DNA of 64,000 nucleotides from an uncultured Spirochaetota bacterium (lineage in GTDB: Bacteria; Spirochaetota; Spirochaetia; SZUA-6; Fen-1364): positions 64,001 through 128,000 of the forward strand of contig CAVUXE010000015.1 in the NCBI GenBank assembly GCA_963745235.1. The letters are read 5' to 3'. This document shows, piece by piece, positions 1 to 64,000 of this stretch (position 1 is the first letter of the stretch; every line of letters starts with the position of its first letter). Below the pieces are notes generated by a model. That model saw only the letters and a list, made by a program, of their open reading frames with translations, was not told where the DNA came from and did no database searches. A program made the position numbers and the translations under genes.

Positions 1-977
1 GACGGGAGCTGGCCCTTCAGAGAGAAATCCGCGAGCCGCAGCGCCGTTTCTCCCATGCGCTCTTCCCGGGGAAAAAGCCTCCGCAGGGCCACTGCCAGCC
101 CAACGCCAGCCGTGGAGGAAAGCCATGGGCTTCCCGGCACCTCCCGCAGCCCGGCTACCCCCCCCTCCTCCACCAGGTGGGAGGAAAGGACGCCCTCCGC
201 TGCCCGCCGGAACGCGGCGAGCGCGGGAGAGGACTTCGACGCGCGCTTGGGGACGGGTCCCGCCGGAAGTCGCTTGAGAACCGCGGCGGGCGCAGTCAGA
301 AGGATTTCGCGCCGAGGTGAGAAGGCAAGAAACAGCTCGTGGGTCCTTTCGAGGCTTCCCGAGCATTCGATCACGGGATCCTCGGGCTGCGCGCGATGCT
401 CAGGCCGGGGCCCTGTTCTGGAGACCGGTTGTTCGACCCCGGGGAACCTCACCTCCACGTGCAGCCGCACAGGCTCATCGTCCCTCTCTGTCCTGCTGAC
501 ACCAATGCTCGCTGCGTCCTGGCCGCTTCGGGCGGACCGGGAGAAAATGGCGGCAGCGCTGTCTCCCAGGGTGACAATGAGGGCCGCGGGGTAGCTCGTC
601 CTCTCCCCAAGAAAGGAAACCGGGGAGGCGGGAAGACCGCGCTCGACGTGGACGCCGGGAAAAAAACACACGGGGTCATTCTGCGCATCGAACTCGAGAT
701 CCAGGAGGACCTTGACCGGGCCGGGAGTCATGACGTTCCAGCTCCGGCTGATGACTACTCCGCCCGCGTCCGCGGTGATCCTGTCTTTCACCAGTCCGAA
801 GAGGAAAAACGCCTTCACGTCCGCAGACGTCCTCGACCCCGAGCCTGTTGTCTCCAGGACAACGCTGGCAGGCTCACGGTCATGGCCATTCCAGGAAAAC
901 CGGTAGGGAAGGAAAAAGCTCACGCCGCTGTCCGTTACAACTCTGATGGTGCGCGAATCCAGCTGGGTGACGTTCAT
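1..977 (-). CDS. Hypothetical protein, 3'-truncated by the window edge
   Basis: Manual translation gives an open frame from ATG 977 (MNVTQLDSRTIRVVTDSG...LRLADFSLKGQLP) to the edge with no stop; AGGA upstream; divergent from radA. Absent from the ORF track because it has no stop. Confidence 0.7.
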   Translation of the reverse strand, partial: MNVTQLDSRTIRVVTDSGVSFFLPYRFSWNGHDREPASVVLETTGSGSRTSADVKAFFLFGLVKDRITADAGGVVISRSWNVMTPGPVKVLLDLEFDAQNDPVCFFPGVHVERGLPASPVSFLGERTSYPAALIVTLGDSAAAIFSRSARSGQDAASIGVSRTERDDEPVRLHVEVRFPGVEQPVSRTGPRPEHRAQPEDPVIECSGSLERTHELFLAFSPRREILLTAPAAVLKRLPAGPVPKRASKSSPALAAFRRAAEGVLSSHLVEEGGVAGLREVPGSPWLSSTAGVGLAVALRRLFPREERMGETALRLADFSLKGQLP

Positions 978-1021
978 GTCCGGGAGTTCCTGTCCCCTAT
1001 CATAGCCGGGCGGACTTCACG

Positions 1022-1050
1022 TTGACAACCCGGGAGCGGCCCCCTATCCT
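1022..1050 (+). promoter_or_regulatory. Sigma70-type promoter of radA (probably leaderless)
   Basis: TTGACA(1022-1027)-17 nt-TATCCT(1045-1050), 6 nt before ATG 1057; no SD. Confidence 0.7.
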
Positions 1051-1056
1051 CCCGAA

Positions 1057-2421
1057 ATGCGACCAAAGACGCTCTTCGAATGCACCCGCTGCGGCCACCA
1101 GGAGCCCAGGTGGCTCGGACGGTGCCCGTCCTGCGGCACGTGGAACAGCTTCTCCGAGGTCGCTCCTGCCGCCGCTCCCGCCCGACGGGGTCTCTCTGAT
1201 GGGAAGGGGCTCGCCATCCCCCTCTCCTCCATAGAGACGCGGGAGGGAATGCGGCTGGACACGGGAATCAAGGAGATGAACAGGGTCCTGGGCGGCGGGT
1301 TGATGCGCGGGTCCTCCGTCCTCATGGGTGGGGAGCCGGGGATCGGCAAATCCACCCTCATGCTCCAGCTCGCCGCGCGACTCGAGGTCCGCGGCCGGAG
1401 CCTTTACGTATCCGGGGAGGAGTCCCCGGGGCAGCTGCGCATGCGCGCGGACAGGATCCGCATCTCCTCGGAGCGCATCGAGGTGGTCTCGGAAACCGAG
1501 CTGACATCGATCATGCAGGTGCTGGAACAGGTCAAGCCGGTCCTCATCATCGTGGATTCCATCCAGACCCTCTACACGCGGGAGGTCAATGCTCTGCCGG
1601 GCACGGTCAACCAGATCAAGGTGTGCACGCAGGAGCTTGTGGACTGGGCGCGCTCCCGAGGGGCGGCCGTCTTCCTGGTTGCGCACGTGACGAAGGAAGG
1701 AGCGATTGCCGGACCGAAGCTGATCGAGCACCTCGTGGATACCGTCGTGTCGTTCGAGCAGGCAAGCGCTGAAATCAGGACGCTGCAGGCGGTCAAAAAC
1801 AGGTTCGGGTCCGTGGACGAGATCGGCTTCTTTCGCATGACGGAGAATGGCCTGGAGGAGGTGGATGACGCGACCAGCCTTTTCCTCACCCGGCGGGAGG
1901 GAGGTAATCCGCCCGGCGTGGCCGTGGCTCCCGTCTTCGAGGGCTCTCGCGTGCTCCTGGTGGAGATCCAGAGCCTGACCGTTCCCGCGAAAAGCGGGAT
2001 CAGCAGGATCTACTCCGACAGGATTGACGCCGGGCGGGTGGCGCGCATGGCTGCTGTCCTTGAAAAGCACCTGGGTCTCCACCTCGCGGAGCACGACATC
2101 TACGTCAACGTTGCCGGCGGCATCCGTATTGCGGAGGTGGGCGTCGAGCTTCCCCTTGCCCTTGCCCTGTATTCCGCTCGAACCGGGTCTGCCCTCCCGG
2201 CCGCCACCGCCGTCACGGGAGAGGTGAGCCTCACCGGAGAGGTCCGCCCGGTGCCCGGCATCGAAAAACGCGCCCGCGCGTGCCGCGACATGGGGTTCCA
2301 TACCCTCATCGGCCCCGGAGGAACCGGCGCGGACAGGCCAGAGACGGGTGCTTTCAGCCCGGTGGAAATGGCGCGCGATGCGGTTCGAATCGCCTTCGCT
2401 CCCCAGGCGACCAGTGCCTGA
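1057..2421 (+). CDS. radA: DNA repair protein RadA/Sms
   Basis: C4 zinc finger CTRC...CPSC, Walker A GEPGIGKST, KNRFG motif, Lon-like C-terminus. Confidence 0.97.
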   Translation: MRPKTLFECTRCGHQEPRWLGRCPSCGTWNSFSEVAPAAAPARRGLSDGKGLAIPLSSIETREGMRLDTGIKEMNRVLGGGLMRGSSVLMGGEPGIGKSTLMLQLAARLEVRGRSLYVSGEESPGQLRMRADRIRISSERIEVVSETELTSIMQVLEQVKPVLIIVDSIQTLYTREVNALPGTVNQIKVCTQELVDWARSRGAAVFLVAHVTKEGAIAGPKLIEHLVDTVVSFEQASAEIRTLQAVKNRFGSVDEIGFFRMTENGLEEVDDATSLFLTRREGGNPPGVAVAPVFEGSRVLLVEIQSLTVPAKSGISRIYSDRIDAGRVARMAAVLEKHLGLHLAEHDIYVNVAGGIRIAEVGVELPLALALYSARTGSALPAATAVTGEVSLTGEVRPVPGIEKRARACRDMGFHTLIGPGGTGADRPETGAFSPVEMARDAVRIAFAPQATSA

Positions 2422-2442
2422 GCGAAGGTTTCGGGGCCCGCC

Positions 2443-4128
2443 CTACAAAACCTGCATCCGGATGGCGTCGCCATCCTGCGCAAGCAGCTTCTCGAACTCG
2501 GGAGCGGGAACCGGCGGGCTGAAGAGGTAGCCCTGCATCATGTCACAGGGCAGGCTTCGCGTCAGGCCGGCCTGGGCCGGAGAGGAAACCCCTTCCACGA
2601 TCACCATTTTCCTTCGAACCTTGATGATTTCAACGAGGGAGCGAATGAACTGCCGCTCCTCTTCCTGGTTGTCCACGTGCTGGATGAAGGACTTGTCGAT
2701 CTTCAGGGTGGTGGCGGGCAGCTCCTTCAGGTAGCTCAGGGACGAATGACCCGTGCCGAAATCATCGATGAACACCTCCAGGCCGATCTTCCGAAGGTCC
2801 TCCATGCGGTTGATGGTGGCCTCGGGATCCACCATGCTCTCTGTCTCTGTTATCTCGAGCCTGATCCGGTCAGAGGGCAGATCTCCGGCACGCTTCATTG
2901 CCGTGGCAAGGTTGTCCACCAGGTGCGGGCCGCGGAACTCGCTGGCTGACAGGTTGACCGACACGAACATGTCGCGCACGTCCATCCAGCGCTTCGCCTG
3001 CTCGCACGCGTTGAAGACCACCCATCGTCCGATCTTGTCGATCTGGCCGGAGCGCGTGGCGAGAGGGATGAACTCCATGGGCATCAGGACACCGAGTGTC
3101 GGGTGGCGCCAGCGGACCAGCGCTTCCGCCCCGACAATGCGCCCGACCCGGGTGACCATGGGCTGGTACTCCAGGAAAAGCTCGCTGCCGCGGAACGCGT
3201 TCAAGAGCTCCCCCTGGAGCCGCAGCTGCTTGTTGGCGGCTTCATGGAGCTTCGTGTCGAAGATCATGAACGGCTCACTGCGTTTGCGGGCCTCCGTCAT
3301 GGCCGTGAAGGCGTTGCGCGTCACAGCCCCCGCGTCGTCACCATCGTCGGGGTACAAAGAGATCCCCATGGTGCAGGTCAGAGTGATGTCCATCCCGTGG
3401 AAGCGATACGGAGTGGTCACCTCGGTGTGAATGGCATTCGCCAGGGAGGCAAGGGCCGTCCTGTCGGGGATGTCAGTCAGGACCGCGGCAAGCTCGTTGC
3501 CGTCGAACCGAAAGGCGTAATCACTCGGCCGGAGGGCCTTTCGGAATCTGAGCCCCGTGTTCTCCAGGAGAAGGTCCGATATCTCGTAGCCGTGGAGCTG
3601 GGTCACCGCGTCCATGTCGTGCAGGCCCATGATCAGCACCGCCCGGGGCTGCGCGCGCTCGGACAGCTTTGCCTTTTCGATCTCTTTTTCCAGGATCACG
3701 CCGAGTGAGCGCCGGTTGAACAGACCCGTCACAGGGTCACGGTATTCGTAGTTCGTCAGCTTGGATTCGATCTCCCCGATATGGGTGATGTCATGGGAGA
3801 AAACCAGGGCATGCGACACGCCGCCGTCCTCCCTGTAGGGGAAATAGGTCACGTGCATGTACTTCATGAACGGGCCGAACTTGAACTTGTCGATGTTGTT
3901 GACTTCCTCACCGGCGAAGCAGCGGTCCAGGAAGCCCTTGATGGGGGCTCTGAACTTCTCTTGCCCCCACACCTGCGAAACCGTCCGCCCGATGATTTCG
4001 GCGCGTGGCTTCTGCACCTCCCGGCAGTACGAGTCGTTCGCAAGGACATAGCGGTAGCCCCGGTCAATGAGAGTAATGGAGTCGTTGGACAGATTTACAA
4101 TGTTTTCGTAGACGCTCGCCTTTTCCAT
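2443..4128 (-). CDS. PAS-GGDEF(degenerate)-EAL protein, probable c-di-GMP phosphodiesterase
   Basis: PAS-like N-terminus, DPVTGLFNRR, GGDEF position reads DGNEL, intact EALVRW and DDFGTGHSSL. Confidence 0.9.
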   Translation of the reverse strand: MEKASVYENIVNLSNDSITLIDRGYRYVLANDSYCREVQKPRAEIIGRTVSQVWGQEKFRAPIKGFLDRCFAGEEVNNIDKFKFGPFMKYMHVTYFPYREDGGVSHALVFSHDITHIGEIESKLTNYEYRDPVTGLFNRRSLGVILEKEIEKAKLSERAQPRAVLIMGLHDMDAVTQLHGYEISDLLLENTGLRFRKALRPSDYAFRFDGNELAAVLTDIPDRTALASLANAIHTEVTTPYRFHGMDITLTCTMGISLYPDDGDDAGAVTRNAFTAMTEARKRSEPFMIFDTKLHEAANKQLRLQGELLNAFRGSELFLEYQPMVTRVGRIVGAEALVRWRHPTLGVLMPMEFIPLATRSGQIDKIGRWVVFNACEQAKRWMDVRDMFVSVNLSASEFRGPHLVDNLATAMKRAGDLPSDRIRLEITETESMVDPEATINRMEDLRKIGLEVFIDDFGTGHSSLSYLKELPATTLKIDKSFIQHVDNQEEERQFIRSLVEIIKVRRKMVIVEGVSSPAQAGLTRSLPCDMMQGYLFSPPVPAPEFEKLLAQDGDAIRMQVL

Positions 4129-4255
4129 CCCGACATACCCCTAAGTCACCTTCCCTAATATAACCGGCAGGGAAGCCAGTTTTCAACAAAAACGCCATAC
4201 TGGAGATATTTGCGTCCCCGGCGAAACGTCCCGGATTTTTGTGTATGTTAGGGGC

Positions 4256-5167
4256 ATGATCTACAGAGCTCTCGGTTCGACCGGACTCAAGGTGTCGGTG
4301 GTGGGGATTGGGACATGGCAGCTCGGCGGCGAATGGGGAAAGGCTTTCACGGAGACAGAAGTCGGCGCACTATTCGAGGCTGCGCGGCAGAACGGGATCA
4401 CCCTGATCGACACCGCCGAGTGTTACGGGGACCATCTCTCTGAGAAGCTCGTGGGCCTGGCCATCAAGGCAGACCGTTCGCGCTGGGTCCTTGCCACAAA
4501 GTTCGGCCATCGCTACACGACGCCTTTCGAGCGTGAACAGCTCTGGAGCGCCGCGGATGTGCAAAAGCAGCTCGAGGGGTCCCTGTCGGCGCTTGGAACG
4601 GACGCGATAGACCTCTATCAGTTCCACTCAGGGACCAGACAGGCGTTCGACAATGACGAGCTGTGGACCATGCTGGGCAGGCAGAAAGACGCCGGGAAAG
4701 TCCGCCACCTGGGCATTTCGATATCGAGCTCGATGGGGCATGAGGACCAGGCCTACCAGGCGAGACGCGCGCGGGAGGTGGGGGCGGAAAGTCTCCAGGT
4801 GGTGTACAACCGGCTCGAGCGATGGCCGGAAGAGGCCATCTTTCCAATCTGCGGGGACGGCAACCTCGGCGTCCTGGCCCGCGTGCCTCTTGCAAGCGGG
4901 TTTCTCAGCGGCAAGTACAGGAAGGGCATTACGTTCGGCCCGGATGACTTCCGGTCCCGCAAGACCCCTCAGGAGCTGGACGCCATGGCCGCTGATGCAA
5001 TGAAAGTCAGGGCGGAAGAAGTGCCGGCGGGAGTGCCCATGGCGGCTTGGGCCTTGTCATGGTGTCTGAGGAATCCGATGGTCACCGCGGTCATTCCCGG
5101 CTGCAAGAACGCCGAGCAGGTCTCAGAGAACGCGAAGGCGGTGGAGCTGCTGAAGGTGCAGGCGTGA
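4256..5167 (+). CDS. Aldo/keto reductase
   Basis: GIGTWQLGG, IDTAECYG, LATKFG, DLYQFH, VIPG motifs; ATG 4256 lies 6 nt after TATGTT. Confidence 0.93.
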   Translation: MIYRALGSTGLKVSVVGIGTWQLGGEWGKAFTETEVGALFEAARQNGITLIDTAECYGDHLSEKLVGLAIKADRSRWVLATKFGHRYTTPFEREQLWSAADVQKQLEGSLSALGTDAIDLYQFHSGTRQAFDNDELWTMLGRQKDAGKVRHLGISISSSMGHEDQAYQARRAREVGAESLQVVYNRLERWPEEAIFPICGDGNLGVLARVPLASGFLSGKYRKGITFGPDDFRSRKTPQELDAMAADAMKVRAEEVPAGVPMAAWALSWCLRNPMVTAVIPGCKNAEQVSENAKAVELLKVQA

Positions 5168-5170
5168 GAA

Positions 5171-5200
5171 GAGAGCCCGCTGGGGTCAGCGGGCGCTCTC
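5171..5200. terminator. Hairpin between convergent genes
   Basis: GAGAGCCCGCTG-GGGT-CAGCGGGCGCTCTC, imperfect inverted repeat. Confidence 0.55.
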
Positions 5201-5206
5201 GAAGCT

Positions 5207-5920
5207 CTAGAAGACGTTGTACTTGATGCCGATCGTTGCCGTGACGGACCAGAACGTGTCCGAGTAAGGGTAGGCGCCAGGAGCGCCGGTCGGATCGGTA
5301 GCCTGTATATTCGTCAATCCCATGTCGAACTGGACCGCCGGGGAAAGCGAGAAATTGCCGCCCAACGCGATATCCACGCCGCCGGTGAAGTGAAGGCCGT
5401 ACTCCCCGACGATAGTATTGCTTGAATCCAGCGTTATGGAAGTTGGGAATCCGTAGGGGTTCGAATTGTAGCTGGCAGACGATGAGCCGCCCACGAAATG
5501 CCCGATGAAAGCTCCCGCGCGCAAGGTCAGGGCAAGGGACTGCGCGAGAGGGATTCTGCCCACGACGGAGATCGGAAATTGCAGATAGTTGTAGGTGTTG
5601 TCAGTCGTCTGGGTGATCCCAGGGCCAACCATGGCGCTTTCGAAATTGTTCAGCACCCCATGGTTGTTGAGCGAGTCATATTCAGCGCCCACTGAGACTC
5701 CAAGATCCACTGGCCCGACGGTCACGAGAAAAACGTCGACGCCAATGCCGCCGGCAAATGCCGCTCGCGGACTGCCTGTTTCGTTCGGGTTGGAAGTCGA
5801 TCCGAGAGCCAGCCCTCCTGCGCCTTTCGCCTCGATATCCAGGCTGACGGCACCCGCAACGAAAGGCATGGCAAGTGCAAGACAAGCTGCCAGAACAAGA
5901 GCGAGCCAGAAACTTCGCAT
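5207..5920 (-). CDS. Outer-membrane beta-barrel (porin/OmpA-like) protein
   Basis: Signal peptide, alternating amphipathic strands, C-terminal IGIKYNVF; GGAGG SD. Confidence 0.75.
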   Translation of the reverse strand: MRSFWLALVLAACLALAMPFVAGAVSLDIEAKGAGGLALGSTSNPNETGSPRAAFAGGIGVDVFLVTVGPVDLGVSVGAEYDSLNNHGVLNNFESAMVGPGITQTTDNTYNYLQFPISVVGRIPLAQSLALTLRAGAFIGHFVGGSSSASYNSNPYGFPTSITLDSSNTIVGEYGLHFTGGVDIALGGNFSLSPAVQFDMGLTNIQATDPTGAPGAYPYSDTFWSVTATIGIKYNVF

Positions 5921-5955
5921 TTTCCACCTCCACGTTGAAGTACATAGACGCCCAA

Positions 5956-6013
5956 TGCATAGGTTCGCTATGCAAAGACAGCCTATACTAAGGGGAGGCG
6001 GTCAACTTGTCAA
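5956..6013 (-). promoter_or_regulatory. Promoter of the beta-barrel gene with a palindrome in the leader
   Basis: TTGACA(6013-6008)-17-TAGTAT(5990-5985); TGCATAG-N5-CTATGCA at 5956-5974. Confidence 0.6.
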
Positions 6014-6029
6014 TTCAAACCTTTTGCGA

Positions 6030-7535
6030 TCAGACTCCGCGCGCCAGGTGGTAGTAGGCGGAGCTCCACCTCAACTCTTTCTTGAAGTCCGGTATTGTCG
6101 TTTCCTTCCCGATCAGGAGGAACTCCATCCCCGCCATCTCCGCGAAATCTTCCAGGTGCTCAGCGGTCACCGAGTGGCTGAACCCGGTGTGATGCGCGCC
6201 GCCCGCCAGGATCCAGGCTGCGGCCGCCACTTTCAGGTTCGGCCGCGGCACCCACAGCGCCCTGGCCACGGGGAGCTTGGGCAGGGGCTCGAGGGGTGCA
6301 ACCACGTCCACCTCGTTCACGATCATGCGGAACCTGTCCCCCATGTCGATGATGGTGGCGTTGACTGCGGGGCCCGTCTTCGCTGTGAACACGAGTCGGG
6401 CGGGATCTTCCTTGCCGCCGATGGATAACTGGTGCATCTCCAGGGACGGCTTGCCGTCGGAGATGGATTCGCACACCTCCAGCATGTGCGCTCCCAGGAC
6501 CTTCATGCCGCTGGGGTCGAAGTGGTAGGTATAGTCCTCCATGAACGAAGTGCCCCCCGGCAGGCCGCAAGCCATCACCTTCATGGATCGGACCAGGGCC
6601 GCTGTCTTCCAGTCTCCCTCTCCGCCGAATCCATAGCCGTCCGCCATCAGCCTCTGCACCGCGATGCCGGGCAGCTGCGGGAGGCCGTGGAGGTCCTGGA
6701 AGTTCGTCGTGAAAGCGTTGAAGCCCCCATCCTCGAGGAACCCGCGCATGCCCAGCTCAATCCGCGCCGATTCCCGAAGAGCCTGCCGCCTTGCCCCGCC
6801 CTGCTTGAGGTCCTTGGAGACCGTGTAGCGCTGTTCGTACTCGGAGAGGAGCCTGTCCGTCTGTGTATCCGTGACGGCCTTCACCCGCTCAACGAGGTCC
6901 CCGACGCCGAAGCCGTTCACCGAGTACCCCAGGCGCATCTGCGCCTCCACCTTGTCTCCCTCCGTCACGGCCACCTCGCGCATGTTGTCCCCGAAGCGCG
7001 CCACCTTGAGGCCCTGTGCATCATGCCAGGCGGCAGCGGCCCTCATCCAGACTGCCAGCTCCGACTGGACCTGCTCGTCACGCCAGTGTCCCACAACCAC
7101 CTTGCGCGCAATCCGCATCCTGCTGCCGATGAACCCGAACTCCCGGTCCCCGTGGGCGGACTGGTTGGTGTTCATGAAGTTCATGTCGATTGTCGACCAG
7201 GGGATGTCCCTGTTGAACTGCGTGTGGAGGTGAACGAACGGCTTCTGCAGGGCCGCCAGCCCGGCAATCCACATCTTGGCGGGAGAGAAGGTATGCATCC
7301 AGGTGATGACGCCGACGCAGGCGGGGGAAGAGCTCGCTTCCCGGCACAGGCGAAGGATAGCATCAGAGTCGGTGGAGACCGGCTTGAAAACGACGGTCAG
7401 CGGGATGGACGGTGAGCCGGACAAGGACCGCGCAATCTCCTGCGAATGCTGCGCCACGGTGTCCAGCACTTCCTTGCCATACAGGACCTGGCTTCCCGTG
7501 ACAAACCATGCTTCGAGCTTCTTCAGATCGATCAT
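6030..7535 (-). CDS. araA: L-arabinose isomerase
   Basis: WFVTGSQxLYG, [42 protein letters not shown]; own promoter TTGCGC-17-TATACT (7594-7566) and GGGAGG SD. Confidence 0.96.
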
Positions 7536-7602
7536 CCCATGCCTCCCACAAAGCAATGTGCGTCGAGTATAGCGGCGGCAGGCCCGCGGCGCAATCATGA
7601 GG

Positions 7603-8517
7603 CTAGTCCGGGAACTCCTCTCGCAGGGCGGCAAGGGATTCCTCGAGCTGGCCGCGCAACAGCCCGTCTGTGTACTCACGGCCGAGCTTGGGGCCCGGAA
7701 GCTCCAGGTACCCGGTGATGTCGTCCGTGGGAAACCGCTTCGCGTTCTTTTCCAGAAGCATCCTGAGCTTCCTGATATCCACGATGCCCCGGGCCCGTTC
7801 CTCGGCCCCGAAGCCGAAGGTGGAGTTGAATATTGCATCGGTGTTCTTGAAATGGAACTCCCACATCCAGGGGATCTCCCGCTCGAACATCTCCCAGTTG
7901 TCGTGAAGCACTCTCTTCCTCTCGTCGGCAACGCCGTGGGAGATGTCAGCGCAGAGGTACAGCGGGACTGTCCCACCCGGCTCCGCAGCATGCGCCGAGT
8001 CGAAGACCGATGTCATTTCCTGGAGCTGCTCCGGCGTCGAGGGGTACTCCCACGTCGAAGACATCGGCTCCACGGTGATGGTGCGAAGCCCCTCGCGCCG
8101 CGCAAATCGCATGAGGTCTTTCATGTGGCTGAAGAAGCACCGCAGGCCCTCATCCCGGAGCGCCGGCTGATCACGCATGACGATGCCCGCGCTGGAGCCG
8201 GCGCTGTCTGCGCCCAGGAGCGACGCCACGTGAATGAGCCGCTCCCACCCCCAGCGCGCGGTGGCCTCCAGGGCGGGGTCCCCGCTGGCCCAGCTTCCCA
8301 TCTCCCGGTGGGAGGTGAAGACGCTGGCAATCCCTATCCCCCGTTTCTCCGCCGCGGCGCGAAGCCGCTTGAAGTAGCCCTCCTCCGCCGTGAAGGTCGG
8401 GAAGGAGCTTCCCATCTGGAGCCGGCTCACGTGGAAATCCGCCATGATTCCAAACAGCCAGTCGAAGGTATAGCGGTTCTCGATGGGGTCGCTTTTCACG
8501 CCGAGGTGGACTGTCAT
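7603..8517 (-). CDS. Sugar-phosphate isomerase/epimerase (xylose-isomerase-like TIM barrel)
   Basis: Metal-ligand pattern VEPMS...CADISH...EFHFKNTD...YLE; start [11 protein letters not shown] overlaps the upstream stop. Confidence 0.75.
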
Positions 8518-9548
8518 GGCGCGAACACCACCTTGTTGAAGGATTCGGTCCGTCCCACGACCCGGCGGAAAACATCCGCTCCGTCCGCGAGCCTCGGAGT
8601 GTGACTGATGAGTCGCGCAACCTCCATGGTGCGCCCCAGGGCGGAGAGGACGGTGGTCCACTCGTTCCTGCCTTCGGGAACCACGCGGGAGTTCCACGTG
8701 CCCCTGATGACAAGCTCGCGCCGCAGGATCGAGGAGAAGTCCTTCTCCCCTATCTGGAAGCTCCCCCGAATGTTTCCCAGAAAGACCACCTCGCCGAACC
8801 TGGCCGCGGCCATGACCGCCTGGAGGAAGGTCTGGGGCAATCCAATCGCTTCGACAATCCTGTCCGCGCCGTACCCGTCGGTCATCGAAAGTATCTGGGC
8901 AACCGGGTCGCCCTTTCTCGAGTCTACCGGTGTGAAGCCCATCGCGGAAGCGAGGGACAACTTCTGTTCGTCGATGTCGACGAGGAACACACGGGAGCAG
9001 CCCCGCATGCGCATCCACTGGGCAGCCATGTTCCCGATCGGGCCGGCGCCGAACACTGCCCCCGTGTCCCCCGCGCGAATGGAGAGCTTGCCAACACCGT
9101 GCAGCGCAACCGCGCAGGGCTCCGTCATGGCGGCGTCCCGCATCTCCACCCCTTCGGGGACCGGCAGAAGGTTGGCGTCCGGCGCCCACACCTTCTCTGC
9201 GAACGCCCCGTCCCTGCGGGAGCCCAGGTAGTCGTAGTCCATGCACTGCGCGTAGTCGCCTGTCTGGCAGGGAACGCACCGGCGGCATGGGATGAGGGGG
9301 AAAACGATCACTTGCGCGTCGCGGGGGAACTTCCCGCCTTCCGCGGGCTCTTCGACAACTCCCGAGAACTCGTGCCCCATGATCAGCGGGTAATGGTAGG
9401 AAGCGCCTTCAAAGCCGCGGTGGATGTCGGAGTTGCAGATGCCGGAGAATGAGACGCGTATCAAGGCCCATCCGGGGCCAGGCCGGGCCGGGTCCGCCAC
9501 CTCTCTGTACTCAAGTGTCTTGTCTCGCACCAGGACCAGCGCTTTCAT
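8514..9548 (-). CDS. Zn-dependent polyol(-phosphate) dehydrogenase, galactitol-1-P 5-dehydrogenase-like
   Basis: GICNSD, GHEFSG, four structural Cys, GSRRDGAFAE, GAGPIG. Confidence 0.88.
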   Translation of the reverse strand: MKALVLVRDKTLEYREVADPARPGPGWALIRVSFSGICNSDIHRGFEGASYHYPLIMGHEFSGVVEEPAEGGKFPRDAQVIVFPLIPCRRCVPCQTGDYAQCMDYDYLGSRRDGAFAEKVWAPDANLLPVPEGVEMRDAAMTEPCAVALHGVGKLSIRAGDTGAVFGAGPIGNMAAQWMRMRGCSRVFLVDIDEQKLSLASAMGFTPVDSRKGDPVAQILSMTDGYGADRIVEAIGLPQTFLQAVMAAARFGEVVFLGNIRGSFQIGEKDFSSILRRELVIRGTWNSRVVPEGRNEWTTVLSALGRTMEVARLISHTPRLADGADVFRRVVGRTESFNKVVFAP

Positions 9549-9555
9549 GGACGCC

Positions 9556-9653
9556 ACCGTATACGACATGTTTGCATCGTTCAAGTGGTCCATGATCGAA
9601 TTTGTCCAATGATGATTGAAGTTGCTTGTAAAATGCTTCTCAATGAGTATAAT
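9556..9653. promoter_or_regulatory. Divergent promoters with a direct-repeat operator candidate
   Basis: Minus: TTGAAC-17-TACGGT-7-ATG. Plus: TTGTAA-16-TATAAT(9648-9653). Direct repeats ATGATCGAATTTG (9592) and ATGATTGAAGTTG (9612). Confidence 0.55.
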
Positions 9654-9675
9654 CGCGCGTTCAGGGGGTCCCCAT

Positions 9676-10737
9676 ATGAAAGCTGCCGTTCTGGAAGCCT
9701 TGGAAAAGGTTGTAGTCAAGGATGTCCGCGAACATGAGTGCGGGGAGAATGAGGCGGTGCTCAAAGTCAATGCCTGCGCGGTGTGCGGGTCAGACATCCG
9801 CATCTTCCACTACGGCAATGAAAGGGTGAAGCCGCCCACGGTCATCGGCCACGAGATAGCAGGAGTCGTCGTCCGTGTGGGCAGGCAGGTCACGAATCTC
9901 AAAGAAGGAGACCGCATTGCACTTGGCGCTGATGTCCCCTGCGGGACCTGCTACTGGTGCACGAACGGGATGGGGACCAACTGCCGAATCAACTATGCCA
10001 TCGGCTACCAGTTTCCCGGCGGTTTCCAGGAACAGATGGTGCTCAATGAGACCACGCTCAAGTTCGGCCCGGTCACGCCTGTCCCCGCGGGCGTGAGCTT
10101 CGCGGAAGCCGCCATTGCGGAGCCCCTGGCGTGCGCCGTGAACGGGCTGGAGCTGGCCCAGTTCGGGTTGGGAAAGAGCATCTGCATCATCGGGTTGGGT
10201 CCTATCGGGTGCATGATGCTCGAGCTGTCGAAGGTGTTCGGAGCTTCCCGCGTATTTGCGGCGCAACGCTCGCGGGCGAGGATGGAAATGGCGCGCCAGT
10301 TTCTCCCTGCAGCCCGGTTCATCGCCACCGAGGAAGAAGACCTCGTGGAGGTCGTCATGCGGGAAACCGACGGCGAGGGAGTGGACCTTGCCATCACGAC
10401 AGCCGGGACCGTCCAGGCGCATGCGGATGCAATCCGCATGGTGCGGCATCGGGGCTTCGTGAATCTCTTCGGGGGATTGAAAAACCAGCCGCAGCTCGCC
10501 CTTGACTCCAACCTCATCCACTACAAGGAATGCTTCGTGATGGGAAGCCACGGCTCGCTGCCGCGGCACCATCGTACCGCCGTGCAGCTGATCTCCGCCG
10601 GCACCGTCCAGGCGAAGAAGTACATCTCCCGCGTTTTCCCGCTGGCCGAGACGCGGGAGGCATTCGCGTACCACGAATCGCGCGCCGGATTGAAGGTGGT
10701 GGTTGCGCCCGGCGGTGAAAAGGCGGCGTGGTCATGA
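9676..10737 (+). CDS. Zn-dependent sugar-alcohol dehydrogenase (L-iditol 2-dehydrogenase-like)
   Basis: CGSD, GHE, CGTCYWC...C, GLGPIG. Confidence 0.88.
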   Translation: MKAAVLEALEKVVVKDVREHECGENEAVLKVNACAVCGSDIRIFHYGNERVKPPTVIGHEIAGVVVRVGRQVTNLKEGDRIALGADVPCGTCYWCTNGMGTNCRINYAIGYQFPGGFQEQMVLNETTLKFGPVTPVPAGVSFAEAAIAEPLACAVNGLELAQFGLGKSICIIGLGPIGCMMLELSKVFGASRVFAAQRSRARMEMARQFLPAARFIATEEEDLVEVVMRETDGEGVDLAITTAGTVQAHADAIRMVRHRGFVNLFGGLKNQPQLALDSNLIHYKECFVMGSHGSLPRHHRTAVQLISAGTVQAKKYISRVFPLAETREAFAYHESRAGLKVVVAPGGEKAAWS

Positions 10738-11396
10738 AGAGGGTGAAGATTTCTCCGTCCCTGATGTGCGCGGATTTCATCTCCCTCGGGGCGGAGCTCG
10801 ACATCATGAGGGCGGGAGGGATCGACTACCTCCACATCGACATCATGGACGGCCGCTACGTGCCGAACTTCACGCTGGGCCCGGACTTCTGCAGGCGGCT
10901 TGCCGCCTACTCCCCCATTCCCCTGGACATCCACCTCATGATCGAGAACCCCGATGCCCACGTTCAGAAGTTCGCGCAGTTCCCCGGCGTCATCGTGTCC
11001 TTTCACCCGGAGACCTCACGCCACCCGCTGCGCACCATCGACCTCATCAGGAGCTTCGGAGCGCGGGCGGGGATAGCGGTGGACCCATCCATGCCGGCCT
11101 CCGCGGTGGCGGAGATGCTGCCGCACGTGAGCCTGGTGTGCGTCATGACAGTCAACCCGGGGTATGCCGGCCAGAAGCTCATACCGGAGACCCTCGGCAA
11201 GATCCGCCAGATTGCCGACATGGCGGCAGCCTTCGACCATCACATCGAAGTCGAGGTGGACGGAAACGTGAGCTGGGAGAACATCCCGCGCATGATCCAG
11301 GCAGGAGGAGAGGTCCTGGTGGCGGGGACCTCCTCGCTGTACGACGGAAAGGCCGGCCTGGCGCAGAACCTCGAGCGCATGCGCTCGCTGGGGTGA
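10734..11396 (+). CDS. rpe: Ribulose-phosphate 3-epimerase family protein
   Basis: SPSLMC, HIDIMDGRYVPN, DIHLM, MTVNPG, VDG; could be an allulose-6-P-type paralog. Confidence 0.85.
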   Translation: MKRVKISPSLMCADFISLGAELDIMRAGGIDYLHIDIMDGRYVPNFTLGPDFCRRLAAYSPIPLDIHLMIENPDAHVQKFAQFPGVIVSFHPETSRHPLRTIDLIRSFGARAGIAVDPSMPASAVAEMLPHVSLVCVMTVNPGYAGQKLIPETLGKIRQIADMAAAFDHHIEVEVDGNVSWENIPRMIQAGGEVLVAGTSSLYDGKAGLAQNLERMRSLG

Positions 11397-11399
11397 GTG

Positions 11400-11843
11400 A
11401 TGCTCTCCGCGGAGCGCCACGAGCCGATCCTGCGCCTCCTGCGCCGCGGCCGGTTCGCCACGGTAGCTGACATCTCCCAGGCCGCGAGATCTTTGGCCGC
11501 GACCATTCGACGGGACCTTGCGCGGCTGGAGCAGGCAGGGCTCATTCAACGGATCAGGGGAGGCGCGGAGATCGTCGTCGAGCCGGGCGAAGGCGGACCG
11601 GGGAAAGACGAGCTCCCGGGGGCGACCGACAATGACGCGCTCCTGATCAGGACCGAACGGGCAATGATCGACCGGGCGCGGGATCTCGTCGTCCTGGCGG
11701 ACTCCACCAAGTTCGACAGGCGCGGGAGCCTTTTCCTCTGCGGGTTTGACAGGATCCACTCCATCATCACGGATGACGGGATCAGCGAAGGCCACAAGGA
11801 GATGGTAGCATCGCGCGCAATACGCCTGCGTATCGCGAGCTAG
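11400..11843 (+). pseudogene. DeoR-family regulator with a large internal deletion
   Basis: HTH ATIRRDL...RGGA joined almost directly to the C-terminal LADSTKF...IITD; ~147 aa versus ~250 typical. Confidence 0.7.
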
Positions 11844-12268
11844 AGCCTTTCCACGATGACGGATTGCGCGGCGCCGTGCGTGCCCCGTTTGCCCCTGGTG
11901 ACTGCCGACAGCACGCCGAAAGAGCCGAGGAAAAAGACCACAGCCGCGCCGGCGCCGAGGGGCTGGGTGGCGCCCGGGATGCGCAGCAAGGCGGCAATCA
12001 AGGCCCCGGCTCCGTAGCCGCCAAAGAGAAAGGAGAGGGGCACAAGAAAGAGCAGGAGCGCCGCCGCAAGCGGAGTAGTCGCGCCCGAAGTTTCGATGCG
12101 AACCCTGTCTCCCGGGGAGACTCCCAGGTGATCCATGGCGCGGGCCACCATGTGCTCCCCGTCCTCCGAGAGAGTGCACAGCGTGCAGCCCTGGCATGCT
12201 TCGGACCGGTCAATCCGCACGCGCGCCATGCCTCCGGCGCAGTCCAGGACAGTCCCTCTTTCTTCCAT
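11840..12268 (-). CDS. RseC/MucC family membrane protein
   Basis: MEERGTV...ACQGCTLC...GDRVRI plus two TM helices. Confidence 0.85.
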   Translation of the reverse strand: MEERGTVLDCAGGMARVRIDRSEACQGCTLCTLSEDGEHMVARAMDHLGVSPGDRVRIETSGATTPLAAALLLFLVPLSFLFGGYGAGALIAALLRIPGATQPLGAGAAVVFFLGSFGVLSAVTRGKRGTHGAAQSVIVERL

Positions 12269-12790
12269 TCAGATCCTGGTCTCGTTCACCTTCGAATCCA
12301 GCATGGTGTCTCCGTCGAACACGAAAAAGCCGCAAAAGCCCTTCCCCTGGAGAAGCAGCGGCAGCCACAACGAGTCGTCGGCCCACATGCGGTCGTAGGG
12401 GATCCGGTCAAGCGGCGTCCAGATGGGCGCGGCTTCACGGGTCTCGCAGAGCTGCCCTTCGAAGCCGGACGCGGTGAATACGCTCCCGTGGAGGGAGTAG
12501 CCGTCGATGAACTGGAAGTACAACTCGCCCGCCGGGCGAACTCCGGTGGGCGTCACGCACAGCTCTTCCTGCACCTCGCGAACGGCCCCTTCGGCGGCGG
12601 TCTCACCAGACTCGATCCGGCCGCCCGGCCCGTTGATCTTCCCCGCGCCGAGCCCCGTCTTCTTGTTGATCAGGAGGATGTGTTTGTTCTGCAGGACAAA
12701 CAGCAACGTGGCCCGTTCCGTCGGGTTCCACTGTTGCCAATCGATCTCGCTCACCAGCCGCGGGACGCGACTTTCGGATTCCAGGCTCAT
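12269..12790 (-). CDS. NUDIX hydrolase, 8-oxo-dGTP diphosphatase (MTH1-like)
   Basis: KKTGLGAGKINGPGGRIESGET...REVQEEL, IPYDRMWADD. Confidence 0.9.
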   Translation of the reverse strand: MSLESESRVPRLVSEIDWQQWNPTERATLLFVLQNKHILLINKKTGLGAGKINGPGGRIESGETAAEGAVREVQEELCVTPTGVRPAGELYFQFIDGYSLHGSVFTASGFEGQLCETREAAPIWTPLDRIPYDRMWADDSLWLPLLLQGKGFCGFFVFDGDTMLDSKVNETRI

Positions 12791-12854
12791 CGCGCAAAGG
12801 TACAACGCACGGGAAGCATGAGCAATACGGCGATTTTTTGCCGAGCATTTTTTC

Positions 12855-12883
12855 TTGCATTCCCGAAACGACGGAAGTATAAT
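12855..12883 (+). promoter_or_regulatory. Near-consensus sigma70 promoter
   Basis: TTGCAT-17-TATAAT. Confidence 0.8.
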
Positions 12884-12889
12884 GCCCTC

Positions 12890-13010
12890 GATGAATCCCA
12901 TTCATCACTGAAGGGGATTGTGAGAAGCAGGGACCTCCCGACGGAGGATGATGGGCTCTCAAAGAGAGTCAGCCTGACAAGAGCCTCTCACATCCCCTTC
13001 CACTTCTGCG
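12890..13010 (+). ncRNA. Candidate structured RNA of unknown family
   Basis: Starts at the predicted TSS; nested complementary arms (see findings); no intact protein gene downstream. Confidence 0.5.
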
Positions 13011-13047
13011 GAATCGTGACTGTCGCAAACCGAAGCATGACAACTCC

Positions 13048-13240
13048 ATGACCGTGAAGGAGATCCAGACCAGGTCCATTCTTCGCCGGTTTCGAAGGAT
13101 AGACTCGTGGTTAATTGCGAAGGCCGGCATGACCCTCTATCGAGGGCGTTGCGCATATTGTGACGGCCGCGCGGAAAAGCGATGAAAACCAACGCCGTTG
13201 ACGTCCTGCGCCGCGAGCTGCGCCCCTACGCCCGGCACGC
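13048..13240 (+). pseudogene. Remnant of an SPL-like radical SAM gene
   Basis: MTVKEIQTRSILRRFRRIDSW...LYRG-RCAYCDGR* has lost the first Cys of CxxxCxxC; followed by out-of-frame KTNAVDVLRREL. Confidence 0.6.
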
Positions 13241-13364
13241 ACCCCGAGTGTTTCGTCCCCCCTGGACCCGGACCTCGTGGCCGGGCCGGCCGCCGCGCAC
13301 GTGAGGGAGATACTCAGCACGGGGACCTGCGGCCGTTACGAGAGCCTCATGCTGTCCCCTGCGG

Positions 13365-13850
13365 CTACTTGAAACCTGCTCCAATGGCCCTGAGGATCCC
13401 CGGTACGCTGCTGGGCGCGAAAATGCGCAGGCCAAGAAGGGCCTGGATAACCGCGCAGCTCGCCGCCGCCAGGAGGAACAGGCTTCGAAGCAGGGTATCT
13501 CTGAAGCCGCGATAGACGAGCTTCGAAAGAAAGAAAGACGCGGCGCCCGCTGCGCACGCGGCAGCACCCAGCGCCAGAAGCCGCCATGCCGAGGGCGCTC
13601 CCCACCGGTGGTACGCCTGCCAGCCCGTGACCAGCGCCACCAGAGCGGAGACGCCGACAGCAAATCCGGTCCTGACACCCTGGGCTCCGCGTGCCGCGCT
13701 CATGAGAATTGCCAGCACAACCAGGAGGTCGACGGACGGAGCCAGGAGCGATGCAAGGGGAGAAATTGCGGACAGGCCCGGGAGGTTGATGAGGATATCG
13801 AAAAGAACCATGCCGCCCAGGAGGGCGGGCACAAGGCGCGCTCCGTCCAC
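13365..13850 (-). CDS. Hypothetical membrane protein
   Basis: ~5 hydrophobic segments, GAGGAG SD, last gene of the KamA operon. Confidence 0.65.
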   Translation of the reverse strand: MDGARLVPALLGGMVLFDILINLPGLSAISPLASLLAPSVDLLVVLAILMSAARGAQGVRTGFAVGVSALVALVTGWQAYHRWGAPSAWRLLALGAAACAAGAASFFLSKLVYRGFRDTLLRSLFLLAAASCAVIQALLGLRIFAPSSVPGILRAIGAGFK

Positions 13851-13857
13851 GCGCTCC

Positions 13858-14346
13858 TCAGATCACCTTGAGATAGATGACCTTGGCGTCCCCGGGCGCG
13901 TAGAAGTCTTCCAGCACGGCAACGGAGGTGTAGCCGCGCGCCAGGTAGAAGCCGCGGGTGGGCTCGTAGAGAGGCCGCATGGAGGTCTCGATGTAGACGC
14001 GATTCCCGCCCAGCGCTGTGATGGCCCGCTCGCTCGCCTCCAGGAGCCGGGTGCCCATGCCCTTCCCGCGATAGTCTCCCGCGACCACGATCCAGTACAG
14101 GTCATAGCTCGTGCGGGTGCAGGCGATGGGACCGTAGCTCGTGTACCCGACAGTCCGTCCCTCCTCTTCGGCGAACAGGAAGTGGTAGCCGCAGCGCGGC
14201 CCTTTGATCAGCCTGTCCTCGATGAGCTCGACTGCGGTTTCGACCTCTTCCGGATAGAAAAAACCCGTAGACTCCGTGATTGAGCGGATCCTTTCCACGT
14301 CTGCTTTTTCCACGGTGCTGCGGATGGTGATCACCTGGGTGCCCAT
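13858..14346 (-). CDS. GNAT N-acetyltransferase
   Basis: YDLYWIVV...YRGKGMGTRLL, FY..RGY. Confidence 0.9.
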   Translation of the reverse strand: MGTQVITIRSTVEKADVERIRSITESTGFFYPEEVETAVELIEDRLIKGPRCGYHFLFAEEEGRTVGYTSYGPIACTRTSYDLYWIVVAGDYRGKGMGTRLLEASERAITALGGNRVYIETSMRPLYEPTRGFYLARGYTSVAVLEDFYAPGDAKVIYLKVI

Positions 14347-15359
14347 GTCTCTGGCTCCTTCTGCATTGCAGTATCAGCTATGATTCGTCGAACAACGTCG
14401 TTCCGTGACAGCCCCGCGCGACCGGCCGCGGCCATGAAACCGGCATCCGGTGAGAGGCAGGGGTTGGTGTTGATTTCAAGTACCCATGGCTTGCCCTCCG
14501 CGTCGACGCGGAAATCCACCCGGGCGTACCCGCGCAGGCCGAAGATCTCCCAGCACGCGAGGCTCAGGCGCTTCAGCGTGGCCAGGAGGGCAGCGTCATC
14601 CGGGGGGAAATCAAAAGAGCGCGGCGTGCTTCCGTATTCGAAAGAGCCCTCGTCCCACTTCGCGCGATAACCGACGAACATCGGCTTGCCCCGCGGGTAG
14701 CCGACGAACCGGATCTCGGCCGGGGGAAGGCCTTGGGGAAGGTCGCTGTCCTCCTGCCCGCCCAGCAGCGCGAGGTTGAACTCCCTGCCCTCCACGTAGC
14801 GCTCGACGAAGAGATGACCCTGGCGCTCCCGGGCTGACCGGCGTCGTATCTCCGCTTCCAGCTCCGCCCGGGAGAAGGCCACCGCGCTGTCCTCCATGCC
14901 GATGGACGCGTGCTCCCAGACTGACTTCACGATGAAAGGCGGCGCAAAGGACGGCCCCGCTCGCAGCGCCGCGCTGGCGGATATCCACGGCGGCGTGTCG
15001 ATGTCACCCGCAGCCAGCATCCTCTTGGCAAGAAGCTTGTGGGAAGTGAGGAGGATAGCCTCCGTGGGAGCGCCGGTATACGGGATCCCCAGGCTGTCGA
15101 GCAGGCTGGGAGCCAGGTGGATCAGGCTGCCCTTCCCGTCGATGGTCTCAGCAAGGTTGAAAACGAGCGACGGCTGCAGGGAGCGCAGCCTTTCAGACGC
15201 CGTGTCGAGGTCCAGCGTCAGCTGCACGTCTTCCGTCGCGTAGCCCAGCGTGTGGAGGGCGCTGCGGACCGTCTCCACCTGGACAAGGATATCTTTCTCG
15301 TCTTCCGGTGCGTCCGCCTCGACCTGCCCATACAGGAGAGCTATGGTTCGTTGGCCCAT
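14331..15359 (-). CDS. ATP-grasp ligase, D-Ala-D-Ala ligase-like (non-canonical)
   Basis: IVKSVWEHASIG, ERYVEGREF, YARVDFR, EINTNP; lacks the Ddl GGxSxE N-terminal motif. Confidence 0.85.
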   Translation of the reverse strand: MGQRTIALLYGQVEADAPEDEKDILVQVETVRSALHTLGYATEDVQLTLDLDTASERLRSLQPSLVFNLAETIDGKGSLIHLAPSLLDSLGIPYTGAPTEAILLTSHKLLAKRMLAAGDIDTPPWISASAALRAGPSFAPPFIVKSVWEHASIGMEDSAVAFSRAELEAEIRRRSARERQGHLFVERYVEGREFNLALLGGQEDSDLPQGLPPAEIRFVGYPRGKPMFVGYRAKWDEGSFEYGSTPRSFDFPPDDAALLATLKRLSLACWEIFGLRGYARVDFRVDAEGKPWVLEINTNPCLSPDAGFMAAAGRAGLSRNDVVRRIIADTAMQKEPETWAPR

Positions 15360-15373
15360 GAAAAGCTCTGCGT

Positions 15374-15401
15374 GCGCCGCGCCGTCGAGACGGCGCGGCG
15401 C
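15374..15401. repeat. Perfect intercistronic inverted repeat
   Basis: GCGCCGCGCCGTC-GA-GACGGCGCGGCGC. Confidence 0.8.
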
Positions 15402-15410
15402 GTTGTCTCC

Positions 15411-16718
15411 TTATCCACGAGACCCTTGCGGATCAGGATAGCGGAAATAGAGGTCCTGGTAGTTCTTCAGGACGAGGTCGTCACCGTCCCAGCCCACCGT
15501 GTAGTCCGGGAAGGAGAGGTATCTTCCCTCCCCCTGGGGAGCGTCGATCACGTAGGTCGGCACGGCGTAGCCCGAGGTGTGGCCTCGCAGGCCCTGGATG
15601 ATCTCCAGGCCCTTGCGAACCGGCGTCCGGAAGTGGGCCGACCCGACGATGGGGTCGCACTGGTAGAGGTAGTACGGCTTCACGCGCGCCTTCAGCAGGC
15701 CGTGCATCAGCCGCTTCATCGTCTCCACGGTATCGTTGATGCCCGAAAGCAGCACGGTCTGGCTCCCCAGGGGGATGCCGGCATCCGCAAGGCGCGCGCA
15801 CGCTTCTCGCGTTTCCTCGGTCAGCTCGTCCGGATGCGTGAAATGGATGCTCATCCAGAGCGGGTGGTAGCGCTTCAGCATCCGGGTGAGTGCAGAGCTG
15901 ATCCGCTGGGGCATCACGACGGGCGCCTTGGTGCCGATGCGCAGGAACTCCACGTGGGGGATTCGGCGCAGCCGGCGACAGGAGCCAGTCCAGCTTCTCA
16001 TCCGAGAGGGTCAGGGGGTCTCCGCCGGAGAGCAGGACGTCCCGCACCTCACGCATGCGCCTCGATGTAGGCGATGGCCTGCTCCCACTGGGCCTGGAAG
16101 AAGATGCTGTTGGTGTCCGGGTTCTCCACCATGCGCGAGCGCGTGCAGTAGCGGCAGTTGGACGCGCAGGAGTTGGCCACCAGGAACAGCACCCTGTCGG
16201 GGTAGCGGTGCACGATGCAGGGCACGGGGCTGTCCTTGTCCTCCCCCAGCGGGTCCTCCGCCTCTCCCGGGCGTGCGCAGGTATTCGTCCGTGACCGGGA
16301 ATCATGGTGCGCCGCAAGGGCTGGTTCGGGGTCATCCGGGTCCATCAGGCTGAGGTAGTACGGCGTGATGGCGAAGGGGAGAGACCCGTGTGCCGGCGCG
16401 ATTGCCGTCCGCTCGTCCTCCGTGAGCCGGACGATCTTCTCCAGCTCCTCGAGCGAGCGCACGCGGTTTCGCAGCTGCCAGCGCCAGTCGCACCATTCCG
16501 CGGCGGTGGCAAAGCGGGAAGAGCCGCGCGCGGAACTCCTCTGAGCGGCGGGAAACGGGAAACTTCGGCGATGGGTGAGGCGATTTCTTGATGGAGCGGG
16601 AATAGGACGTGAACGGCGGGATCGTAGTCCGGATGCCGGCAAGCTCGGCAAGCTCCTGGACTACGGGCATGGTACCTGGAGGTTCTGCCTCCTCAGTGCT
16701 GAGCACTTTGGTTTCCAT
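15411..16718 (-). CDS. kamA: KamA-family radical SAM/PLP 2,3-aminomutase (several frameshifts in this assembly)
   Basis: Stitched across frames: WxDWRWQL, ITPYY, HRYPDRVL, CASNCRYC, SGGDPL, SQTVLL, YLYQCD, GHTSG, GGGKIPL. Confidence 0.88.
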
Positions 16719-16860
16719 TTCTGTCAGAACTCCTTCATCATGTCATGCTGGAAAGGGTCTGCAGTCCCCCCTCCCCACAGTGTCGTTAGGCCAATGCATA
16801 CTACATCAAAAAAAGAATGCAAGAGTTCATAAACTTTTTTCCTTCTGATACACTGCCCGG

Positions 16861-18246
16861 GTGCCAGAGGACAAGGCCATACTCGTCGGAGTCGAGCTGA
16901 AGGGACGCAAAGGGGCGTGGACCATCCAGGATTCCCTGGACGAGCTCTCTCAGCTTGCGCGGACCGCCGGCCTGGCCGTGGTCGGGCGGACCTGGCAGAA
17001 GCTTGCCAGGCGTGATCCCTCGACATGGATCGGATCCGGCAAAGTGGAAGAGGTCGCGGCTCTCATGGCCGCGGAGGACGCCCGGTACGTCCTCTTCGAT
17101 GACGAGCTCTCCCCCGGGCAGCAGAGAAACCTGGAGGAGGCGCTGGGAGAGAACGCGCAGGTCATCGACCGCACGCGGCTCATCCTGGACATTTTCAGCC
17201 TCAACGCCCGCTCCCGGGAGGGGAAGATCCAGGTGGAGCTTGCCCAGTATCAGTACCTGCTGCCCCGGCTGGCCGGCATGCGCGGCGCCCTGGCACAGCA
17301 GGTCGGCGGCTCGGGGGCGGGCCCCGTGGGCTTGCGCGGTCCCGGCGAGACTCAGCTGGAGATGGACAGGCGGCAGGCCCGGCGGCGGATCACGGCGCTC
17401 CGTCGAGCGCTGGAGGAGGTCCGGACCCAGAGGCATCAGCACCGCAGGCAGCGGCTGCGAGCCGGCCTTCCTGTCATCGCCCTCGTGGGGTACACGAACG
17501 CGGGGAAAAGCTCGCTCCTGAACGCGCTGACCGGGGCCGGGGTCCTGGTCCAGGACAGGCTTTTCGCCACGCTGGACCCGACCACCCGCCGCCTGATGCT
17601 TCCGGAGGGCCGGGAGGCTCTCCTCACCGACACGGTCGGATTCATCCGCAAGCTTCCCCACGAGCTGGTTGCCGCTTTCCGCGCGACCCTGGAGGGCATC
17701 GAGGAGGCGTCCCTGATCCTGCATGTCGTGGACGGCTCTCATCCCCATGCCTCCGAGCAGGTCTCCGCGGTGCAGGCCGTGCTCGCCTCCCTGCACGTCG
17801 CCCACACGCCGCTTCTCATGATCTGGAACAAGATGGACCTGCTGCCGGACAGGAGCCTGCCCCAGCCTCACGGGACGGCCCACCAGGGCTCCCTGGCCAT
17901 AAGCGCAAAAACGGGTGAGAACATCCCGTCCCTTCTCCGGGAGGTAGAGCGCGTCCTGGCAGAAGGGCTGTCCGAGGTGCGCCTCCTCATCCCGTATGAC
18001 CGCTACGACCTCGTCACCCTTGTCTACGAGCAGGGAACGGTGAAGAAGAAGGAAGATGCGGCAGGAGGAGTGCGCCTCAGCGCCGCCGTGCCGCGGGAGC
18101 TCGGGGAAAAGCTCGCCCCCTTCTCAGAAAAAAAGCATCACGGAAGAGCCAAGAGTCAGGACCTGCATCGCGATGCTGAAGGCCTTCTGGGGCAGTCTTC
18201 GGGCGGCGATGATCCCGACGACGGTTCCGGCAAGGACGGCACCTGA
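16861..18246 (+). CDS. hflX: GTPase HflX
   Basis: GPGETQLE, GYTNAGKS, LFATLD, DTVGF, NKMD; the C-terminal ~40 aa overlapping the next gene are uncertain. Confidence 0.95.
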   Translation: MPEDKAILVGVELKGRKGAWTIQDSLDELSQLARTAGLAVVGRTWQKLARRDPSTWIGSGKVEEVAALMAAEDARYVLFDDELSPGQQRNLEEALGENAQVIDRTRLILDIFSLNARSREGKIQVELAQYQYLLPRLAGMRGALAQQVGGSGAGPVGLRGPGETQLEMDRRQARRRITALRRALEEVRTQRHQHRRQRLRAGLPVIALVGYTNAGKSSLLNALTGAGVLVQDRLFATLDPTTRRLMLPEGREALLTDTVGFIRKLPHELVAAFRATLEGIEEASLILHVVDGSHPHASEQVSAVQAVLASLHVAHTPLLMIWNKMDLLPDRSLPQPHGTAHQGSLAISAKTGENIPSLLREVERVLAEGLSEVRLLIPYDRYDLVTLVYEQGTVKKKEDAAGGVRLSAAVPRELGEKLAPFSEKKHHGRAKSQDLHRDAEGLLGQSSGGDDPDDGSGKDGT

Positions 18247-18873
18247 GAGAACGGCGTCGAACACGAGGGTCTGGGCGGTGATCAGCCCGAGGCTGACGCT
18301 GAAGGGCACCTTCACCAGGTTGACGGCGGCAAAGAACCAGGCTCCGGTCCCCAGGAACTCATCCTTGGGGAGGCGCATGGCCAGCAGGTACAGCATCATG
18401 ACCGGTCCGGCCGCATTCGCCAGCATGGTCGTGGCGCCGGCGAGCATCCCCATCAGCGCGGCAAACCACCAGGCGTTCGGAACTTCCGCGCGCCCGCGTG
18501 TTGCCAGGTCGCGCCACGCGCCGATGCCGAGCATGACGATGACCACCGCCCCGATCACGGGCCGCAATTGCCGGTCCTGGATCTTGCCCAGGGCGAAGAA
18601 GCCCACGACGATGCCGGCCACGGCCCAGGGAAAGAGCCGCAGGAGATGGCGCCAGACAGCGTGCCGGCGATACCAGGTGACCGCCACAACGTCCCCGACA
18701 ATCAGGAGGGGCAGGATCGCGCCGGTGGAGAGGCGCGCGGGCAGCACGAGGGCGAAGAGCGGCACAAAGATCGTGCTGAGGCCCGGTATTCCCGTCTTGC
18801 TGAGCCCGGCCGTGAAGGCGCTGATGGACGCAAGCGTCCACGCGCCGGGCGCGAGGGCATAGACGCCCGTCAC
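18124..18873 (-). CDS. TauE/SafE (TSUP) family transporter
   Basis: GLSKTGIPG, LLIVGD, MLANAAGP, NLVKVP; ~8 TM segments. Confidence 0.9.
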   Translation of the reverse strand: MTGVYALAPGAWTLASISAFTAGLSKTGIPGLSTIFVPLFALVLPARLSTGAILPLLIVGDVVAVTWYRRHAVWRHLLRLFPWAVAGIVVGFFALGKIQDRQLRPVIGAVVIVMLGIGAWRDLATRGRAEVPNAWWFAALMGMLAGATTMLANAAGPVMMLYLLAMRLPKDEFLGTGAWFFAAVNLVKVPFSVSLGLITAQTLVFDAVLSGAVLAGTVVGIIAARRLPQKAFSIAMQVLTLGSSVMLFF

Positions 18874-21619
18874 CAGGCCGCTCTCCCTGCCCGCTCCCGG
18901 TATTCAGAATAGGTGGTGAACGGCTCCTCCAGGGCTTCGTCCCTGGTTGGGTCCAGGAACGCGACAGTATTCCTGGATCTCTTGGCGAAGTACATCGCCT
19001 TGTCGCTTTTCTCCACCGCCCGCGCCAGGTCCGAGCTGTCTGTCACGTCCGCGACGCCGACGGAGAGCGTCCCGCAGGGGTCTCCGCTTGCCCCGGCAAG
19101 CTCCTGCACGTCCCTCATCGACTCACGGCCTCGGACGCCCTGCTCCTGGGCGTAGCGGAGCCTCTCAGCGAGGATGATTCCCGTATGCAGGTCCGAAGGA
19201 ACGAGCACGAGCAGCTCCTCCCCGCCGTAGCGCACGGCAAGGTCGCCCTCCCTGATGTTGTCCAGGATGAGCCTGGCCCGTGGACTTCAGCACTTCGTCT
19301 CCCCGCGTGTGTCCCAGCTCATCGTTCACCCACTTGAAGTGGTCGATGTCGATCATCAGCAGCGTCAGCGGCTTGCCCTGCGCCTTGATCTTCGCGAGCT
19401 TTCTTCGGCAGCTCGTTCAGGAAGTAGTCCTTGTTCTGCAGGCCGGTGAGCGAATCCAGGTAGCGCCCGGGGAACTCTTCCTTGAGCGTGGCCTGCAGTG
19501 TCTCCAGGGAGCCCCTGCCGCGGGCGCCCCGCTCCCGCGCCCATCTCTCCGCCTCCGCGGTAGATGCCAGGACCACTCCGTGCCCTGAGGCGGCCGCAAA
19601 GCTCTTGGGATCGTTCAGGAGATAGTTGTACATCTCCGCGATCCCTCGAAAGACGTCGATGAACCCGATCTGCGCCTTCTGGGGGATGTCCACGACTGAC
19701 TCGTGGAACCGTGCCTCGATCCACCGGCGGATCTGCCGGGTGACGGGGCGGTAGTCCGGTGATGATGTCTGTGATCGCCCGATGTAGTCAACCAACCGGT
19801 GTGTCCCCAGCTCCGCGGCCACCTTGCGGCGCACGGGGTCCTCCGCCGCCAGCAGGTCCTGGTTGATGAACTGCCCGACGTCCGCCAGCATCTCCACCAG
19901 CCGGGCTGCCAGCTCGTGGAGCCGCGGCCCCTCGTAGTGATCAGCTTCACCGATCACGTGACCGAAGTTCCTGATCACCCTGTTGCGCAGGCGGTTGATC
20001 CTCTCCTCGATCCCGCGCGCCCGCTGGCTGTCGCGGAAGATCTTCACGAAGCGCGCATCCCCCTCCATCTCGCGGGCTGAACTCGCGGACCTCATCGAGG
20101 TAGGGATCGAACAGGCGTTCGTACACTTCCGACCAGAGCCCGCGAAGCGTGATCAGCTCGCCCGCAAGGGTCTCCCGCCCCAGCGCCTTCTCCAGGGCGT
20201 ACGGCTCCACCGAGGAGAGAAGGTCGTCCAGGATGGAATGGAATACCATGATCTGCCCGAAAACGTCGGACGCCGACAGGTGCTCCAGGTCAGCGAGCCG
20301 TGACTGGAAAAGCGCCGTGCGCGTGAAGACCCTGTTCACGAAGTAGGGCAGCATGTACTCACCCTGCTCCACGCGCTCCATCCCCGAATCCGGAAAGAGA
20401 GCCGCCAGGATGGCAAGGGTCCCCTCGAACTGGGTGGAGAACTTCTCCGCTTTCTCCCGCTCCAGCCGCTCCAGCTCTCTTGCCTTTTCCTCCGCCAGGG
20501 CGTGCTCCCGCTCTTCACGCGCCTTGCGCTGCCATCCCTCCCATGTCAGAACCTGCTCTTCCCGAACGCCCAGGAACGCAAGGATCCGCTGTCGCTTCTC
20601 GGGGTCCGCGTCGTTCTCCTCGTAGAAGGAGGCGATCATCTTGAGCAGGGCCGGGATACAGCTCATGATTGAACCTGCGAAGGTTCTGGTAGGCCGCGCG
20701 GAACAATCCCTCCGCTTCCGCCAGCGCGGCGGCTTCCTCGGCCCCGGGGTGGAGAAAGAGGTTGGTCTCGCGCACGCTGTCGAACAGCGTCTCCAGCTTG
20801 TCCTTCTCAATCGCCTCCGTCACGAGAATGAGGCGGCAGCCGTCCTTCACCACGCGCGCAGTCTCGGAAATGCGCGCCCGGGCTCCCTCGGCCAGCTTCG
20901 CCTCGATGAAGGCAAGGCTCTTTCTGAGCATCTCCCAGGGTCGGGCGAACTCTCCGAAGAACTCCAGCGCGAAGGGCTCCCGAGAGCGCAGCAGCCTGAC
21001 AACGTCTTCCCCCTGGGCCGCCCCCTCTGTCTCTTCGGGCGGCTCGGGCCCCAGGGGACCTTTTCCCACGAACGTTCGCGCACTGACGCGCAGGGCGTCC
21101 AGGGTGTCGATGAAGGACAACGCGAACGGGTTGCCATCCCTCCCCTCTTTGCGCTCCGCAAGCAGCCGCATGAAGGCGAAGCTGACGAAGTCTTCGCGCG
21201 CGGGATCGAAGAGGCTGAGGAGGTCCTCCACGCGCTCCAGCAGGCGGGTGATGAGGAACCCGTTGCGATAGGCGTAGCGGTTGATTCGCCGGCGAAGCCA
21301 GGGCGGCACCTCGGGCAGCCAGTCGAATGGCGCGCTTGCCAGTCTCCTCGGCCGGTTTCTGCGCCGACGGCAACGGACCGGCTTCCCGGGCGGAGGAGGC
21401 CTTTCGGGGTGTGACCGGTGGAGCCGCCGGTGCGCGTCGTTCCTTGATCGCCTGGGACTTCAGGCGTTCGAGGGCCGCAACTGACCTCCTGCGGGTTTCT
21501 TCCTCTCCGTAGCCTTTCTCACGCAAGTCGCGGTAGACTTTTTCGATCTGTCCTTTCGATACTCCTTGCCGCAGCAGGCTCTCATACAGCGTATTTTTGT
21601 CTTTGTCGTCGGAGGGCAT
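18870..21619 (-). CDS. Large diguanylate cyclase (~900 aa) with an unrecognised N-terminal region, frameshifted in this assembly
   Basis: Consecutive ORF fragments join into one protein ending DSLTGLQN, MIDIDHFKWVND.LGH..GDEVL, RYGGEEL. Confidence 0.75.
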
Positions 21620-21675
21620 ACTCTCTCTTTATCGAGTATAGCCACCTGCGCGGGAGAAGTCGACGGAAGCCGACA

Positions 21676-22545
21676 TCAGGATGCAATCACGGCCGCGGCG
21701 GCCCGAATTTCAGTGATCCTGCCGGAAAAGGCGCAGAGGGTCGTCCGAAAAAGGACGCGCCTGTGGTCTCGGGGGTCTGCCGGCGCGGAAACGCAGGAAA
21801 TCACGCCGGCCCCGGAAGGTGTCGAACCGGGGCGCTCGTCAGGAGGGCGCGGCTGGGGCTCTGTCGCCTGCGCTTCAAACGATTTGACAAGGAGTTGCCC
21901 GCGGCCGTCATCCCGTTCCTCCACGCAGAGGATTCGGTCAGGCACCACGGGGACGCCGGGCTCCGCGCAGGGGCCTTTGCCCGCAATGACTTCCGCGCCT
22001 CTCGGGACCGATGTCAGGTTCCACAGCCACACGCTGGGCGGCACCTGGCGGGAGACCTCCAGCGTCGTTTCCTCGCTGTAACCGGCCTGGCGCAGCCATT
22101 TCGTCCCCCACATGTCGGACATCTCCTGCTCTTCGAGGGACCTGATTTTGCGCTGGATGCGGAACCCCAGCAGCATTCCTGACTTCCACGCGTGGACTTC
22201 GCCCTTGTTCTCCATGGTGAACCCGCTCTTGTCGGGAATCCCCGCATACTTGCCGGGGTCCAGGGCCGGGGGCACCGTCTCGGGGGGAAAGAACTCTTCC
22301 CGGGGCCCCAGCCACATGCGGTCTCCACCCGGGTTGAGCCACCCGTCCTCCTTGGAGCCGATCTCGAGAAGGCGCAGGAAGTCGGGGTTCACCCACAGCG
22401 CGTTTTCTCCCCGCCAATGCGGCCACACGCCCAGGATCCGCCCGTACTCGGGCAGGATCAGGATTGCCCCATCCGCGCCGGACTCGAGCACGGTGTAGTG
22501 GATCCCGAGCCGATTCATGCTGACCACCAGCTCTTCAAGCCCCAT
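21676..22545 (-). CDS. Hypothetical protein (DUF6786-like)
   Basis: YGRILG...WLNPGGDRMWLGP; family assignment is from memory. Confidence 0.6.
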   Translation of the reverse strand: MGLEELVVSMNRLGIHYTVLESGADGAILILPEYGRILGVWPHWRGENALWVNPDFLRLLEIGSKEDGWLNPGGDRMWLGPREEFFPPETVPPALDPGKYAGIPDKSGFTMENKGEVHAWKSGMLLGFRIQRKIRSLEEQEMSDMWGTKWLRQAGYSEETTLEVSRQVPPSVWLWNLTSVPRGAEVIAGKGPCAEPGVPVVPDRILCVEERDDGRGQLLVKSFEAQATEPQPRPPDERPGSTPSGAGVISCVSAPADPRDHRRVLFRTTLCAFSGRITEIRAAAAVIAS

Positions 22546-23005
22546 GCCGCCCCTTCCCGCTCCCCGCGGCGAAGGTCGCCACATCATGGGACATCACCAG
22601 GATTGTGGTGCGTTCTTCCCAGCCGATGCGCTGCCAGAACCGCTTGCCCTCGGCGTTGTCTGCGGCAACGAAGATGTGGCACTTCCTCATGCCGCGGGCG
22701 GCCAGCGCCGCGAGGGACCGTTCAACAAGGGCTTTTCCGATTCCCCGCCGCCTGTGGCTTTTCGCGACTGCGCAGTGGTAGAGGAACCCCCTGCGGCCGT
22801 CGCAGCTTGCAAGCAGCGCGCCCGCCAGGGTGCCATCGTCGGAACGGGCAACGAAGCTGAGCCCCGGATTCTGCGAAAGGAACGACTCGATGTTTTCCCT
22901 CGCATCCGCCGCGCTGAGCCCGATTCCTTCGCTGGCCTCCCACAGCGCATAGGCGGCGTCATAGTCCTCCATCCGGAACTCCCCGAGGCGGAAAGCAGCG
23001 TCCAT
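22535..23005 (-). CDS. GNAT acetyltransferase (YpeA-like)
   Basis: DGRRGFLYHCAV...RRRGIGKAL, FWQRIGW. Confidence 0.9.
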   Translation of the reverse strand: MDAAFRLGEFRMEDYDAAYALWEASEGIGLSAADARENIESFLSQNPGLSFVARSDDGTLAGALLASCDGRRGFLYHCAVAKSHRRRGIGKALVERSLAALAARGMRKCHIFVAADNAEGKRFWQRIGWEERTTILVMSHDVATFAAGSGKGRHGA

Positions 23006-23053
23006 CGGAGAAAGCTATCATGTTTGGTGGATTTTGGGGTATACCATCCAGTC

Positions 23054-24596
23054 ATGGAAACGATCCTGCGCATCGTGAAAGAATCCGGAATCATCGACGC
23101 TGACCAGGCCGGGCTGGAAGGTTTCAAGGCCCGGGGCGCCCAGAGGATCTCGAGGGACAAAGCGTGGATCTATCGCCACTCCATCCAGGCGAGAGGAGGA
23201 GTCCTTCACTTCATCGGTGCGACGGGAGAGGAAAAGAGCCTCTACCTCGTAGGGGAAAAGGCCGTCCCCTCCGGCTTTGAAGGGGTGAGCGCGCGAATAG
23301 CCGGCTTTTCCGTCCTGAAGGCCGCCCTGTCCCCGCGGAACGCGAAGTGTCTCCACGAGGTCTTCCCCTTCACCGCGCCCGTTTCCCTGCGCGAGAGAAA
23401 GACGACCATCGGATGCGGAGACCGCCTGGGGCTGGCAACCGCTGGTCACCTCCGCGCGGCAGCCAGGTATGACATAGCTCCCGTGCTTGCCCAGCAGTCC
23501 ATCAGGGAGCTCACGCTCACCGGGCGGGATTTCCCGGGCGTCGTCGCCGACGCGACGTTCCTCGTCTTCCAGGAGGGCTACGATCGCGGGTACGGGGCGG
23601 ACGGGGACCACCTCAAGACAATCCAGGACATAGATGCTGCCCTGGCGGCAGGGATGCCCATGATCACCCTCGATCTGAGCGATGTCATGTCCGCGGCGCC
23701 CGCTTCCTGGAGCCCGGGAAAAGTGGACGAAGAGTTTGAAAAGCTGGGCGAGGGAGCGCGATCCCACGTGCTGCGGGAGTACGCGGACAAGACCTTCCGT
23801 CCGGGCGGGACGGAAATCCGTTTCAGCGCCATCGAGGCGAAGCGATGCGCCCTCATGTACCTCCGCGCGCTCGATTTTTCGAAGGACGTGGACAGCCACA
23901 TCCGGGCCAGGCGGGGGGACCTGTATGACCTGGAGATCAGCATAGATGAGACAACCGCTCCGACCCTGCCGGAGCATCACCTGTTCATCGCAGAGGAGCT
24001 TGCTCTTCGCCGGGTCATGGTCAGCTCCCTGGCCCCGCGCTTCATCGGCGAGTTCCAGAAGGGGATCGACTACATCGGAAACGTGGACGATTTCGAGAGG
24101 CAGTTCGCGGTCCACTGCGAGATCGCGAAGGCTGCAGGGGGATACAAGATCTCCATCCACTCCGGAAGCGACAAGTTCTCGGTCTATCCCGCAATCGGCA
24201 GGCACACGGGAATGCGCCTGCACCTGAAAACAGCGGGGACGAGCTGGCTCCAGGCCGTGCTCGTCATTGCCAGGGTCAATCCCAGCCTCTTCCGACGCAT
24301 GCTCGCCGCGGCGGTTGCGTCATTTGCTGAGGCGGCGAAGCTCTACCAGGTCAGCACGGATCTGTCGGCAGTCCCGAACGCCCGGGACCTTTCTGATGCC
24401 GAGCTTCCCGGATTGCTCGACGCCAGGGACCCCCGCCAACTCCTGCACATCACCTACGGGGGACTCCTGAATGACCCGGGGATCCGCGCCGGGATATTCC
24501 AGACCCTGTCGGCAAAACGAGGACCTGCACTACTCCGCCGTGGAGCAGCACATGGAGAAGCACATACGGCTCCTGGGAGCACGCCCTCTCATCTGA
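23054..24596 (+). CDS. uxaE: Tagaturonate/fructuronate epimerase (one frameshift at ~24515)
   Basis: GDRLGLA, AQQSIRE, GADGDHLK, EISIDET, FQKGIDY, SIHSGSDK, HLKTAGT. Confidence 0.9.
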
Positions 24597-24620
24597 GTGT
24601 CCGCCCCCGCCCCGCAACGC

Positions 24621-25730
24621 TCAGTGGATTGCGCCGCAGCGATCCTTCAGGAACCCACCTGAGCGGTGCTCCAGGACCGCCTTGATCTCAGCGACGATCG
24701 ATACCGCAATCTCCTCCGGCGTCTCAGCGCCTATGTCGAGCCCGATGGGAGCATGGAGCTTGCGGAGGTGATCCGGACCGGGCTTGAATCCCTGTTTTTC
24801 CAGCGCCTGGAGAATTGTCTGGAGCTTGCTGCGGGGACCAAGGAGACCGACATACCTGGCCGGGGAGACAAGGAGGGCGCGCAGGAGGTTCCTGTCCCTC
24901 TCGAAGTTGTGTGTCATGATAACCGCGGCATGTCCGTCGCCCAAGACGAGGTCTGTCGGGAGGTCCTCAGCCACCAGCAGCGAGTCCGCGTCCGGGAAAT
25001 TGGACCGGGATGCGGACGCGGGACGATGATCGACAACCGTCACATGCCAGCCCAGGCTCTTCGCTGCCTCCACGAGGGGAATGGCGTCCGCCCCGGCGCC
25101 GAAGATGACAAGGGGCAGGGGTGGGGAAATCAGCTCGAAGAAGACTTCAACCTCTCCCGCTGAAGAGGCGAAGGTTTTCGGGGTCGATGAAGGACCCGGT
25201 GTCCCTTTCGCGTCCGCATCGATTTCCGAAAGCAGATGAGCATCCCCGATGGTTGCGTCCACCCTCTGTCCGCCGCGCACGGCCAGGAAATCCCCCAGAC
25301 GCGCGCGGTCGGGGCTGCCGCTGCCCACAACCGTGGCCAAAGTCAGGGGGTATCGATTTTCGATGCACGCGCGCAGGAGCTCGAGCTTTTTTCCCGTTGA
25401 TTGAGCGTCGCCCGGTTCCAGGAGGACTTCGACGATCCCATTGCAGCCGAGGCCCAGCCCGAAAACGATGTCGGCTGAAGACGTGGTGTCGTACCTGACC
25501 AGCCTCGGCTTTCCGGAGGAAATAACCTCCTTCGCCCGCTCGGCAAGGTCTGCTTCGAAACACGAGGCATTGATCAAGCCGGCGATGCGGCCATTCTCGG
25601 AGAAAAGCATCCGGGCCCCTGGTCTTCGGTAGGTCGAACCATGTGCTCGCACCACTGTCGCCAGGGCGTAGTGCGTCCCATCCTGCTTCATGCGGCCGAA
25701 AGCCCTGACGATGTCCTGGGTTTCTTTCAT
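24621..25730 (-). CDS. xdhC: XdhC/CoxI Moco-insertion accessory protein
   Basis: GSTYRRPGARM, GLGCNG, FGAGADA, MTHN, APIGLDIGAETPEEIA. Confidence 0.93.
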   Translation of the reverse strand: MKETQDIVRAFGRMKQDGTHYALATVVRAHGSTYRRPGARMLFSENGRIAGLINASCFEADLAERAKEVISSGKPRLVRYDTTSSADIVFGLGLGCNGIVEVLLEPGDAQSTGKKLELLRACIENRYPLTLATVVGSGSPDRARLGDFLAVRGGQRVDATIGDAHLLSEIDADAKGTPGPSSTPKTFASSAGEVEVFFELISPPLPLVIFGAGADAIPLVEAAKSLGWHVTVVDHRPASASRSNFPDADSLLVAEDLPTDLVLGDGHAAVIMTHNFERDRNLLRALLVSPARYVGLLGPRSKLQTILQALEKQGFKPGPDHLRKLHAPIGLDIGAETPEEIAVSIVAEIKAVLEHRSGGFLKDRCGAIH

Positions 25731-25781
25731 TTCCAGAAACAAACATCGCCGCAATTCGATTCGCGGTCAATGACATAAAGA

Positions 25782-25810
25782 TTGACTTCTACATCAGATG
25801 ATCATATAAT
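25782..25810 (+). promoter_or_regulatory. ABC operon promoter with an operator candidate in the spacer
   Basis: TTGACT-17-TATAAT; TCAGAT-G-ATCATA at 25794-25806. Confidence 0.8.
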
Positions 25811-25967
25811 GCGCTGCTACTGCGGCTGAAATCATCACAATACAAAAAAAGGAGGACCGAATGAGCTAGGGGACAGTCATCGGCGCATTCTTGCAAGGAG
25901 TCTTCCGATAGTTGGATCAGCATCACGGCTGAGGGGAGTCATGCAGTCTTCAAGAGGAGGATGGGAG

Positions 25968-27053
25968 ATGAAAAGCAGGCTTTCAGTAGTAATCTGCGTA
26001 GCTCTGATCTTTGGACTTGCATTCACGTTTTCAGCGAGCGCGGGCGGTCAGAAAGAGGGAGGCGGACAGTCGACCATGATGGCGGCAAAGCCGCTGCCGG
26101 TTGTCGGCATTTCCACGGGTTCGTCGGGCACCCAGTGGCGCGACGAAATGATCGATTCCTTGAAGCAGATCGGGGATGAATACAAGGCCGCCGGAAAGAT
26201 CAAGGATTACAAGATCGTCAACAACGTCACCAACGGCGACGCAACCGAGCAGGCGAACATCATCAGGAACTTCATTTCGCAGGGTGTCAACATCATCATG
26301 CTGAACCCCAATTCGCCTGATGCGCTCAACGGCGTGATCAAGGAAGCCCAGGCCGCCGGGATCATGGTCATTTCTTTCGACGCCACGGTCACGGCGCCCA
26401 ACATGCTCAAGGTCACCCTGGACCACTATGCATGGGCATACAAGTGGGCTGACTGGATATGCAAGAGCATGCAGAGCGGCAATGTCGTCGACATCTACGG
26501 ACTTCCGGGGCACCCCGCCAACAACGACCGCCTGAAGGCAGAAGCGGACGTCGTGAAGAAGTATCCGAACATTCACGAGATCGCCTCCGCCAGCGGCTAC
26601 TGGGATGAAACCAAGGCAAAGGAGGCCGCGGCGCAGATCATTGCCTCCGGTCAGCAGATCGACGGCGTGTTCACGCAGGACGGCATGGCGTACGGCGTGC
26701 TGCAGGCGTTCCTGGATGCCGGAAAGCTGCCGAAGTACATGTATGCGGATCCGAGCACTGTATCCTTCAAGGAGTGGAAGAGCCTCCTGGATCAGGGCAA
26801 GGATATCAACTGGATCACCGAGAACAACCCCCCCGGCATTGGCGGCACCGCTTTCCGGATGGCTATCAGCCTCTATAACGGAAAGAAGTTCAAGGACAAC
26901 GTCCTGAAGGACGGCGTCTACTACTACTCCAACACGGTCGTGATCACCAAGGACAATTTCGACCAGGGCTGGGCGCTGTTGAAGGACAAGCCGGATACCT
27001 ATCTCTTGAACAACGTCATGAGCCAGGCGGACGTGGATGCTCTCTATCAGTAG
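25968..27053 (+). CDS. CUT2 (ribose-type) ABC substrate-binding protein
   Basis: Signal ending ASAGGQKE; periplasmic binding protein type 1 pattern. Confidence 0.9.
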   Translation: MKSRLSVVICVALIFGLAFTFSASAGGQKEGGGQSTMMAAKPLPVVGISTGSSGTQWRDEMIDSLKQIGDEYKAAGKIKDYKIVNNVTNGDATEQANIIRNFISQGVNIIMLNPNSPDALNGVIKEAQAAGIMVISFDATVTAPNMLKVTLDHYAWAYKWADWICKSMQSGNVVDIYGLPGHPANNDRLKAEADVVKKYPNIHEIASASGYWDETKAKEAAAQIIASGQQIDGVFTQDGMAYGVLQAFLDAGKLPKYMYADPSTVSFKEWKSLLDQGKDINWITENNPPGIGGTAFRMAISLYNGKKFKDNVLKDGVYYYSNTVVITKDNFDQGWALLKDKPDTYLLNNVMSQADVDALYQ

Positions 27054-27090
27054 AGCCTGACCCGGTTCACAAGAACATCGACCTGGATTG

Positions 27091-27116
27091 CGGGAGACGG
27101 GCCTTCCCGTCTCCCG
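27091..27116 (+). terminator. Stem-loop after the SBP gene (attenuating or stabilising)
   Basis: CGGGAGACGGG-CCTT-CCCGTCTCCCG followed by TTCCTT. Confidence 0.7.
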
Positions 27117-27136
27117 TTCCTTATGATAGGACGGTC

Positions 27137-28654
27137 ATGGTGAAAATCCTCGAGGCAAAAGGAATCAAGAAGAGATTCGGAGGCGTTGTCGCGCTTTCCA
27201 ACGGGAATCTGTCCGCCCAGACAGGGCAGATCACCGGTCTCCTGGGCGCCAACGGTTCGGGGAAAAGCACCATGTCGAAAATAATCGCCGGCGTCTACAG
27301 CGCGGACGCGGGTGAGGTGATCTACGACAGGAAGGTGGTCCACTACGCGAACCCGCACGAGGCCCGCAGCAACGGCATTGCGATGGTCTACCAGAACCTG
27401 AGCCTGGTTGCGAACCTGACCGTGTGGCAGAATATCGTCCTGGGCGCGGAGGAAAAGCGGGGGCTTCTCCTGGACGACAGGCAGTCCCGGGAGCTTTCCC
27501 GGGAAATCGTGGAGCAGCTTCTCCCCGGACTGGACATCCGACGCACCATTGACAGCCTCAGCCCGGGGGAAATGCAGATCGTGGAGATTGCGAAGGCAAT
27601 CTCGAAGCGGCCCCGGCTGCTGATCCTGGACGAGCCGACCGCCGCGCTGGAGCTTGCGCAGGTGAAGAGCCTGTTCTCACACATGCGGAATCTCGCGGCG
27701 CAGGGGATCGCAATTGTCTTCACGTCCCACCGGCTGTGGGAAGTCATGGAGATCTGCGACGACACGGTCGTTTTCAGAAACGGAGAGAACGTCGCGCAGG
27801 TGGACCTGAACCGGGACGGACGGGACCCGGAGAAGATCATCAGTCACATCACCGGTGAAACCGCCAGGACGCGCCAGAAGACAACCCTGCGCGCGGCAAA
27901 CACCGGCGCAAGCGTTCTGAAAGTCAGCAACCTGGGCTACGGCACGGTCCTGCGAAACGTCTCGTTTGACCTCAAGAAGGGTGAAATCCTGGGAATCGGG
28001 GGACTGGCCGAGCAGGGGCAGAGGGAGCTCATGCTGGCGCTCGCCGGCTACTACCCTGAAACGAGCGGCGAGGTTGAGCTGGAAGGGCGAAGGATCAGGC
28101 TGTCGCATCCGGCTGCCGCGGTCCGAAACCGAATCCTGCTTGTCCCCGGAGACAGGGAGTCCGAGGGCCTGTTCCTGCGGCACTCGATCTTTTCCAACAT
28201 CGTGTTCCCCCGACTCGGCGCGCGTGGGCACCCTCTCTTCACCCCTTTCTCGAAATACAAGGAAGAGTGCAGGAAGACAATCGACACACTCACCATCCGC
28301 ACAGCCGGGCTGGACATGCCCGTGCGCACGCTGTCGGGGGGAAACCAGCAGAAGGTGGTGGTCGGCAAATGGCTGTCCTTCGACACGAAGGTGCTCCTGC
28401 TCTCGGACCCGGCCAAGGGGGTCGACGTGGGCGCGAAGCGGGACCTCTATGACTACATCACCCGGCGGGTGCGGGAAGACGCCATGAGCGTGATCCTCTA
28501 CGCCAGCGACAACGAGGAGCTGGTCGACTTCTGTGACCGCGTGATGATCATGTACGAGGGGCAGATTGTCGCGACACTCGAAGGAGAGGCAATCAACGCT
28601 GACAGGATAATCGAGAGCTCGATGCATGTCGGGAACCGGCAGGAGGACAGGTGA
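27137..28654 (+). CDS. CUT2 ABC ATPase (two domains)
   Basis: GANGSGKST, DEPT, LSGGNQQK. Confidence 0.94.
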   Translation: MVKILEAKGIKKRFGGVVALSNGNLSAQTGQITGLLGANGSGKSTMSKIIAGVYSADAGEVIYDRKVVHYANPHEARSNGIAMVYQNLSLVANLTVWQNIVLGAEEKRGLLLDDRQSRELSREIVEQLLPGLDIRRTIDSLSPGEMQIVEIAKAISKRPRLLILDEPTAALELAQVKSLFSHMRNLAAQGIAIVFTSHRLWEVMEICDDTVVFRNGENVAQVDLNRDGRDPEKIISHITGETARTRQKTTLRAANTGASVLKVSNLGYGTVLRNVSFDLKKGEILGIGGLAEQGQRELMLALAGYYPETSGEVELEGRRIRLSHPAAAVRNRILLVPGDRESEGLFLRHSIFSNIVFPRLGARGHPLFTPFSKYKEECRKTIDTLTIRTAGLDMPVRTLSGGNQQKVVVGKWLSFDTKVLLLSDPAKGVDVGAKRDLYDYITRRVREDAMSVILYASDNEELVDFCDRVMIMYEGQIVATLEGEAINADRIIESSMHVGNRQEDR

Positions 28655-29685
28655 AACCAACGAACACCCGCAGGCTTGCCTCTCTGGTTTCCATGGTCGT
28701 CAGGCCGGAGTACTCCAGCCTGCTGATCCTGGTGGTGATGGTTGCCATTGCGGCCGCGCTCCAGAGGAACTTCTTTCAAGGCCCCTCCCTGCTCCTGACA
28801 ATCGACGCCTTCGGCCCGCTCATCCTGCTGACCATGGGCCAGGCCGTCGTGATGGTTACCGGGCTCTTCGACCTTTCCTCCGGCGCCGCCCTCTCCCTCT
28901 ACACATGCATCCTCACGTACGTGATGAGGACTGATCAGCCGGCAACCGGCATTGCAGCCATCCTCATAACGTTTGTCGCCGCGGTTGCCGTGGGAATCAT
29001 CAACGGTTTCGGCGCCGGCTACCTGCGCGTCTCCCCGGTCGTCGTGACGTTTGCGACATCTTTCCTCTGGCTGGGCATCGGCCTGTTTCTCCGACCCACG
29101 CCGGGCGGACAGAGTGTCAACTGGTTCAACGCCTTCTACGACCTGCGCAATGTGGACGGCATGCCGTCGTTCCTGAAGTCCGTGAGCTCCGTGGTGCCGC
29201 CGGTGCTCATCCTGATACTCCTGGGCTGCCTGTTCTGGTACTTCCTCAGCAAGGCCCGCACGGGCCGGTATCTCTACGCGGTGGGCGGGAACGAGGAGAG
29301 CGCGTATCGAAGCGGGATAAACACGGCCCGCGTCCAGATCATCGCCTACGTCATCAACTCGGTCTTCATCTTCCTGGCCGCCCTCTTCTTCGTCGGTCAG
29401 AATCAATCAGGGGACGCGCGCTTCGGGGACCCGTTCACGCTGCGAACCATAGCCTCTGCCGTTGTCGGCGGGATAGCCCTGACGGGCGGCCGGGGCAGCA
29501 TTTTCTTCGCGATCGTCGGTGCCCTCATCATCAATCTCGTCAACAAGATCATCTTCTTCGCCAACATCCCCTACGCCTACGGGACCCTGGTGGCCGGGGT
29601 CATCGTCATCGTCGCCATCGGCGGCGCGCAGCTGTACTCCGCCTATGGGAAGCGGGCTGCCTCGAAGGGACGGGTACAACGGTGA
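28651..29685 (+). CDS. CUT2 ABC permease
   Basis: DLSSG, GRYLYAVGGNEESA, GG..L.GGRG. Confidence 0.92.
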   Translation: MKPTNTRRLASLVSMVVRPEYSSLLILVVMVAIAAALQRNFFQGPSLLLTIDAFGPLILLTMGQAVVMVTGLFDLSSGAALSLYTCILTYVMRTDQPATGIAAILITFVAAVAVGIINGFGAGYLRVSPVVVTFATSFLWLGIGLFLRPTPGGQSVNWFNAFYDLRNVDGMPSFLKSVSSVVPPVLILILLGCLFWYFLSKARTGRYLYAVGGNEESAYRSGINTARVQIIAYVINSVFIFLAALFFVGQNQSGDARFGDPFTLRTIASAVVGGIALTGGRGSIFFAIVGALIINLVNKIIFFANIPYAYGTLVAGVIVIVAIGGAQLYSAYGKRAASKGRVQR

Positions 29686-30665
29686 GCCTCGCGATGGTGC
29701 GCCGCGGAGGGCCGCTCTCCAAGTCCTATGATCGGAACAAGAAGCTCATCGCCGCGTTTCTGGCCATTGTCTTTCTCTTCGTGGTTGGCCATTTCATCGT
29801 GCCCAACTTCCTGAGCCTCAATCAGATCCTGATCACCGTGAAGCTCGCTTCCTTCATCGCCCTGTTCAGCCTCTGCCAGATGATCGTCATGGCGGCGGGG
29901 GGAGCAGGCCTGGACCTCTCTGTCGGCTACACGGCAACCATAACCGCCATCTTCACCGCGAGCATCATGAACGGGCGCAACGAGAACCTCTGGCTCGCCA
30001 TCCTCGTCGCGCTGGGCTTCGGGCTCGCGGTCGGTTTTTCCAACGGTTTCCTTTCCGCCTATCTCAAGCTCCCCTCCCTCGTCGTGACGCTGGCCATGTC
30101 CCAGATCCTCCAGGGCATCATCAACGTCTATACGGCCGGGGCGCTCATCACGGGAAAGCCGTCCCCCGTGCTGCAGATCGTGGCGGCCAAGTCCACCGGC
30201 ACGTTTCCGAACATCATCTTCCTGCTCATCCTCGTGACCGCGGTCGTCATGGTCCTGCTCTACCGCACGAAGTGGGGCGCCACCCTGTTCGGCGTCGGGG
30301 AAAACGAGACCGCGGCATACTTGAGCGGCGTCAATACCCGGCGCGTGCGCACGATCGCATTCATCATGAGCGGCACCCTCGCGAGCCTGATCGGGCTGCT
30401 GCTCCTGGGCAACATGGGGGTGGCCTTCAAGGACATGGGGTCTGACTACGTGCTGCCGAGCATCGCCGCCGCGGTTGTGGGCGGCGTGTCGCTTTCCGGC
30501 GGGGATGGGAACTACATCGGGGTGATTCTCGGGGCCATCCTTCTCCAGGCGCTTCTCAACCTTCTGGTTGCCCTCGGGTGGGGCGATGCCGGGAAATGGG
30601 TGGGTTTCGGGATCGTCCTGTATGCGCTTCTCGCCGCATACGTCAGCAACCGGCGCGGGAGATAG
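29682..30665 (+). CDS. CUT2 ABC permease
   Basis: LDLSVG, GENETAA, VGGVSLSGG. Confidence 0.92.
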   Translation: MSLAMVRRGGPLSKSYDRNKKLIAAFLAIVFLFVVGHFIVPNFLSLNQILITVKLASFIALFSLCQMIVMAAGGAGLDLSVGYTATITAIFTASIMNGRNENLWLAILVALGFGLAVGFSNGFLSAYLKLPSLVVTLAMSQILQGIINVYTAGALITGKPSPVLQIVAAKSTGTFPNIIFLLILVTAVVMVLLYRTKWGATLFGVGENETAAYLSGVNTRRVRTIAFIMSGTLASLIGLLLLGNMGVAFKDMGSDYVLPSIAAAVVGGVSLSGGDGNYIGVILGAILLQALLNLLVALGWGDAGKWVGFGIVLYALLAAYVSNRRGR

Positions 30666-30669
30666 AGGG

Positions 30670-32916
30670 CTACTCTGACCGGTCCCTTTCCTGGATTGCC
30701 CGCCAGACCCTCTCCGGTGTCAACGGCAGGTCTCGAATGGGAGCTCCAATTGCCTCTCGAACCGCGGACCCTACCGCGGCTGCCGTTGCAAGCAGCCCGC
30801 CCTCCCCTGTCCCCTTGGCCCCGTAGGGCCCCGGCCCGTCCTCGTTCTCCACGGTCAGGGATACCTGCGAAGCGGGAATGTCCTTGATGGTGGGGATACG
30901 GTAGTCGAGGGCGCCCAGGTTCACGATGCGGCCGGCGCCGTCAAGGATGATGTGCTCCATCAGCGTGTGTCCCAATCCCATGATGGCCGCCCCGCTGTCC
31001 TGCATCTCCACGTGCTGGGGATTGAGCGCCTTTCCGACGTCCCCAACGGTCACGTAGCTGGGGATCCAGATCATCCCTGTTTCCTCGTCCACCGAGACTT
31101 CAGCCGCGCTGCACGACAGCTCGTAAAAGACGGTCTTGCCGGCAAGGGGATGACCGGCAGTCTTTCGCTTCACAAAGGAACCCACGCCGATGATCTCTCC
31201 GCGGGTGGTGCCGTAATAGTCACGAAGGAGCTCGGCAAAGCCCGCCTCTCCCCGTGGCCAGCGCGCTCTCCCGCCGGCGACATTGATTTCACTCTCCGGC
31301 GCCCCGGAGAGCTCCGCCGCCAGGGATCGCATCTGGTCCTTCACCTCCTGGCAGGCCTTCAGCACCGCCGACCCCATGATCACCGTGGAGCGGCTGGCGG
31401 AGGTGGAGGTGTCATAGGGGACGACCGCCGTGTCTCCCATCACCACCGCCACCTGCTCGATGGAGAGCCCCATCTCCTGGGCGACAATCTGCGCGAAGAC
31501 CGTCCGCGCCCCCTGCCCCATGTCGGAGGTGCCCGTCAGGAGAGAGGCGCTTCCGTCGTAGTGGAGGCGGAGGATGCAATAGGAGGCCGCGTAGGTTGCG
31601 GAGATTTTCAGGCCCAGCGCGATACCCCGGCCGTGCCCCTTCGCGAGCGGCGTGCCCCAACCGATGGCGGATGCCGCTTTCTCCAGCGCTTCGCGCCAGT
31701 TGCCGTCGCACGGGATGTCTCCCCGGATGAACTCCTCCCCCTTTTCGGGGAGATTGCGCAGGCGAATGGCAACCCGGTCCACGCCGAGCTTCCACGCCGC
31801 CTCATCAATCTGCGATTCTATGGCCCACGACATCTGGGGAACGCCGAAGCCGCGGAAGGCCGTTGTCGGGGTGGTATGAGACAAGAGGGCGCGCGAGTGG
31901 ATCCGCACGTTCGGCACGCGATACGGACCGCATGCGGTATAGCTTGCTTTTTCGACGACGCGAAGGCCGATGTCCGCGTAGGCCCCGATGAGGCAGTCCG
32001 CCGTCACGTCGTGAAATACCAGGCTGCCGTCCGTGCCGAACCCCGAGCGGACATGCACGCGGGTGGCCATGCGCCGTCCCGCCTGAAACGTCTCCTCCAG
32101 TGTCAGCGCGAGCCGAACGGGCCGTCCTGTCCTCAGGGCCATGAACGCCAGGAGCGGCTCGAACTTCGGGTATCCCTTGCCGCCGAAGGCCCCCCCTGGA
32201 TCGGGGGCGATGATCCTGACCTTTGCGAGAGGCAGGCGAAGCACGTCGGCGATGGTCTTTTGCAGGATAAAAGGGTGCTGGATGGGGCTCCAGACCTTCA
32301 CTCCGCCATCCTCCGGCATGGCGATGAAGGCGTGCGGCTCGATGGCGAAATGGGTGACCATGGGGAACGTGTAGACGTTCTGGATCACGAGGTCCGCGCT
32401 GAGCGCATCCACGTCGCCCCAGCCGAAGCGCAGATCTTCCAGTACGTTCGTGTCCTTGAGGGCGTCCTTCGGCCGCAAGACCGGATCCTGCACCAGGGGC
32501 GCGCCGGGGTCCAGCGCTTCATCGACCGTATAGACGCCAGGCAGCTTTTCATGCGCAACGCGAACCAGCGCGGCAGCCTCCCTTGCCGCATCCTCCGTCT
32601 CCGCCGCCACCGCGGCCACGGGCTCCCCGAAGAACTTCGTTTCACCGACCGCGATGACGGGTCGGTCCTGCAGGTTCGGCCCGAAACGCGGGACCGGCTG
32701 CGGGAGGTCCCGGGCGGTCATGACGCAGCGAACCCCGGGGAGCTTCTCCGCCCCAGTCGCGTCGATGCCGGTAATGCGCGCGTGCCCGCAGTCCAGGGTG
32801 ACCAGCTTCACCCACAGCATGCCGTCCAGCCGTATGTCACCGACGTATTTCTGAGCCCCCGTGACTCGCTCCGCGCCCCCGACACGCTTGACCGACTGTC
32901 CGATCCACTCAGTCAT
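30670..32916 (-). CDS. Xanthine-dehydrogenase-family molybdopterin-binding subunit
   Basis: GGAFGGK, AFRGFG.PQ, DMGQG, GAKGTGE. Confidence 0.94.
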   Translation of the reverse strand: MTEWIGQSVKRVGGAERVTGAQKYVGDIRLDGMLWVKLVTLDCGHARITGIDATGAEKLPGVRCVMTARDLPQPVPRFGPNLQDRPVIAVGETKFFGEPVAAVAAETEDAAREAAALVRVAHEKLPGVYTVDEALDPGAPLVQDPVLRPKDALKDTNVLEDLRFGWGDVDALSADLVIQNVYTFPMVTHFAIEPHAFIAMPEDGGVKVWSPIQHPFILQKTIADVLRLPLAKVRIIAPDPGGAFGGKGYPKFEPLLAFMALRTGRPVRLALTLEETFQAGRRMATRVHVRSGFGTDGSLVFHDVTADCLIGAYADIGLRVVEKASYTACGPYRVPNVRIHSRALLSHTTPTTAFRGFGVPQMSWAIESQIDEAAWKLGVDRVAIRLRNLPEKGEEFIRGDIPCDGNWREALEKAASAIGWGTPLAKGHGRGIALGLKISATYAASYCILRLHYDGSASLLTGTSDMGQGARTVFAQIVAQEMGLSIEQVAVVMGDTAVVPYDTSTSASRSTVIMGSAVLKACQEVKDQMRSLAAELSGAPESEINVAGGRARWPRGEAGFAELLRDYYGTTRGEIIGVGSFVKRKTAGHPLAGKTVFYELSCSAAEVSVDEETGMIWIPSYVTVGDVGKALNPQHVEMQDSGAAIMGLGHTLMEHIILDGAGRIVNLGALDYRIPTIKDIPASQVSLTVENEDGPGPYGAKGTGEGGLLATAAAVGSAVREAIGAPIRDLPLTPERVWRAIQERDRSE

Positions 32917-33394
32917 TGTCCGCCCCCTGCCGGGAGGCGGCGCGCACAGCCTCTATGATCCTGCCATAGCCCGCGCAGCGGCAGAGGTTTCCGGCCAACT
33001 CCTCCTTGATCTCCTCCACTGAGGGGCTGGGGTTGTGACTCAGGAGGTACTGGGCGGACATCACCATCCCCGGTATGCAGAAGCCGCACTGCACGGCTCC
33101 CTCGGCAAGAAACGCCTCCTGGAGGGAGCTCAACCGGCTGTCTTTTGCAAGTCCTTCGACAGTGATGATGCTGCATCCGTCCGCTTCGGCAGCCAGCATG
33201 AGGCAGGAGTTCACCGCGCGGCCATCGACGAGCACCGTGCACGCTCCACACTCACCCAGCGAGCAGCACTCCTTCGTACCGGTCAGGCCGAGCTGGTCCC
33301 GCAGGACCTTGAGCAGGGTGTGGCTCGACAGAACCTCGAGAGAATGCGCAATGCCGTTCACCGTCAGCGAAATGGCGACAGAGCTCGAGTCCAT
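32909..33394 (-). CDS. 2x[2Fe-2S] small subunit (CoxS/XdhS-like)
   Basis: CSLGECGAC, QCGFC.PG, NLCRC. Confidence 0.94.
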   Translation of the reverse strand: MDSSSVAISLTVNGIAHSLEVLSSHTLLKVLRDQLGLTGTKECCSLGECGACTVLVDGRAVNSCLMLAAEADGCSIITVEGLAKDSRLSSLQEAFLAEGAVQCGFCIPGMVMSAQYLLSHNPSPSVEEIKEELAGNLCRCAGYGRIIEAVRAASRQGADND

Positions 33395-33416
33395 TCCATC
33401 CGTCTCCTTCAAATGA

Positions 33417-34310
33417 TCAGTCTCCCTGCCCGCCGTTTGCCAGCCGGCGGTGGGCTTTCTCCAGCGCTCTCCTGCTCATGACCAGGAGCATGGCGGCCCG
33501 ATACTCGCGGCTCGCCCTCACATCTGAAATCGGGCTCGTGACGGCAATCAGCTTCATGAGGAGGCGCTCGCGCTCGGGGTCACCAATGGCGGGGTCGGCG
33601 AGCCTCCCGCTGTCATCCACCGTGATGATTGGACGCGGTCCGACCGCTCCGAAAGCGAACTTTGTCCGCCGCGCCTCGTCCACGAGGCAGCAGAGGTTGA
33701 TGGTCGCAAGATCCACTCCCCGCCTCCGCGTCAGCCTCTCGAAAGCCGTTCCCGCGCGCTGCCGCGGGAGGGGCAGCCGAATGGATGTCACGATCTCATC
33801 CGGGAGACGGACCGTCTTTCCCGGTCCCATGAAGAAATCAGCGAGCGCGACGCTCCTCTGCCCGGCTTTGCCGACAAGATTCACGGTGGCGTCATGAACC
33901 AGCAGCGCGGGCAGGGTGTCCGCCGCGGGAGAGGCATTGCAGATGTTTCCCGGAAGCGTGGCGCGGTTTCGAATCTGGATGGAACCGACGGTAGAAGCCG
34001 CCTCCGCGAGGGCCGGAAAGCTGCGAAGCACGCGCGGATCCCTGATGATGTCCGAGAGCAGCGCGAGGGCGCCGATTTCCAGGAACGGCCCGGCTTCCAC
34101 GATGTCTGCGCGAAGGGAGCTGATCTTCTTCAGGTCGATGACCACCCGCGGGGAAATCTTCCTGGCCCGGATCTGGACCAGGAGGTCTGTCCCCCCCGAG
34201 AGCAGGCAGGCGTCCGGGCCGAGGTCCGCAAGCAGGCTCACCGCTTCCTCGATCCGCTGCGGACGGACAAGGCGGAACCCGTCTCTCTCACCCGTGGATT
34301 GTCCCGTCAT
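33417..34310 (-). CDS. FAD-binding medium subunit (CoxM-like)
   Basis: SGGTDL, QIRNRATL.GN..NASPAAD, ISDVRAS.EYR; no 4Fe-4S insert. Confidence 0.93.
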   Translation of the reverse strand: MTGQSTGERDGFRLVRPQRIEEAVSLLADLGPDACLLSGGTDLLVQIRARKISPRVVIDLKKISSLRADIVEAGPFLEIGALALLSDIIRDPRVLRSFPALAEAASTVGSIQIRNRATLPGNICNASPAADTLPALLVHDATVNLVGKAGQRSVALADFFMGPGKTVRLPDEIVTSIRLPLPRQRAGTAFERLTRRRGVDLATINLCCLVDEARRTKFAFGAVGPRPIITVDDSGRLADPAIGDPERERLLMKLIAVTSPISDVRASREYRAAMLLVMSRRALEKAHRRLANGGQGD

Positions 34311-35053
34311 ATCCGGCCCAGCGATTCTCCGGCCTCCCGGAGGAGGCGCAGGATCCTCTGGAAATGCTCGTCATGCCGTGTTACCGCGCGGGAGAAATCC
34401 AGCGAGGTGATCGCGTCGATCATCTCCTGATGGTCAACCGCGATCTCCGCCGTGTCGCTGATTGCGCGGTAGGTCCTTCGGATCTCTTCCTTCATGAAAC
34501 CGTGAAGGGTGGCGAAAATCTCCACGAACAGGGAGTTGCCGGTGGCTTCGACGATGGTTGCATGAAAATCGTAGTCTGCCTGCACGAGCGCCTCGATGGA
34601 TTTCCCAGAAGCGCCTTCCCTCATGTGCGACAGGACCTCCTGCAGGCGCCGGAGCACGGCACGGCCATTCTCCGTTTTGCGCTGCAGCTCACGGACCAGG
34701 GCGCTGACCCCGGCGCTTTCGATGATCCTTCGCAGCTCAATGACCTCCCTGAGGTTGTTCTGGCCCAGAAGGAGGGACCACGTGATCGCTTCCTGCGAAA
34801 TCTTTGTCCGGTCACAGAGGAAGGTCCCTTTCGGCACCCTGGCTTCCAGGACGCCGAGGTGCTGAAATATCTTGACCGCCTCCCGCACCGAGGAGCGACC
34901 GACGCCGAACATCTCCGCCAGCTCGCTCTCCGTCGGAATACGATCGTTGACTTTGTACGCGCCGGACAGTATCAGCTCCCGGATGCGGTCCATGACCTGG
35001 ACCACGACCGTTTTCTGCTGGATCTTCTGCTGAAACCGCTCTCCAATCATCAC
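34307..35053 (-). CDS. FadR/GntR transcriptional regulator
   Basis: IPTESEL..MFGVGRSSVREA, D..FH..I..ATGN; first gene of the Mo-enzyme operon. Confidence 0.93.
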   Translation of the reverse strand: MMIGERFQQKIQQKTVVVQVMDRIRELILSGAYKVNDRIPTESELAEMFGVGRSSVREAVKIFQHLGVLEARVPKGTFLCDRTKISQEAITWSLLLGQNNLREVIELRRIIESAGVSALVRELQRKTENGRAVLRRLQEVLSHMREGASGKSIEALVQADYDFHATIVEATGNSLFVEIFATLHGFMKEEIRRTYRAISDTAEIAVDHQEMIDAITSLDFSRAVTRHDEHFQRILRLLREAGESLGRI

Positions 35054-35088
35054 TTTTTCGCCTCCTTCCGACCGGAATGAGAAAAATC

Positions 35089-35118
35089 TTGACGAATAGT
35101 CAGATTATCTGATATAAG
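35089..35118 (+). promoter_or_regulatory. Promoter with a perfect operator palindrome
   Basis: TTGACG-18-TATAAG; TCAGAT-T-ATCTGA at 35100-35112. Confidence 0.75.
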
Positions 35119-35188
35119 GGTGCAAGAAGCAAGCGGCACTGGCCGGTGCTCCTCCAAGGACGTCAAGCTGCACTGACAGGGGTTCGTG

Positions 35189-36166
35189 ATGTCTCATTAC
35201 GTCAAGCTGCTGGAGCAAATGACACGGGACGACTTCCAGGATACCGGGGGGAAGGCCGCAAACCTCGGTGAGCTGGTCCGTGGAGGGTTCAACGTTCCTC
35301 CCGCCTTCTGCGTCACCGCCGGGTCCCTTGATCGCGTCATCGAGAAAAACGGCATATCCGGACGCATCGACGAGATTGCATCCGCCATCAACTACGAGGA
35401 CTATGACCAGGTCGAGAAGCAGACCGCGCAGATCAGGGACCTGATCTCCGCATGCCTGATCCCTGAGGACCTCCTGGCGGAGATCCGCCAGGGGATCCAG
35501 TCCCTGCGGAAAGATGCCGCCCACGAACCTTTCGTCGCGGTCCGCTCCTCGGTTGCCGTCCGTGACAGCACCATCTCTTCTTTCCCCGGCATGATGGACA
35601 CCTACCATTTCCTGCGCGGCGAGGCGCAGATCATCGAGTACATCAGGAAATGCTGGGCCTCGCTGTGGACGGCCCGGGCCGCCTACCGGCGCCACCAGCA
35701 GAAGATCGAGCATCGAAAAGGGATAATTGCGCCGATCGTCCAGCGCATGGTGAACGCGGACGTTGCAGGGGTGCTGTTTACGGCCAATCCCATCACCGGG
35801 TCGCGGGGAGAGATCGTGATCGAAGCGAACTGGGGGCTGGGAGAATCACTGGTCTCAGGAGAGTCGATGAACGACTCCTACGTGGTCCGCAAGGGCGCTC
35901 CTCCCGCCATTGCGGAAAAGAGGATCCAGAAGAAGACGATCATGGTGACAATTGACAGGGAAGCGGGCGTGGGCAGGAAGAAGTATGATGTCCCGGCCGA
36001 GCTCAGTGAAAAGGAGACGCTCACGGACAATCAGCTTGTTGAGCTTGCCACGCGCGCAATGGAGATCGAGGGGCTGTTCGGATACCCGCAGGACATCGAG
36101 TGGGCCTACGAGAAGAGTGAGCTTTTCCTGCTCCAGAGCAGAAAGGTGAAGGGACTGAAAGACTGA
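35189..36166 (+). CDS. Stand-alone PEP-synthase N-terminal ATP-binding domain (PpsB-like)
   Basis: GGKAANLGEL, VAVRSS, SFPG, GLGESLVSG, QDIEWA, LLQSR, then stop. Confidence 0.9.
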   Translation: MSHYVKLLEQMTRDDFQDTGGKAANLGELVRGGFNVPPAFCVTAGSLDRVIEKNGISGRIDEIASAINYEDYDQVEKQTAQIRDLISACLIPEDLLAEIRQGIQSLRKDAAHEPFVAVRSSVAVRDSTISSFPGMMDTYHFLRGEAQIIEYIRKCWASLWTARAAYRRHQQKIEHRKGIIAPIVQRMVNADVAGVLFTANPITGSRGEIVIEANWGLGESLVSGESMNDSYVVRKGAPPAIAEKRIQKKTIMVTIDREAGVGRKKYDVPAELSEKETLTDNQLVELATRAMEIEGLFGYPQDIEWAYEKSELFLLQSRKVKGLKD

Positions 36167-36185
36167 GCGGCGACAAGGAGCTGCA

Positions 36186-37073
36186 ATGAAGACCTTTTCC
36201 GAGGAGTTTTGCTGCGCGGACGCGGTCCTCCGCGTCGATGTGATCGGAGATGAGGCCCCCAGCCACGTCCTTGATGACATGACATTCATGAACTACCGGC
36301 TGGCCGCGGTGGACCTTCGGACCGAGGTCAGGAAGCCCAGACCGGACGTGATCTGGGACACGGGGAAGAAAGACAAGACAATCGCGTACAAGGACCAGCA
36401 GCTCGTTCTGCAGGGGGACTGGTCGCAAGGTGAGCTCAACAGGATCATCGTGAGCCTGCTCACCCTCCAGATGGAGAAGGCGGGCCTGCATCCCTTCCAC
36501 TCCTCCGCGGTCCGGTACAAGGACAGGACAATTCTCTTCCTCGGCGGGGAGTCGAACCATGGCAAGAGCATGAGCCAGATCGAGGGATGCCGCCGCGGAG
36601 GCCTTGTCGTGTCTACCGAAACGACGGTAACCGATGAGAAGGGATGGGCCGTGATGGGATCCAAGAGCGTCTACCTGCGGCAGCGCGCAAAGGGCACGGA
36701 ACGCGCGGACATCCCGAGCCAGGACGAAGGGGTCTCCAAGTTCTTTTCCAGGGACCCGGACTACATCCCCTATGACAAGCCGTCGAACATCGACCTGGTG
36801 GTCATGCCGGGGATCGACGGCCACTTCGACCTCAAGATCGTGGAGATGATGGGGTTCGAGCGGGAGTACCAGACCTTCCATTCCCTGATGAACTACTTCG
36901 GCCTGCACACGCTGCTGAGCCAGGAGGGCATTGTCATGCCGGTCATCGACACGGACGCCCTGCGAAAGGCGCGCGGGGCGTTCTGCAGCCGCTTCGCCAA
37001 AGGAAGACCGTATTTCATGGTTCGAGCCAGGACGCCGCAGATCCTCTTTGATGCGGTGGAGGAGCACATGTGA
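36186..37073 (+). CDS. Hypothetical protein with an HprK/PEPCK-like P-loop
   Basis: FHSSAV...ILFLGGESNHGKS. Confidence 0.6.
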   Translation: MKTFSEEFCCADAVLRVDVIGDEAPSHVLDDMTFMNYRLAAVDLRTEVRKPRPDVIWDTGKKDKTIAYKDQQLVLQGDWSQGELNRIIVSLLTLQMEKAGLHPFHSSAVRYKDRTILFLGGESNHGKSMSQIEGCRRGGLVVSTETTVTDEKGWAVMGSKSVYLRQRAKGTERADIPSQDEGVSKFFSRDPDYIPYDKPSNIDLVVMPGIDGHFDLKIVEMMGFEREYQTFHSLMNYFGLHTLLSQEGIVMPVIDTDALRKARGAFCSRFAKGRPYFMVRARTPQILFDAVEEHM

Positions 37074-37948
37074 TGGAGCAGGTGACAAAAAACGTCTTCG
37101 CGGAGACAAAGGTCCGGGGCTGCAATCCAGGGTACGTCATCACTTCTGACGGCGTCGTTGTCATCGACACGCCGCAGCTCCCCACTCGGGCGGTCGCAAT
37201 GTGCAAGGAAGTCGAGGCGCGGGGGCGCATCCGCTACCTGATCAACACCGAGCACCATGTCGACCACATCTTCGGCAACTACTTCTTCAAGAGCGCGGAA
37301 AAGGTGATCGCGCACCGGGAGACCGTGAAGAACTTCATGGTGGTCACGCCTCAGATCAACCCCTACGAGTACGCCAGGGAAGCCATTCCAACGGACGACC
37401 CGCAGGGCGCCGCTCTCTTTCCTGACGCCAGGACGTATTTCGCCGCTCCCAACAAGCCGACCATCGTGATCGCAGGGGACACGGTCCTGACCGTCGGGGA
37501 TCACACCTTTGAGCTCCTGCACACTCCGGGACACACTCCCGGACAGCTTGCGGTCGTGCTCCCGCAGGAGCGCGTCATGTTCGTCGGCGATACCATCTTC
37601 AATCACTGCCAGACGTGGCTCTACACCTCGAATGTCGAGCAGTGGATCAGGGCCCTCGACAGGCTCCTGGAGGTGGATGTTGACCTGATCGTTCCCGGCC
37701 ATGGCCCGGTGTGCACAAAGCAGGAGATCTACGTGCAGCGGGCCTTCCTGCTGGAGTGGGTGACGGCCGTGGCAGTCGCCGTGGGCAAAGGATGGAGCAA
37801 AGAGGAGTGCATTGAGCGGATCAGCTTCATGGATCGATTCCCCGTGGATATCGGCCAGGAATACATGGGCCCCGAGGTCACGAAGCAGAACATCATCGCG
37901 CTGTACAATCAGCTGACGGCAAAGATGCCGGTCATGAAGAAGGGTTGA
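37073..37948 (+). CDS. MBL-fold metallo-hydrolase
   Basis: NTEHHVDHIFGN, TPGHT, GD, PGHG. Confidence 0.9.
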   Translation: MEQVTKNVFAETKVRGCNPGYVITSDGVVVIDTPQLPTRAVAMCKEVEARGRIRYLINTEHHVDHIFGNYFFKSAEKVIAHRETVKNFMVVTPQINPYEYAREAIPTDDPQGAALFPDARTYFAAPNKPTIVIAGDTVLTVGDHTFELLHTPGHTPGQLAVVLPQERVMFVGDTIFNHCQTWLYTSNVEQWIRALDRLLEVDVDLIVPGHGPVCTKQEIYVQRAFLLEWVTAVAVAVGKGWSKEECIERISFMDRFPVDIGQEYMGPEVTKQNIIALYNQLTAKMPVMKKG

Positions 37949-37950
37949 CC

Positions 37951-38739
37951 ATGGACCAGTCATTGGAGAAGTACGCGAAGCTTTTCGATCTTGCGGGCCG
38001 CACGGCGCTCGTCGCGGGAGGCGCGGGCGGAATCGGAAGCGCCATCAGCGAAGGCCTTGCCTCACGCGGGTGCAAGGTAGTCCTCACCAGCCGCACGGCG
38101 GCCAAGGCGGAGAAGGTGGCATCAGCCATTCGCGCCGCGGGCGGAGACGCGCACGGCCGCGCGCTGGTGGTGGACAGGATGGAGGCGCTTCGCCAGCTCG
38201 TGGATGGCGTCCTGAGGGACGTCGGCAGGATCGACATCCTCGTGAACTGCATCGGAAGCCACATCGAGGCGCCGGCGGAAGAATACCGCGAGGAGGACTG
38301 GGACGCCATTTTCACGGGGAGCCTGAAGAGCGCGTTCTTCCTGTCCCAGGCTGTCGCGAAGGGCCAGATCGGCAAAGGCGGAGGGAAGCATATTCACCTC
38401 ACCTCGGTCCGCAGCCTGCTGGGAATCCACAGGGGATATGCCAGCTACTGCGCGAGCAGGGGCGGGATGAACATGATGATCAAGCAGCTGGCCACCGAGT
38501 GGGCGAAGCACGGGATCACCGTGAACGGGATTGCTCCCACGTTCACGAGGACCGACCTTGTGGCCAAGTACCTGAACGATCCGGGCTTCTACAACCCCCT
38601 GGTGGCCCGCATTCCGCTGGGACGGGTTGCGGATCCCGTTGACATTGCGGCGCTTGCCATGTACCTGGCGGCTCCAGCCTCGAACTTCATCACGGGGCAG
38701 ATCATCTTCGCGGACGGCGGAGTTACCTGCTGCCAGTGA
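37951..38739 (+). CDS. SDR oxidoreductase (gluconate 5-dehydrogenase-like, YxxxR variant)
   Basis: GGAGGIG, YCASR, VNGIAP, DGG. Confidence 0.9.
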   Translation: MDQSLEKYAKLFDLAGRTALVAGGAGGIGSAISEGLASRGCKVVLTSRTAAKAEKVASAIRAAGGDAHGRALVVDRMEALRQLVDGVLRDVGRIDILVNCIGSHIEAPAEEYREEDWDAIFTGSLKSAFFLSQAVAKGQIGKGGGKHIHLTSVRSLLGIHRGYASYCASRGGMNMMIKQLATEWAKHGITVNGIAPTFTRTDLVAKYLNDPGFYNPLVARIPLGRVADPVDIAALAMYLAAPASNFITGQIIFADGGVTCCQ

Positions 38740-38842
38740 CCGGCGCGCGGGCAGCCCGCGGTCTGTTGGCGATCATCCGCACGGGAAAGCCCGGGCCCGT
38801 TGCTTGTGACCGCGGGTCTCCCGTGACTTCTCCTTCTCCCGT

Positions 38843-40525
38843 CTAAAGGATCTCAACCACCCCGCGGCTGCCGTCAACGCGGAGGGAATCCCCTGTCTTG
38901 ATCTCCTTGGTTGCGCTTGCCGTTCCGACGACCGCCGGAAGCATGAACTCCCGCGCCACCACGGCGGAGTGTGAGAGTGCGCCGCCGGCATCTGTAACCA
39001 GGCCTGCAATCTTGCTGAAGACGACGACCCACGCGGGATTGGTCATCACGCAGACCATGATCTCACCGCGCTGCACGTCGTTGAACTCCGTCGGACTGTG
39101 GACGACGCGCGCCACGCCCTCCACCACCCCGGCGGAGGCCGGCACGCCGCGCACCTCTCCCTTGACCTTCTTGAACTTCTGCTGCCGCTCGAACTTTTCC
39201 GGGTACCCCCACAACGTGTGGTAGGGTTCCTCGTACATGTTCTGCTGCGTGACCGTGCCCACCCAGTCCCGGGGGGTGATGTGCCGCGCCCTTTCCATGC
39301 TTGCCCGCGCCTCGGCAATCAGCTTCCGCCCGTCATACCCCTTCGGATTGCCGACGTACTTGCGAAGCTGCTCGTACTCGAGGAGCATGATATCCTCCGG
39401 GGCGTCCAGGAGCTTTTCCCTGACCATTTTCCGAGCCACTGTCAGCAGGACGAGCCTCATGCGGGCAAAGGTCGCCTGGTCGAAGTAGAAGTGGTGGTCC
39501 GCGGTGAGGGGGAGCATGCTGAGATTGAGCCGCAAGGCTTCTTCGAATCTCTTTTTGTCCGCCTCCGAGGCAGAGGCAAGCTTCTTGCGAAGATACAGGA
39601 TTGCGCCTTCCTGCTCCTCGATGCACTTCCCGTACACGCTGTCATAATCGAAGTTGGAATCGTAGTAGCCCTTGATCTCTCCGATGATCGGAGTCGGGTC
39701 TTCCACGGAGAGCTTTCCCGTGTATTCGTGCGTATACATGGTCTTGTACCCGAACTCCCGCGCGTACATCTCCACCTCCGCAAGGAAAGCCTTGCCGGGC
39801 GCGGATGCCTGGAGCACCGAGAGGATCTGTGAAGCGTCGGCCTTCTTGCCGAATATCGATGAGATCTCCCTGCTCGCCTTCGCCTCCTCCTTCAAGTGCC
39901 ACAGGGCCTTCAAGCTGTCCCAGTTGCGATCCGCCCGGGAGACGTTGACCTTCCCCAGGGTCTCGGAATCCACATCTCCCAGCAGGTCCTTGACCACTGA
40001 ACCGAAGTTGAGGGAGGCCTGGAACTGCGCGAGGTTGAGAATCCAGTGCAGGCGGAAGTGCCGCTCCTGGATGTCGATTGCCTCCTCGAGGTAGATCATG
40101 AGCTCCTGGAGGGTCGCCGCGTCCGCGTTGAACGTGTCGATGTACTCGAAGTTGCGCTTCACCTCCGGGAGATAGCGCTCCTGCCACCAGGACATGCAGT
40201 TGCTGGCGTACGTGGACATGATCCACAGGTAGTACGGGGCCACCTCCGCGGCGTCCTTCGAGTCCCGGGGGACGATTGCCGTATAGACGTAGCCATTTAC
40301 CCGCTTCGCTATCCAGGCGATTCCCGAATTGAGATTGAAGCGACGGAACATGTACTCGCAGGTCGGTCCCCACCAGCCATGGAGGCTGAAGTACATGGGA
40401 GAGATCGGGTTGGGGCAGTGGTTGTCATCAAAAAACCAGAAGAGCTCCTTCTCCCCGTCATTTTTCCATTCCACCGGGAAGTCCTTGTCACCCAGGAATT
40501 GTGCAAGCACCTTGGTTGAGGCCAT
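38843..40525 (-). CDS. PEP-utilising phosphohistidine swivel protein (PpsA/Rph C-part-like)
   Basis: Large helical acceptor region plus C-terminal TNPAW...GGALSHSAVVARE; GGAGG SD. Confidence 0.88.
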   Translation of the reverse strand: MASTKVLAQFLGDKDFPVEWKNDGEKELFWFFDDNHCPNPISPMYFSLHGWWGPTCEYMFRRFNLNSGIAWIAKRVNGYVYTAIVPRDSKDAAEVAPYYLWIMSTYASNCMSWWQERYLPEVKRNFEYIDTFNADAATLQELMIYLEEAIDIQERHFRLHWILNLAQFQASLNFGSVVKDLLGDVDSETLGKVNVSRADRNWDSLKALWHLKEEAKASREISSIFGKKADASQILSVLQASAPGKAFLAEVEMYAREFGYKTMYTHEYTGKLSVEDPTPIIGEIKGYYDSNFDYDSVYGKCIEEQEGAILYLRKKLASASEADKKRFEEALRLNLSMLPLTADHHFYFDQATFARMRLVLLTVARKMVREKLLDAPEDIMLLEYEQLRKYVGNPKGYDGRKLIAEARASMERARHITPRDWVGTVTQQNMYEEPYHTLWGYPEKFERQQKFKKVKGEVRGVPASAGVVEGVARVVHSPTEFNDVQRGEIMVCVMTNPAWVVVFSKIAGLVTDAGGALSHSAVVAREFMLPAVVGTASATKEIKTGDSLRVDGSRGVVEIL

Positions 40526-40555
40526 TCCTCCCTCCTTCTTCGCCACGGATTATTG

Positions 40556-40601
40556 TCTGATGATCACACACCATTCTGGTCCCCCGCTGAACGTCTGTCA
40601 A
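40556..40601 (-). promoter_or_regulatory. Promoter with a third operator copy at the predicted TSS
   Basis: TTGACA(40601-40596)-17-CAGAAT; TCTGAT-G-ATCACA at 40556-40568. Confidence 0.6.
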
Positions 40602-40667
40602 CTGAAAATTAGGCAGGAGTGAAAACGAGTGCAGAGCGTGCGCGGAGAACCGGATGCCGGGGAAGTC

Positions 40668-42095
40668 TCAGGCGAGAGCTTTCATCGGAATGGCGAAGTA
40701 TTCTTCCGCGTTGTAGAAGCAGACGTCTCGGACAATCCCGCCAAGGAGGTCGAAGTCTTTCGGCGCTTCCCCCCGCTGAACAGCATCTCCCAGAAGGCTG
40801 CAGAGCACTCGCCGGAAGCATTCGTGCCGGGGGTAGGAGAGAAAGCTGCGGGAATCCGTGACCATGCCGACAAAGCGAGCAAGGAGCCCCGTATCGGAGA
40901 GCATCTGGAGCTGCTCACGCATGCCGTGCGGTTGGTCGTTGAACCACCACGCGGACCCGAATTGCACCTTCGCCCTCACGTTCTCTCCAGAGAAGTTGCC
41001 GGCCATGCTGGCAAGAACGGGATTGTCCGACGGATTCAGACAATAGAGGATGGTCCGGGGGAGAGCGCCCTGCGAATCAAGCCTGTCGAGGAACCGGGCC
41101 AGCGCCGCGGCAAGAGGGGAATCCCCCACGGAGTCGAAGCCCGAGTTCGGCCCGAGTCTGCGCGAATAACGCGAGTTGATGTCGCGCAGGGCGCCGAGGT
41201 GAAGCTGCTGGACCCACCGCGCCTCCGCGTCCATGCGGGCAAGCTCAACCAGGACGGCGGACTTGAAAGCGCGCGCCTCCGCGGGCCCAGGCGGTCTGCC
41301 CTCGCGAGCCGCAAGAAAAATGGTCCGCACTTGTCCCTCGGTGTAATCATCAGCGTAGGGGACCTCGATCCCGTGATCCGAGATCCTGCAGCCGTTCTGG
41401 TTGAAATAGTCATGGCGTCGCGAGAGAGCATCGATCAGGTTCCCCCAATCCCTGATGGCAATGCCCGCGGCGGCGCCGAGCCTGTCCACCCAGGAATTGA
41501 ACGCCGCGGGATTTTCCACGGTCATGACGCTGTCCGGTCTGAAAGCGGGAACGACTGTCGGGGCGAATGTCCTGTCGGCGGCAAGGCGTCGGTGGTATTC
41601 GAGGGTGTCCGTCGGATCGTCCGTCGTGCACACGACGCGAACGGACATGCGCCGCAGGAGGCTGCGAACGCTGAAATCCGCGCGGGAAAGGAGTGACGAG
41701 CAGGTCTCATAGATATCCGTCGCCGTTCCCGGCCCGAGGAGCTTTCCGGAGATCCCGAAGTAGCGCTTCAGCTCGAGGTGCGTCCAGAGATACAGGGGAT
41801 TCGCGATGGTGGACGGAACCACCCCGGCCCACGCGGTGAACTTCTCCGGGTCCGAGGCGTCTCCCGTGATCAGCCGCTCCGGCACGCCGCACGCGCGCAT
41901 GGCGCGCCACTTGTAGTGGTCCCCGCCGAGCCAGATCTCCGTGATGTTTGCAAACCGCCGGTCCTCCGCGATGTCCCGGATCGGAAGGTGGCAATGAAAA
42001 TCGAAGATCGACATGCCTTCCGCGTGATCGTGATACAGCCTCCGCGCTTCCCGGCTGCCCAGAAGGAAGTCTTCATCCGGAAACTTCCCTTTCAT
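40668..42095 (-). CDS. uxaC: Uronate (glucuronate) isomerase
   Basis: DFHCHL, GDHYKWRAMR, NPLY.WTHLEL, WWFND, TDSRSFLSY.RH. Confidence 0.96.
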   Translation of the reverse strand: MKGKFPDEDFLLGSREARRLYHDHAEGMSIFDFHCHLPIRDIAEDRRFANITEIWLGGDHYKWRAMRACGVPERLITGDASDPEKFTAWAGVVPSTIANPLYLWTHLELKRYFGISGKLLGPGTATDIYETCSSLLSRADFSVRSLLRRMSVRVVCTTDDPTDTLEYHRRLAADRTFAPTVVPAFRPDSVMTVENPAAFNSWVDRLGAAAGIAIRDWGNLIDALSRRHDYFNQNGCRISDHGIEVPYADDYTEGQVRTIFLAAREGRPPGPAEARAFKSAVLVELARMDAEARWVQQLHLGALRDINSRYSRRLGPNSGFDSVGDSPLAAALARFLDRLDSQGALPRTILYCLNPSDNPVLASMAGNFSGENVRAKVQFGSAWWFNDQPHGMREQLQMLSDTGLLARFVGMVTDSRSFLSYPRHECFRRVLCSLLGDAVQRGEAPKDFDLLGGIVRDVCFYNAEEYFAIPMKALA

Positions 42096-43186
42096 TCAGC
42101 ACCTCCGCTCCCCGCATCGTCCAGGGTCTGCATGATGGCTCGCATGTAGCCGACCGAGTACGCCATGCCGGCATGCCACGGCGCCGAGCATTCGACCAGC
42201 GGCGTGTGGTCCGGGATGAGAACGCCAGGGAAGCCGTTCTTCTTCAATATACGCATGATCCTCGGCACGTCGATGTCCCCTTCGTCGATGAAGACCTCGT
42301 GGTAGCGCGGGACCCGTCCCCGGACGTTGCGCAGGTGCACGTACGCGAGCTTCCCCTGCAAGCTGTACTGGTCAGTCGCCTGGTAGACATCCCCGACGGT
42401 CATCTCTGCAATCGTGCCGACGCAGAACTCCAGCGCGTTGGAGCGGCTCGGTTTGAGATCCAGCAGCTTCTGATACAGGGAGGGCTGGTACACCAGGCGC
42501 GGCGTGCCCCGCACCGTGTCTGCCGGCGGGTCATCCGGATGCGCCGCCAGGATGACGCCGGCCTCTTCCGCCACAGGAACAAGCTCCCCCAGGAACCGCG
42601 CGAGCCTTCGCCAAAGCTCGTCATGGCTGATGGGGGCAAGCGTTCCCGCCGGCGCGTGCTGGTCGTAGACCATGTTCCAGACCATCCCTGCGGGCACGGG
42701 CGTCTGGTCGACGCCGTCCACGCCCACTGATTCCGCCCCGCCTCGCGCGAAGGGACCGGTCACGCGGCCGGCCACCCCTGCAATGCTGAAGTTGTACCCC
42801 ATGATGGGAATCCCCGCCGCACCGACGCTTCGAACCATGCGCTTCAGGTTCTCCATCTGGGCATCCCGCCGGGGCCCATCCAGGAGCACGTCATACCAGT
42901 GGGCCGGATCGAAGTTCTCGATTGCCTCCAGGGTCAACCCTCCTGCCTCCACCTGCCGCCGGATCTCCACAAGCTCCGCGGTTGTCCAGAGGGCATCCGG
43001 GTCCCCGGCAACCCCCCAGCCGCCCGCGGCGTTGTCCACGGGCTGGTTGTCCGGTGTGGTGACCGCTTCCGGCTTCCTGAAATAGTCGACGAGGTGGACC
43101 ACGATGTGCGTGCAGCCGATCTGCTTCGCGAACCGCAGGTTCGAAGGCGTGACCATGTGCCGATAGAGGCCTATCCCGAGCTTCAT
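42092..43186 (-). CDS. uxuA: Mannonate dehydratase
   Basis: ENFDP, GYNFS, HPDDPP, EFC.G, H.RNV, PDH.P. Confidence 0.92.
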   Translation of the reverse strand: MKLGIGLYRHMVTPSNLRFAKQIGCTHIVVHLVDYFRKPEAVTTPDNQPVDNAAGGWGVAGDPDALWTTAELVEIRRQVEAGGLTLEAIENFDPAHWYDVLLDGPRRDAQMENLKRMVRSVGAAGIPIMGYNFSIAGVAGRVTGPFARGGAESVGVDGVDQTPVPAGMVWNMVYDQHAPAGTLAPISHDELWRRLARFLGELVPVAEEAGVILAAHPDDPPADTVRGTPRLVYQPSLYQKLLDLKPSRSNALEFCVGTIAEMTVGDVYQATDQYSLQGKLAYVHLRNVRGRVPRYHEVFIDEGDIDVPRIMRILKKNGFPGVLIPDHTPLVECSAPWHAGMAYSVGYMRAIMQTLDDAGSGGAE

Positions 43187-43187
43187 C

Positions 43188-44014
43188 TCAGACGCAGTCC
43201 ACCAGGAAGCCGCCGTCCACGGGGATGCAGATCCCCGTGACAAAACCCGACGCCTTTTCACTCGCCAGAAAAACCACCGCGCCCGCCAGGTCGTCAGGCT
43301 CTCCAAACCGTCCGAAAGGCGTCCGTGCAATGATGTCACGGCCGCGCTGCGTGAGCTGGCCGGTTTTTCGTCCACCAGGAGCGCCTTGTTCTGCTTGCCC
43401 AGGAAGAAGCCCGGCGCAATTGCATTCACGCGGATCCCGTTGGAGGCAAACTCTTTTGCGGCAGCCATCGTGAGGTTCAGGACAGCAGCTTTTGCGGCGT
43501 CGTACGCCCACACGCCGGACAGCGGAACGTAGGAAGACATGGACGCCATGTTGATGACCGAGCCACGGGCCTTCCGTTCGATCCAGTGCCGGCACATCAC
43601 CTTGGTAGGAACCAGGAGACCGGCAACGAGGTTGAGCTTCAGGACTTCTTCGAAAAGCGCGACGTCGGTGTCCAGGAATGCGGTCTTTCCGCGGTTTCCG
43701 CCCACCGCGTTGATCAGGACGTCGATGCCGCCGTGCTTGAGAGCGCAGGCCTGCACGGCTTCCGCCATGGACGCCTCACTCTGCGCATCCGCCACGAGCC
43801 AGTCGATGCGGTCCTCAGCATCCGCCGCAAGGCCCGCCCGTTCGGACGCCTCCTGCAGAGGTTCCGCGTGCCGGCCCCAGAGGGACACTCGCGCGCCTAC
43901 CCGCAGAAGGGCCTCTCCCATCGAGCCGGCAAGCACCCCGCCTCCCCCTGTTATGACGACAGTGCGGCCTTCCAGCCCGAATCTCTGCTCAAGATACCCC
44001 GTGTTTTTCGCCAT
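43188..44014 (-). CDS. SDR, probable D-mannonate oxidoreductase (frameshift at ~43366)
   Basis: TGGGGVL, YDAAK, NAIAPGFF, TPFGRFG; lies in the uxu operon. Confidence 0.85.
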
Positions 44015-44056
44015 CGTGTGTCATCCCCCCTCAAACGCGGAATTGTTCTTTTTTTC

Positions 44057-44104
44057 TTGACAGGACAACCGAGCCGGTCCAAGATGTCTGCCATACAAGT
44101 ATGG
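44057..44104 (+). promoter_or_regulatory. GntR promoter and palindromic operator
   Basis: TTGACA-17-CAAGAT; CCATAC-AA-GTATGG at 44091-44104 (ATACnnGTAT type). Confidence 0.7.
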
Positions 44105-44811
44105 TAGCATCCGAGGGCCTGCAGGTCGAGATCCTCGAAAAGGAAAAGAATCAACCCATCCATCAGTGGGTCTATCAGACACTGAGGAACAGCATCATAA
44201 AGCTCGTGCTTCGGCCTGCCCAGCAGATAAGCGAAAACGAAGTGTCGGAAGCCCTCGGAATCAGCCGGACGCCGGTCCGGGAAGCGTTCATCCGGCTGGC
44301 GGAGGACGGGCTCATCAATGTCACGCCGCAAAAGCGATCCATCGTCTCCCTGATCGACATGGAGCAGGCAAATGAAGCCAGATTCATCCGCCTTGCAGTC
44401 GAAAAAGCGGTGCTGCGGGAGGCATGTGGAAGCCTTTCCCCGGCGGACCTTGCGGCACTGGCGTCGAACATGCAGACCCAGGAAGATTGCTGCAGCCTGC
44501 AATCCTTCGACCGGATGCTGATCGTGGACAACGATTTCCACCGCCTGATTTTCCGGGGCTGCCGCAAGGAGAGAAGCTGGCTTTACCTCAAGAAGCTTGA
44601 TTACAACTATGACAGGCTTCGCGTCATGGTCATGCCCGTCTCCATTGGCCGAATACTCTCGGAGCACAAGAAGATCATGGATCTCATCACCCGGGGAATG
44701 GCCGAAGAGGTCGAAGAAACCCTGGATCTGCACCTCACGTGGGAAATGATCAATCGGGTGGTCCTGGACTACCCGCCGCAGTATTTCTTGCAAAACAGGA
44801 GGGAACCATGA
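44101..44811 (+). CDS. GntR (FCD) regulator, RspR/UxuR-like
   Basis: SRTPVREAF..L..DGL, DNDFH, FCD domain. Confidence 0.92.
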   Translation: MVASEGLQVEILEKEKNQPIHQWVYQTLRNSIIKLVLRPAQQISENEVSEALGISRTPVREAFIRLAEDGLINVTPQKRSIVSLIDMEQANEARFIRLAVEKAVLREACGSLSPADLAALASNMQTQEDCCSLQSFDRMLIVDNDFHRLIFRGCRKERSWLYLKKLDYNYDRLRVMVMPVSIGRILSEHKKIMDLITRGMAEEVEETLDLHLTWEMINRVVLDYPPQYFLQNRREP

Positions 44812-45971
44812 AACGGTCTTTACGAACAGCGGTTTTTCTTTGCGCGCTGATCCTCGCGCCGGCCCTGCTCTTCTCCCAGGCGGACTGGTCGGGCAAGCCG
44901 GTGAAGCTCAGCATCATCGACGTGGCTGGAAACCTGCGGCTCTCCAAGCCCGCAATCGAGGCGTTCAAGGCCGCCAACCCGAAGATGATCTCCGACATCG
45001 AGTACACCATCGCGACGGCCCCCGAGCTCGTGGCAAAGATCAAGGCGCAGCAGATGGCCGGCAACCTGGACACCACCATGGTCCTGACCGGTTATGACGG
45101 AATGGCGGCCGGGAAAGAGCAGGGCGTGTGGCTCCAGGTCATGCCCAAGTACAGGGACGTCTTTCAGAAATCCATAGATTCGTACCTCCCCGGGGCCAGG
45201 GCCGCCTACAACCTGTTCGACGGGTATGGGATCGCGTACGTGTTCTGCCCCGGCGGTCCCATGTTCACGTACAACCCGGACACGGTGAAGACTCCGCCCA
45301 AGACCGCCGCACAGCTGCTGGCGTGGGCGAAGGCCAACCCCGGCAAGTTCCTCTATGCAAGGCCCGCGAACTCGGGTCCGGGACGGGCCTTCCTCCAGGG
45401 GCTGCCGTATATCCTCGGTGACTCCAACCCGAAAGACCCCGCCACCTGGACAAAGACCTGGGCGTACCTGAAGGAGCTGGATTCCTACATCGACTATTAT
45501 CCGTCGGGGACCGCGATCACCTTCAAGGAGCTGGCGGAGGGGACCCGGTGGATCCTCGCGAGCCACCTGGGCTGGGACATGAACATGCGCATCCTTTCCA
45601 CCATCCCGGCAAACTTCCAGGCCTTCTTCCTGGATCACACGACCTGGGTCAACGACACCCAGTTCATGGTCATCCCCACGGGCCTGGACCCAAGCCGTGA
45701 GAAGGCCACCGTCGCGCTCATGGAGTGGCTCATGCAGCCTGCCCAGCAGGCTGTCACCTACGACGACGGGTACTTCTATCCGGGGCCGGCAATCAAGGGC
45801 GTCCCTCTGAGCATGGCCCCCATGAGCAGCCAGGAACGAATCAAGCCCGCCATGCGCGCGGCGTATGACCAGGCGGCCGCGAAGTTCCCCAACGCATCCC
45901 AGCTGGACGCCAAGCCGCTCGTGGAGGCCTTCGACATGTGGGACAAGCTGGTGGGCGCGAAGATAAAGTAG
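44808..45971 (+). CDS. ABC substrate-binding protein (PotD/polyamine-type fold)
   Basis: Signal peptide, YARPANSGPGR, YD.GYFYPGPA. Confidence 0.85.
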   Translation: MKRSLRTAVFLCALILAPALLFSQADWSGKPVKLSIIDVAGNLRLSKPAIEAFKAANPKMISDIEYTIATAPELVAKIKAQQMAGNLDTTMVLTGYDGMAAGKEQGVWLQVMPKYRDVFQKSIDSYLPGARAAYNLFDGYGIAYVFCPGGPMFTYNPDTVKTPPKTAAQLLAWAKANPGKFLYARPANSGPGRAFLQGLPYILGDSNPKDPATWTKTWAYLKELDSYIDYYPSGTAITFKELAEGTRWILASHLGWDMNMRILSTIPANFQAFFLDHTTWVNDTQFMVIPTGLDPSREKATVALMEWLMQPAQQAVTYDDGYFYPGPAIKGVPLSMAPMSSQERIKPAMRAAYDQAAAKFPNASQLDAKPLVEAFDMWDKLVGAKIK

Positions 45972-45988
45972 CGGAAACAAGGCCGGGC

Positions 45989-47115
45989 ATGAAGGACTTC
46001 ACTCAGTTCGTTGTCCGGAACGTGACGAAGGAGTTCGCCGGGAAGACCGCGCTCTCCGATTTCTCCCTGACGATCTCTCACGGGGAGTTCGTCACGTTCC
46101 TGGGCCCGTCGGGATGCGGGAAATCCACGGCGCTCAACTGCGTGGCGGGGCTGCTTCCCATCACGCGCGGGGAGATCTCCATAGACGGTGACCCCATCGA
46201 TGACGGGAGAAAAAAGGTGCCGCCGGAGAAGCGCGGGTTCGGCATGGTGTTCCAGAACTACGCGCTTTTCCCGCACCTTTCCGTGTTCGGGAACGTCGCC
46301 TTCGGCCTCCACATCCGCAAGCTGCCCAAAGCGACGGTGAGGGACAGGGTGCTCGCCGCTCTCAGGCTGGTGCACCTGGAGGGCCACGAGGGGAGGTTCC
46401 CCGCCCAGCTGTCGGGGGGGAGCAGCAGCGGGTCGCCATCGCCCGATGCATCGTGCTGGAGCCTCGGCTCCTCATGCTGGACGAGCCCCTGTCCAACCTG
46501 GACGCAAAGCTCCGCGTGGAGATGCGCAACGAGCTCCTGGCGCTTCACACGCGCCTGAAGGTCACCACCATCTACGTCACGCACGACCAGCAGGAGGCGC
46601 TGGCTCTCTCGGACCGCATCGTGGTGATGCGGCTGGGCCGCATTCAACAGGTCGGCACACCCCAGCAGGTCTATTCGGACCCGGCCAACCTTTTCGTGGC
46701 AGATTTCATGGGGTTCAAGAACATCTGGGAGGGGGAGCTGGAATCCGTTCAAGAGAGGGTTGACGGTCTTGACGCGCAGATCGGCGTTTCGGGACTTCGC
46801 CTGCGTGCGCGGCTTTCCTATCCCGAAGGGGACCCGCGCAGGGCCGCCCTGGTGGCCGCATCCCGGGGGGACAGGAAAGTGAGCACCGCCATCCGGCCTG
46901 AGGACATTTGCCTGGGCAGGAACCCGGATGGCTCCAGCGTGCGCGCGCAGGTGAGCCTGGTGGAGTACCAGGGGCAAAGCAGCTTCGTGACGGCCCGGGC
47001 GGAAAACGGCATGACAATCGAGCTCAGGCCAACCGCCCCCGTGCGCATGGCTGACGCCCTGGAGCTCGCGATTCCGGCGGAAAAGATGTTCGTGTTCGCG
47101 GGAGGGAAGGACTAG
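45989..47115 (+). CDS. ABC ATPase, PotA-like (frameshift at G7 run ~46414-46420)
   Basis: [22 protein letters not shown]|[16 protein letters not shown]. Confidence 0.9.
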
Positions 47116-47117
47116 CC

Positions 47118-47975
47118 ATGCCGCAGGGACTGAAAGGCGGCCGGTTTCTTCTCCTCCTGCCCGCCCTCGCTTTCGTGTTCCTCCTCTTCGTCTACCCGTT
47201 CCTGTACGGGTTGTTCCTCAGCTTCACCAACCCCGCCGGGTCTCCGACGCTTGCCAACTACGCGCGGTTCTTCCTGGATCCGTGGGAGTCCCGGACGATC
47301 TGGGTAACGCTGTGGATCGCCGTGCCCGCCACGCTCATCAATGTCGCGCTGGCAATTCCATTCGCCGTTTTCATGAGACACGGAATCCGCGGGGAAAAGA
47401 TCGTCACCTTCTTCCTGATCGTCCCCCTGACCCTCGGGACGGTGCTCGTCTCGGAGGGGATGCTCACCTACATGGGGCCCAACGGGTGGCTCAACCAGCT
47501 TCTGCTGGCCATCCACCTGGTCGGGAAGCCCGTGCGGTTCACGCACAACTACACAGGCGTCCTCCTCTCCCTGGTCATCCAGGGCTTCCCCTTCGCGTTT
47601 CTCATGATCCTGGGCTACGTCTCGGGCATCAATCCCGACCTCGAAAAGGCGAGCCAGATGCTCGGCGCCTCGCGCCTGCAGACCTTTTCCCGGGTGCTCT
47701 TTCCCCTCATGGTGCCGGGCATCGCAATCTGCTTCTGCCTGAACTTCGTGATGGCCTTCTCCGTGTTCCCGTCCGCCATGCTCCTGGGGGAGCCGTCGGG
47801 TCCGACCCGCGTCATCGCCATTGCCGCCTGGCAGTGGGCCTTCGAGAAGTTCGATTTCAACACGGCCTCCGCAATCTCCATGGTCATGGCGGTGATCGAG
47901 CTCATCGTCATCTCCGCGGTCCTCGTGTGGAGAAACCAGATGTACCGGGGCGCCTCCATGGTTGGGAAGGGATAG
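47118..47975 (+). CDS. ABC permease, PotB-like
   Basis: TM helices, EKASQMLGA (EAA loop). Confidence 0.9.
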   Translation: MPQGLKGGRFLLLLPALAFVFLLFVYPFLYGLFLSFTNPAGSPTLANYARFFLDPWESRTIWVTLWIAVPATLINVALAIPFAVFMRHGIRGEKIVTFFLIVPLTLGTVLVSEGMLTYMGPNGWLNQLLLAIHLVGKPVRFTHNYTGVLLSLVIQGFPFAFLMILGYVSGINPDLEKASQMLGASRLQTFSRVLFPLMVPGIAICFCLNFVMAFSVFPSAMLLGEPSGPTRVIAIAAWQWAFEKFDFNTASAISMVMAVIELIVISAVLVWRNQMYRGASMVGKG

Positions 47976-47979
47976 CGTG

Positions 47980-48798
47980 ATGGGAAAGAGAAAGCTCACC
48001 ACGGGCGGCGTGTTCTTCGTCCTTGCGATGGTGGTCTACGTGGGCAACGTCCTGGGGATACTGTTCACGGTCATCCTCAACTCCGCGTCCAAGGGCTGGT
48101 ACTCCGGCGCTCTCCCGAGGTTCCTGACCTCCGAATGGTACGCGTACGTCGCAACCGACCACGACATCCCCTACCTCCTGCTCATCACATTCGTGGTGGC
48201 AATCACAGTGGTCGCCATTTCCATCCTGATCGCTTTCCCTGCGGCCTACGTGCTCAGCCGTTCGGAGTTTCGAGGCAAGGGCGCGCTCCTTTCCCTCTTC
48301 CTTCTTCCCATGATCGTTCCGCCCATGACGTATGGAATCCCCCTCGCCGTGGTGCTGTACAAGTTTCACCTTGCGGCGCGCGTGGTGGGTGTGATCCTGG
48401 CGAACCTGGTGCCCATTGTGCCGTTCGTGATCCTCATCCTGATGCCGTTCATAGAGCAGGTGGGGGCCAACCTGGAGTCAGCGGCGCAGATGCTCGGCGC
48501 GCGCCGCTGGACTGTTTTCCGCAAAGTCCTGGTCCCGCTCACCCTGCCGGGCATCCTCACCGCCGGCATCCTTTCCATTGTGAAAACGATATCGATGTTC
48601 GAGCTGACCTACCTGGTGGCGGGGGCAAAATCCCAGACCATCGTGGTGGCGCTGTATGCGGATGCATATGCGGCGGGCGCCAGGCCGCCGCAGGCCGTGG
48701 ATGCGCTGGCCGTCATCTATTTCCTCACCACAATGGTCTGCCTCGTGGTCGCGCTTCGCTTCGTGAGCCCGACGCAGATGGTGTTCAAGATCAAGTAG
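47980..48798 (+). CDS. ABC permease, PotC-like
   Basis: TM helices, ESAAQMLGA (EAA loop). Confidence 0.9.
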   Translation: MGKRKLTTGGVFFVLAMVVYVGNVLGILFTVILNSASKGWYSGALPRFLTSEWYAYVATDHDIPYLLLITFVVAITVVAISILIAFPAAYVLSRSEFRGKGALLSLFLLPMIVPPMTYGIPLAVVLYKFHLAARVVGVILANLVPIVPFVILILMPFIEQVGANLESAAQMLGARRWTVFRKVLVPLTLPGILTAGILSIVKTISMFELTYLVAGAKSQTIVVALYADAYAAGARPPQAVDALAVIYFLTTMVCLVVALRFVSPTQMVFKIK

Positions 48799-48812
48799 GA
48801 CTTGTCCCCGGC

Positions 48813-49844
48813 ATGGGCAACGAAGAGGAAGAGCTGCGCGAGATCCCCAAGGTGGAGCTTCACCGTCACCTGGACGGGAGCGTTCGCATCCAGACCATCT
48901 GGGAGATTGCACAGGAAAGCGGTATCCCCCTCGGGGCACGGACGCTGGAGGAGCTCTGCCGGACCGCGGTCCTTCGCGCGCCTGTAGCATCGCTCTCCGA
49001 GGCCCTTGCGCGCTTTGAGACTCAGAAAAAGGTCCTTTGCTCATTCGACGCGATCAGCCGCGTCACGCGGGAGAACATCGAGGACGCTGCCCGTGACGGC
49101 GTGAGAGTGCTGGAGCTTCGCTTCGCCCCCGCGTTCATTGCGGAAGGCACCCGGCTCTCCAACGACCTGATCATCGCCGGGGTGCTCGACGGGCTGGTGA
49201 AAGGGATGGCGCTGCACCCCGTGGAGGTGGGCCTGATCGGCATCCTCCCCCGCGGCTTTTCGGGCGATGTCAACGAACAGGCCCTGGCGGATCTCCTCAG
49301 GTGGAGGGACGGGGACGCCGCGGGGGCGGACAGGATCTGCGGCCTTGACCTGGCGGCCATGGAGGCCGGAATAGACCCGCTGCCGCTGGTGCCCCTGGTG
49401 GACGCAGCGCGGGAGGCCGGTCTCGGGATCACCATCCACAGCGGTGAGGACACGGATGCCGCCCACGTCGCCAGGACGCTTGAGCTGTTTCGCCCCTCGC
49501 GGATCGGCCACGGCATCCGCGCGTGGGGGAGCTCCGAAGTCGTTGGCAGGCTCATTGCGGAGGACGTTCTCCTGGAAGTATGCCCGACCTCCAACTGGCT
49601 CACCGGCTCGGTCCGGTCCCTGTCCGAGCACCCCCTTCCCCGCCTCTACCGGGCAGGGGTGCCTGTCTCCATCAATTCCGATGATCCGAACCTCATGGGG
49701 ATCGACCTTGTCCACGAATACGTTGTGTGCGCGACGGAGTTCGGCCTGGGGCGGCAGGACTTCCGGGCGATCAACCGGTCAGCGCTGCGCCATTCTTTCC
49801 TTCCCCGCGAGCTGAAGGACCGCGAAATGATCCGCTACACCTGA
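48813..49844 (+). CDS. add: Adenosine deaminase family protein
   Basis: [30 protein letters not shown]. Confidence 0.85.
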
Positions 49845-50803
49845 AGGAGCACCTTGCCCGTGGACATCCGGCTTTCGAGGTACTTGTGCGCATTCGGGGC
49901 ATCTGCGAGCCGGAAGACCTTGTCGATGCGAAGCTCGACCTCTTTGCGCGCAATCCAGCCCAGCACGTCCCGCGAGCGCTGCAGAAGCTCGCCGCGGTCC
50001 GACACGTAGTTCGCGAGGGTGGGCCGCGTCAGGAACAGTGACCCCTTGCGGTTCAGCAGTTGCGGGTCGAACGGGGCGACCGGGCCGCTCGATTGTCCGA
50101 AGAGCACCATCATCCCGCGGGGACGAAGGCATCCGAGGCTTTTCTCGAAGGTCGTCTGTCCCACGGAATCGTACACGACATCCACTCCGCGTCCGCCGGT
50201 GAGCCTGCGGGTCTCCGTCTCGAAATCCGTTTTCGTGTAAAGGATCACATCGGATGCCCCGGCTGTGCGCGCAAGCTCTGCTTTTTCCTCGGTGGAAGCG
50301 GTCCCGATGACACGAGCTCCGCGGAGCCGCGCCACTTGCGTCAGGAGCCTTCCCGTTCCGCCCCCGGCGGCATGGATGAGCGCGGTGTCCGCCGCGCTCA
50401 GGGGATAGGTAGAGACGGCGAGGTAATGCGCAGTCATTCCCTGGAGCATTGCAGCCGCGGCCTGCCGCGGCTCGAGGCCCTCGGGAATGTGAACCAGGAA
50501 GGCGGACCGCACGATCGCGTATTCCGCGTAGGACCCACTCTGCATGGCCCATGCCACACGGTCACCCTTTTTCACCTCCGTGACACCCGGGCCCACTGCA
50601 TCCACCACGCCGGCCCCTTCATCGCCGAGGATCCGAGGGAGCTGTCCCTTGTATAGCCCCTTCCTCCCATAGATGTCGATGAAGTTCACCCCGGCGAACT
50701 CGAGGCGCACCCGCGCCTCTGCGGGGCCCGGCCCGGGCGTCTCCACATCTTCCAGGCGAAGCACGTCCGGACCGCCGTTCTCCCTCATGAGGACCGCTTT
50801 CAT
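49835..50803 (-). CDS. qor: NADPH:quinone oxidoreductase
   Basis: GVNFID, HAAGGG.G, YDSVG, FGQSSG; GGAGG SD. Confidence 0.9.
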
Positions 50804-50906
50804 ACGACCTCCTGCAATAGTATACAGCAGGCCGGCGCGAGGGGAAGCGCGCCTGAGGCCCGGTCCGGCTATTCTCTCATTCCGTGCAGCCGTGCTATAA
50901 GGTGCC

Positions 50907-51812
50907 ATGCCCCGCACCGCCCGAGCCGACCTTTTCATCATCCTCTCCGTCTGCCTGCTCCTGTGGGCGTCCGCATTTGCCGGCATCCGACTGGGCCTGC
51001 GAGGGTTCGGCCCCGGGCAGCTCGCGCTCCTGCGGTTCGCCATCGCCTCGTTGTCCCTGCTGATCTACGCCCTTGTCACGCGGCTTCCCCTCCCCGCGGT
51101 GCGGGACCTTCCAATGCTTTTTCTCATGGGCTTCCTCGGCTTCACCGTCTACCACGTCGGCCTGAATGCGGGAGAGGTGGTGGTGCCGGCGGGAGCGGCG
51201 AGCTTCATCATTGCCTCCGTTCCCGTGTTCTCGACGCTCATGGCCGTGGTGTTTCTTCGTGAACGACTGACGGCCCTCGGGTGGTTCGGGGCAGCCGTCA
51301 GCTTCCTCGGAGTCGCTTTGATCTCCGTTGGCACGGGAACGGGATTGAAGTTCGAACCGGCCGCCCTCCTCATCGTCCTTGCTGCCCTCGGTGAGAGCAT
51401 CTATTTCGTGGTCCAGAAGCCTTTTCTCTCCCGGTATTCGGGTCTCCAGCTCACCACCTATACCATCTGGACGGGCACCGTCTTCATGCTGGTTTACCTG
51501 CCCGGGCTGATCAACCAGATCGGCCACGCCCCGATGGCGTCCACTCTGGCCGTTGCCTACCTGGGGGTCTTCCCGGCCGCAATCGGTTACGTGCTGTGGT
51601 CCATCGCGCTTTCGCGGGCGGATGTCTCCCGGGTAACGAGCACTCTCAACCTGTCTCCCATCCTTTCCCTCGCAATCGCATTCCTGGTCCTGGGGGAGAT
51701 CCCCTCCATTCTCTCGGTCATCGGCGGTGCGATCACCGTGGCAGGGGTGGTCCTCCTCAATACGCTGGGGAAGGCGAAGCAGCCGTCCGAACGAAGGGCC
51801 CAGGTGCCGTGA
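50907..51812 (+). CDS. DMT/EamA transporter
   Basis: LWASAF, LRF, LRE and LGE repeats, ~10 TM segments. Confidence 0.92.
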
Positions 51813-54798
51813 AAACGGCGCGGACCCTTCGCGAGGCCCTCGTGTATGAGCCCGCGGGGCTTTCGTTCGGGACAAGCGGCCTGCGCGGGCTGGTCAAAGA
51901 CATCACGGACCTGGAAGCCTACGTGGCCGTCCGCGCATTCCTGGCGTTCCTCCTGGAGGCCGGGGATTCGCGCGCGGGAGGAAAGGTGTTTGTGGCGGGG
52001 GATCTGCGTCCGAGCACGGACGGCATCATGGTCCCGGTCTTCCGCGCCATTGCTGAGGCGGGTTTCGAGGCGGTGTCTCTGGGCCGCATCCCGTCCCCTG
52101 CCCTTCTCTTCTATGCCATGAAGCGAAGCTCCCCGAGTGTCATGATCACGGGGAGTCATATCCCGTTCGACCGCAACGGCATCAAGCTGAACAGGAGCGA
52201 CGGGGAGGTGCGCAAGTCCGATGAGGAGCCCATCCGCGCGGCGCAGAGGCGGCTGCGCCAGCGGGAGTATGACACGCCGTTTGCGAGCAGCATGTTCGAT
52301 GAGCGGGGAGCCCTCCGGGCTTCCTTTCGGGGCCCGGTTCCCGCGGAGATCCCCGATGCGGCATCCGACTACGTGAGCCGCTATGCCGAGGCTTTTCCCC
52401 GCGGGGCCCTCAGCGGCACGCGGATCCTCGTCTACCAGCACTCCGCTGTCGGCCGTGACCTCCTTGTGAAGGCGCTCGAAAGCCTGGGCGCGCAAGCGCT
52501 TCCCGCTGGTCGAAGCGATTCGTTTGTCCCGGTGGACACGGAAGCAGTCAACGAGGAAATGCTGCGGGAAATCCAGGGGCTCGTGGATGCAAACGGCGGC
52601 GCATCGCTGGACGCCGTTGTCTCCACGGACGGAGACAGCGACAGGCCTCTGGTTCTCGGCCTGGAAGCCGGCGCGGTCCGCTTTTATCCTGGCGACATCC
52701 TGGGCATCGTGACCGCGGACTTTGTCGGGGCCCGGGAGATTGCCGTGCCGATCAGCGTCAACGATGCCGTGGACGCGCACTTCGCCGCCCGCGGAATACT
52801 GCCGGTCAAGACCCGCATCGGCTCCCCGTACGTGATTGATGCAATGAAAGAGGTGGGGTGGGAGGCAAACGGCGGATTCCTGACGGCAGCCCCCGTGTGC
52901 ATCCCCGGCGGCCGCAATCTGGAAGCCCTGCCCACGCGGGATGCGCTGCTTCCCATCCTGGCGGCGCTGTGCGCATCCCTTGGCAGGGGAAAGACGCTGG
53001 ACGCCCTCTTCCGAAGCCTGCCTTCACGGTTCGGGAAATCCAGCCTGCTCCGAAACTTCCCCAGGGAGAATGCTGTTGCCATCGTACGGCTGCTCTCTCC
53101 GGAAGACGCGTCCGTGGTTGAGGCCCGGCTCGATCCAACAGGGGCCGGACAATGGACGGTCACTCACAGGGATGGAAGCCGCACCACACGCACGGCAAAG
53201 GATCCTTTGGGCCGGTGCCTCCTTGACCTCTGCCGTGAGGTGAGCCGGTGCTTCAGGCCGTTGGACGGCTTCACGGACGTCGCATGGTTCAACTGGCTCG
53301 ACGGCGTTCGCATCGGTTTCGAGAACGGCGACGTGGCGCACATCAGGCCGTCGGGAAACGCCCCCGAGCTGCGGCTGTACGCCAACGCAGGAACGCCGGA
53401 GAGGGCCGCCGCCATAATCGCCCGGGGGACAGCGGAGAACGGAATACTCCGGCAGTTGGAGGCTTCCGCAAACGAGCGCCGCGCGGCACAGCTGTATCGT
53501 GCGGCTCCCCGCATGCTCTCTCTCGAGTGCCGGGTGCAGCATTACGCGTGGGGCGGCTTCCAGTTCATCCCGTCTCTCCTGGGAGAAGAGAACCCCAGGC
53601 AGATCCCCTGCGCCGAGCTGTGGGTCGGGGCGCATCCCCTGGCGCCCTCGCTCGCCGTCGTGGATGGAACGAGGATCCGCCTGGACAGGCTCCTCGAGGC
53701 GGCTCCGAGGGAAGTCCTGGGGACAGCTGATACGGCCCGCTTTGCCGGCAGGCTTCCCTTCCTCATGAAGGTCCTGGACGCCCGACTGATGCTTTCCATC
53801 CAGGCCCACCCCAACCGGGAGCAGGCGAGGGACGGGTTTGCGCGTGAGAATGCGGCGGGCGTTCCGCTGGACGCGCCGAACCGGATGTACCGGGATGACA
53901 ACCACAAGCCGGAGGCGCACGTTGCGCTGAGCGAGTTCTGGATGCTGCACGGGTTTCGGCCGCTGGATGAAATCCAGGGGATCCTCACGAAGACCGAAGA
54001 GCTTGGCCGGGTGATGCCGGATTTCAGCGCGCGCCTCAGGGAAGCTGACGCGAGCCGGGACGCTGGTGCGCGGCGGGCCGGGCGGGAGGCGCTGCTTCGG
54101 GGCCTCTACGCCTCCGTCATGACCATGCCGCAGGCGCGCGTGGATGAGATTCTCTCCCCGCTGGTGGAGCGACTTTCCTCGCAGGACCGCTCACGCTCGC
54201 TTGACAAGGAACGCCCGGAGTTCTGGGCGTTGCGCGCCGCTCGTGACCTGCCGCTCCCGGGCGGTCATGTCGACCGGGGAATCTTTTCGATTTTCCTGCT
54301 GAACCTTCTCCACCTGCATCCCGGCCAGGGCACCTACCAGCCTGCCGGGACACTCCATGCATACCTCGAAGGGACGAACGTCGAGCTGATGGCCAGCTCG
54401 GACAATGTCCTTCGGGGCGGCCTTACCCCCAAGAGCGTGGACACGGACGAGCTTCTTCGGATCGTTTCCTATGCGGCCGGCCGCCCCCTGTGCTGACGGG
54501 CCGGGAGGCGGCGCCCGGGGAACGGGTCTACGAGACTCCCGCGGAAGAGTTCGTCCTCGACCGGCTCCAGCCGGCCGCCGGCAGCGGCATCCGCCGAGGG
54601 GCTGACCACGGCGTTGAATGCCTCATCGTCATGGAGGGCCCGGTGCTCGTTGCCGCGGGCGATCTGACCGGGGAGTTGGAAAGAGGCAGGGTTGCCCTTG
54701 TCCCCGCCGGGATCCCTTACGGGGTCGAGGCCCGGTCTGCGGGCGCGGTCGTGTTCAGGGCTCGCATCCCCGGCGGCACCAAAGCGCGTCAGACGTAA
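51809..54798 (+). CDS. Phosphomannomutase - type I mannose-6-phosphate isomerase fusion (frameshift at ~54487)
   Basis: FGTSGLRG, TGSH, DGDSDR, RPSGNAPE, then VQHYAWG, AELWVGAHP, LSIQAHP, HAYL.G, SSDNVLRGG. Confidence 0.85.
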
Positions 54799-55901
54799 CG
54801 ACCGCCAAACTTCTCAGCAACCAACGCTTGCAGCTTCTTGACGTCCTCAGCCTTGTCCCGTCTGCATACCAGGGTGGCGTCCTGCGTGTGGATCACCACC
54901 AGGTCATCACAGCCGAGAGTTGCAACAAGGTGCCGCGGATCGCTGGAGGCCACGAGAGTCCCCCGGGTGTCCAGGGTGATGCTCGTCTCCGCGGAAAGAG
55001 CATTCCCTGCGTCATCAGACCGGCAGGTCTCGGCAAAGGCCGGCCATGAGCCAACGTCCAGCCAGGACAGGTCCATGGGGAGGGCGGCCACCCTGACGGC
55101 GGCGTCCCGTGAGGCCTTCTCCATCACGGCAAAATCCACGCTGATCTTCCTGAGCAAAGGGTACTCGGAGCCGATTACCTCCGTGAACCCGGGAGTCCCC
55201 CACGCCCCCGCAATCCGCGACAAAGCGGAAAACGTCTCCGGTTCGAAGCGCCGGATGCAATCCAGGAAGACCGAAGCCTTCCAGACGAACATGCCGCTGT
55301 TCCAGAGAAACCGGGTCGGCCCAGCAGCAACCCAGCGTTCCGCCGTTGCCTGGTCAGGCTTTTCCCGAAACTGCTCAACGACCCTGGCTGCGGGGAGCGC
55401 CTCTCCCCCTGCCTCGATGGCGGCTCCAAGGCTCAGGTAGCCGTAGCTCGTTGCGGCGTGCCGTGGAGCAATCCCGAAAGTGACAAGGACGTTCTCTTCC
55501 CGTTCGGCAAGCTCGTAGCCCGCGGCAACGATCTCCCTGAACTTTTCCCGCGGCTCGATGATATGGTCCGCCGTGAAGACTCCTATGGTCGCCTCGGCAT
55601 CCTGGCGCGCCACCACGGCCGCCGTGTACCCCAGCGCGGCAAGAGTGTCGCGGCCCACGGGCTCTCCGAGAAACTGCCCGGGCCCGATGTCTCCGAGGCT
55701 CCTGGTGATGACGCTTCTGTGGCTCTCCGCGGCGCAGACGAGCCGGCGCCGGGCATCCACGAGCCCCTCCAGGCGTTCCCAGGAATGAGCCAGGAGGCTC
55801 TTTCCCCGGATGAAGGGCAGCAACTGCTTTGGCAGGGTGGTCCTGCTCATGGGCCACAGACGCGTGCCGGATCCGCCGGCGAGGATCACTGCGTAGCGCA
55901 T
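54789..55901 (-). CDS. manC: Mannose-1-phosphate guanylyltransferase
   Basis: LAGGSGTRLWP.SR...PKQ, EPVGRDT, FREKP, WNSGMF, DVGSW. Confidence 0.92.
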   Translation of the reverse strand: MRYAVILAGGSGTRLWPMSRTTLPKQLLPFIRGKSLLAHSWERLEGLVDARRRLVCAAESHRSVITRSLGDIGPGQFLGEPVGRDTLAALGYTAAVVARQDAEATIGVFTADHIIEPREKFREIVAAGYELAEREENVLVTFGIAPRHAATSYGYLSLGAAIEAGGEALPAARVVEQFREKPDQATAERWVAAGPTRFLWNSGMFVWKASVFLDCIRRFEPETFSALSRIAGAWGTPGFTEVIGSEYPLLRKISVDFAVMEKASRDAAVRVAALPMDLSWLDVGSWPAFAETCRSDDAGNALSAETSITLDTRGTLVASSDPRHLVATLGCDDLVVIHTQDATLVCRRDKAEDVKKLQALVAEKFGGRYV

Positions 55902-55964
55902 TCTCCATAGTAGCAGTGTGTGCCGAGCTTGTCGAATATCCCGGAAAGCGGGATGATGAGATCC

Positions 55965-56984
55965 ATGCAACGCATCATCAATGATCCGACCAGGGTCGTG
56001 GAGGATATGCTTTCGGGCTTCATCCTTGCGCACCCCGAGCGCATCGCGCGGACCCGGAACCCCCGCGTGCTCCGATACGTCGGTGCCCCCGTGGCAGGCA
56101 AGATCGGCGTCGTCACGGGAGGCGGGTCGGGCCACAAGCCGGCGTTCATCGGATACATCGGCAGGAACATGGTGGACGCGGTGGCAGTCGGGGAGATATT
56201 CACGTCCCCTTCCGCTTCGGCGTTCCTTGACGCATTCAAGGCGGCGGACGCAGGCAAAGGCGTCGCCTGCCTCTACGGGAACTACGCCGGCGACAACCTG
56301 AACGTGAAAATGGCAATCAAGCTTGCGCGGGACCAGGGCATCACGGTGAAGACCGTCGTGGCGAACGACGATGTGCCCTCGGCTCCGCTTGCTGAAAGGG
56401 ACAAGAGACGGGGCGTTGCCGGCGAGGTGATCATGTGGAAAGTGGGCGGCGCGCGGGCTGCGCTTGGTGGAAGCCTGGACCAGGTGATCGCGTCCGCCCA
56501 GAAGGCAATCGACAACACGCGCAGTATCGGCATTGGCCTGACTCCCTGCACCATCCCGGCCGTCGGGAAGCCCAACTTCGTGATCGAGCCGGGGAAAATG
56601 GAGGTGGGAATCGGGCATCACGGTGAGCCGGGGATGCGGGTGGATTCGCTCCGACCTGCCTCCGAGATGGCCGAAATGATGCTTGATGTCATTCTTCCCG
56701 ACCTGCCGTTCGCGTCCGGCAACGAGGTGGTTGTCCTTGTTTCCGGGCTCGGCGCCACGCCCGTGATGGAGCTCTACATCCTGTACGCTCACGTCGCCGA
56801 GCTCCTGGCGAAGCGGGGCATAACGGTTGTCAGGCGTTACGTCGGAAACTTCTTCACTTCCCTGGAGATGATGGGCGTGACGCTGACGCTCACCAGGCTC
56901 GACGACGAATTGAAGCGCCTCGTTGCGTTGGAGGCTGACTCGATGGGCCTGACACAGTTCGGTCCGAAGGCGGAAGCCGGCTGA
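55965..56984 (+). CDS. dhaK: DhaK-family kinase substrate-binding subunit
   Basis: GGGSGHKP, NYAGD, RRGVAG, GHHGEPG; no DhaL domain. Confidence 0.88.
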   Translation: MQRIINDPTRVVEDMLSGFILAHPERIARTRNPRVLRYVGAPVAGKIGVVTGGGSGHKPAFIGYIGRNMVDAVAVGEIFTSPSASAFLDAFKAADAGKGVACLYGNYAGDNLNVKMAIKLARDQGITVKTVVANDDVPSAPLAERDKRRGVAGEVIMWKVGGARAALGGSLDQVIASAQKAIDNTRSIGIGLTPCTIPAVGKPNFVIEPGKMEVGIGHHGEPGMRVDSLRPASEMAEMMLDVILPDLPFASGNEVVVLVSGLGATPVMELYILYAHVAELLAKRGITVVRRYVGNFFTSLEMMGVTLTLTRLDDELKRLVALEADSMGLTQFGPKAEAG

Positions 56985-58171
56985 CCATTCTCACGGCTGC
57001 GGCGGTGGCCGGAGCTGCGGCGGTGGCTGGAGCTGCGGCGGGCCGGGACCCGCTTCACGCCCGCCTCGGACATGTTGAAGGAAGCCTGGGGCAAAAGGGT
57101 AAGGACCCCGTTCTTCCAGAAGCACGGCGCCTGGGTGCCGGAGCTCGACACATCTCCGACCACGAGCAGGTTCCCGCCGGCGTCAATCGCCGCGCCGTTC
57201 GCATACCCGGAAGAGCTTCCGGCGCCAGTTGGCAGGAGACTGAGCGACCCCTGCTTCCAGATGCATGGCTCCAGGGTTGACGCGGAGGAACCGACCACTC
57301 CAGATGTCACCAGGTTTCCCGAGCCATCGACTGCAACTCCTGTTGCCCACCCGGTCGCGCTGCCTGGGCCCACGGGCAGGACAGTGAGGGAGCCATTCTC
57401 CCAGACGCAGGGAAGCAGGGCGTTGCTGGAGCTTCCCACGGCCCCGGAAATGTACACGTTCCCCTGACTATCCATCGTCATTCCTGTCGTCACCCCATAC
57501 GAGCTCCCCGTCCCGACGGGGAGAATCGTCAGGGCGCCGTTCAGCCAGAAAGCCGGCAAAAGCGCGGAGCTGGACGATCCGACGGAACCTGCAATCAGGA
57601 TGTTTGCCTTCGAATCGAGCAGGATGGCGGAGCCCTCGCCGTACGAGTTGCCCGTGCCGACCGGGAGCAGGGTTTGGGTGCCCCCAGTCCAGTAGCACGG
57701 AGACAGGGAAGAGCTGGTGGGTCCCACTCCCCCCGCAAAGAAGAGGGTCGTGCCGCTGACGCTGATTCCGAATGCCGCCCCGGCCGCGTTTGCGGCGCCT
57801 GCCGGCAGGTAGGAGAGGGCCCCGTTCTGCCAATAGCCCGGAAAAAGGGAGTCCACGGTGGGTCCCGTGGCCCCGGCAACGACGAAGTTGCCCGACGCGT
57901 CGAGTGCACCGAGGCCAACGGTGAAAGCGTAGTTGCCCTGCCCCACCGGCATGGTGGTGATTAGAGAGCCGTTTTCCCAGTAGCAGGGCAATTGCGTTGC
58001 GGTTGTTCCCGTCACCCCGGCGATGAAGAGGTTGCCGGAAACGTCGAGTGCAATAGCCACGGCGTCCCCAAAGGGCGTCGCCCCCGGCGGCTGTGGATAA
58101 GCTGGCGGTTGGGTGCAGCTTGCCGCCGCGGAAATGACCACGGCAAGAAAAGCCGGCTTGAGAGCTTTCAC
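56837..58171 (-). CDS. Lipoprotein with seven ~50-aa repeats (probable beta-propeller); 3' end uncertain
   Basis: Lipobox AAS-C; repeats ending P(C/G/A)(Y/F/V/I)Wx(N/G/Q)G x7. Confidence 0.75.
   Translation of the reverse strand: MKALKPAFLAVVISAAASCTQPPAYPQPPGATPFGDAVAIALDVSGNLFIAGVTGTTATQLPCYWENGSLITTMPVGQGNYAFTVGLGALDASGNFVVAGATGPTVDSLFPGYWQNGALSYLPAGAANAAGAAFGISVSGTTLFFAGGVGPTSSSLSPCYWTGGTQTLLPVGTGNSYGEGSAILLDSKANILIAGSVGSSSSALLPAFWLNGALTILPVGTGSSYGVTTGMTMDSQGNVYISGAVGSSSNALLPCVWENGSLTVLPVGPGSATGWATGVAVDGSGNLVTSGVVGSSASTLEPCIWKQGSLSLLPTGAGSSSGYANGAAIDAGGNLLVVGDVSSSGTQAPCFWKNGVLTLLPQASFNMSEAGVKRVPARRSSSHRRSSGHRRSRENGQPASAFGPNCVRPIESASNATRRFNSSSSLVSVSVTPIISREVKKFPT
56996..57048. repeat. 18-bp tandem repeat, ~3 copies
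   Basis: GCTGCGGCGGTGGC(C/T)GGA x2 plus a partial copy. Confidence 0.8.
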
Positions 58172-58222
58172 ATGATCACCCGTATGGATATACCAGCGGA
58201 AGTCTCGTTTCGTTGAAAGTTC

Positions 58223-59452
58223 TTAGAAGAACACCTTCACATCCAGCGTGGCCGCCACGGAGGTGAGCGCATTGCCGAACTCCGTGCCGGTGCCTCCATT
58301 CGCCCACGTCACGGTGAGGTCCACCTCAGACTCCTTCACGAACGTGGTGGTGATGCCGCCGGTCAGGAAGAACGAAGTGTCTGCAAGGTTCACGAGGCAG
58401 GATGCCAGAAGCCCGATCTTGTCGAAGACGAGGTTCCCCTCATCCGTCAGCGTCGGCTGCGTCACTGAGACGAACAGGTAGTCCGATCCCAGGCTCGCCG
58501 GCCTTCGGGCCAGCTCCGGGTACCACTGCGGGAGCAGTCCCGCGCGCACGCCGTCGTAGACACCGGAAGTCTGACCCGCGTCAAGCCCCTCGGAGAGGTG
58601 GTAGTACTCCGTGAGGAGGACCGTGCGGACCCACGGCATCGTCGCGGTACCTCCAACCAGGAAGCTGTAGTTCAGCCCGGTCGGCGGGGACGGCGACACG
58701 GAGAGGTACCTTGCCTTGTCATAGATGCACCCCTCGAACCAGAGCTGGAGAGTATCCCAGCCGGGAATCTCATACAGGGGAGCAACCGAGGCGTTGAGAG
58801 CGGCCGTCCAGGACTCGCTCTGGCTCCAGTATCCCGACAGCGCCAGGTCCGTACTCGGGATGAGCGGCGTGGAGATGCGCGTCCCGACACCCGTCTGGCC
58901 CAGCGCGTCATACAGGACGCCAAAGGTCATGAGCGACACGGGCTTTGTTATCAGCTCGACCTTCAACGCCGTGACTCCCTCCCGCACTGCCCGAAGCGCA
59001 GTAGGATCCTTCGGGGGGTTGACCGGATCAGACGGGTTGTAGACGAAACCGGCTCCCCACTTGAGCCTCTGCTTTCCCAGGCGCAGGAAGACCAGGTCTC
59101 CGTAGTTCAGGTCGGCATACAGCTCGTTCACCAGGAGTGACAGCGTCTCTATCTTGGAGCCGTTGTGATAGTCGAGGACGTTGTCTTCCGTGAACGTGAA
59201 ATCGAAAAGGCCCAGCGTCGTGTAATTCCTCGAGAACGCGAGCTTCCCGTCGATCAGGCCCCCGGCGGTCACCTCGGAAAATGGCGTGACCCCCTGAAAG
59301 ACCGATACGCTGTTCTGCGCTCCCGTTATGGCCTGGGCATCCACGTCACCGGAGAGCTTGAACGCGGCCTGGTCCTGGCCCCATGCCTCGGGAAGGGCAA
59401 GCGCGGCCAGACACGTGATTGCGGTCCAGATGACGATGAGCCTCTGCATCAT
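58223..59452 (-). CDS. Putative outer-membrane beta-barrel
   Basis: Signal peptide, LRLGKQRLKWG.G..YNPSD, C-terminal DVKVFF. Confidence 0.75.
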   Translation of the reverse strand: MMQRLIVIWTAITCLAALALPEAWGQDQAAFKLSGDVDAQAITGAQNSVSVFQGVTPFSEVTAGGLIDGKLAFSRNYTTLGLFDFTFTEDNVLDYHNGSKIETLSLLVNELYADLNYGDLVFLRLGKQRLKWGAGFVYNPSDPVNPPKDPTALRAVREGVTALKVELITKPVSLMTFGVLYDALGQTGVGTRISTPLIPSTDLALSGYWSQSESWTAALNASVAPLYEIPGWDTLQLWFEGCIYDKARYLSVSPSPPTGLNYSFLVGGTATMPWVRTVLLTEYYHLSEGLDAGQTSGVYDGVRAGLLPQWYPELARRPASLGSDYLFVSVTQPTLTDEGNLVFDKIGLLASCLVNLADTSFFLTGGITTTFVKESEVDLTVTWANGGTGTEFGNALTSVAATLDVKVFF

Positions 59453-60228
59453 CAGAACTCGTAGGGATACAGGCGGCCGGATTCCAGGTATTCCCTGGTG
59501 AAGAACTGCTCCGGCACTCTTGCAAGCGGTGTGATGTCGAATATCCGAAGCCGGCTCGTATCCTGCGGTTTCAGGGCGTCGACGTACTGCATTTCCATGG
59601 CGACAACGCGATTGTCTTTCACGTCTGCCTGCGTGACCGTGTAGTACTTCAGCACCTTCTCGGACACCGCGAAGAATGCCTTCTTCACGGGAATGCGTGA
59701 GGACTTCTCCACCCAGAGATTCACGAGGCTGTACGCGAGCTTCCGGTTCTTTGCGCGCAGCTCGAAGCGGTAGCAGGCCTTGCCCTGCACGTCCTCCTCT
59801 CCCATGTATTTCACCGTGTAATCCAGGTTCGTATTGAACCGCGTGAGGTCGAGGTTGGACGTCTCCCCGCCCCGGGAGTTTGCCGTGGCGGAGGTCTTCA
59901 CCACCTTGTTGGTCGCGGCAAACCTCTGCCAGAAGACGTCCTGGTCCCGCAGGAGGGCGAAGTTTTTCTGCGACGCGGGTGCCGTGGCCACCCAGACCAC
60001 GCGGTTGTCCTTGCGGATGAAGAAGCCGTCGGAGGCCCGATCATCCCCGCTTGAAAACGTGTCCACCACCGCCATGCGCCCCTTGCAGTTGAGCGGGAGC
60101 ATCACGGAATCCACCGAGTCGATGTACGCGTTGACGTCACCCTCGGGGAAGCTCTGGGCGTGCGCCGCAAGCGGCAGGAGAGACGCGCCGGCGGATATGG
60201 CAACTGCAAGAAACAGAATCCTTTTCAT
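59452..60228 (-). CDS. Outer-membrane lipoprotein-sorting (LolA-like) protein
   Basis: Signal peptide, SNLDL, CYRFELRAK, AY..V.LWV, FFTREYL. Confidence 0.75.
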   Translation of the reverse strand: MKRILFLAVAISAGASLLPLAAHAQSFPEGDVNAYIDSVDSVMLPLNCKGRMAVVDTFSSGDDRASDGFFIRKDNRVVWVATAPASQKNFALLRDQDVFWQRFAATNKVVKTSATANSRGGETSNLDLTRFNTNLDYTVKYMGEEDVQGKACYRFELRAKNRKLAYSLVNLWVEKSSRIPVKKAFFAVSEKVLKYYTVTQADVKDNRVVAMEMQYVDALKPQDTSRLRIFDITPLARVPEQFFTREYLESGRLYPYEF

Positions 60229-60253
60229 TGTTCCTCCGATTCCTGTCGATTTC

Positions 60254-61471
60254 TCATCTATTGGCCATCTGGGCGACGGCCTGTTTCTCCGTCTCCCGTG
60301 ACACGGTCCGGAACGTGGTTGCGAAAAGCACGAGGAAAAGCAGCAGGAACGGCACCACCATGCTCGCGGCGTTCATCGTGATGGCCATCCGCGTCATGCC
60401 GAACATGTACTGCAGCATCAGGAGCGGCGGGCGCACGATGGTCGCCCTGAACCAGAGGTCCATGAGGCCCACCGCGCCAATGCCCAGGAGGTACCCCACC
60501 AGGAGCGCCGCCAGCGACTCGCCGAAGAAGAGGTTGCGCACGATGCCCCGGGGGAAGCCCAGCGCGCGCAGCGTCCCGATCTCGTCGCGCCGATCGAAGA
60601 TGTTGGTCAGAATGACGGAGCGGATGCCGATGAGCAGCGCCAGGAAAATGATCATGGCCATGACGCCGAACATCAGGACGTTGGTGGTGCCGAGGGACAA
60701 CAGGAAGCGAACGAAATCATCATCCCGGTATCCCTTGACCGGGAAGTCTTTCACGCGCGCCTTGAGGTCCTTCACCATGGCCGGGATCCCGCGCTCGTCC
60801 TTCACGTAGACCTTGTAGAAGGGGAACGCATCGCCCAGCTCCGTCATCGTGATGTAGTCCTTCACCCGAAGCGCTATCTCCTCGTCGTACCACGGGGCGG
60901 AGGCACGGGAGATTCCGGTGACAATGAAGTCCATGGCGTTGCGGGCTCCGAAGGCGGAGGGAATGAACACAGTGATGCTGCTGCCCACCTTCAGGTGGTA
61001 CTTGTCCGCCAGGACCGTGGTGATCATGAGGCCGTACTCGTCCTCCGCGCCCGGGAACCTGCCAGCCACGAGCTCCGTGTGCTCCACGAACTGCTGGTCC
61101 TTCTGGAAGTCGGTTGCGGCAAACTGCAGGTACTGCCGGGTGGTGCCTGCCTGGATCTCGCAGATCCCCATGAACCACGGAACCAGCACCGCCGTGTTGG
61201 GGCTGTGCTCGAGGTAGTCCCTGACGGCACGGGCCTGCGCCTGGTAGCTCGGGAGCGACTCTTCCTTGAACTCGAAATCATCCGCCCGGGAAACCCACAA
61301 GTGCCCCGTCCACTTGGCAATGGTGTCGGTTCGAACGTGCTCGGTGGTCTTCGCCCCCAGCGCAAAGGTGAAGACAAGGACGACGGCGCTGAGAAACCCC
61401 GCCACGACCACGAACAGGGCTCGCAGCGGTCTGCGCGCAATGTTGTTCATCATGTATCGCACAAGCTCCAT
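60254..61471 (-). CDS. FtsX/LolE-like ABC permease
   Basis: N-terminal TM, periplasmic domain, DRRDEIGTLRALG. Confidence 0.88.
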   Translation of the reverse strand: MELVRYMMNNIARRPLRALFVVVAGFLSAVVLVFTFALGAKTTEHVRTDTIAKWTGHLWVSRADDFEFKEESLPSYQAQARAVRDYLEHSPNTAVLVPWFMGICEIQAGTTRQYLQFAATDFQKDQQFVEHTELVAGRFPGAEDEYGLMITTVLADKYHLKVGSSITVFIPSAFGARNAMDFIVTGISRASAPWYDEEIALRVKDYITMTELGDAFPFYKVYVKDERGIPAMVKDLKARVKDFPVKGYRDDDFVRFLLSLGTTNVLMFGVMAMIIFLALLIGIRSVILTNIFDRRDEIGTLRALGFPRGIVRNLFFGESLAALLVGYLLGIGAVGLMDLWFRATIVRPPLLMLQYMFGMTRMAITMNAASMVVPFLLLFLVLFATTFRTVSRETEKQAVAQMANR

Positions 61472-61476
61472 GGCAG

Positions 61477-62742
61477 CTACCTCTTTTCAAGGGTCTTGAG
61501 GATGGACAGGCGCGCGCCCTGCAGGGCGGGGAGCAGGGGGGCCAGGACGGCAACGGCCAGGAAGATCAGGCCCACCGCAGCCACCTTGTCCTCATGAAAG
61601 CCCGGGGTGAAGCCGTTGCCGATGACCCAGGCGAAGAATGTCAGGGAATTGCGAATGCCGGTGACATGGAAGAACCCGATCACCGCCGAGCCCAGGAGGA
61701 ACCCGGCAAGGGTGCCGGCCGCAATGATGAGGAAACCCTCGAGGGCGAACTGGAACGCAATGTCCGCGCGGCTGAAGCCGAGGGCCCGCATCGTGCCGAT
61801 CTCGCTGTACCTCTCGATGATGGAGAAGGTCGTCAACTTGATCACGAGGAGCACGCAGATGGCAATCAGGATTGCCTCCACCGCCCGCATCATCACATCG
61901 AACCCCAGGACGATCTCAGCGAAGATGGGGGCATACTCCCGCCAGGAAACGACCTTCAGCCGGGGATGAGACTGCTGGAGCCAGGCGTCTATGCGCGGGA
62001 GCACCTTGTTTGCCGTCCGGGCGTCGCGGAGGAACCCGACGACCTCCGACGCCAGCGGCTTCGAGTACCCGACGAGGGACCGGAAGCCGTCGAGATCGAA
62101 GAACATGCTGCCCATCCCCATGACGTCCCGGGGCATTGTCCGATAGTCGATGCCCCCCTTGACCGTGACGAAGCGGTCGACGAACTCCCCTTCGCGGTTG
62201 GGAAGGAGGAACACGTAGCGCTGGCCGACATCGACAATCTTGTTCTTCCCGTATTCGGACCAGGAGGCCGCGCAGGAGGCCGCTTCTCCGCGCTGGACCT
62301 CGGATCCCTTCGCGTAGTACAGGTCGCGGAGCTCCTGGTTGTAGGCGCCCATGTCCATGGCGATCCCCTGGAAGCCCTTTTCGGCGTCATCCGCTCCGTA
62401 GAGAAGCCCGCTGAAGACAATCCGTTCCTGCGAGCCGCTCACTTCGGGCAGGCTGACGAGGTACTGTTTGACGGAAGCAATCTCTTCGGGCTCCAGCATC
62501 TCCTCCGGCTCGTAATGATAGAAGCCGAAAGAGTTCTTCGTCTCGATGTTCCTGTTGAGGATGCGGAAATGCCCGGCAAAAGATCGGCCGAACATGTCGG
62601 ACTGTTTGAGAGAGACGTCCTCCAGGAGGTTCTCCGAGACGAAGGTCAGGAACGCCCCGAACAACGCGATCAGGAGGATGATGCGCGTCCTCCACCCGTG
62701 ACGCGCAAGGTTCCTGAGGCAAAGCTGGATTCGCTCTTTCAT
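61477..62742 (-). CDS. FtsX/LolC-like ABC permease
   Basis: RNLARH..RT, ERYSEIGTMRALG. Confidence 0.88.
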   Translation of the reverse strand: MKERIQLCLRNLARHGWRTRIILLIALFGAFLTFVSENLLEDVSLKQSDMFGRSFAGHFRILNRNIETKNSFGFYHYEPEEMLEPEEIASVKQYLVSLPEVSGSQERIVFSGLLYGADDAEKGFQGIAMDMGAYNQELRDLYYAKGSEVQRGEAASCAASWSEYGKNKIVDVGQRYVFLLPNREGEFVDRFVTVKGGIDYRTMPRDVMGMGSMFFDLDGFRSLVGYSKPLASEVVGFLRDARTANKVLPRIDAWLQQSHPRLKVVSWREYAPIFAEIVLGFDVMMRAVEAILIAICVLLVIKLTTFSIIERYSEIGTMRALGFSRADIAFQFALEGFLIIAAGTLAGFLLGSAVIGFFHVTGIRNSLTFFAWVIGNGFTPGFHEDKVAAVGLIFLAVAVLAPLLPALQGARLSILKTLEKR

Positions 62743-63416
62743 GCCGCTTCGACCTCGCCGTCGTGAAGGCGGATGATGCGCGCCGCCCGCTTCATGATGC
62801 CCGGATCATGGGAGGAGAAGATGAAAGTGGTTCCCCTCTCCGCGTTGATCCGTTCCATCAGGTCGAGGACCTCGGTTCCGGTGGCGGAGTCCAGATTGGC
62901 GGTCGGCTCATCTGCAAGCACGATGAGCGGGTGCGTGACCAGGGCACGCGCAATGGCCACCCTCTGGCGCTGGCCGCCGGAAAGCTCGAAGGGCTTGTGC
63001 CTGATGTGCTCCTCCAGGCCGACCGCCCTCACCAACTCCATCACCCGGCCCTCCTTTTCCTCGCGGGAAAGCTCCCGGTGCAGGATCAGGGGAAGGTGGA
63101 TGTTCTCGAACACATCCAGAACGGGCAGCAGGTTGAAGGACTGGAAGATGAATCCCAGCGTCCTGCTCCTGTAGCGCGTGCGGGACTGTTCGGAGAGGGT
63201 CTGGATGTCTTGTCCGGCTATCCGGACACTCCCTCCGGACGGCGTGTCAATGAGGCCGATCATGTTGAGAAGAGTCGTCTTGCCGCTGCCTGATGGCCCC
63301 GCGACGCAGGCAAAGGACCCGCTCTTTATGTCCAGGTCTACACCCTTGAGCGCCCGAACCACTGTTTTTCCGAGGTGGTAGTCCTTGGACAAGCCCTTGA
63401 TCGTGATGCCGTTCAT
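62739..63416 (-). CDS. ABC ATPase (LolD/MacB-type)
   Basis: GPSGSGKT, FQSFNL, LSGGQRQR, ADEPTANLD. Confidence 0.94.
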   Translation of the reverse strand: MNGITIKGLSKDYHLGKTVVRALKGVDLDIKSGSFACVAGPSGSGKTTLLNMIGLIDTPSGGSVRIAGQDIQTLSEQSRTRYRSRTLGFIFQSFNLLPVLDVFENIHLPLILHRELSREEKEGRVMELVRAVGLEEHIRHKPFELSGGQRQRVAIARALVTHPLIVLADEPTANLDSATGTEVLDLMERINAERGTTFIFSSHDPGIMKRAARIIRLHDGEVEAA

Positions 63417-63492
63417 CTCAGTACCCTTTTCTCTTCCAGTGATTATGTCGGAACTATTTCACATAAATAAATAAATTGTCAAGTAAAAATTG

Positions 63493-63519
63493 ATATAATT
63501 AATCAAGTATTAATTATAT
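63493..63519. promoter_or_regulatory. AT-only palindrome upstream of the ABC operon
   Basis: ATATAATTAAT-CAAGT-ATTAATTATAT; minus-strand TTGACA at 63482-63477. Confidence 0.6.
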
Positions 63520-63680
63520 TCCATTCTTTGACCTTCAATCTACTCGCACATTATCTAACGCTGGAGGACGGGGAAATTGTCACCAGGAAGGGTTGCTGCG
63601 CTTCGGACAGTTATGCTCTGGGCCGCTGCATTTCGGCGGGCTACGCGCTGGGAGGCCAGGCGCCGGGTAGGGCTGCGCTT

Positions 63681-64000
63681 CTAGGGGCTGCGCCTCTGGC
63701 AGGCTACACGCCAGGCTCGGCCGGCGGGAGGCTGGCCGGCGGGAGGCTGGCCGGCGGGAGGCTGGCCGGTGGCTGGCCCCAGGTCTCGAATCTGCTGTAT
63801 GAGGGCTGCGATTTCCCGCATTGTCGTGGAAGGGTTCATGAAGGAGATGCGCAGGTACCGCCGGCCGTTCCACTCAGCCGTGGAGAGGTAGAAGCTCCCG
63901 CGGGAGATCAGCGCATTGCGGATCAGAAGCTGCTCGGCGTCGCTGCCCGCGGTCCGGAAACAAAGGATATTCGCCTGAGGCTCCACGGCGCACTCGAAGC
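63681..64000 (-). CDS. C-terminus of a PLP-dependent decarboxylase (partial)
   Basis: PQANILCFR...GSFYLS...GRRYLRISFMNP. Confidence 0.75.
   Translation of the reverse strand, partial: FECAVEPQANILCFRTAGSDAEQLLIRNALISRGSFYLSTAEWNGRRYLRISFMNPSTTMREIAALIQQIRDLGPATGQPPAGQPPAGQPPAGRAWRVACQRRSP
63719..63763. repeat. 15-bp tandem repeat x3 (encodes PAGQP in the decarboxylase tail)
   Basis: GGCCGGCGGGAGGCT x3. Confidence 0.85.

Follow-up and report, generated by a model that had tools for sequence, protein, structure and literature searches.

We report a cluster of 14 genes that is real and co-regulated and whose probable function is the breakdown of a small ring compound, which would first receive a phosphate group and then be oxidized by a molybdenum enzyme. 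The cluster lies in the window, i.e., the whole 64-kb stretch of DNA from an uncultured Spirochaetota bacterium that was analyzed. We give a slightly better than even chance to the steps proposed below, taken jointly, as a pathway under FadR repression that scavenges a small polar compound whose ring bears an enolic or phenolic hydroxyl group.

Gene content and shared operator

Pfam and NCBIfam identified 14 intact open reading frames (ORFs) at 24621 to 40546, in five transcription units with three promoter regions; the ORF and promoter layout (24621 to 40601) is that of several transcription units and not of a single operon. At the left end, xdhC (24621..25754, minus strand) encodes a predicted Mo-cofactor maturation factor (Pfam XdhC_CoxI and XdhC_C). 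A CUT2-type ABC importer follows on the plus strand, with a solute-binding protein (25941..27053; Peripla_BP_4, 2e-46) for which no named NCBIfam model reached its cutoff, and an ATPase (27137..28654) and two permeases (28651..29685 and 29682..30665) identified at the NCBIfam/Pfam level. The minus strand then carries the three Pfam-assigned subunits of a xanthine dehydrogenase (XDH)-family enzyme, namely, the Mo subunit L (30670..32916), which retains the catalytic Glu motif KGTGEGG, the 2x[2Fe-2S] subunit S (32909..33412), and the FAD subunit M (33417..34310), whose four cysteines are scattered and form no Fe-S cluster motif, together with a FadR-subfamily GntR regulator (34307..35053; Pfam GntR and FCD domains). 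On the plus strand lie the ATP-grasp half of a split dikinase (35186..36166; PPDK_N, 1.8e-85, with PEP synthase and RPH matches), a 295-residue P-loop protein whose predicted model has a PEPCK/HprK fold (36186..37073; here “mini-PEPCK”), an MBL-fold hydrolase (37070..37948; Pfam Lactamase_B) with an ExHxDH motif, in which Glu replaces the first His, and a short-chain dehydrogenase (SDR) (37945..38739; NCBIfam) that resembles gluconate 5-dehydrogenase below cutoff and has YxxxR instead of YxxxK. The substrate-binding and swivel half of the dikinase, with the predicted phospho-His526, closes the cluster (38843..40546, minus strand). No dedicated phosphatase or ferredoxin gene was found in the window locus. 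Nor do the cluster ORFs include UbiD, PpsC, or a CoA ligase, and a profile search (controls positive in 9/14) detected no UbiD-type phenylphosphate carboxylase in the locus or in the 85.7% complete genome, in agreement with the initial annotation, which had set the cluster apart from the phenol route.

One palindromic pattern, TCWGATNATCWGA, is common to all three promoter regions, and these sites (25794, 35100, and 40556) are its only occurrences in the window with at most one mismatch. Shuffled windows held a mean of 0.49 such sites, with 1 of 100 reaching three, and the 18 sites found genome-wide at this threshold give a Poisson probability of 1e-5 for three within 16 kb; both figures are optimistic because the pattern was fitted to these same sites. 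At two mismatches there was no excess (7 sites versus a mean of 5.5 in shuffles). Independent support for the operator comes from genome G366, in which all three sites recur and the FadR ortholog is 70% identical; the G325 locus carries another GntR and showed none of the three. The first site (25794-25806) lies inside the spacer of a sigma-70-like promoter, TTGACT-17-TATAAT (25782..25810, plus strand; promoter and operator scans), and this sequence is identical 5' of the orthologous importer in G366. The second, a perfect operator (TCAGATTATCTGA, 35100-35112), falls in a promoter-like site, TTGACG-18-TATAAG (35089..35118, plus strand), that was read by eye and is absent from the promoter-scan output; a 31-base stretch here is identical in locus L001. 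The third (40556-40568), also kept in L001, follows the promoter TTGACA-17-CAGAAT (40556..40601, minus strand; both scans). The genes that the initial annotation had listed as sharing an operator over 16 kb are all present and intact at their places, and its proposal of a co-regulated catabolic system is supported.

A core shared across phyla

The initial annotation had asked whether these genes co-occur in other genomes. A locus comparison found the core in related loci across phyla, including archaeal and deep-branching ones. Among 47 related loci of at least 17 kb each, a Mo/W (pterin) oxidoreductase was present in 45, an NAD dehydrogenase in 40, the phospho-His half in 38, a hydrolase in 37, and the ATP half in 34. 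Phosphoesterases, found in 22/47 loci, are consistent with a phosphorylate-oxidize-dephosphorylate logic; a transketolase or transaldolase occurs in just 21/47. Three pairs of genes are mutually exclusive functional swaps, with no overlap in any of them: the MBL hydrolase and a cyclase-family hydrolase that fills its place in other lineages (43 versus 8 loci), the SDR and a 3-hydroxyacyl-CoA dehydrogenase-like (3HCDH) gene (40 versus 16), and HD and PHP phosphoesterases (14 versus 15). The MBL ExHxDH motif is kept in 43/44 homologs. In place of such sugar-type genes, archaeal and deep-branching loci carry genes for an HMGL-like enzyme (21 loci), an LDH-like enzyme, and 2-oxoacid dehydrogenases. 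Among cultured organisms, Oscillibacter valericigenes An860 has the core, and Thermomicrobium roseum DSM 5159 has the dikinase clade, with mini-PEPCK absent from its plasmid; a tungsten version lies on a metagenome contig, one of whose proteins is an exact match to a Thermococcus sibiricus entry.

The importer and xdhC, which the initial annotation had counted as part of the system, fall away from it: the solute-binding protein lies within 10 kb of the core in 1/80 related loci, and xdhC (at ≥35%) in 0/80. Orthologs of the binding protein occur in 14/61 relatives versus 3/61 for the core, and in most relatives the importer occurs without the core. On these ortholog counts, both are best read as local additions outside the conserved core.

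Candidate roles of the dikinase, the Mo enzyme, and mini-PEPCK

Both dikinase halves proposed from the sequence proved real. PPDK_N spans residues 21-323 of 326 (Pfam), making the first a stand-alone ATP-grasp protein, while the second has an RPH-like substrate domain (RPH match, 243-567; PRK08296 model, 29-567) followed by a C-terminal swivel, with PEP-utilizers (492-562) as its sole Pfam match and no PEP-synthase barrel. Its catalytic-His motif, TDAGGALSH, has Leu at −2 and no regulatory Thr, and H526 is invariant in 48 alignment rows. This organization is that described for the two-component dikinases HpeHI, CreHI, and PpsAB, in which an ATP-grasp protein pairs with an RPH-like substrate/swivel protein whose T/SxxGGxxxH motif holds the catalytic His and lacks the regulatory Thr at −2 (PMC12167813). 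HpeH, CreH, and PpsA are reported to be about 45% alike among themselves (PMC12167813). The window protein appears to belong to a separate clade, formed by the phospho-His halves (32-75% against the window sequence), in which polar residues of the substrate domain are conserved, and it is 25% identical to a haloarchaeal homolog from an aromatic-degradation cluster, used as a stand-in for them; the window cluster also has no carboxylase, P450, or CoA ligase.

A genetic precedent is the 3hpd cluster of Ensifer adhaerens HP1, which is described as combining an XDH-family Mo enzyme, a split dikinase, an ABC importer, and a GntR regulator, with the dikinase genes orf9 and orf10 genetically essential for the Mo-dependent conversion and their role left unexplained (bioRxiv 10.1101/2020.01.08.898148). 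The statement in the initial annotation that no pathway with this gene set is known therefore holds only in part. As compared by description, both clusters join L/M/S subunits, dikinase, importer, and GntR, but 3hpd has a separate SRPBCC/CoxG subunit and the maleamate genes hpdBCDE, which the window locus lacks (for CoxG, a PF06240 search of the genome, 85.7% complete, also gave no match, with controls positive), and the PEPCK-like, MBL, and SDR proteins are not named in the available part of the 3hpd account (bioRxiv 10.1101/2020.01.08.898148). What is added here to the 3hpd-type pairing is the mini-PEPCK family and the tungsten enzymes that replace the molybdenum one in related clusters.

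It is tempting to read the window cluster as an oxygen-independent counterpart of 3hpd, in which a 3-hydroxypyridine-type N-heteroaromatic, vitamin B6 derivatives included, would be O-phosphorylated and ring hydroxylated by the Mo enzyme before its lactam is opened. Besides the Ensifer precedent, amide opening is within the reach of cyclase-family and MBL hydrolases, the 3HCDH of related loci reaches 167-205 bits against the FHMPC dehydrogenase model of the B6 pathway (cutoff 500), and the MBL protein weakly matches 4-pyridoxolactonase (33 bits versus 325). Yet every B6-pathway match is far under cutoff, and the CoxG subunit and maleamate gene are missing, so we regard this reading as rather unlikely. 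A further argument concerns the Mo enzyme itself. AOR-linked phospho-His halves do not form one clade (AU p, 4.5e-5) and require at least three changes among 77 labeled rows, indicating that tungsten AOR-family enzymes replace the Mo enzyme at least three times inside one dikinase clade. AOR-family enzymes mostly oxidize aldehydes, and the swap thus favors oxidation of an aldehyde-level carbon, fitting poorly with the O2-independent ring hydroxylation of the initial annotation, which is no longer the most parsimonious role. Its order of reactions, with hydroxylation before phosphorylation, is probably reversed as well: by analogy to the Cre, Hpe, and Pps pathways, phosphorylation probably precedes oxidation.

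The P-loop protein is predicted to form a full two-lobed PEPCK-like fold within 295 residues: its model (pLDDT, 92.6) aligns to PEPCK 1ii2 over residues 1-295 (Z, 10.9; rmsd, 4.9; 250 aligned). It shares with the ATP-dependent PEPCK/HPr kinase superfamily the fold, the metal His, the P-loop, and a basic residue at the G-E-x-x-K position, but is shorter than PEPCK (about 520 residues) and has GGESNHGKS and STET instead of the usual motifs. No Pfam or NCBIfam family exceeded its cutoff (PF01293, 15.1 bits versus 26.5). H105, GxxxNxGK, and E145 are invariant across 135 sequences, and the family counts 463 matching stretches in a GTDB scan. Mini-PEPCK and the dikinase are not strictly linked: 5/8 mini-PEPCK genomes checked (drafts or MAGs throughout, Faecalicatena fissicatena among them) yielded no phospho-His half.

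Alternatively, instead of catalyzing a pathway step, mini-PEPCK might regulate the pterin enzyme or the swivel domain or serve as an ATPase in the maturation of either. That it tracks the Mo/W enzyme (45/47) more closely than the dikinase (38/47) and has an HprK-like C-terminal domain (Z, 9.9) would fit, but the oxidoreductases it accompanies have two unrelated folds (XDH and AOR), an unlikely pattern for a protein partner, and its many invariant Arg and acidic residues suggest a small-anion site; we consider such a role improbable. More improbable still is a carboxylation module, in which the dikinase would make an enol- or aryl-phosphate to which mini-PEPCK adds CO2, passing the phosphate to ADP in place of UbiD. 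This would agree with the PEPCK-like fold, N-terminal lobe included, with the alignment of the G-E-x-x-K/R, His, and P-loop segment to ATP-PEPCK 1j3b (E, 0.003), with the lack of UbiD, and with the 2-oxoacid-handling genes of deep-branching loci. Against it, the structural match begins at PEPCK residue 86, so that part of the N-terminal region is missing, the superfamily also contains plain kinases such as HprK, and mini-PEPCK occurs without the phospho-His half in the drafts or MAGs mentioned.

The closest solved relative of the Mo subunit is the alpha subunit of 4-hydroxybenzoyl-CoA reductase (4-HBCR; 1rm6), an identity that was rejected, as all subunits score below the curated cutoffs (alpha, 446/995; beta, 108/405; gamma, 173/258). 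An extra Fe-S center in the FAD subunit marks 4-HBCR. A reductive route, in which phosphorylation would make the hydroxyl a leaving group that the Mo enzyme removes reductively, in the manner of 4-HBCR, to yield a 2-deoxy acid and then malonate semialdehyde, is very unlikely: it draws on this best PDB and NCBIfam match and on the inositol-type transaldolase that accompanies methylmalonate-semialdehyde dehydrogenase (MMSDH) in 8/12 MMSDH loci, but the score is under half the cutoff, several unrelated XDH clades share the same top match, the FAD subunit lacks the clustered cysteines that the extra center would need, and the locus has no ferredoxin gene.

Proposed pathway and substrate

In the scavenging pathway that we favor, the CUT2 importer would take up the ring compound, and the dikinase halves would act as an RPH/HpeHI-type enzyme, converting ATP to AMP and Pi via phospho-His526 by the published family mechanism and placing phosphate on the ring hydroxyl, which may trap the compound and mask an electron-rich, metal-chelating enolate. 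Next, the Mo enzyme would oxidize this phosphorylated intermediate, with water as the oxygen source, at a carbon of aldehyde level (either a free CHO, a hemiacetal or hemiaminal, or the CH of the ring beside the heteroatom), giving an acid, lactone, or lactam. We put an aldehyde-type reaction a little above an even bet, ring hydroxylation well below one, and reduction as distinctly unlikely. The MBL hydrolase would open the ring, and mini-PEPCK, judging from its fold and conserved sites, may shuttle phosphate between a nucleotide and the ring-opened enol-phosphate, with ATP recovery the most likely outcome. Finally, the SDR and a Zn-dehydrogenase, lactonase, transaldolase, and MMSDH acting in trans could convert the product to a 5-keto-acid, whose cleavage would give central metabolites.

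Clues to the substrate come from G366, where a single cluster unites the core, the importer (binding-protein ortholog 77%, 16 kb from the P-loop gene), a Gfo dehydrogenase/TIM isomerase pair, lactonase, Zn-dehydrogenase, transaldolase, and MMSDH. The window genome holds orthologs of the Zn-dehydrogenase (67%), lactonase (55%), and transaldolase (72%) in trans. Its transaldolase lies with iolB, iolD, iolE, and MMSDH in an inositol cluster without an IolC over cutoff and therefore probably cleaves 2-deoxy-5-keto-gluconate. A Gfo/TIM-type pair makes 2-hydroxy-3-keto-glucal in Bacillus smithii, in a levoglucosan/3-keto-glycoside elimination pathway described as needing no kinase (PMC7676230). Such a pair adjoins the importer orthologs, and the core in G325 and G366; however, the Gfo protein matches levoglucosan dehydrogenase best at 199 bits (cutoff, 650), and the pair lies outside the window locus and is missing from nearly all other core loci (1/134 loci scanned within 10 kb). 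The importer partners and downstream enzymes weakly point to a sugar-derived enolone or a hydroxypyridine. For this lineage, the likeliest class comprises hydroxy-pyranones/enolones formed from hexoses and the corresponding nitrogen analogs, hydroxypyridines, a class that we hold as plausible though short of an even chance; any single candidate compound is unlikely at best. Several observations given above count against the proposed scheme: the sugar-type clues are lineage-limited, the importer mostly occurs apart from the core, mini-PEPCK and the dikinase can be found separately, and the window locus has no phosphatase of its own.

As a long shot, the split dikinase and mini-PEPCK could be a transplanted “PEP synthase plus PEPCK” pair that has taken on a substrate other than pyruvate, where the dikinase-made enol-phosphate would let the Mo/W enzyme oxidize the ring and mini-PEPCK would recover ATP, possibly fixing CO2. 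If so, sugar-derived heterocycles would be degraded by an undescribed route that spans domains and needs no oxygen, with a tungsten AOR-family enzyme carrying out the same step as an XDH-family enzyme.

The 3hpd genetics left open why a Mo hydroxylase requires a split dikinase, and the reason for the initial phosphorylation is called unclear for HpeHI as well (PMC12167813). The clade described here makes this question testable: the inducer can be sought with a defined operator and its repressor, ligands can be screened on the binding protein, and carriers exist in culture. Solving the pathway would assign a new PEPCK-fold family and a function for orphan tungsten oxidoreductases, and might reveal how anaerobes use sugar-decomposition products.

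Organization, regulation and conservation of the cluster

The cluster (window positions 24621..40601) consists of 14 ORFs in five transcription units, and family profile matches confirmed the gene list of the initial annotation, with all 14 ORFs intact and the families as named. The leftward xdhC and the rightward CUT2 importer diverge from the promoter region at 25755-25940, the leftward FadR-M-S-L unit and the rightward unit ATP half-P-loop-MBL-SDR diverge from the one at 35054-35185, and the phospho-His half is read leftward from 40547-40601. Each of these three regions carries an operator site, TCWGATNATCWGA. With at most one mismatch, this pattern, fitted post hoc to the sites that it scores, occurs three times in the window, always in a promoter region of the cluster (chance mean, 0.49; three sites reached in 1 of 100 shuffles); at two mismatches, the window holds no excess over chance. 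Given that the pattern was fitted after the sites had been seen, conservation of the operator together with its FadR orthologue is a better test than site counts. All three sites are kept in a relative (G366) whose FadR orthologue matches at 70%, so that the shared operator proposed earlier holds up, and the core locus of a relative from the same genus as the window genome (G325) encodes another GntR and lacks all three sites. In one peat metatranscriptome, five short contigs match the binding-protein, P-loop and phospho-His genes at ≥99%, which, coming from a single study without a silent-region control, is a weak hint of expression.

The P-loop alignment was scanned against one genome per species, yielding 463 related stretches. 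The 80 loci among the matches listed come from Spirochaetota, Bacillota, Chloroflexota, Acidobacteriota, Actinomycetota and one Planctomycetota. Over the 47 loci of at least 17 kb, which are akin to one another rather than independent draws, a Mo/W oxidoreductase is present in 45, the phospho-His half in 38, the ATP half in 34, an MBL or cyclase in 37, and an SDR or 3-hydroxyacyl-CoA dehydrogenase-like gene (3HCDH) in 40; a phosphoesterase is found in 22/47 and a transketolase or transaldolase in 21/47. Neighbor-gene families 1, 5, 8, 11 and 13 are opposite-strand shadow ORFs and were excluded from all counts. A synteny check thus finds the core genes together in other genomes, although the distribution of the core is patchy (2/301 genomes in the phylum sample and 3/61 relatives, both counts including the window genome). 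The importer appears in one and xdhC in none of the 80 related loci at ≥35% identity, and both therefore lie outside the core; linkage of the importer to the core was seen in the window genome, G325 and G366. Of the single system envisaged in the initial annotation, the catabolic core, which recurs across phyla, stands, whereas the importer and xdhC do not belong to it. Overall, this is a genuine cluster under common regulation, and its conservation spans phyla and reaches into archaea.

On both sides, the cluster is bordered by uronate genes (22517-24685 and 40668-44811): uxaE on the left, and uxaC and uxuB/uxuA-like genes together with a GntR on the right. We rejected uxaE, uxaC and uxuB/A as members, since they have no operator and are absent among the neighbor families of related loci. 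The end of uxaE and the uxuB-uxuA junction appear frameshifted, as do other window genes, perhaps from assembly errors. Elsewhere in the window, a 303-aa ORF with no Pfam match (21676-22587) adjoins a GNAT acetyltransferase. By eye, an ATP-grasp ligase-like gene adjoins an apparently frameshifted KamA-type radical SAM gene (14331-16651), and phosphomannomutase-like and mannose-6-phosphate isomerase-like regions share one in-frame fusion (51596-54496).

The mini-PEPCK and the split dikinase

The P-loop protein (36186-37073, 295 aa), here called mini-PEPCK, scored above no cutoff against family models. A protein search returned 2845 homologues among 3824 candidates, the query had no match among plasmids, and matches in the ESM Atlas were confined to unnamed or automatically named PEPCK-family clusters. 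A first structural model, for which 25 close sequences were used, was of mediocre quality (pLDDT 64, Z ~6) and was superseded by one built from 82 sequences (pLDDT 92.6). The latter resembles PEPCK along its entire length (Z 10.9, rmsd 4.9, 250 aligned) and, in its C-terminal domain, HprK (Z 9.9, rmsd 3.3, 121 aligned); a third PEPCK reached Z 6.1, and otherwise the next best match had Z 4.4. Across 135 sequences, H105, G121, N124, G126, K127, E145, E172, R173, D175, D211, Q229 and R263 are invariant, and position 86 is Lys or Arg in all 135. The protein is probably a nucleotide-dependent phosphotransferase, the direction and substrate of which we infer.

The ATP half of the dikinase consists of a single PPDK_N domain; in the phospho-His half, an RPH-like substrate domain is joined to a swivel domain with TDAGGALSH. 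The window dikinase shares this two-protein architecture with HpeHI, CreHI and PpsAB, each described as an ATP-grasp protein plus an RPH-like substrate/swivel protein (PMC12167813). The window phospho-His protein and 83 neighbors form one clade at 32-75% identity; identity to homologues outside it, one haloarchaeal and one NRPS-linked from Bacillus, is ~25%. Polar residues conserved in the clade (H43, H167, N171, Q174, D206, N208, H351, H352, D356 and Q357) suggest one acceptor class throughout.

Because the phospho-His half was not found in five of eight checked genomes (drafts or MAGs) that lack it at the mini-PEPCK locus, the other three having it elsewhere, the mini-PEPCK does not depend strictly on the presence of the dikinase. 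A complex prediction for the two proteins scored 0.00 and was counted neither for nor against pairing. In Faecalicatena fissicatena (L044:7902-17339), the mini-PEPCK sits with an SMP-30 lactonase, a Zn-dehydrogenase, an XDH-type enzyme and a Tm-1-like protein, and no phospho-His half was found in the draft genome. Thermomicrobium roseum has a member of the dikinase clade together with a cyclase, an HD-like protein and an enzyme of another XDH clade; no mini-PEPCK gene was found on its plasmid. Split dikinases also occur on a Haladaptatus plasmid (L169:2302-11834), in an archaeal Cre-like cluster that also encodes a Rieske oxygenase, Zn-dehydrogenase, aldehyde dehydrogenase and metallophosphoesterase, and on a Bacillus cereus plasmid (L170:1-11711), inside an NRPS cluster where a thioesterase and a phosphopantetheinyl transferase are encoded as well.

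Exchange of the oxidoreductase

The Mo subunits of the core loci split into two deeply separated groups, and in Anaerolineae loci such as L015 two genes of the tungsten AOR family and a ferredoxin-like gene replace the Mo enzyme. Among 54 distant metagenome loci of at least 4.5 kb (26 of 80 were shorter and excluded, and several of the 54 nearly duplicate one another or a genome locus), 37 carry AOR and 7 XDH-type subunits; one, L089, has a gene whose product is identical to ACS90682 of Thermococcus sibiricus. The AOR-linked dikinases do not form a single clade (AU test, 31 rows, p 4.5e-5), and the AOR/XDH association changed at least three times among 77 labeled rows of the dikinase tree. The core oxidoreductase is thus repeatedly interchangeable between the Mo and W families. 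Since aldehyde oxidation with water is the reaction common to both, we rank aldehyde-level oxidation as the likelier role of the Mo enzyme, above ring hydroxylation, and the O2-independent hydroxylation favored at first drops behind it.

Substrate clues and relation to known systems

Next to the importer orthologues of eight relatives, we found an OYE-type flavoenzyme in all eight, a Gfo dehydrogenase and a TIM isomerase in seven each, and a DeoC-like aldolase in four. In levoglucosan catabolism, a Gfo + TIM pair yields the enolone 2-hydroxy-3-keto-glucal (PMC7676230); the pair beside the importer orthologues is similar, but its match lies far below the cutoff. A conserved locus of the relatives (L185-L191, e.g., L185:6630-17926), with the same CUT2 importer, a 706-aa OYE flavoenzyme, GntR, TIM isomerase, Gfo dehydrogenase, DeoC-like aldolase, SDRs and an M24 protein, looks like an anhydro- or deoxy-sugar pathway.

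In G366, a single cluster brings the core and the importer together with Gfo/TIM, lactonase, Zn-dehydrogenase, transaldolase and MMSDH genes, and the window genome holds orthologues of these genes on other contigs. On one of them (L082:4659-9824), two ABC importers enclose Zn-dehydrogenase, 6-phosphogluconolactonase-like and 3HCDH-like genes; the Zn-dehydrogenase and lactonase-like genes are orthologous to genes within the G366 cluster. Another (L083:5765-17818) bears an inositol cluster with an iolG-like pair, iolD, iolE, an iolB-like gene, MMSDH and two transaldolase genes; neither IolC nor IolJ was found nearby. Given that this cluster lacks the kinase and that no IolC above cutoff was found in the window genome, we suggest that the transaldolase cleaves a 5-keto-acid; it may cleave unphosphorylated 2-deoxy-5-keto-gluconate directly.

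A single sugar substrate is disfavored, because deep-branching loci carry HMGL-like, LDH-like and 2-oxoacid dehydrogenase genes and 26 of the 47 loci of at least 17 kb have neither transketolase nor transaldolase. Ascorbate, kojic acid, maltol, mimosine-derived pyridones and 5-hydroxypicolinate are conceivable candidates on chemical grounds, with none singled out by any result; we infer the substrate and every reaction of the pathway. A vitamin B6 assignment was rejected, as matches fell below cutoffs. The same applied to 4-hydroxybenzoyl-CoA reductase, whose subunit matches stayed below cutoffs, and to the phenol route, so that the window system is a member of neither, and its early separation from the canonical phenol route was correct.

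The closest outline is that of the 3-hydroxypyridine cluster (3hpd) of Ensifer adhaerens, where a Mo hydroxylase goes with an essential split dikinase, an ABC importer and a GntR, the mechanism being unexplained (bioRxiv 2020.01.08.898148). The window system shares this outline but has neither CoxG nor a maleamate gene in its locus, and it is at most a possible member of the 3hpd type. Among papers that are largely openly accessible, none turned up that describes the gene combination, mini-PEPCKs as a family, or a transaldolase standing in for IolC/IolJ. The view that no characterized pathway has these genes thus survives for the set as a whole but not for its central pairing of Mo hydroxylase and split dikinase, which is already known because the 3hpd precedent is published. 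Beyond that precedent, the system adds a PEPCK-fold family, a repeated Mo/W swap, an operator and a sugar-linked context.
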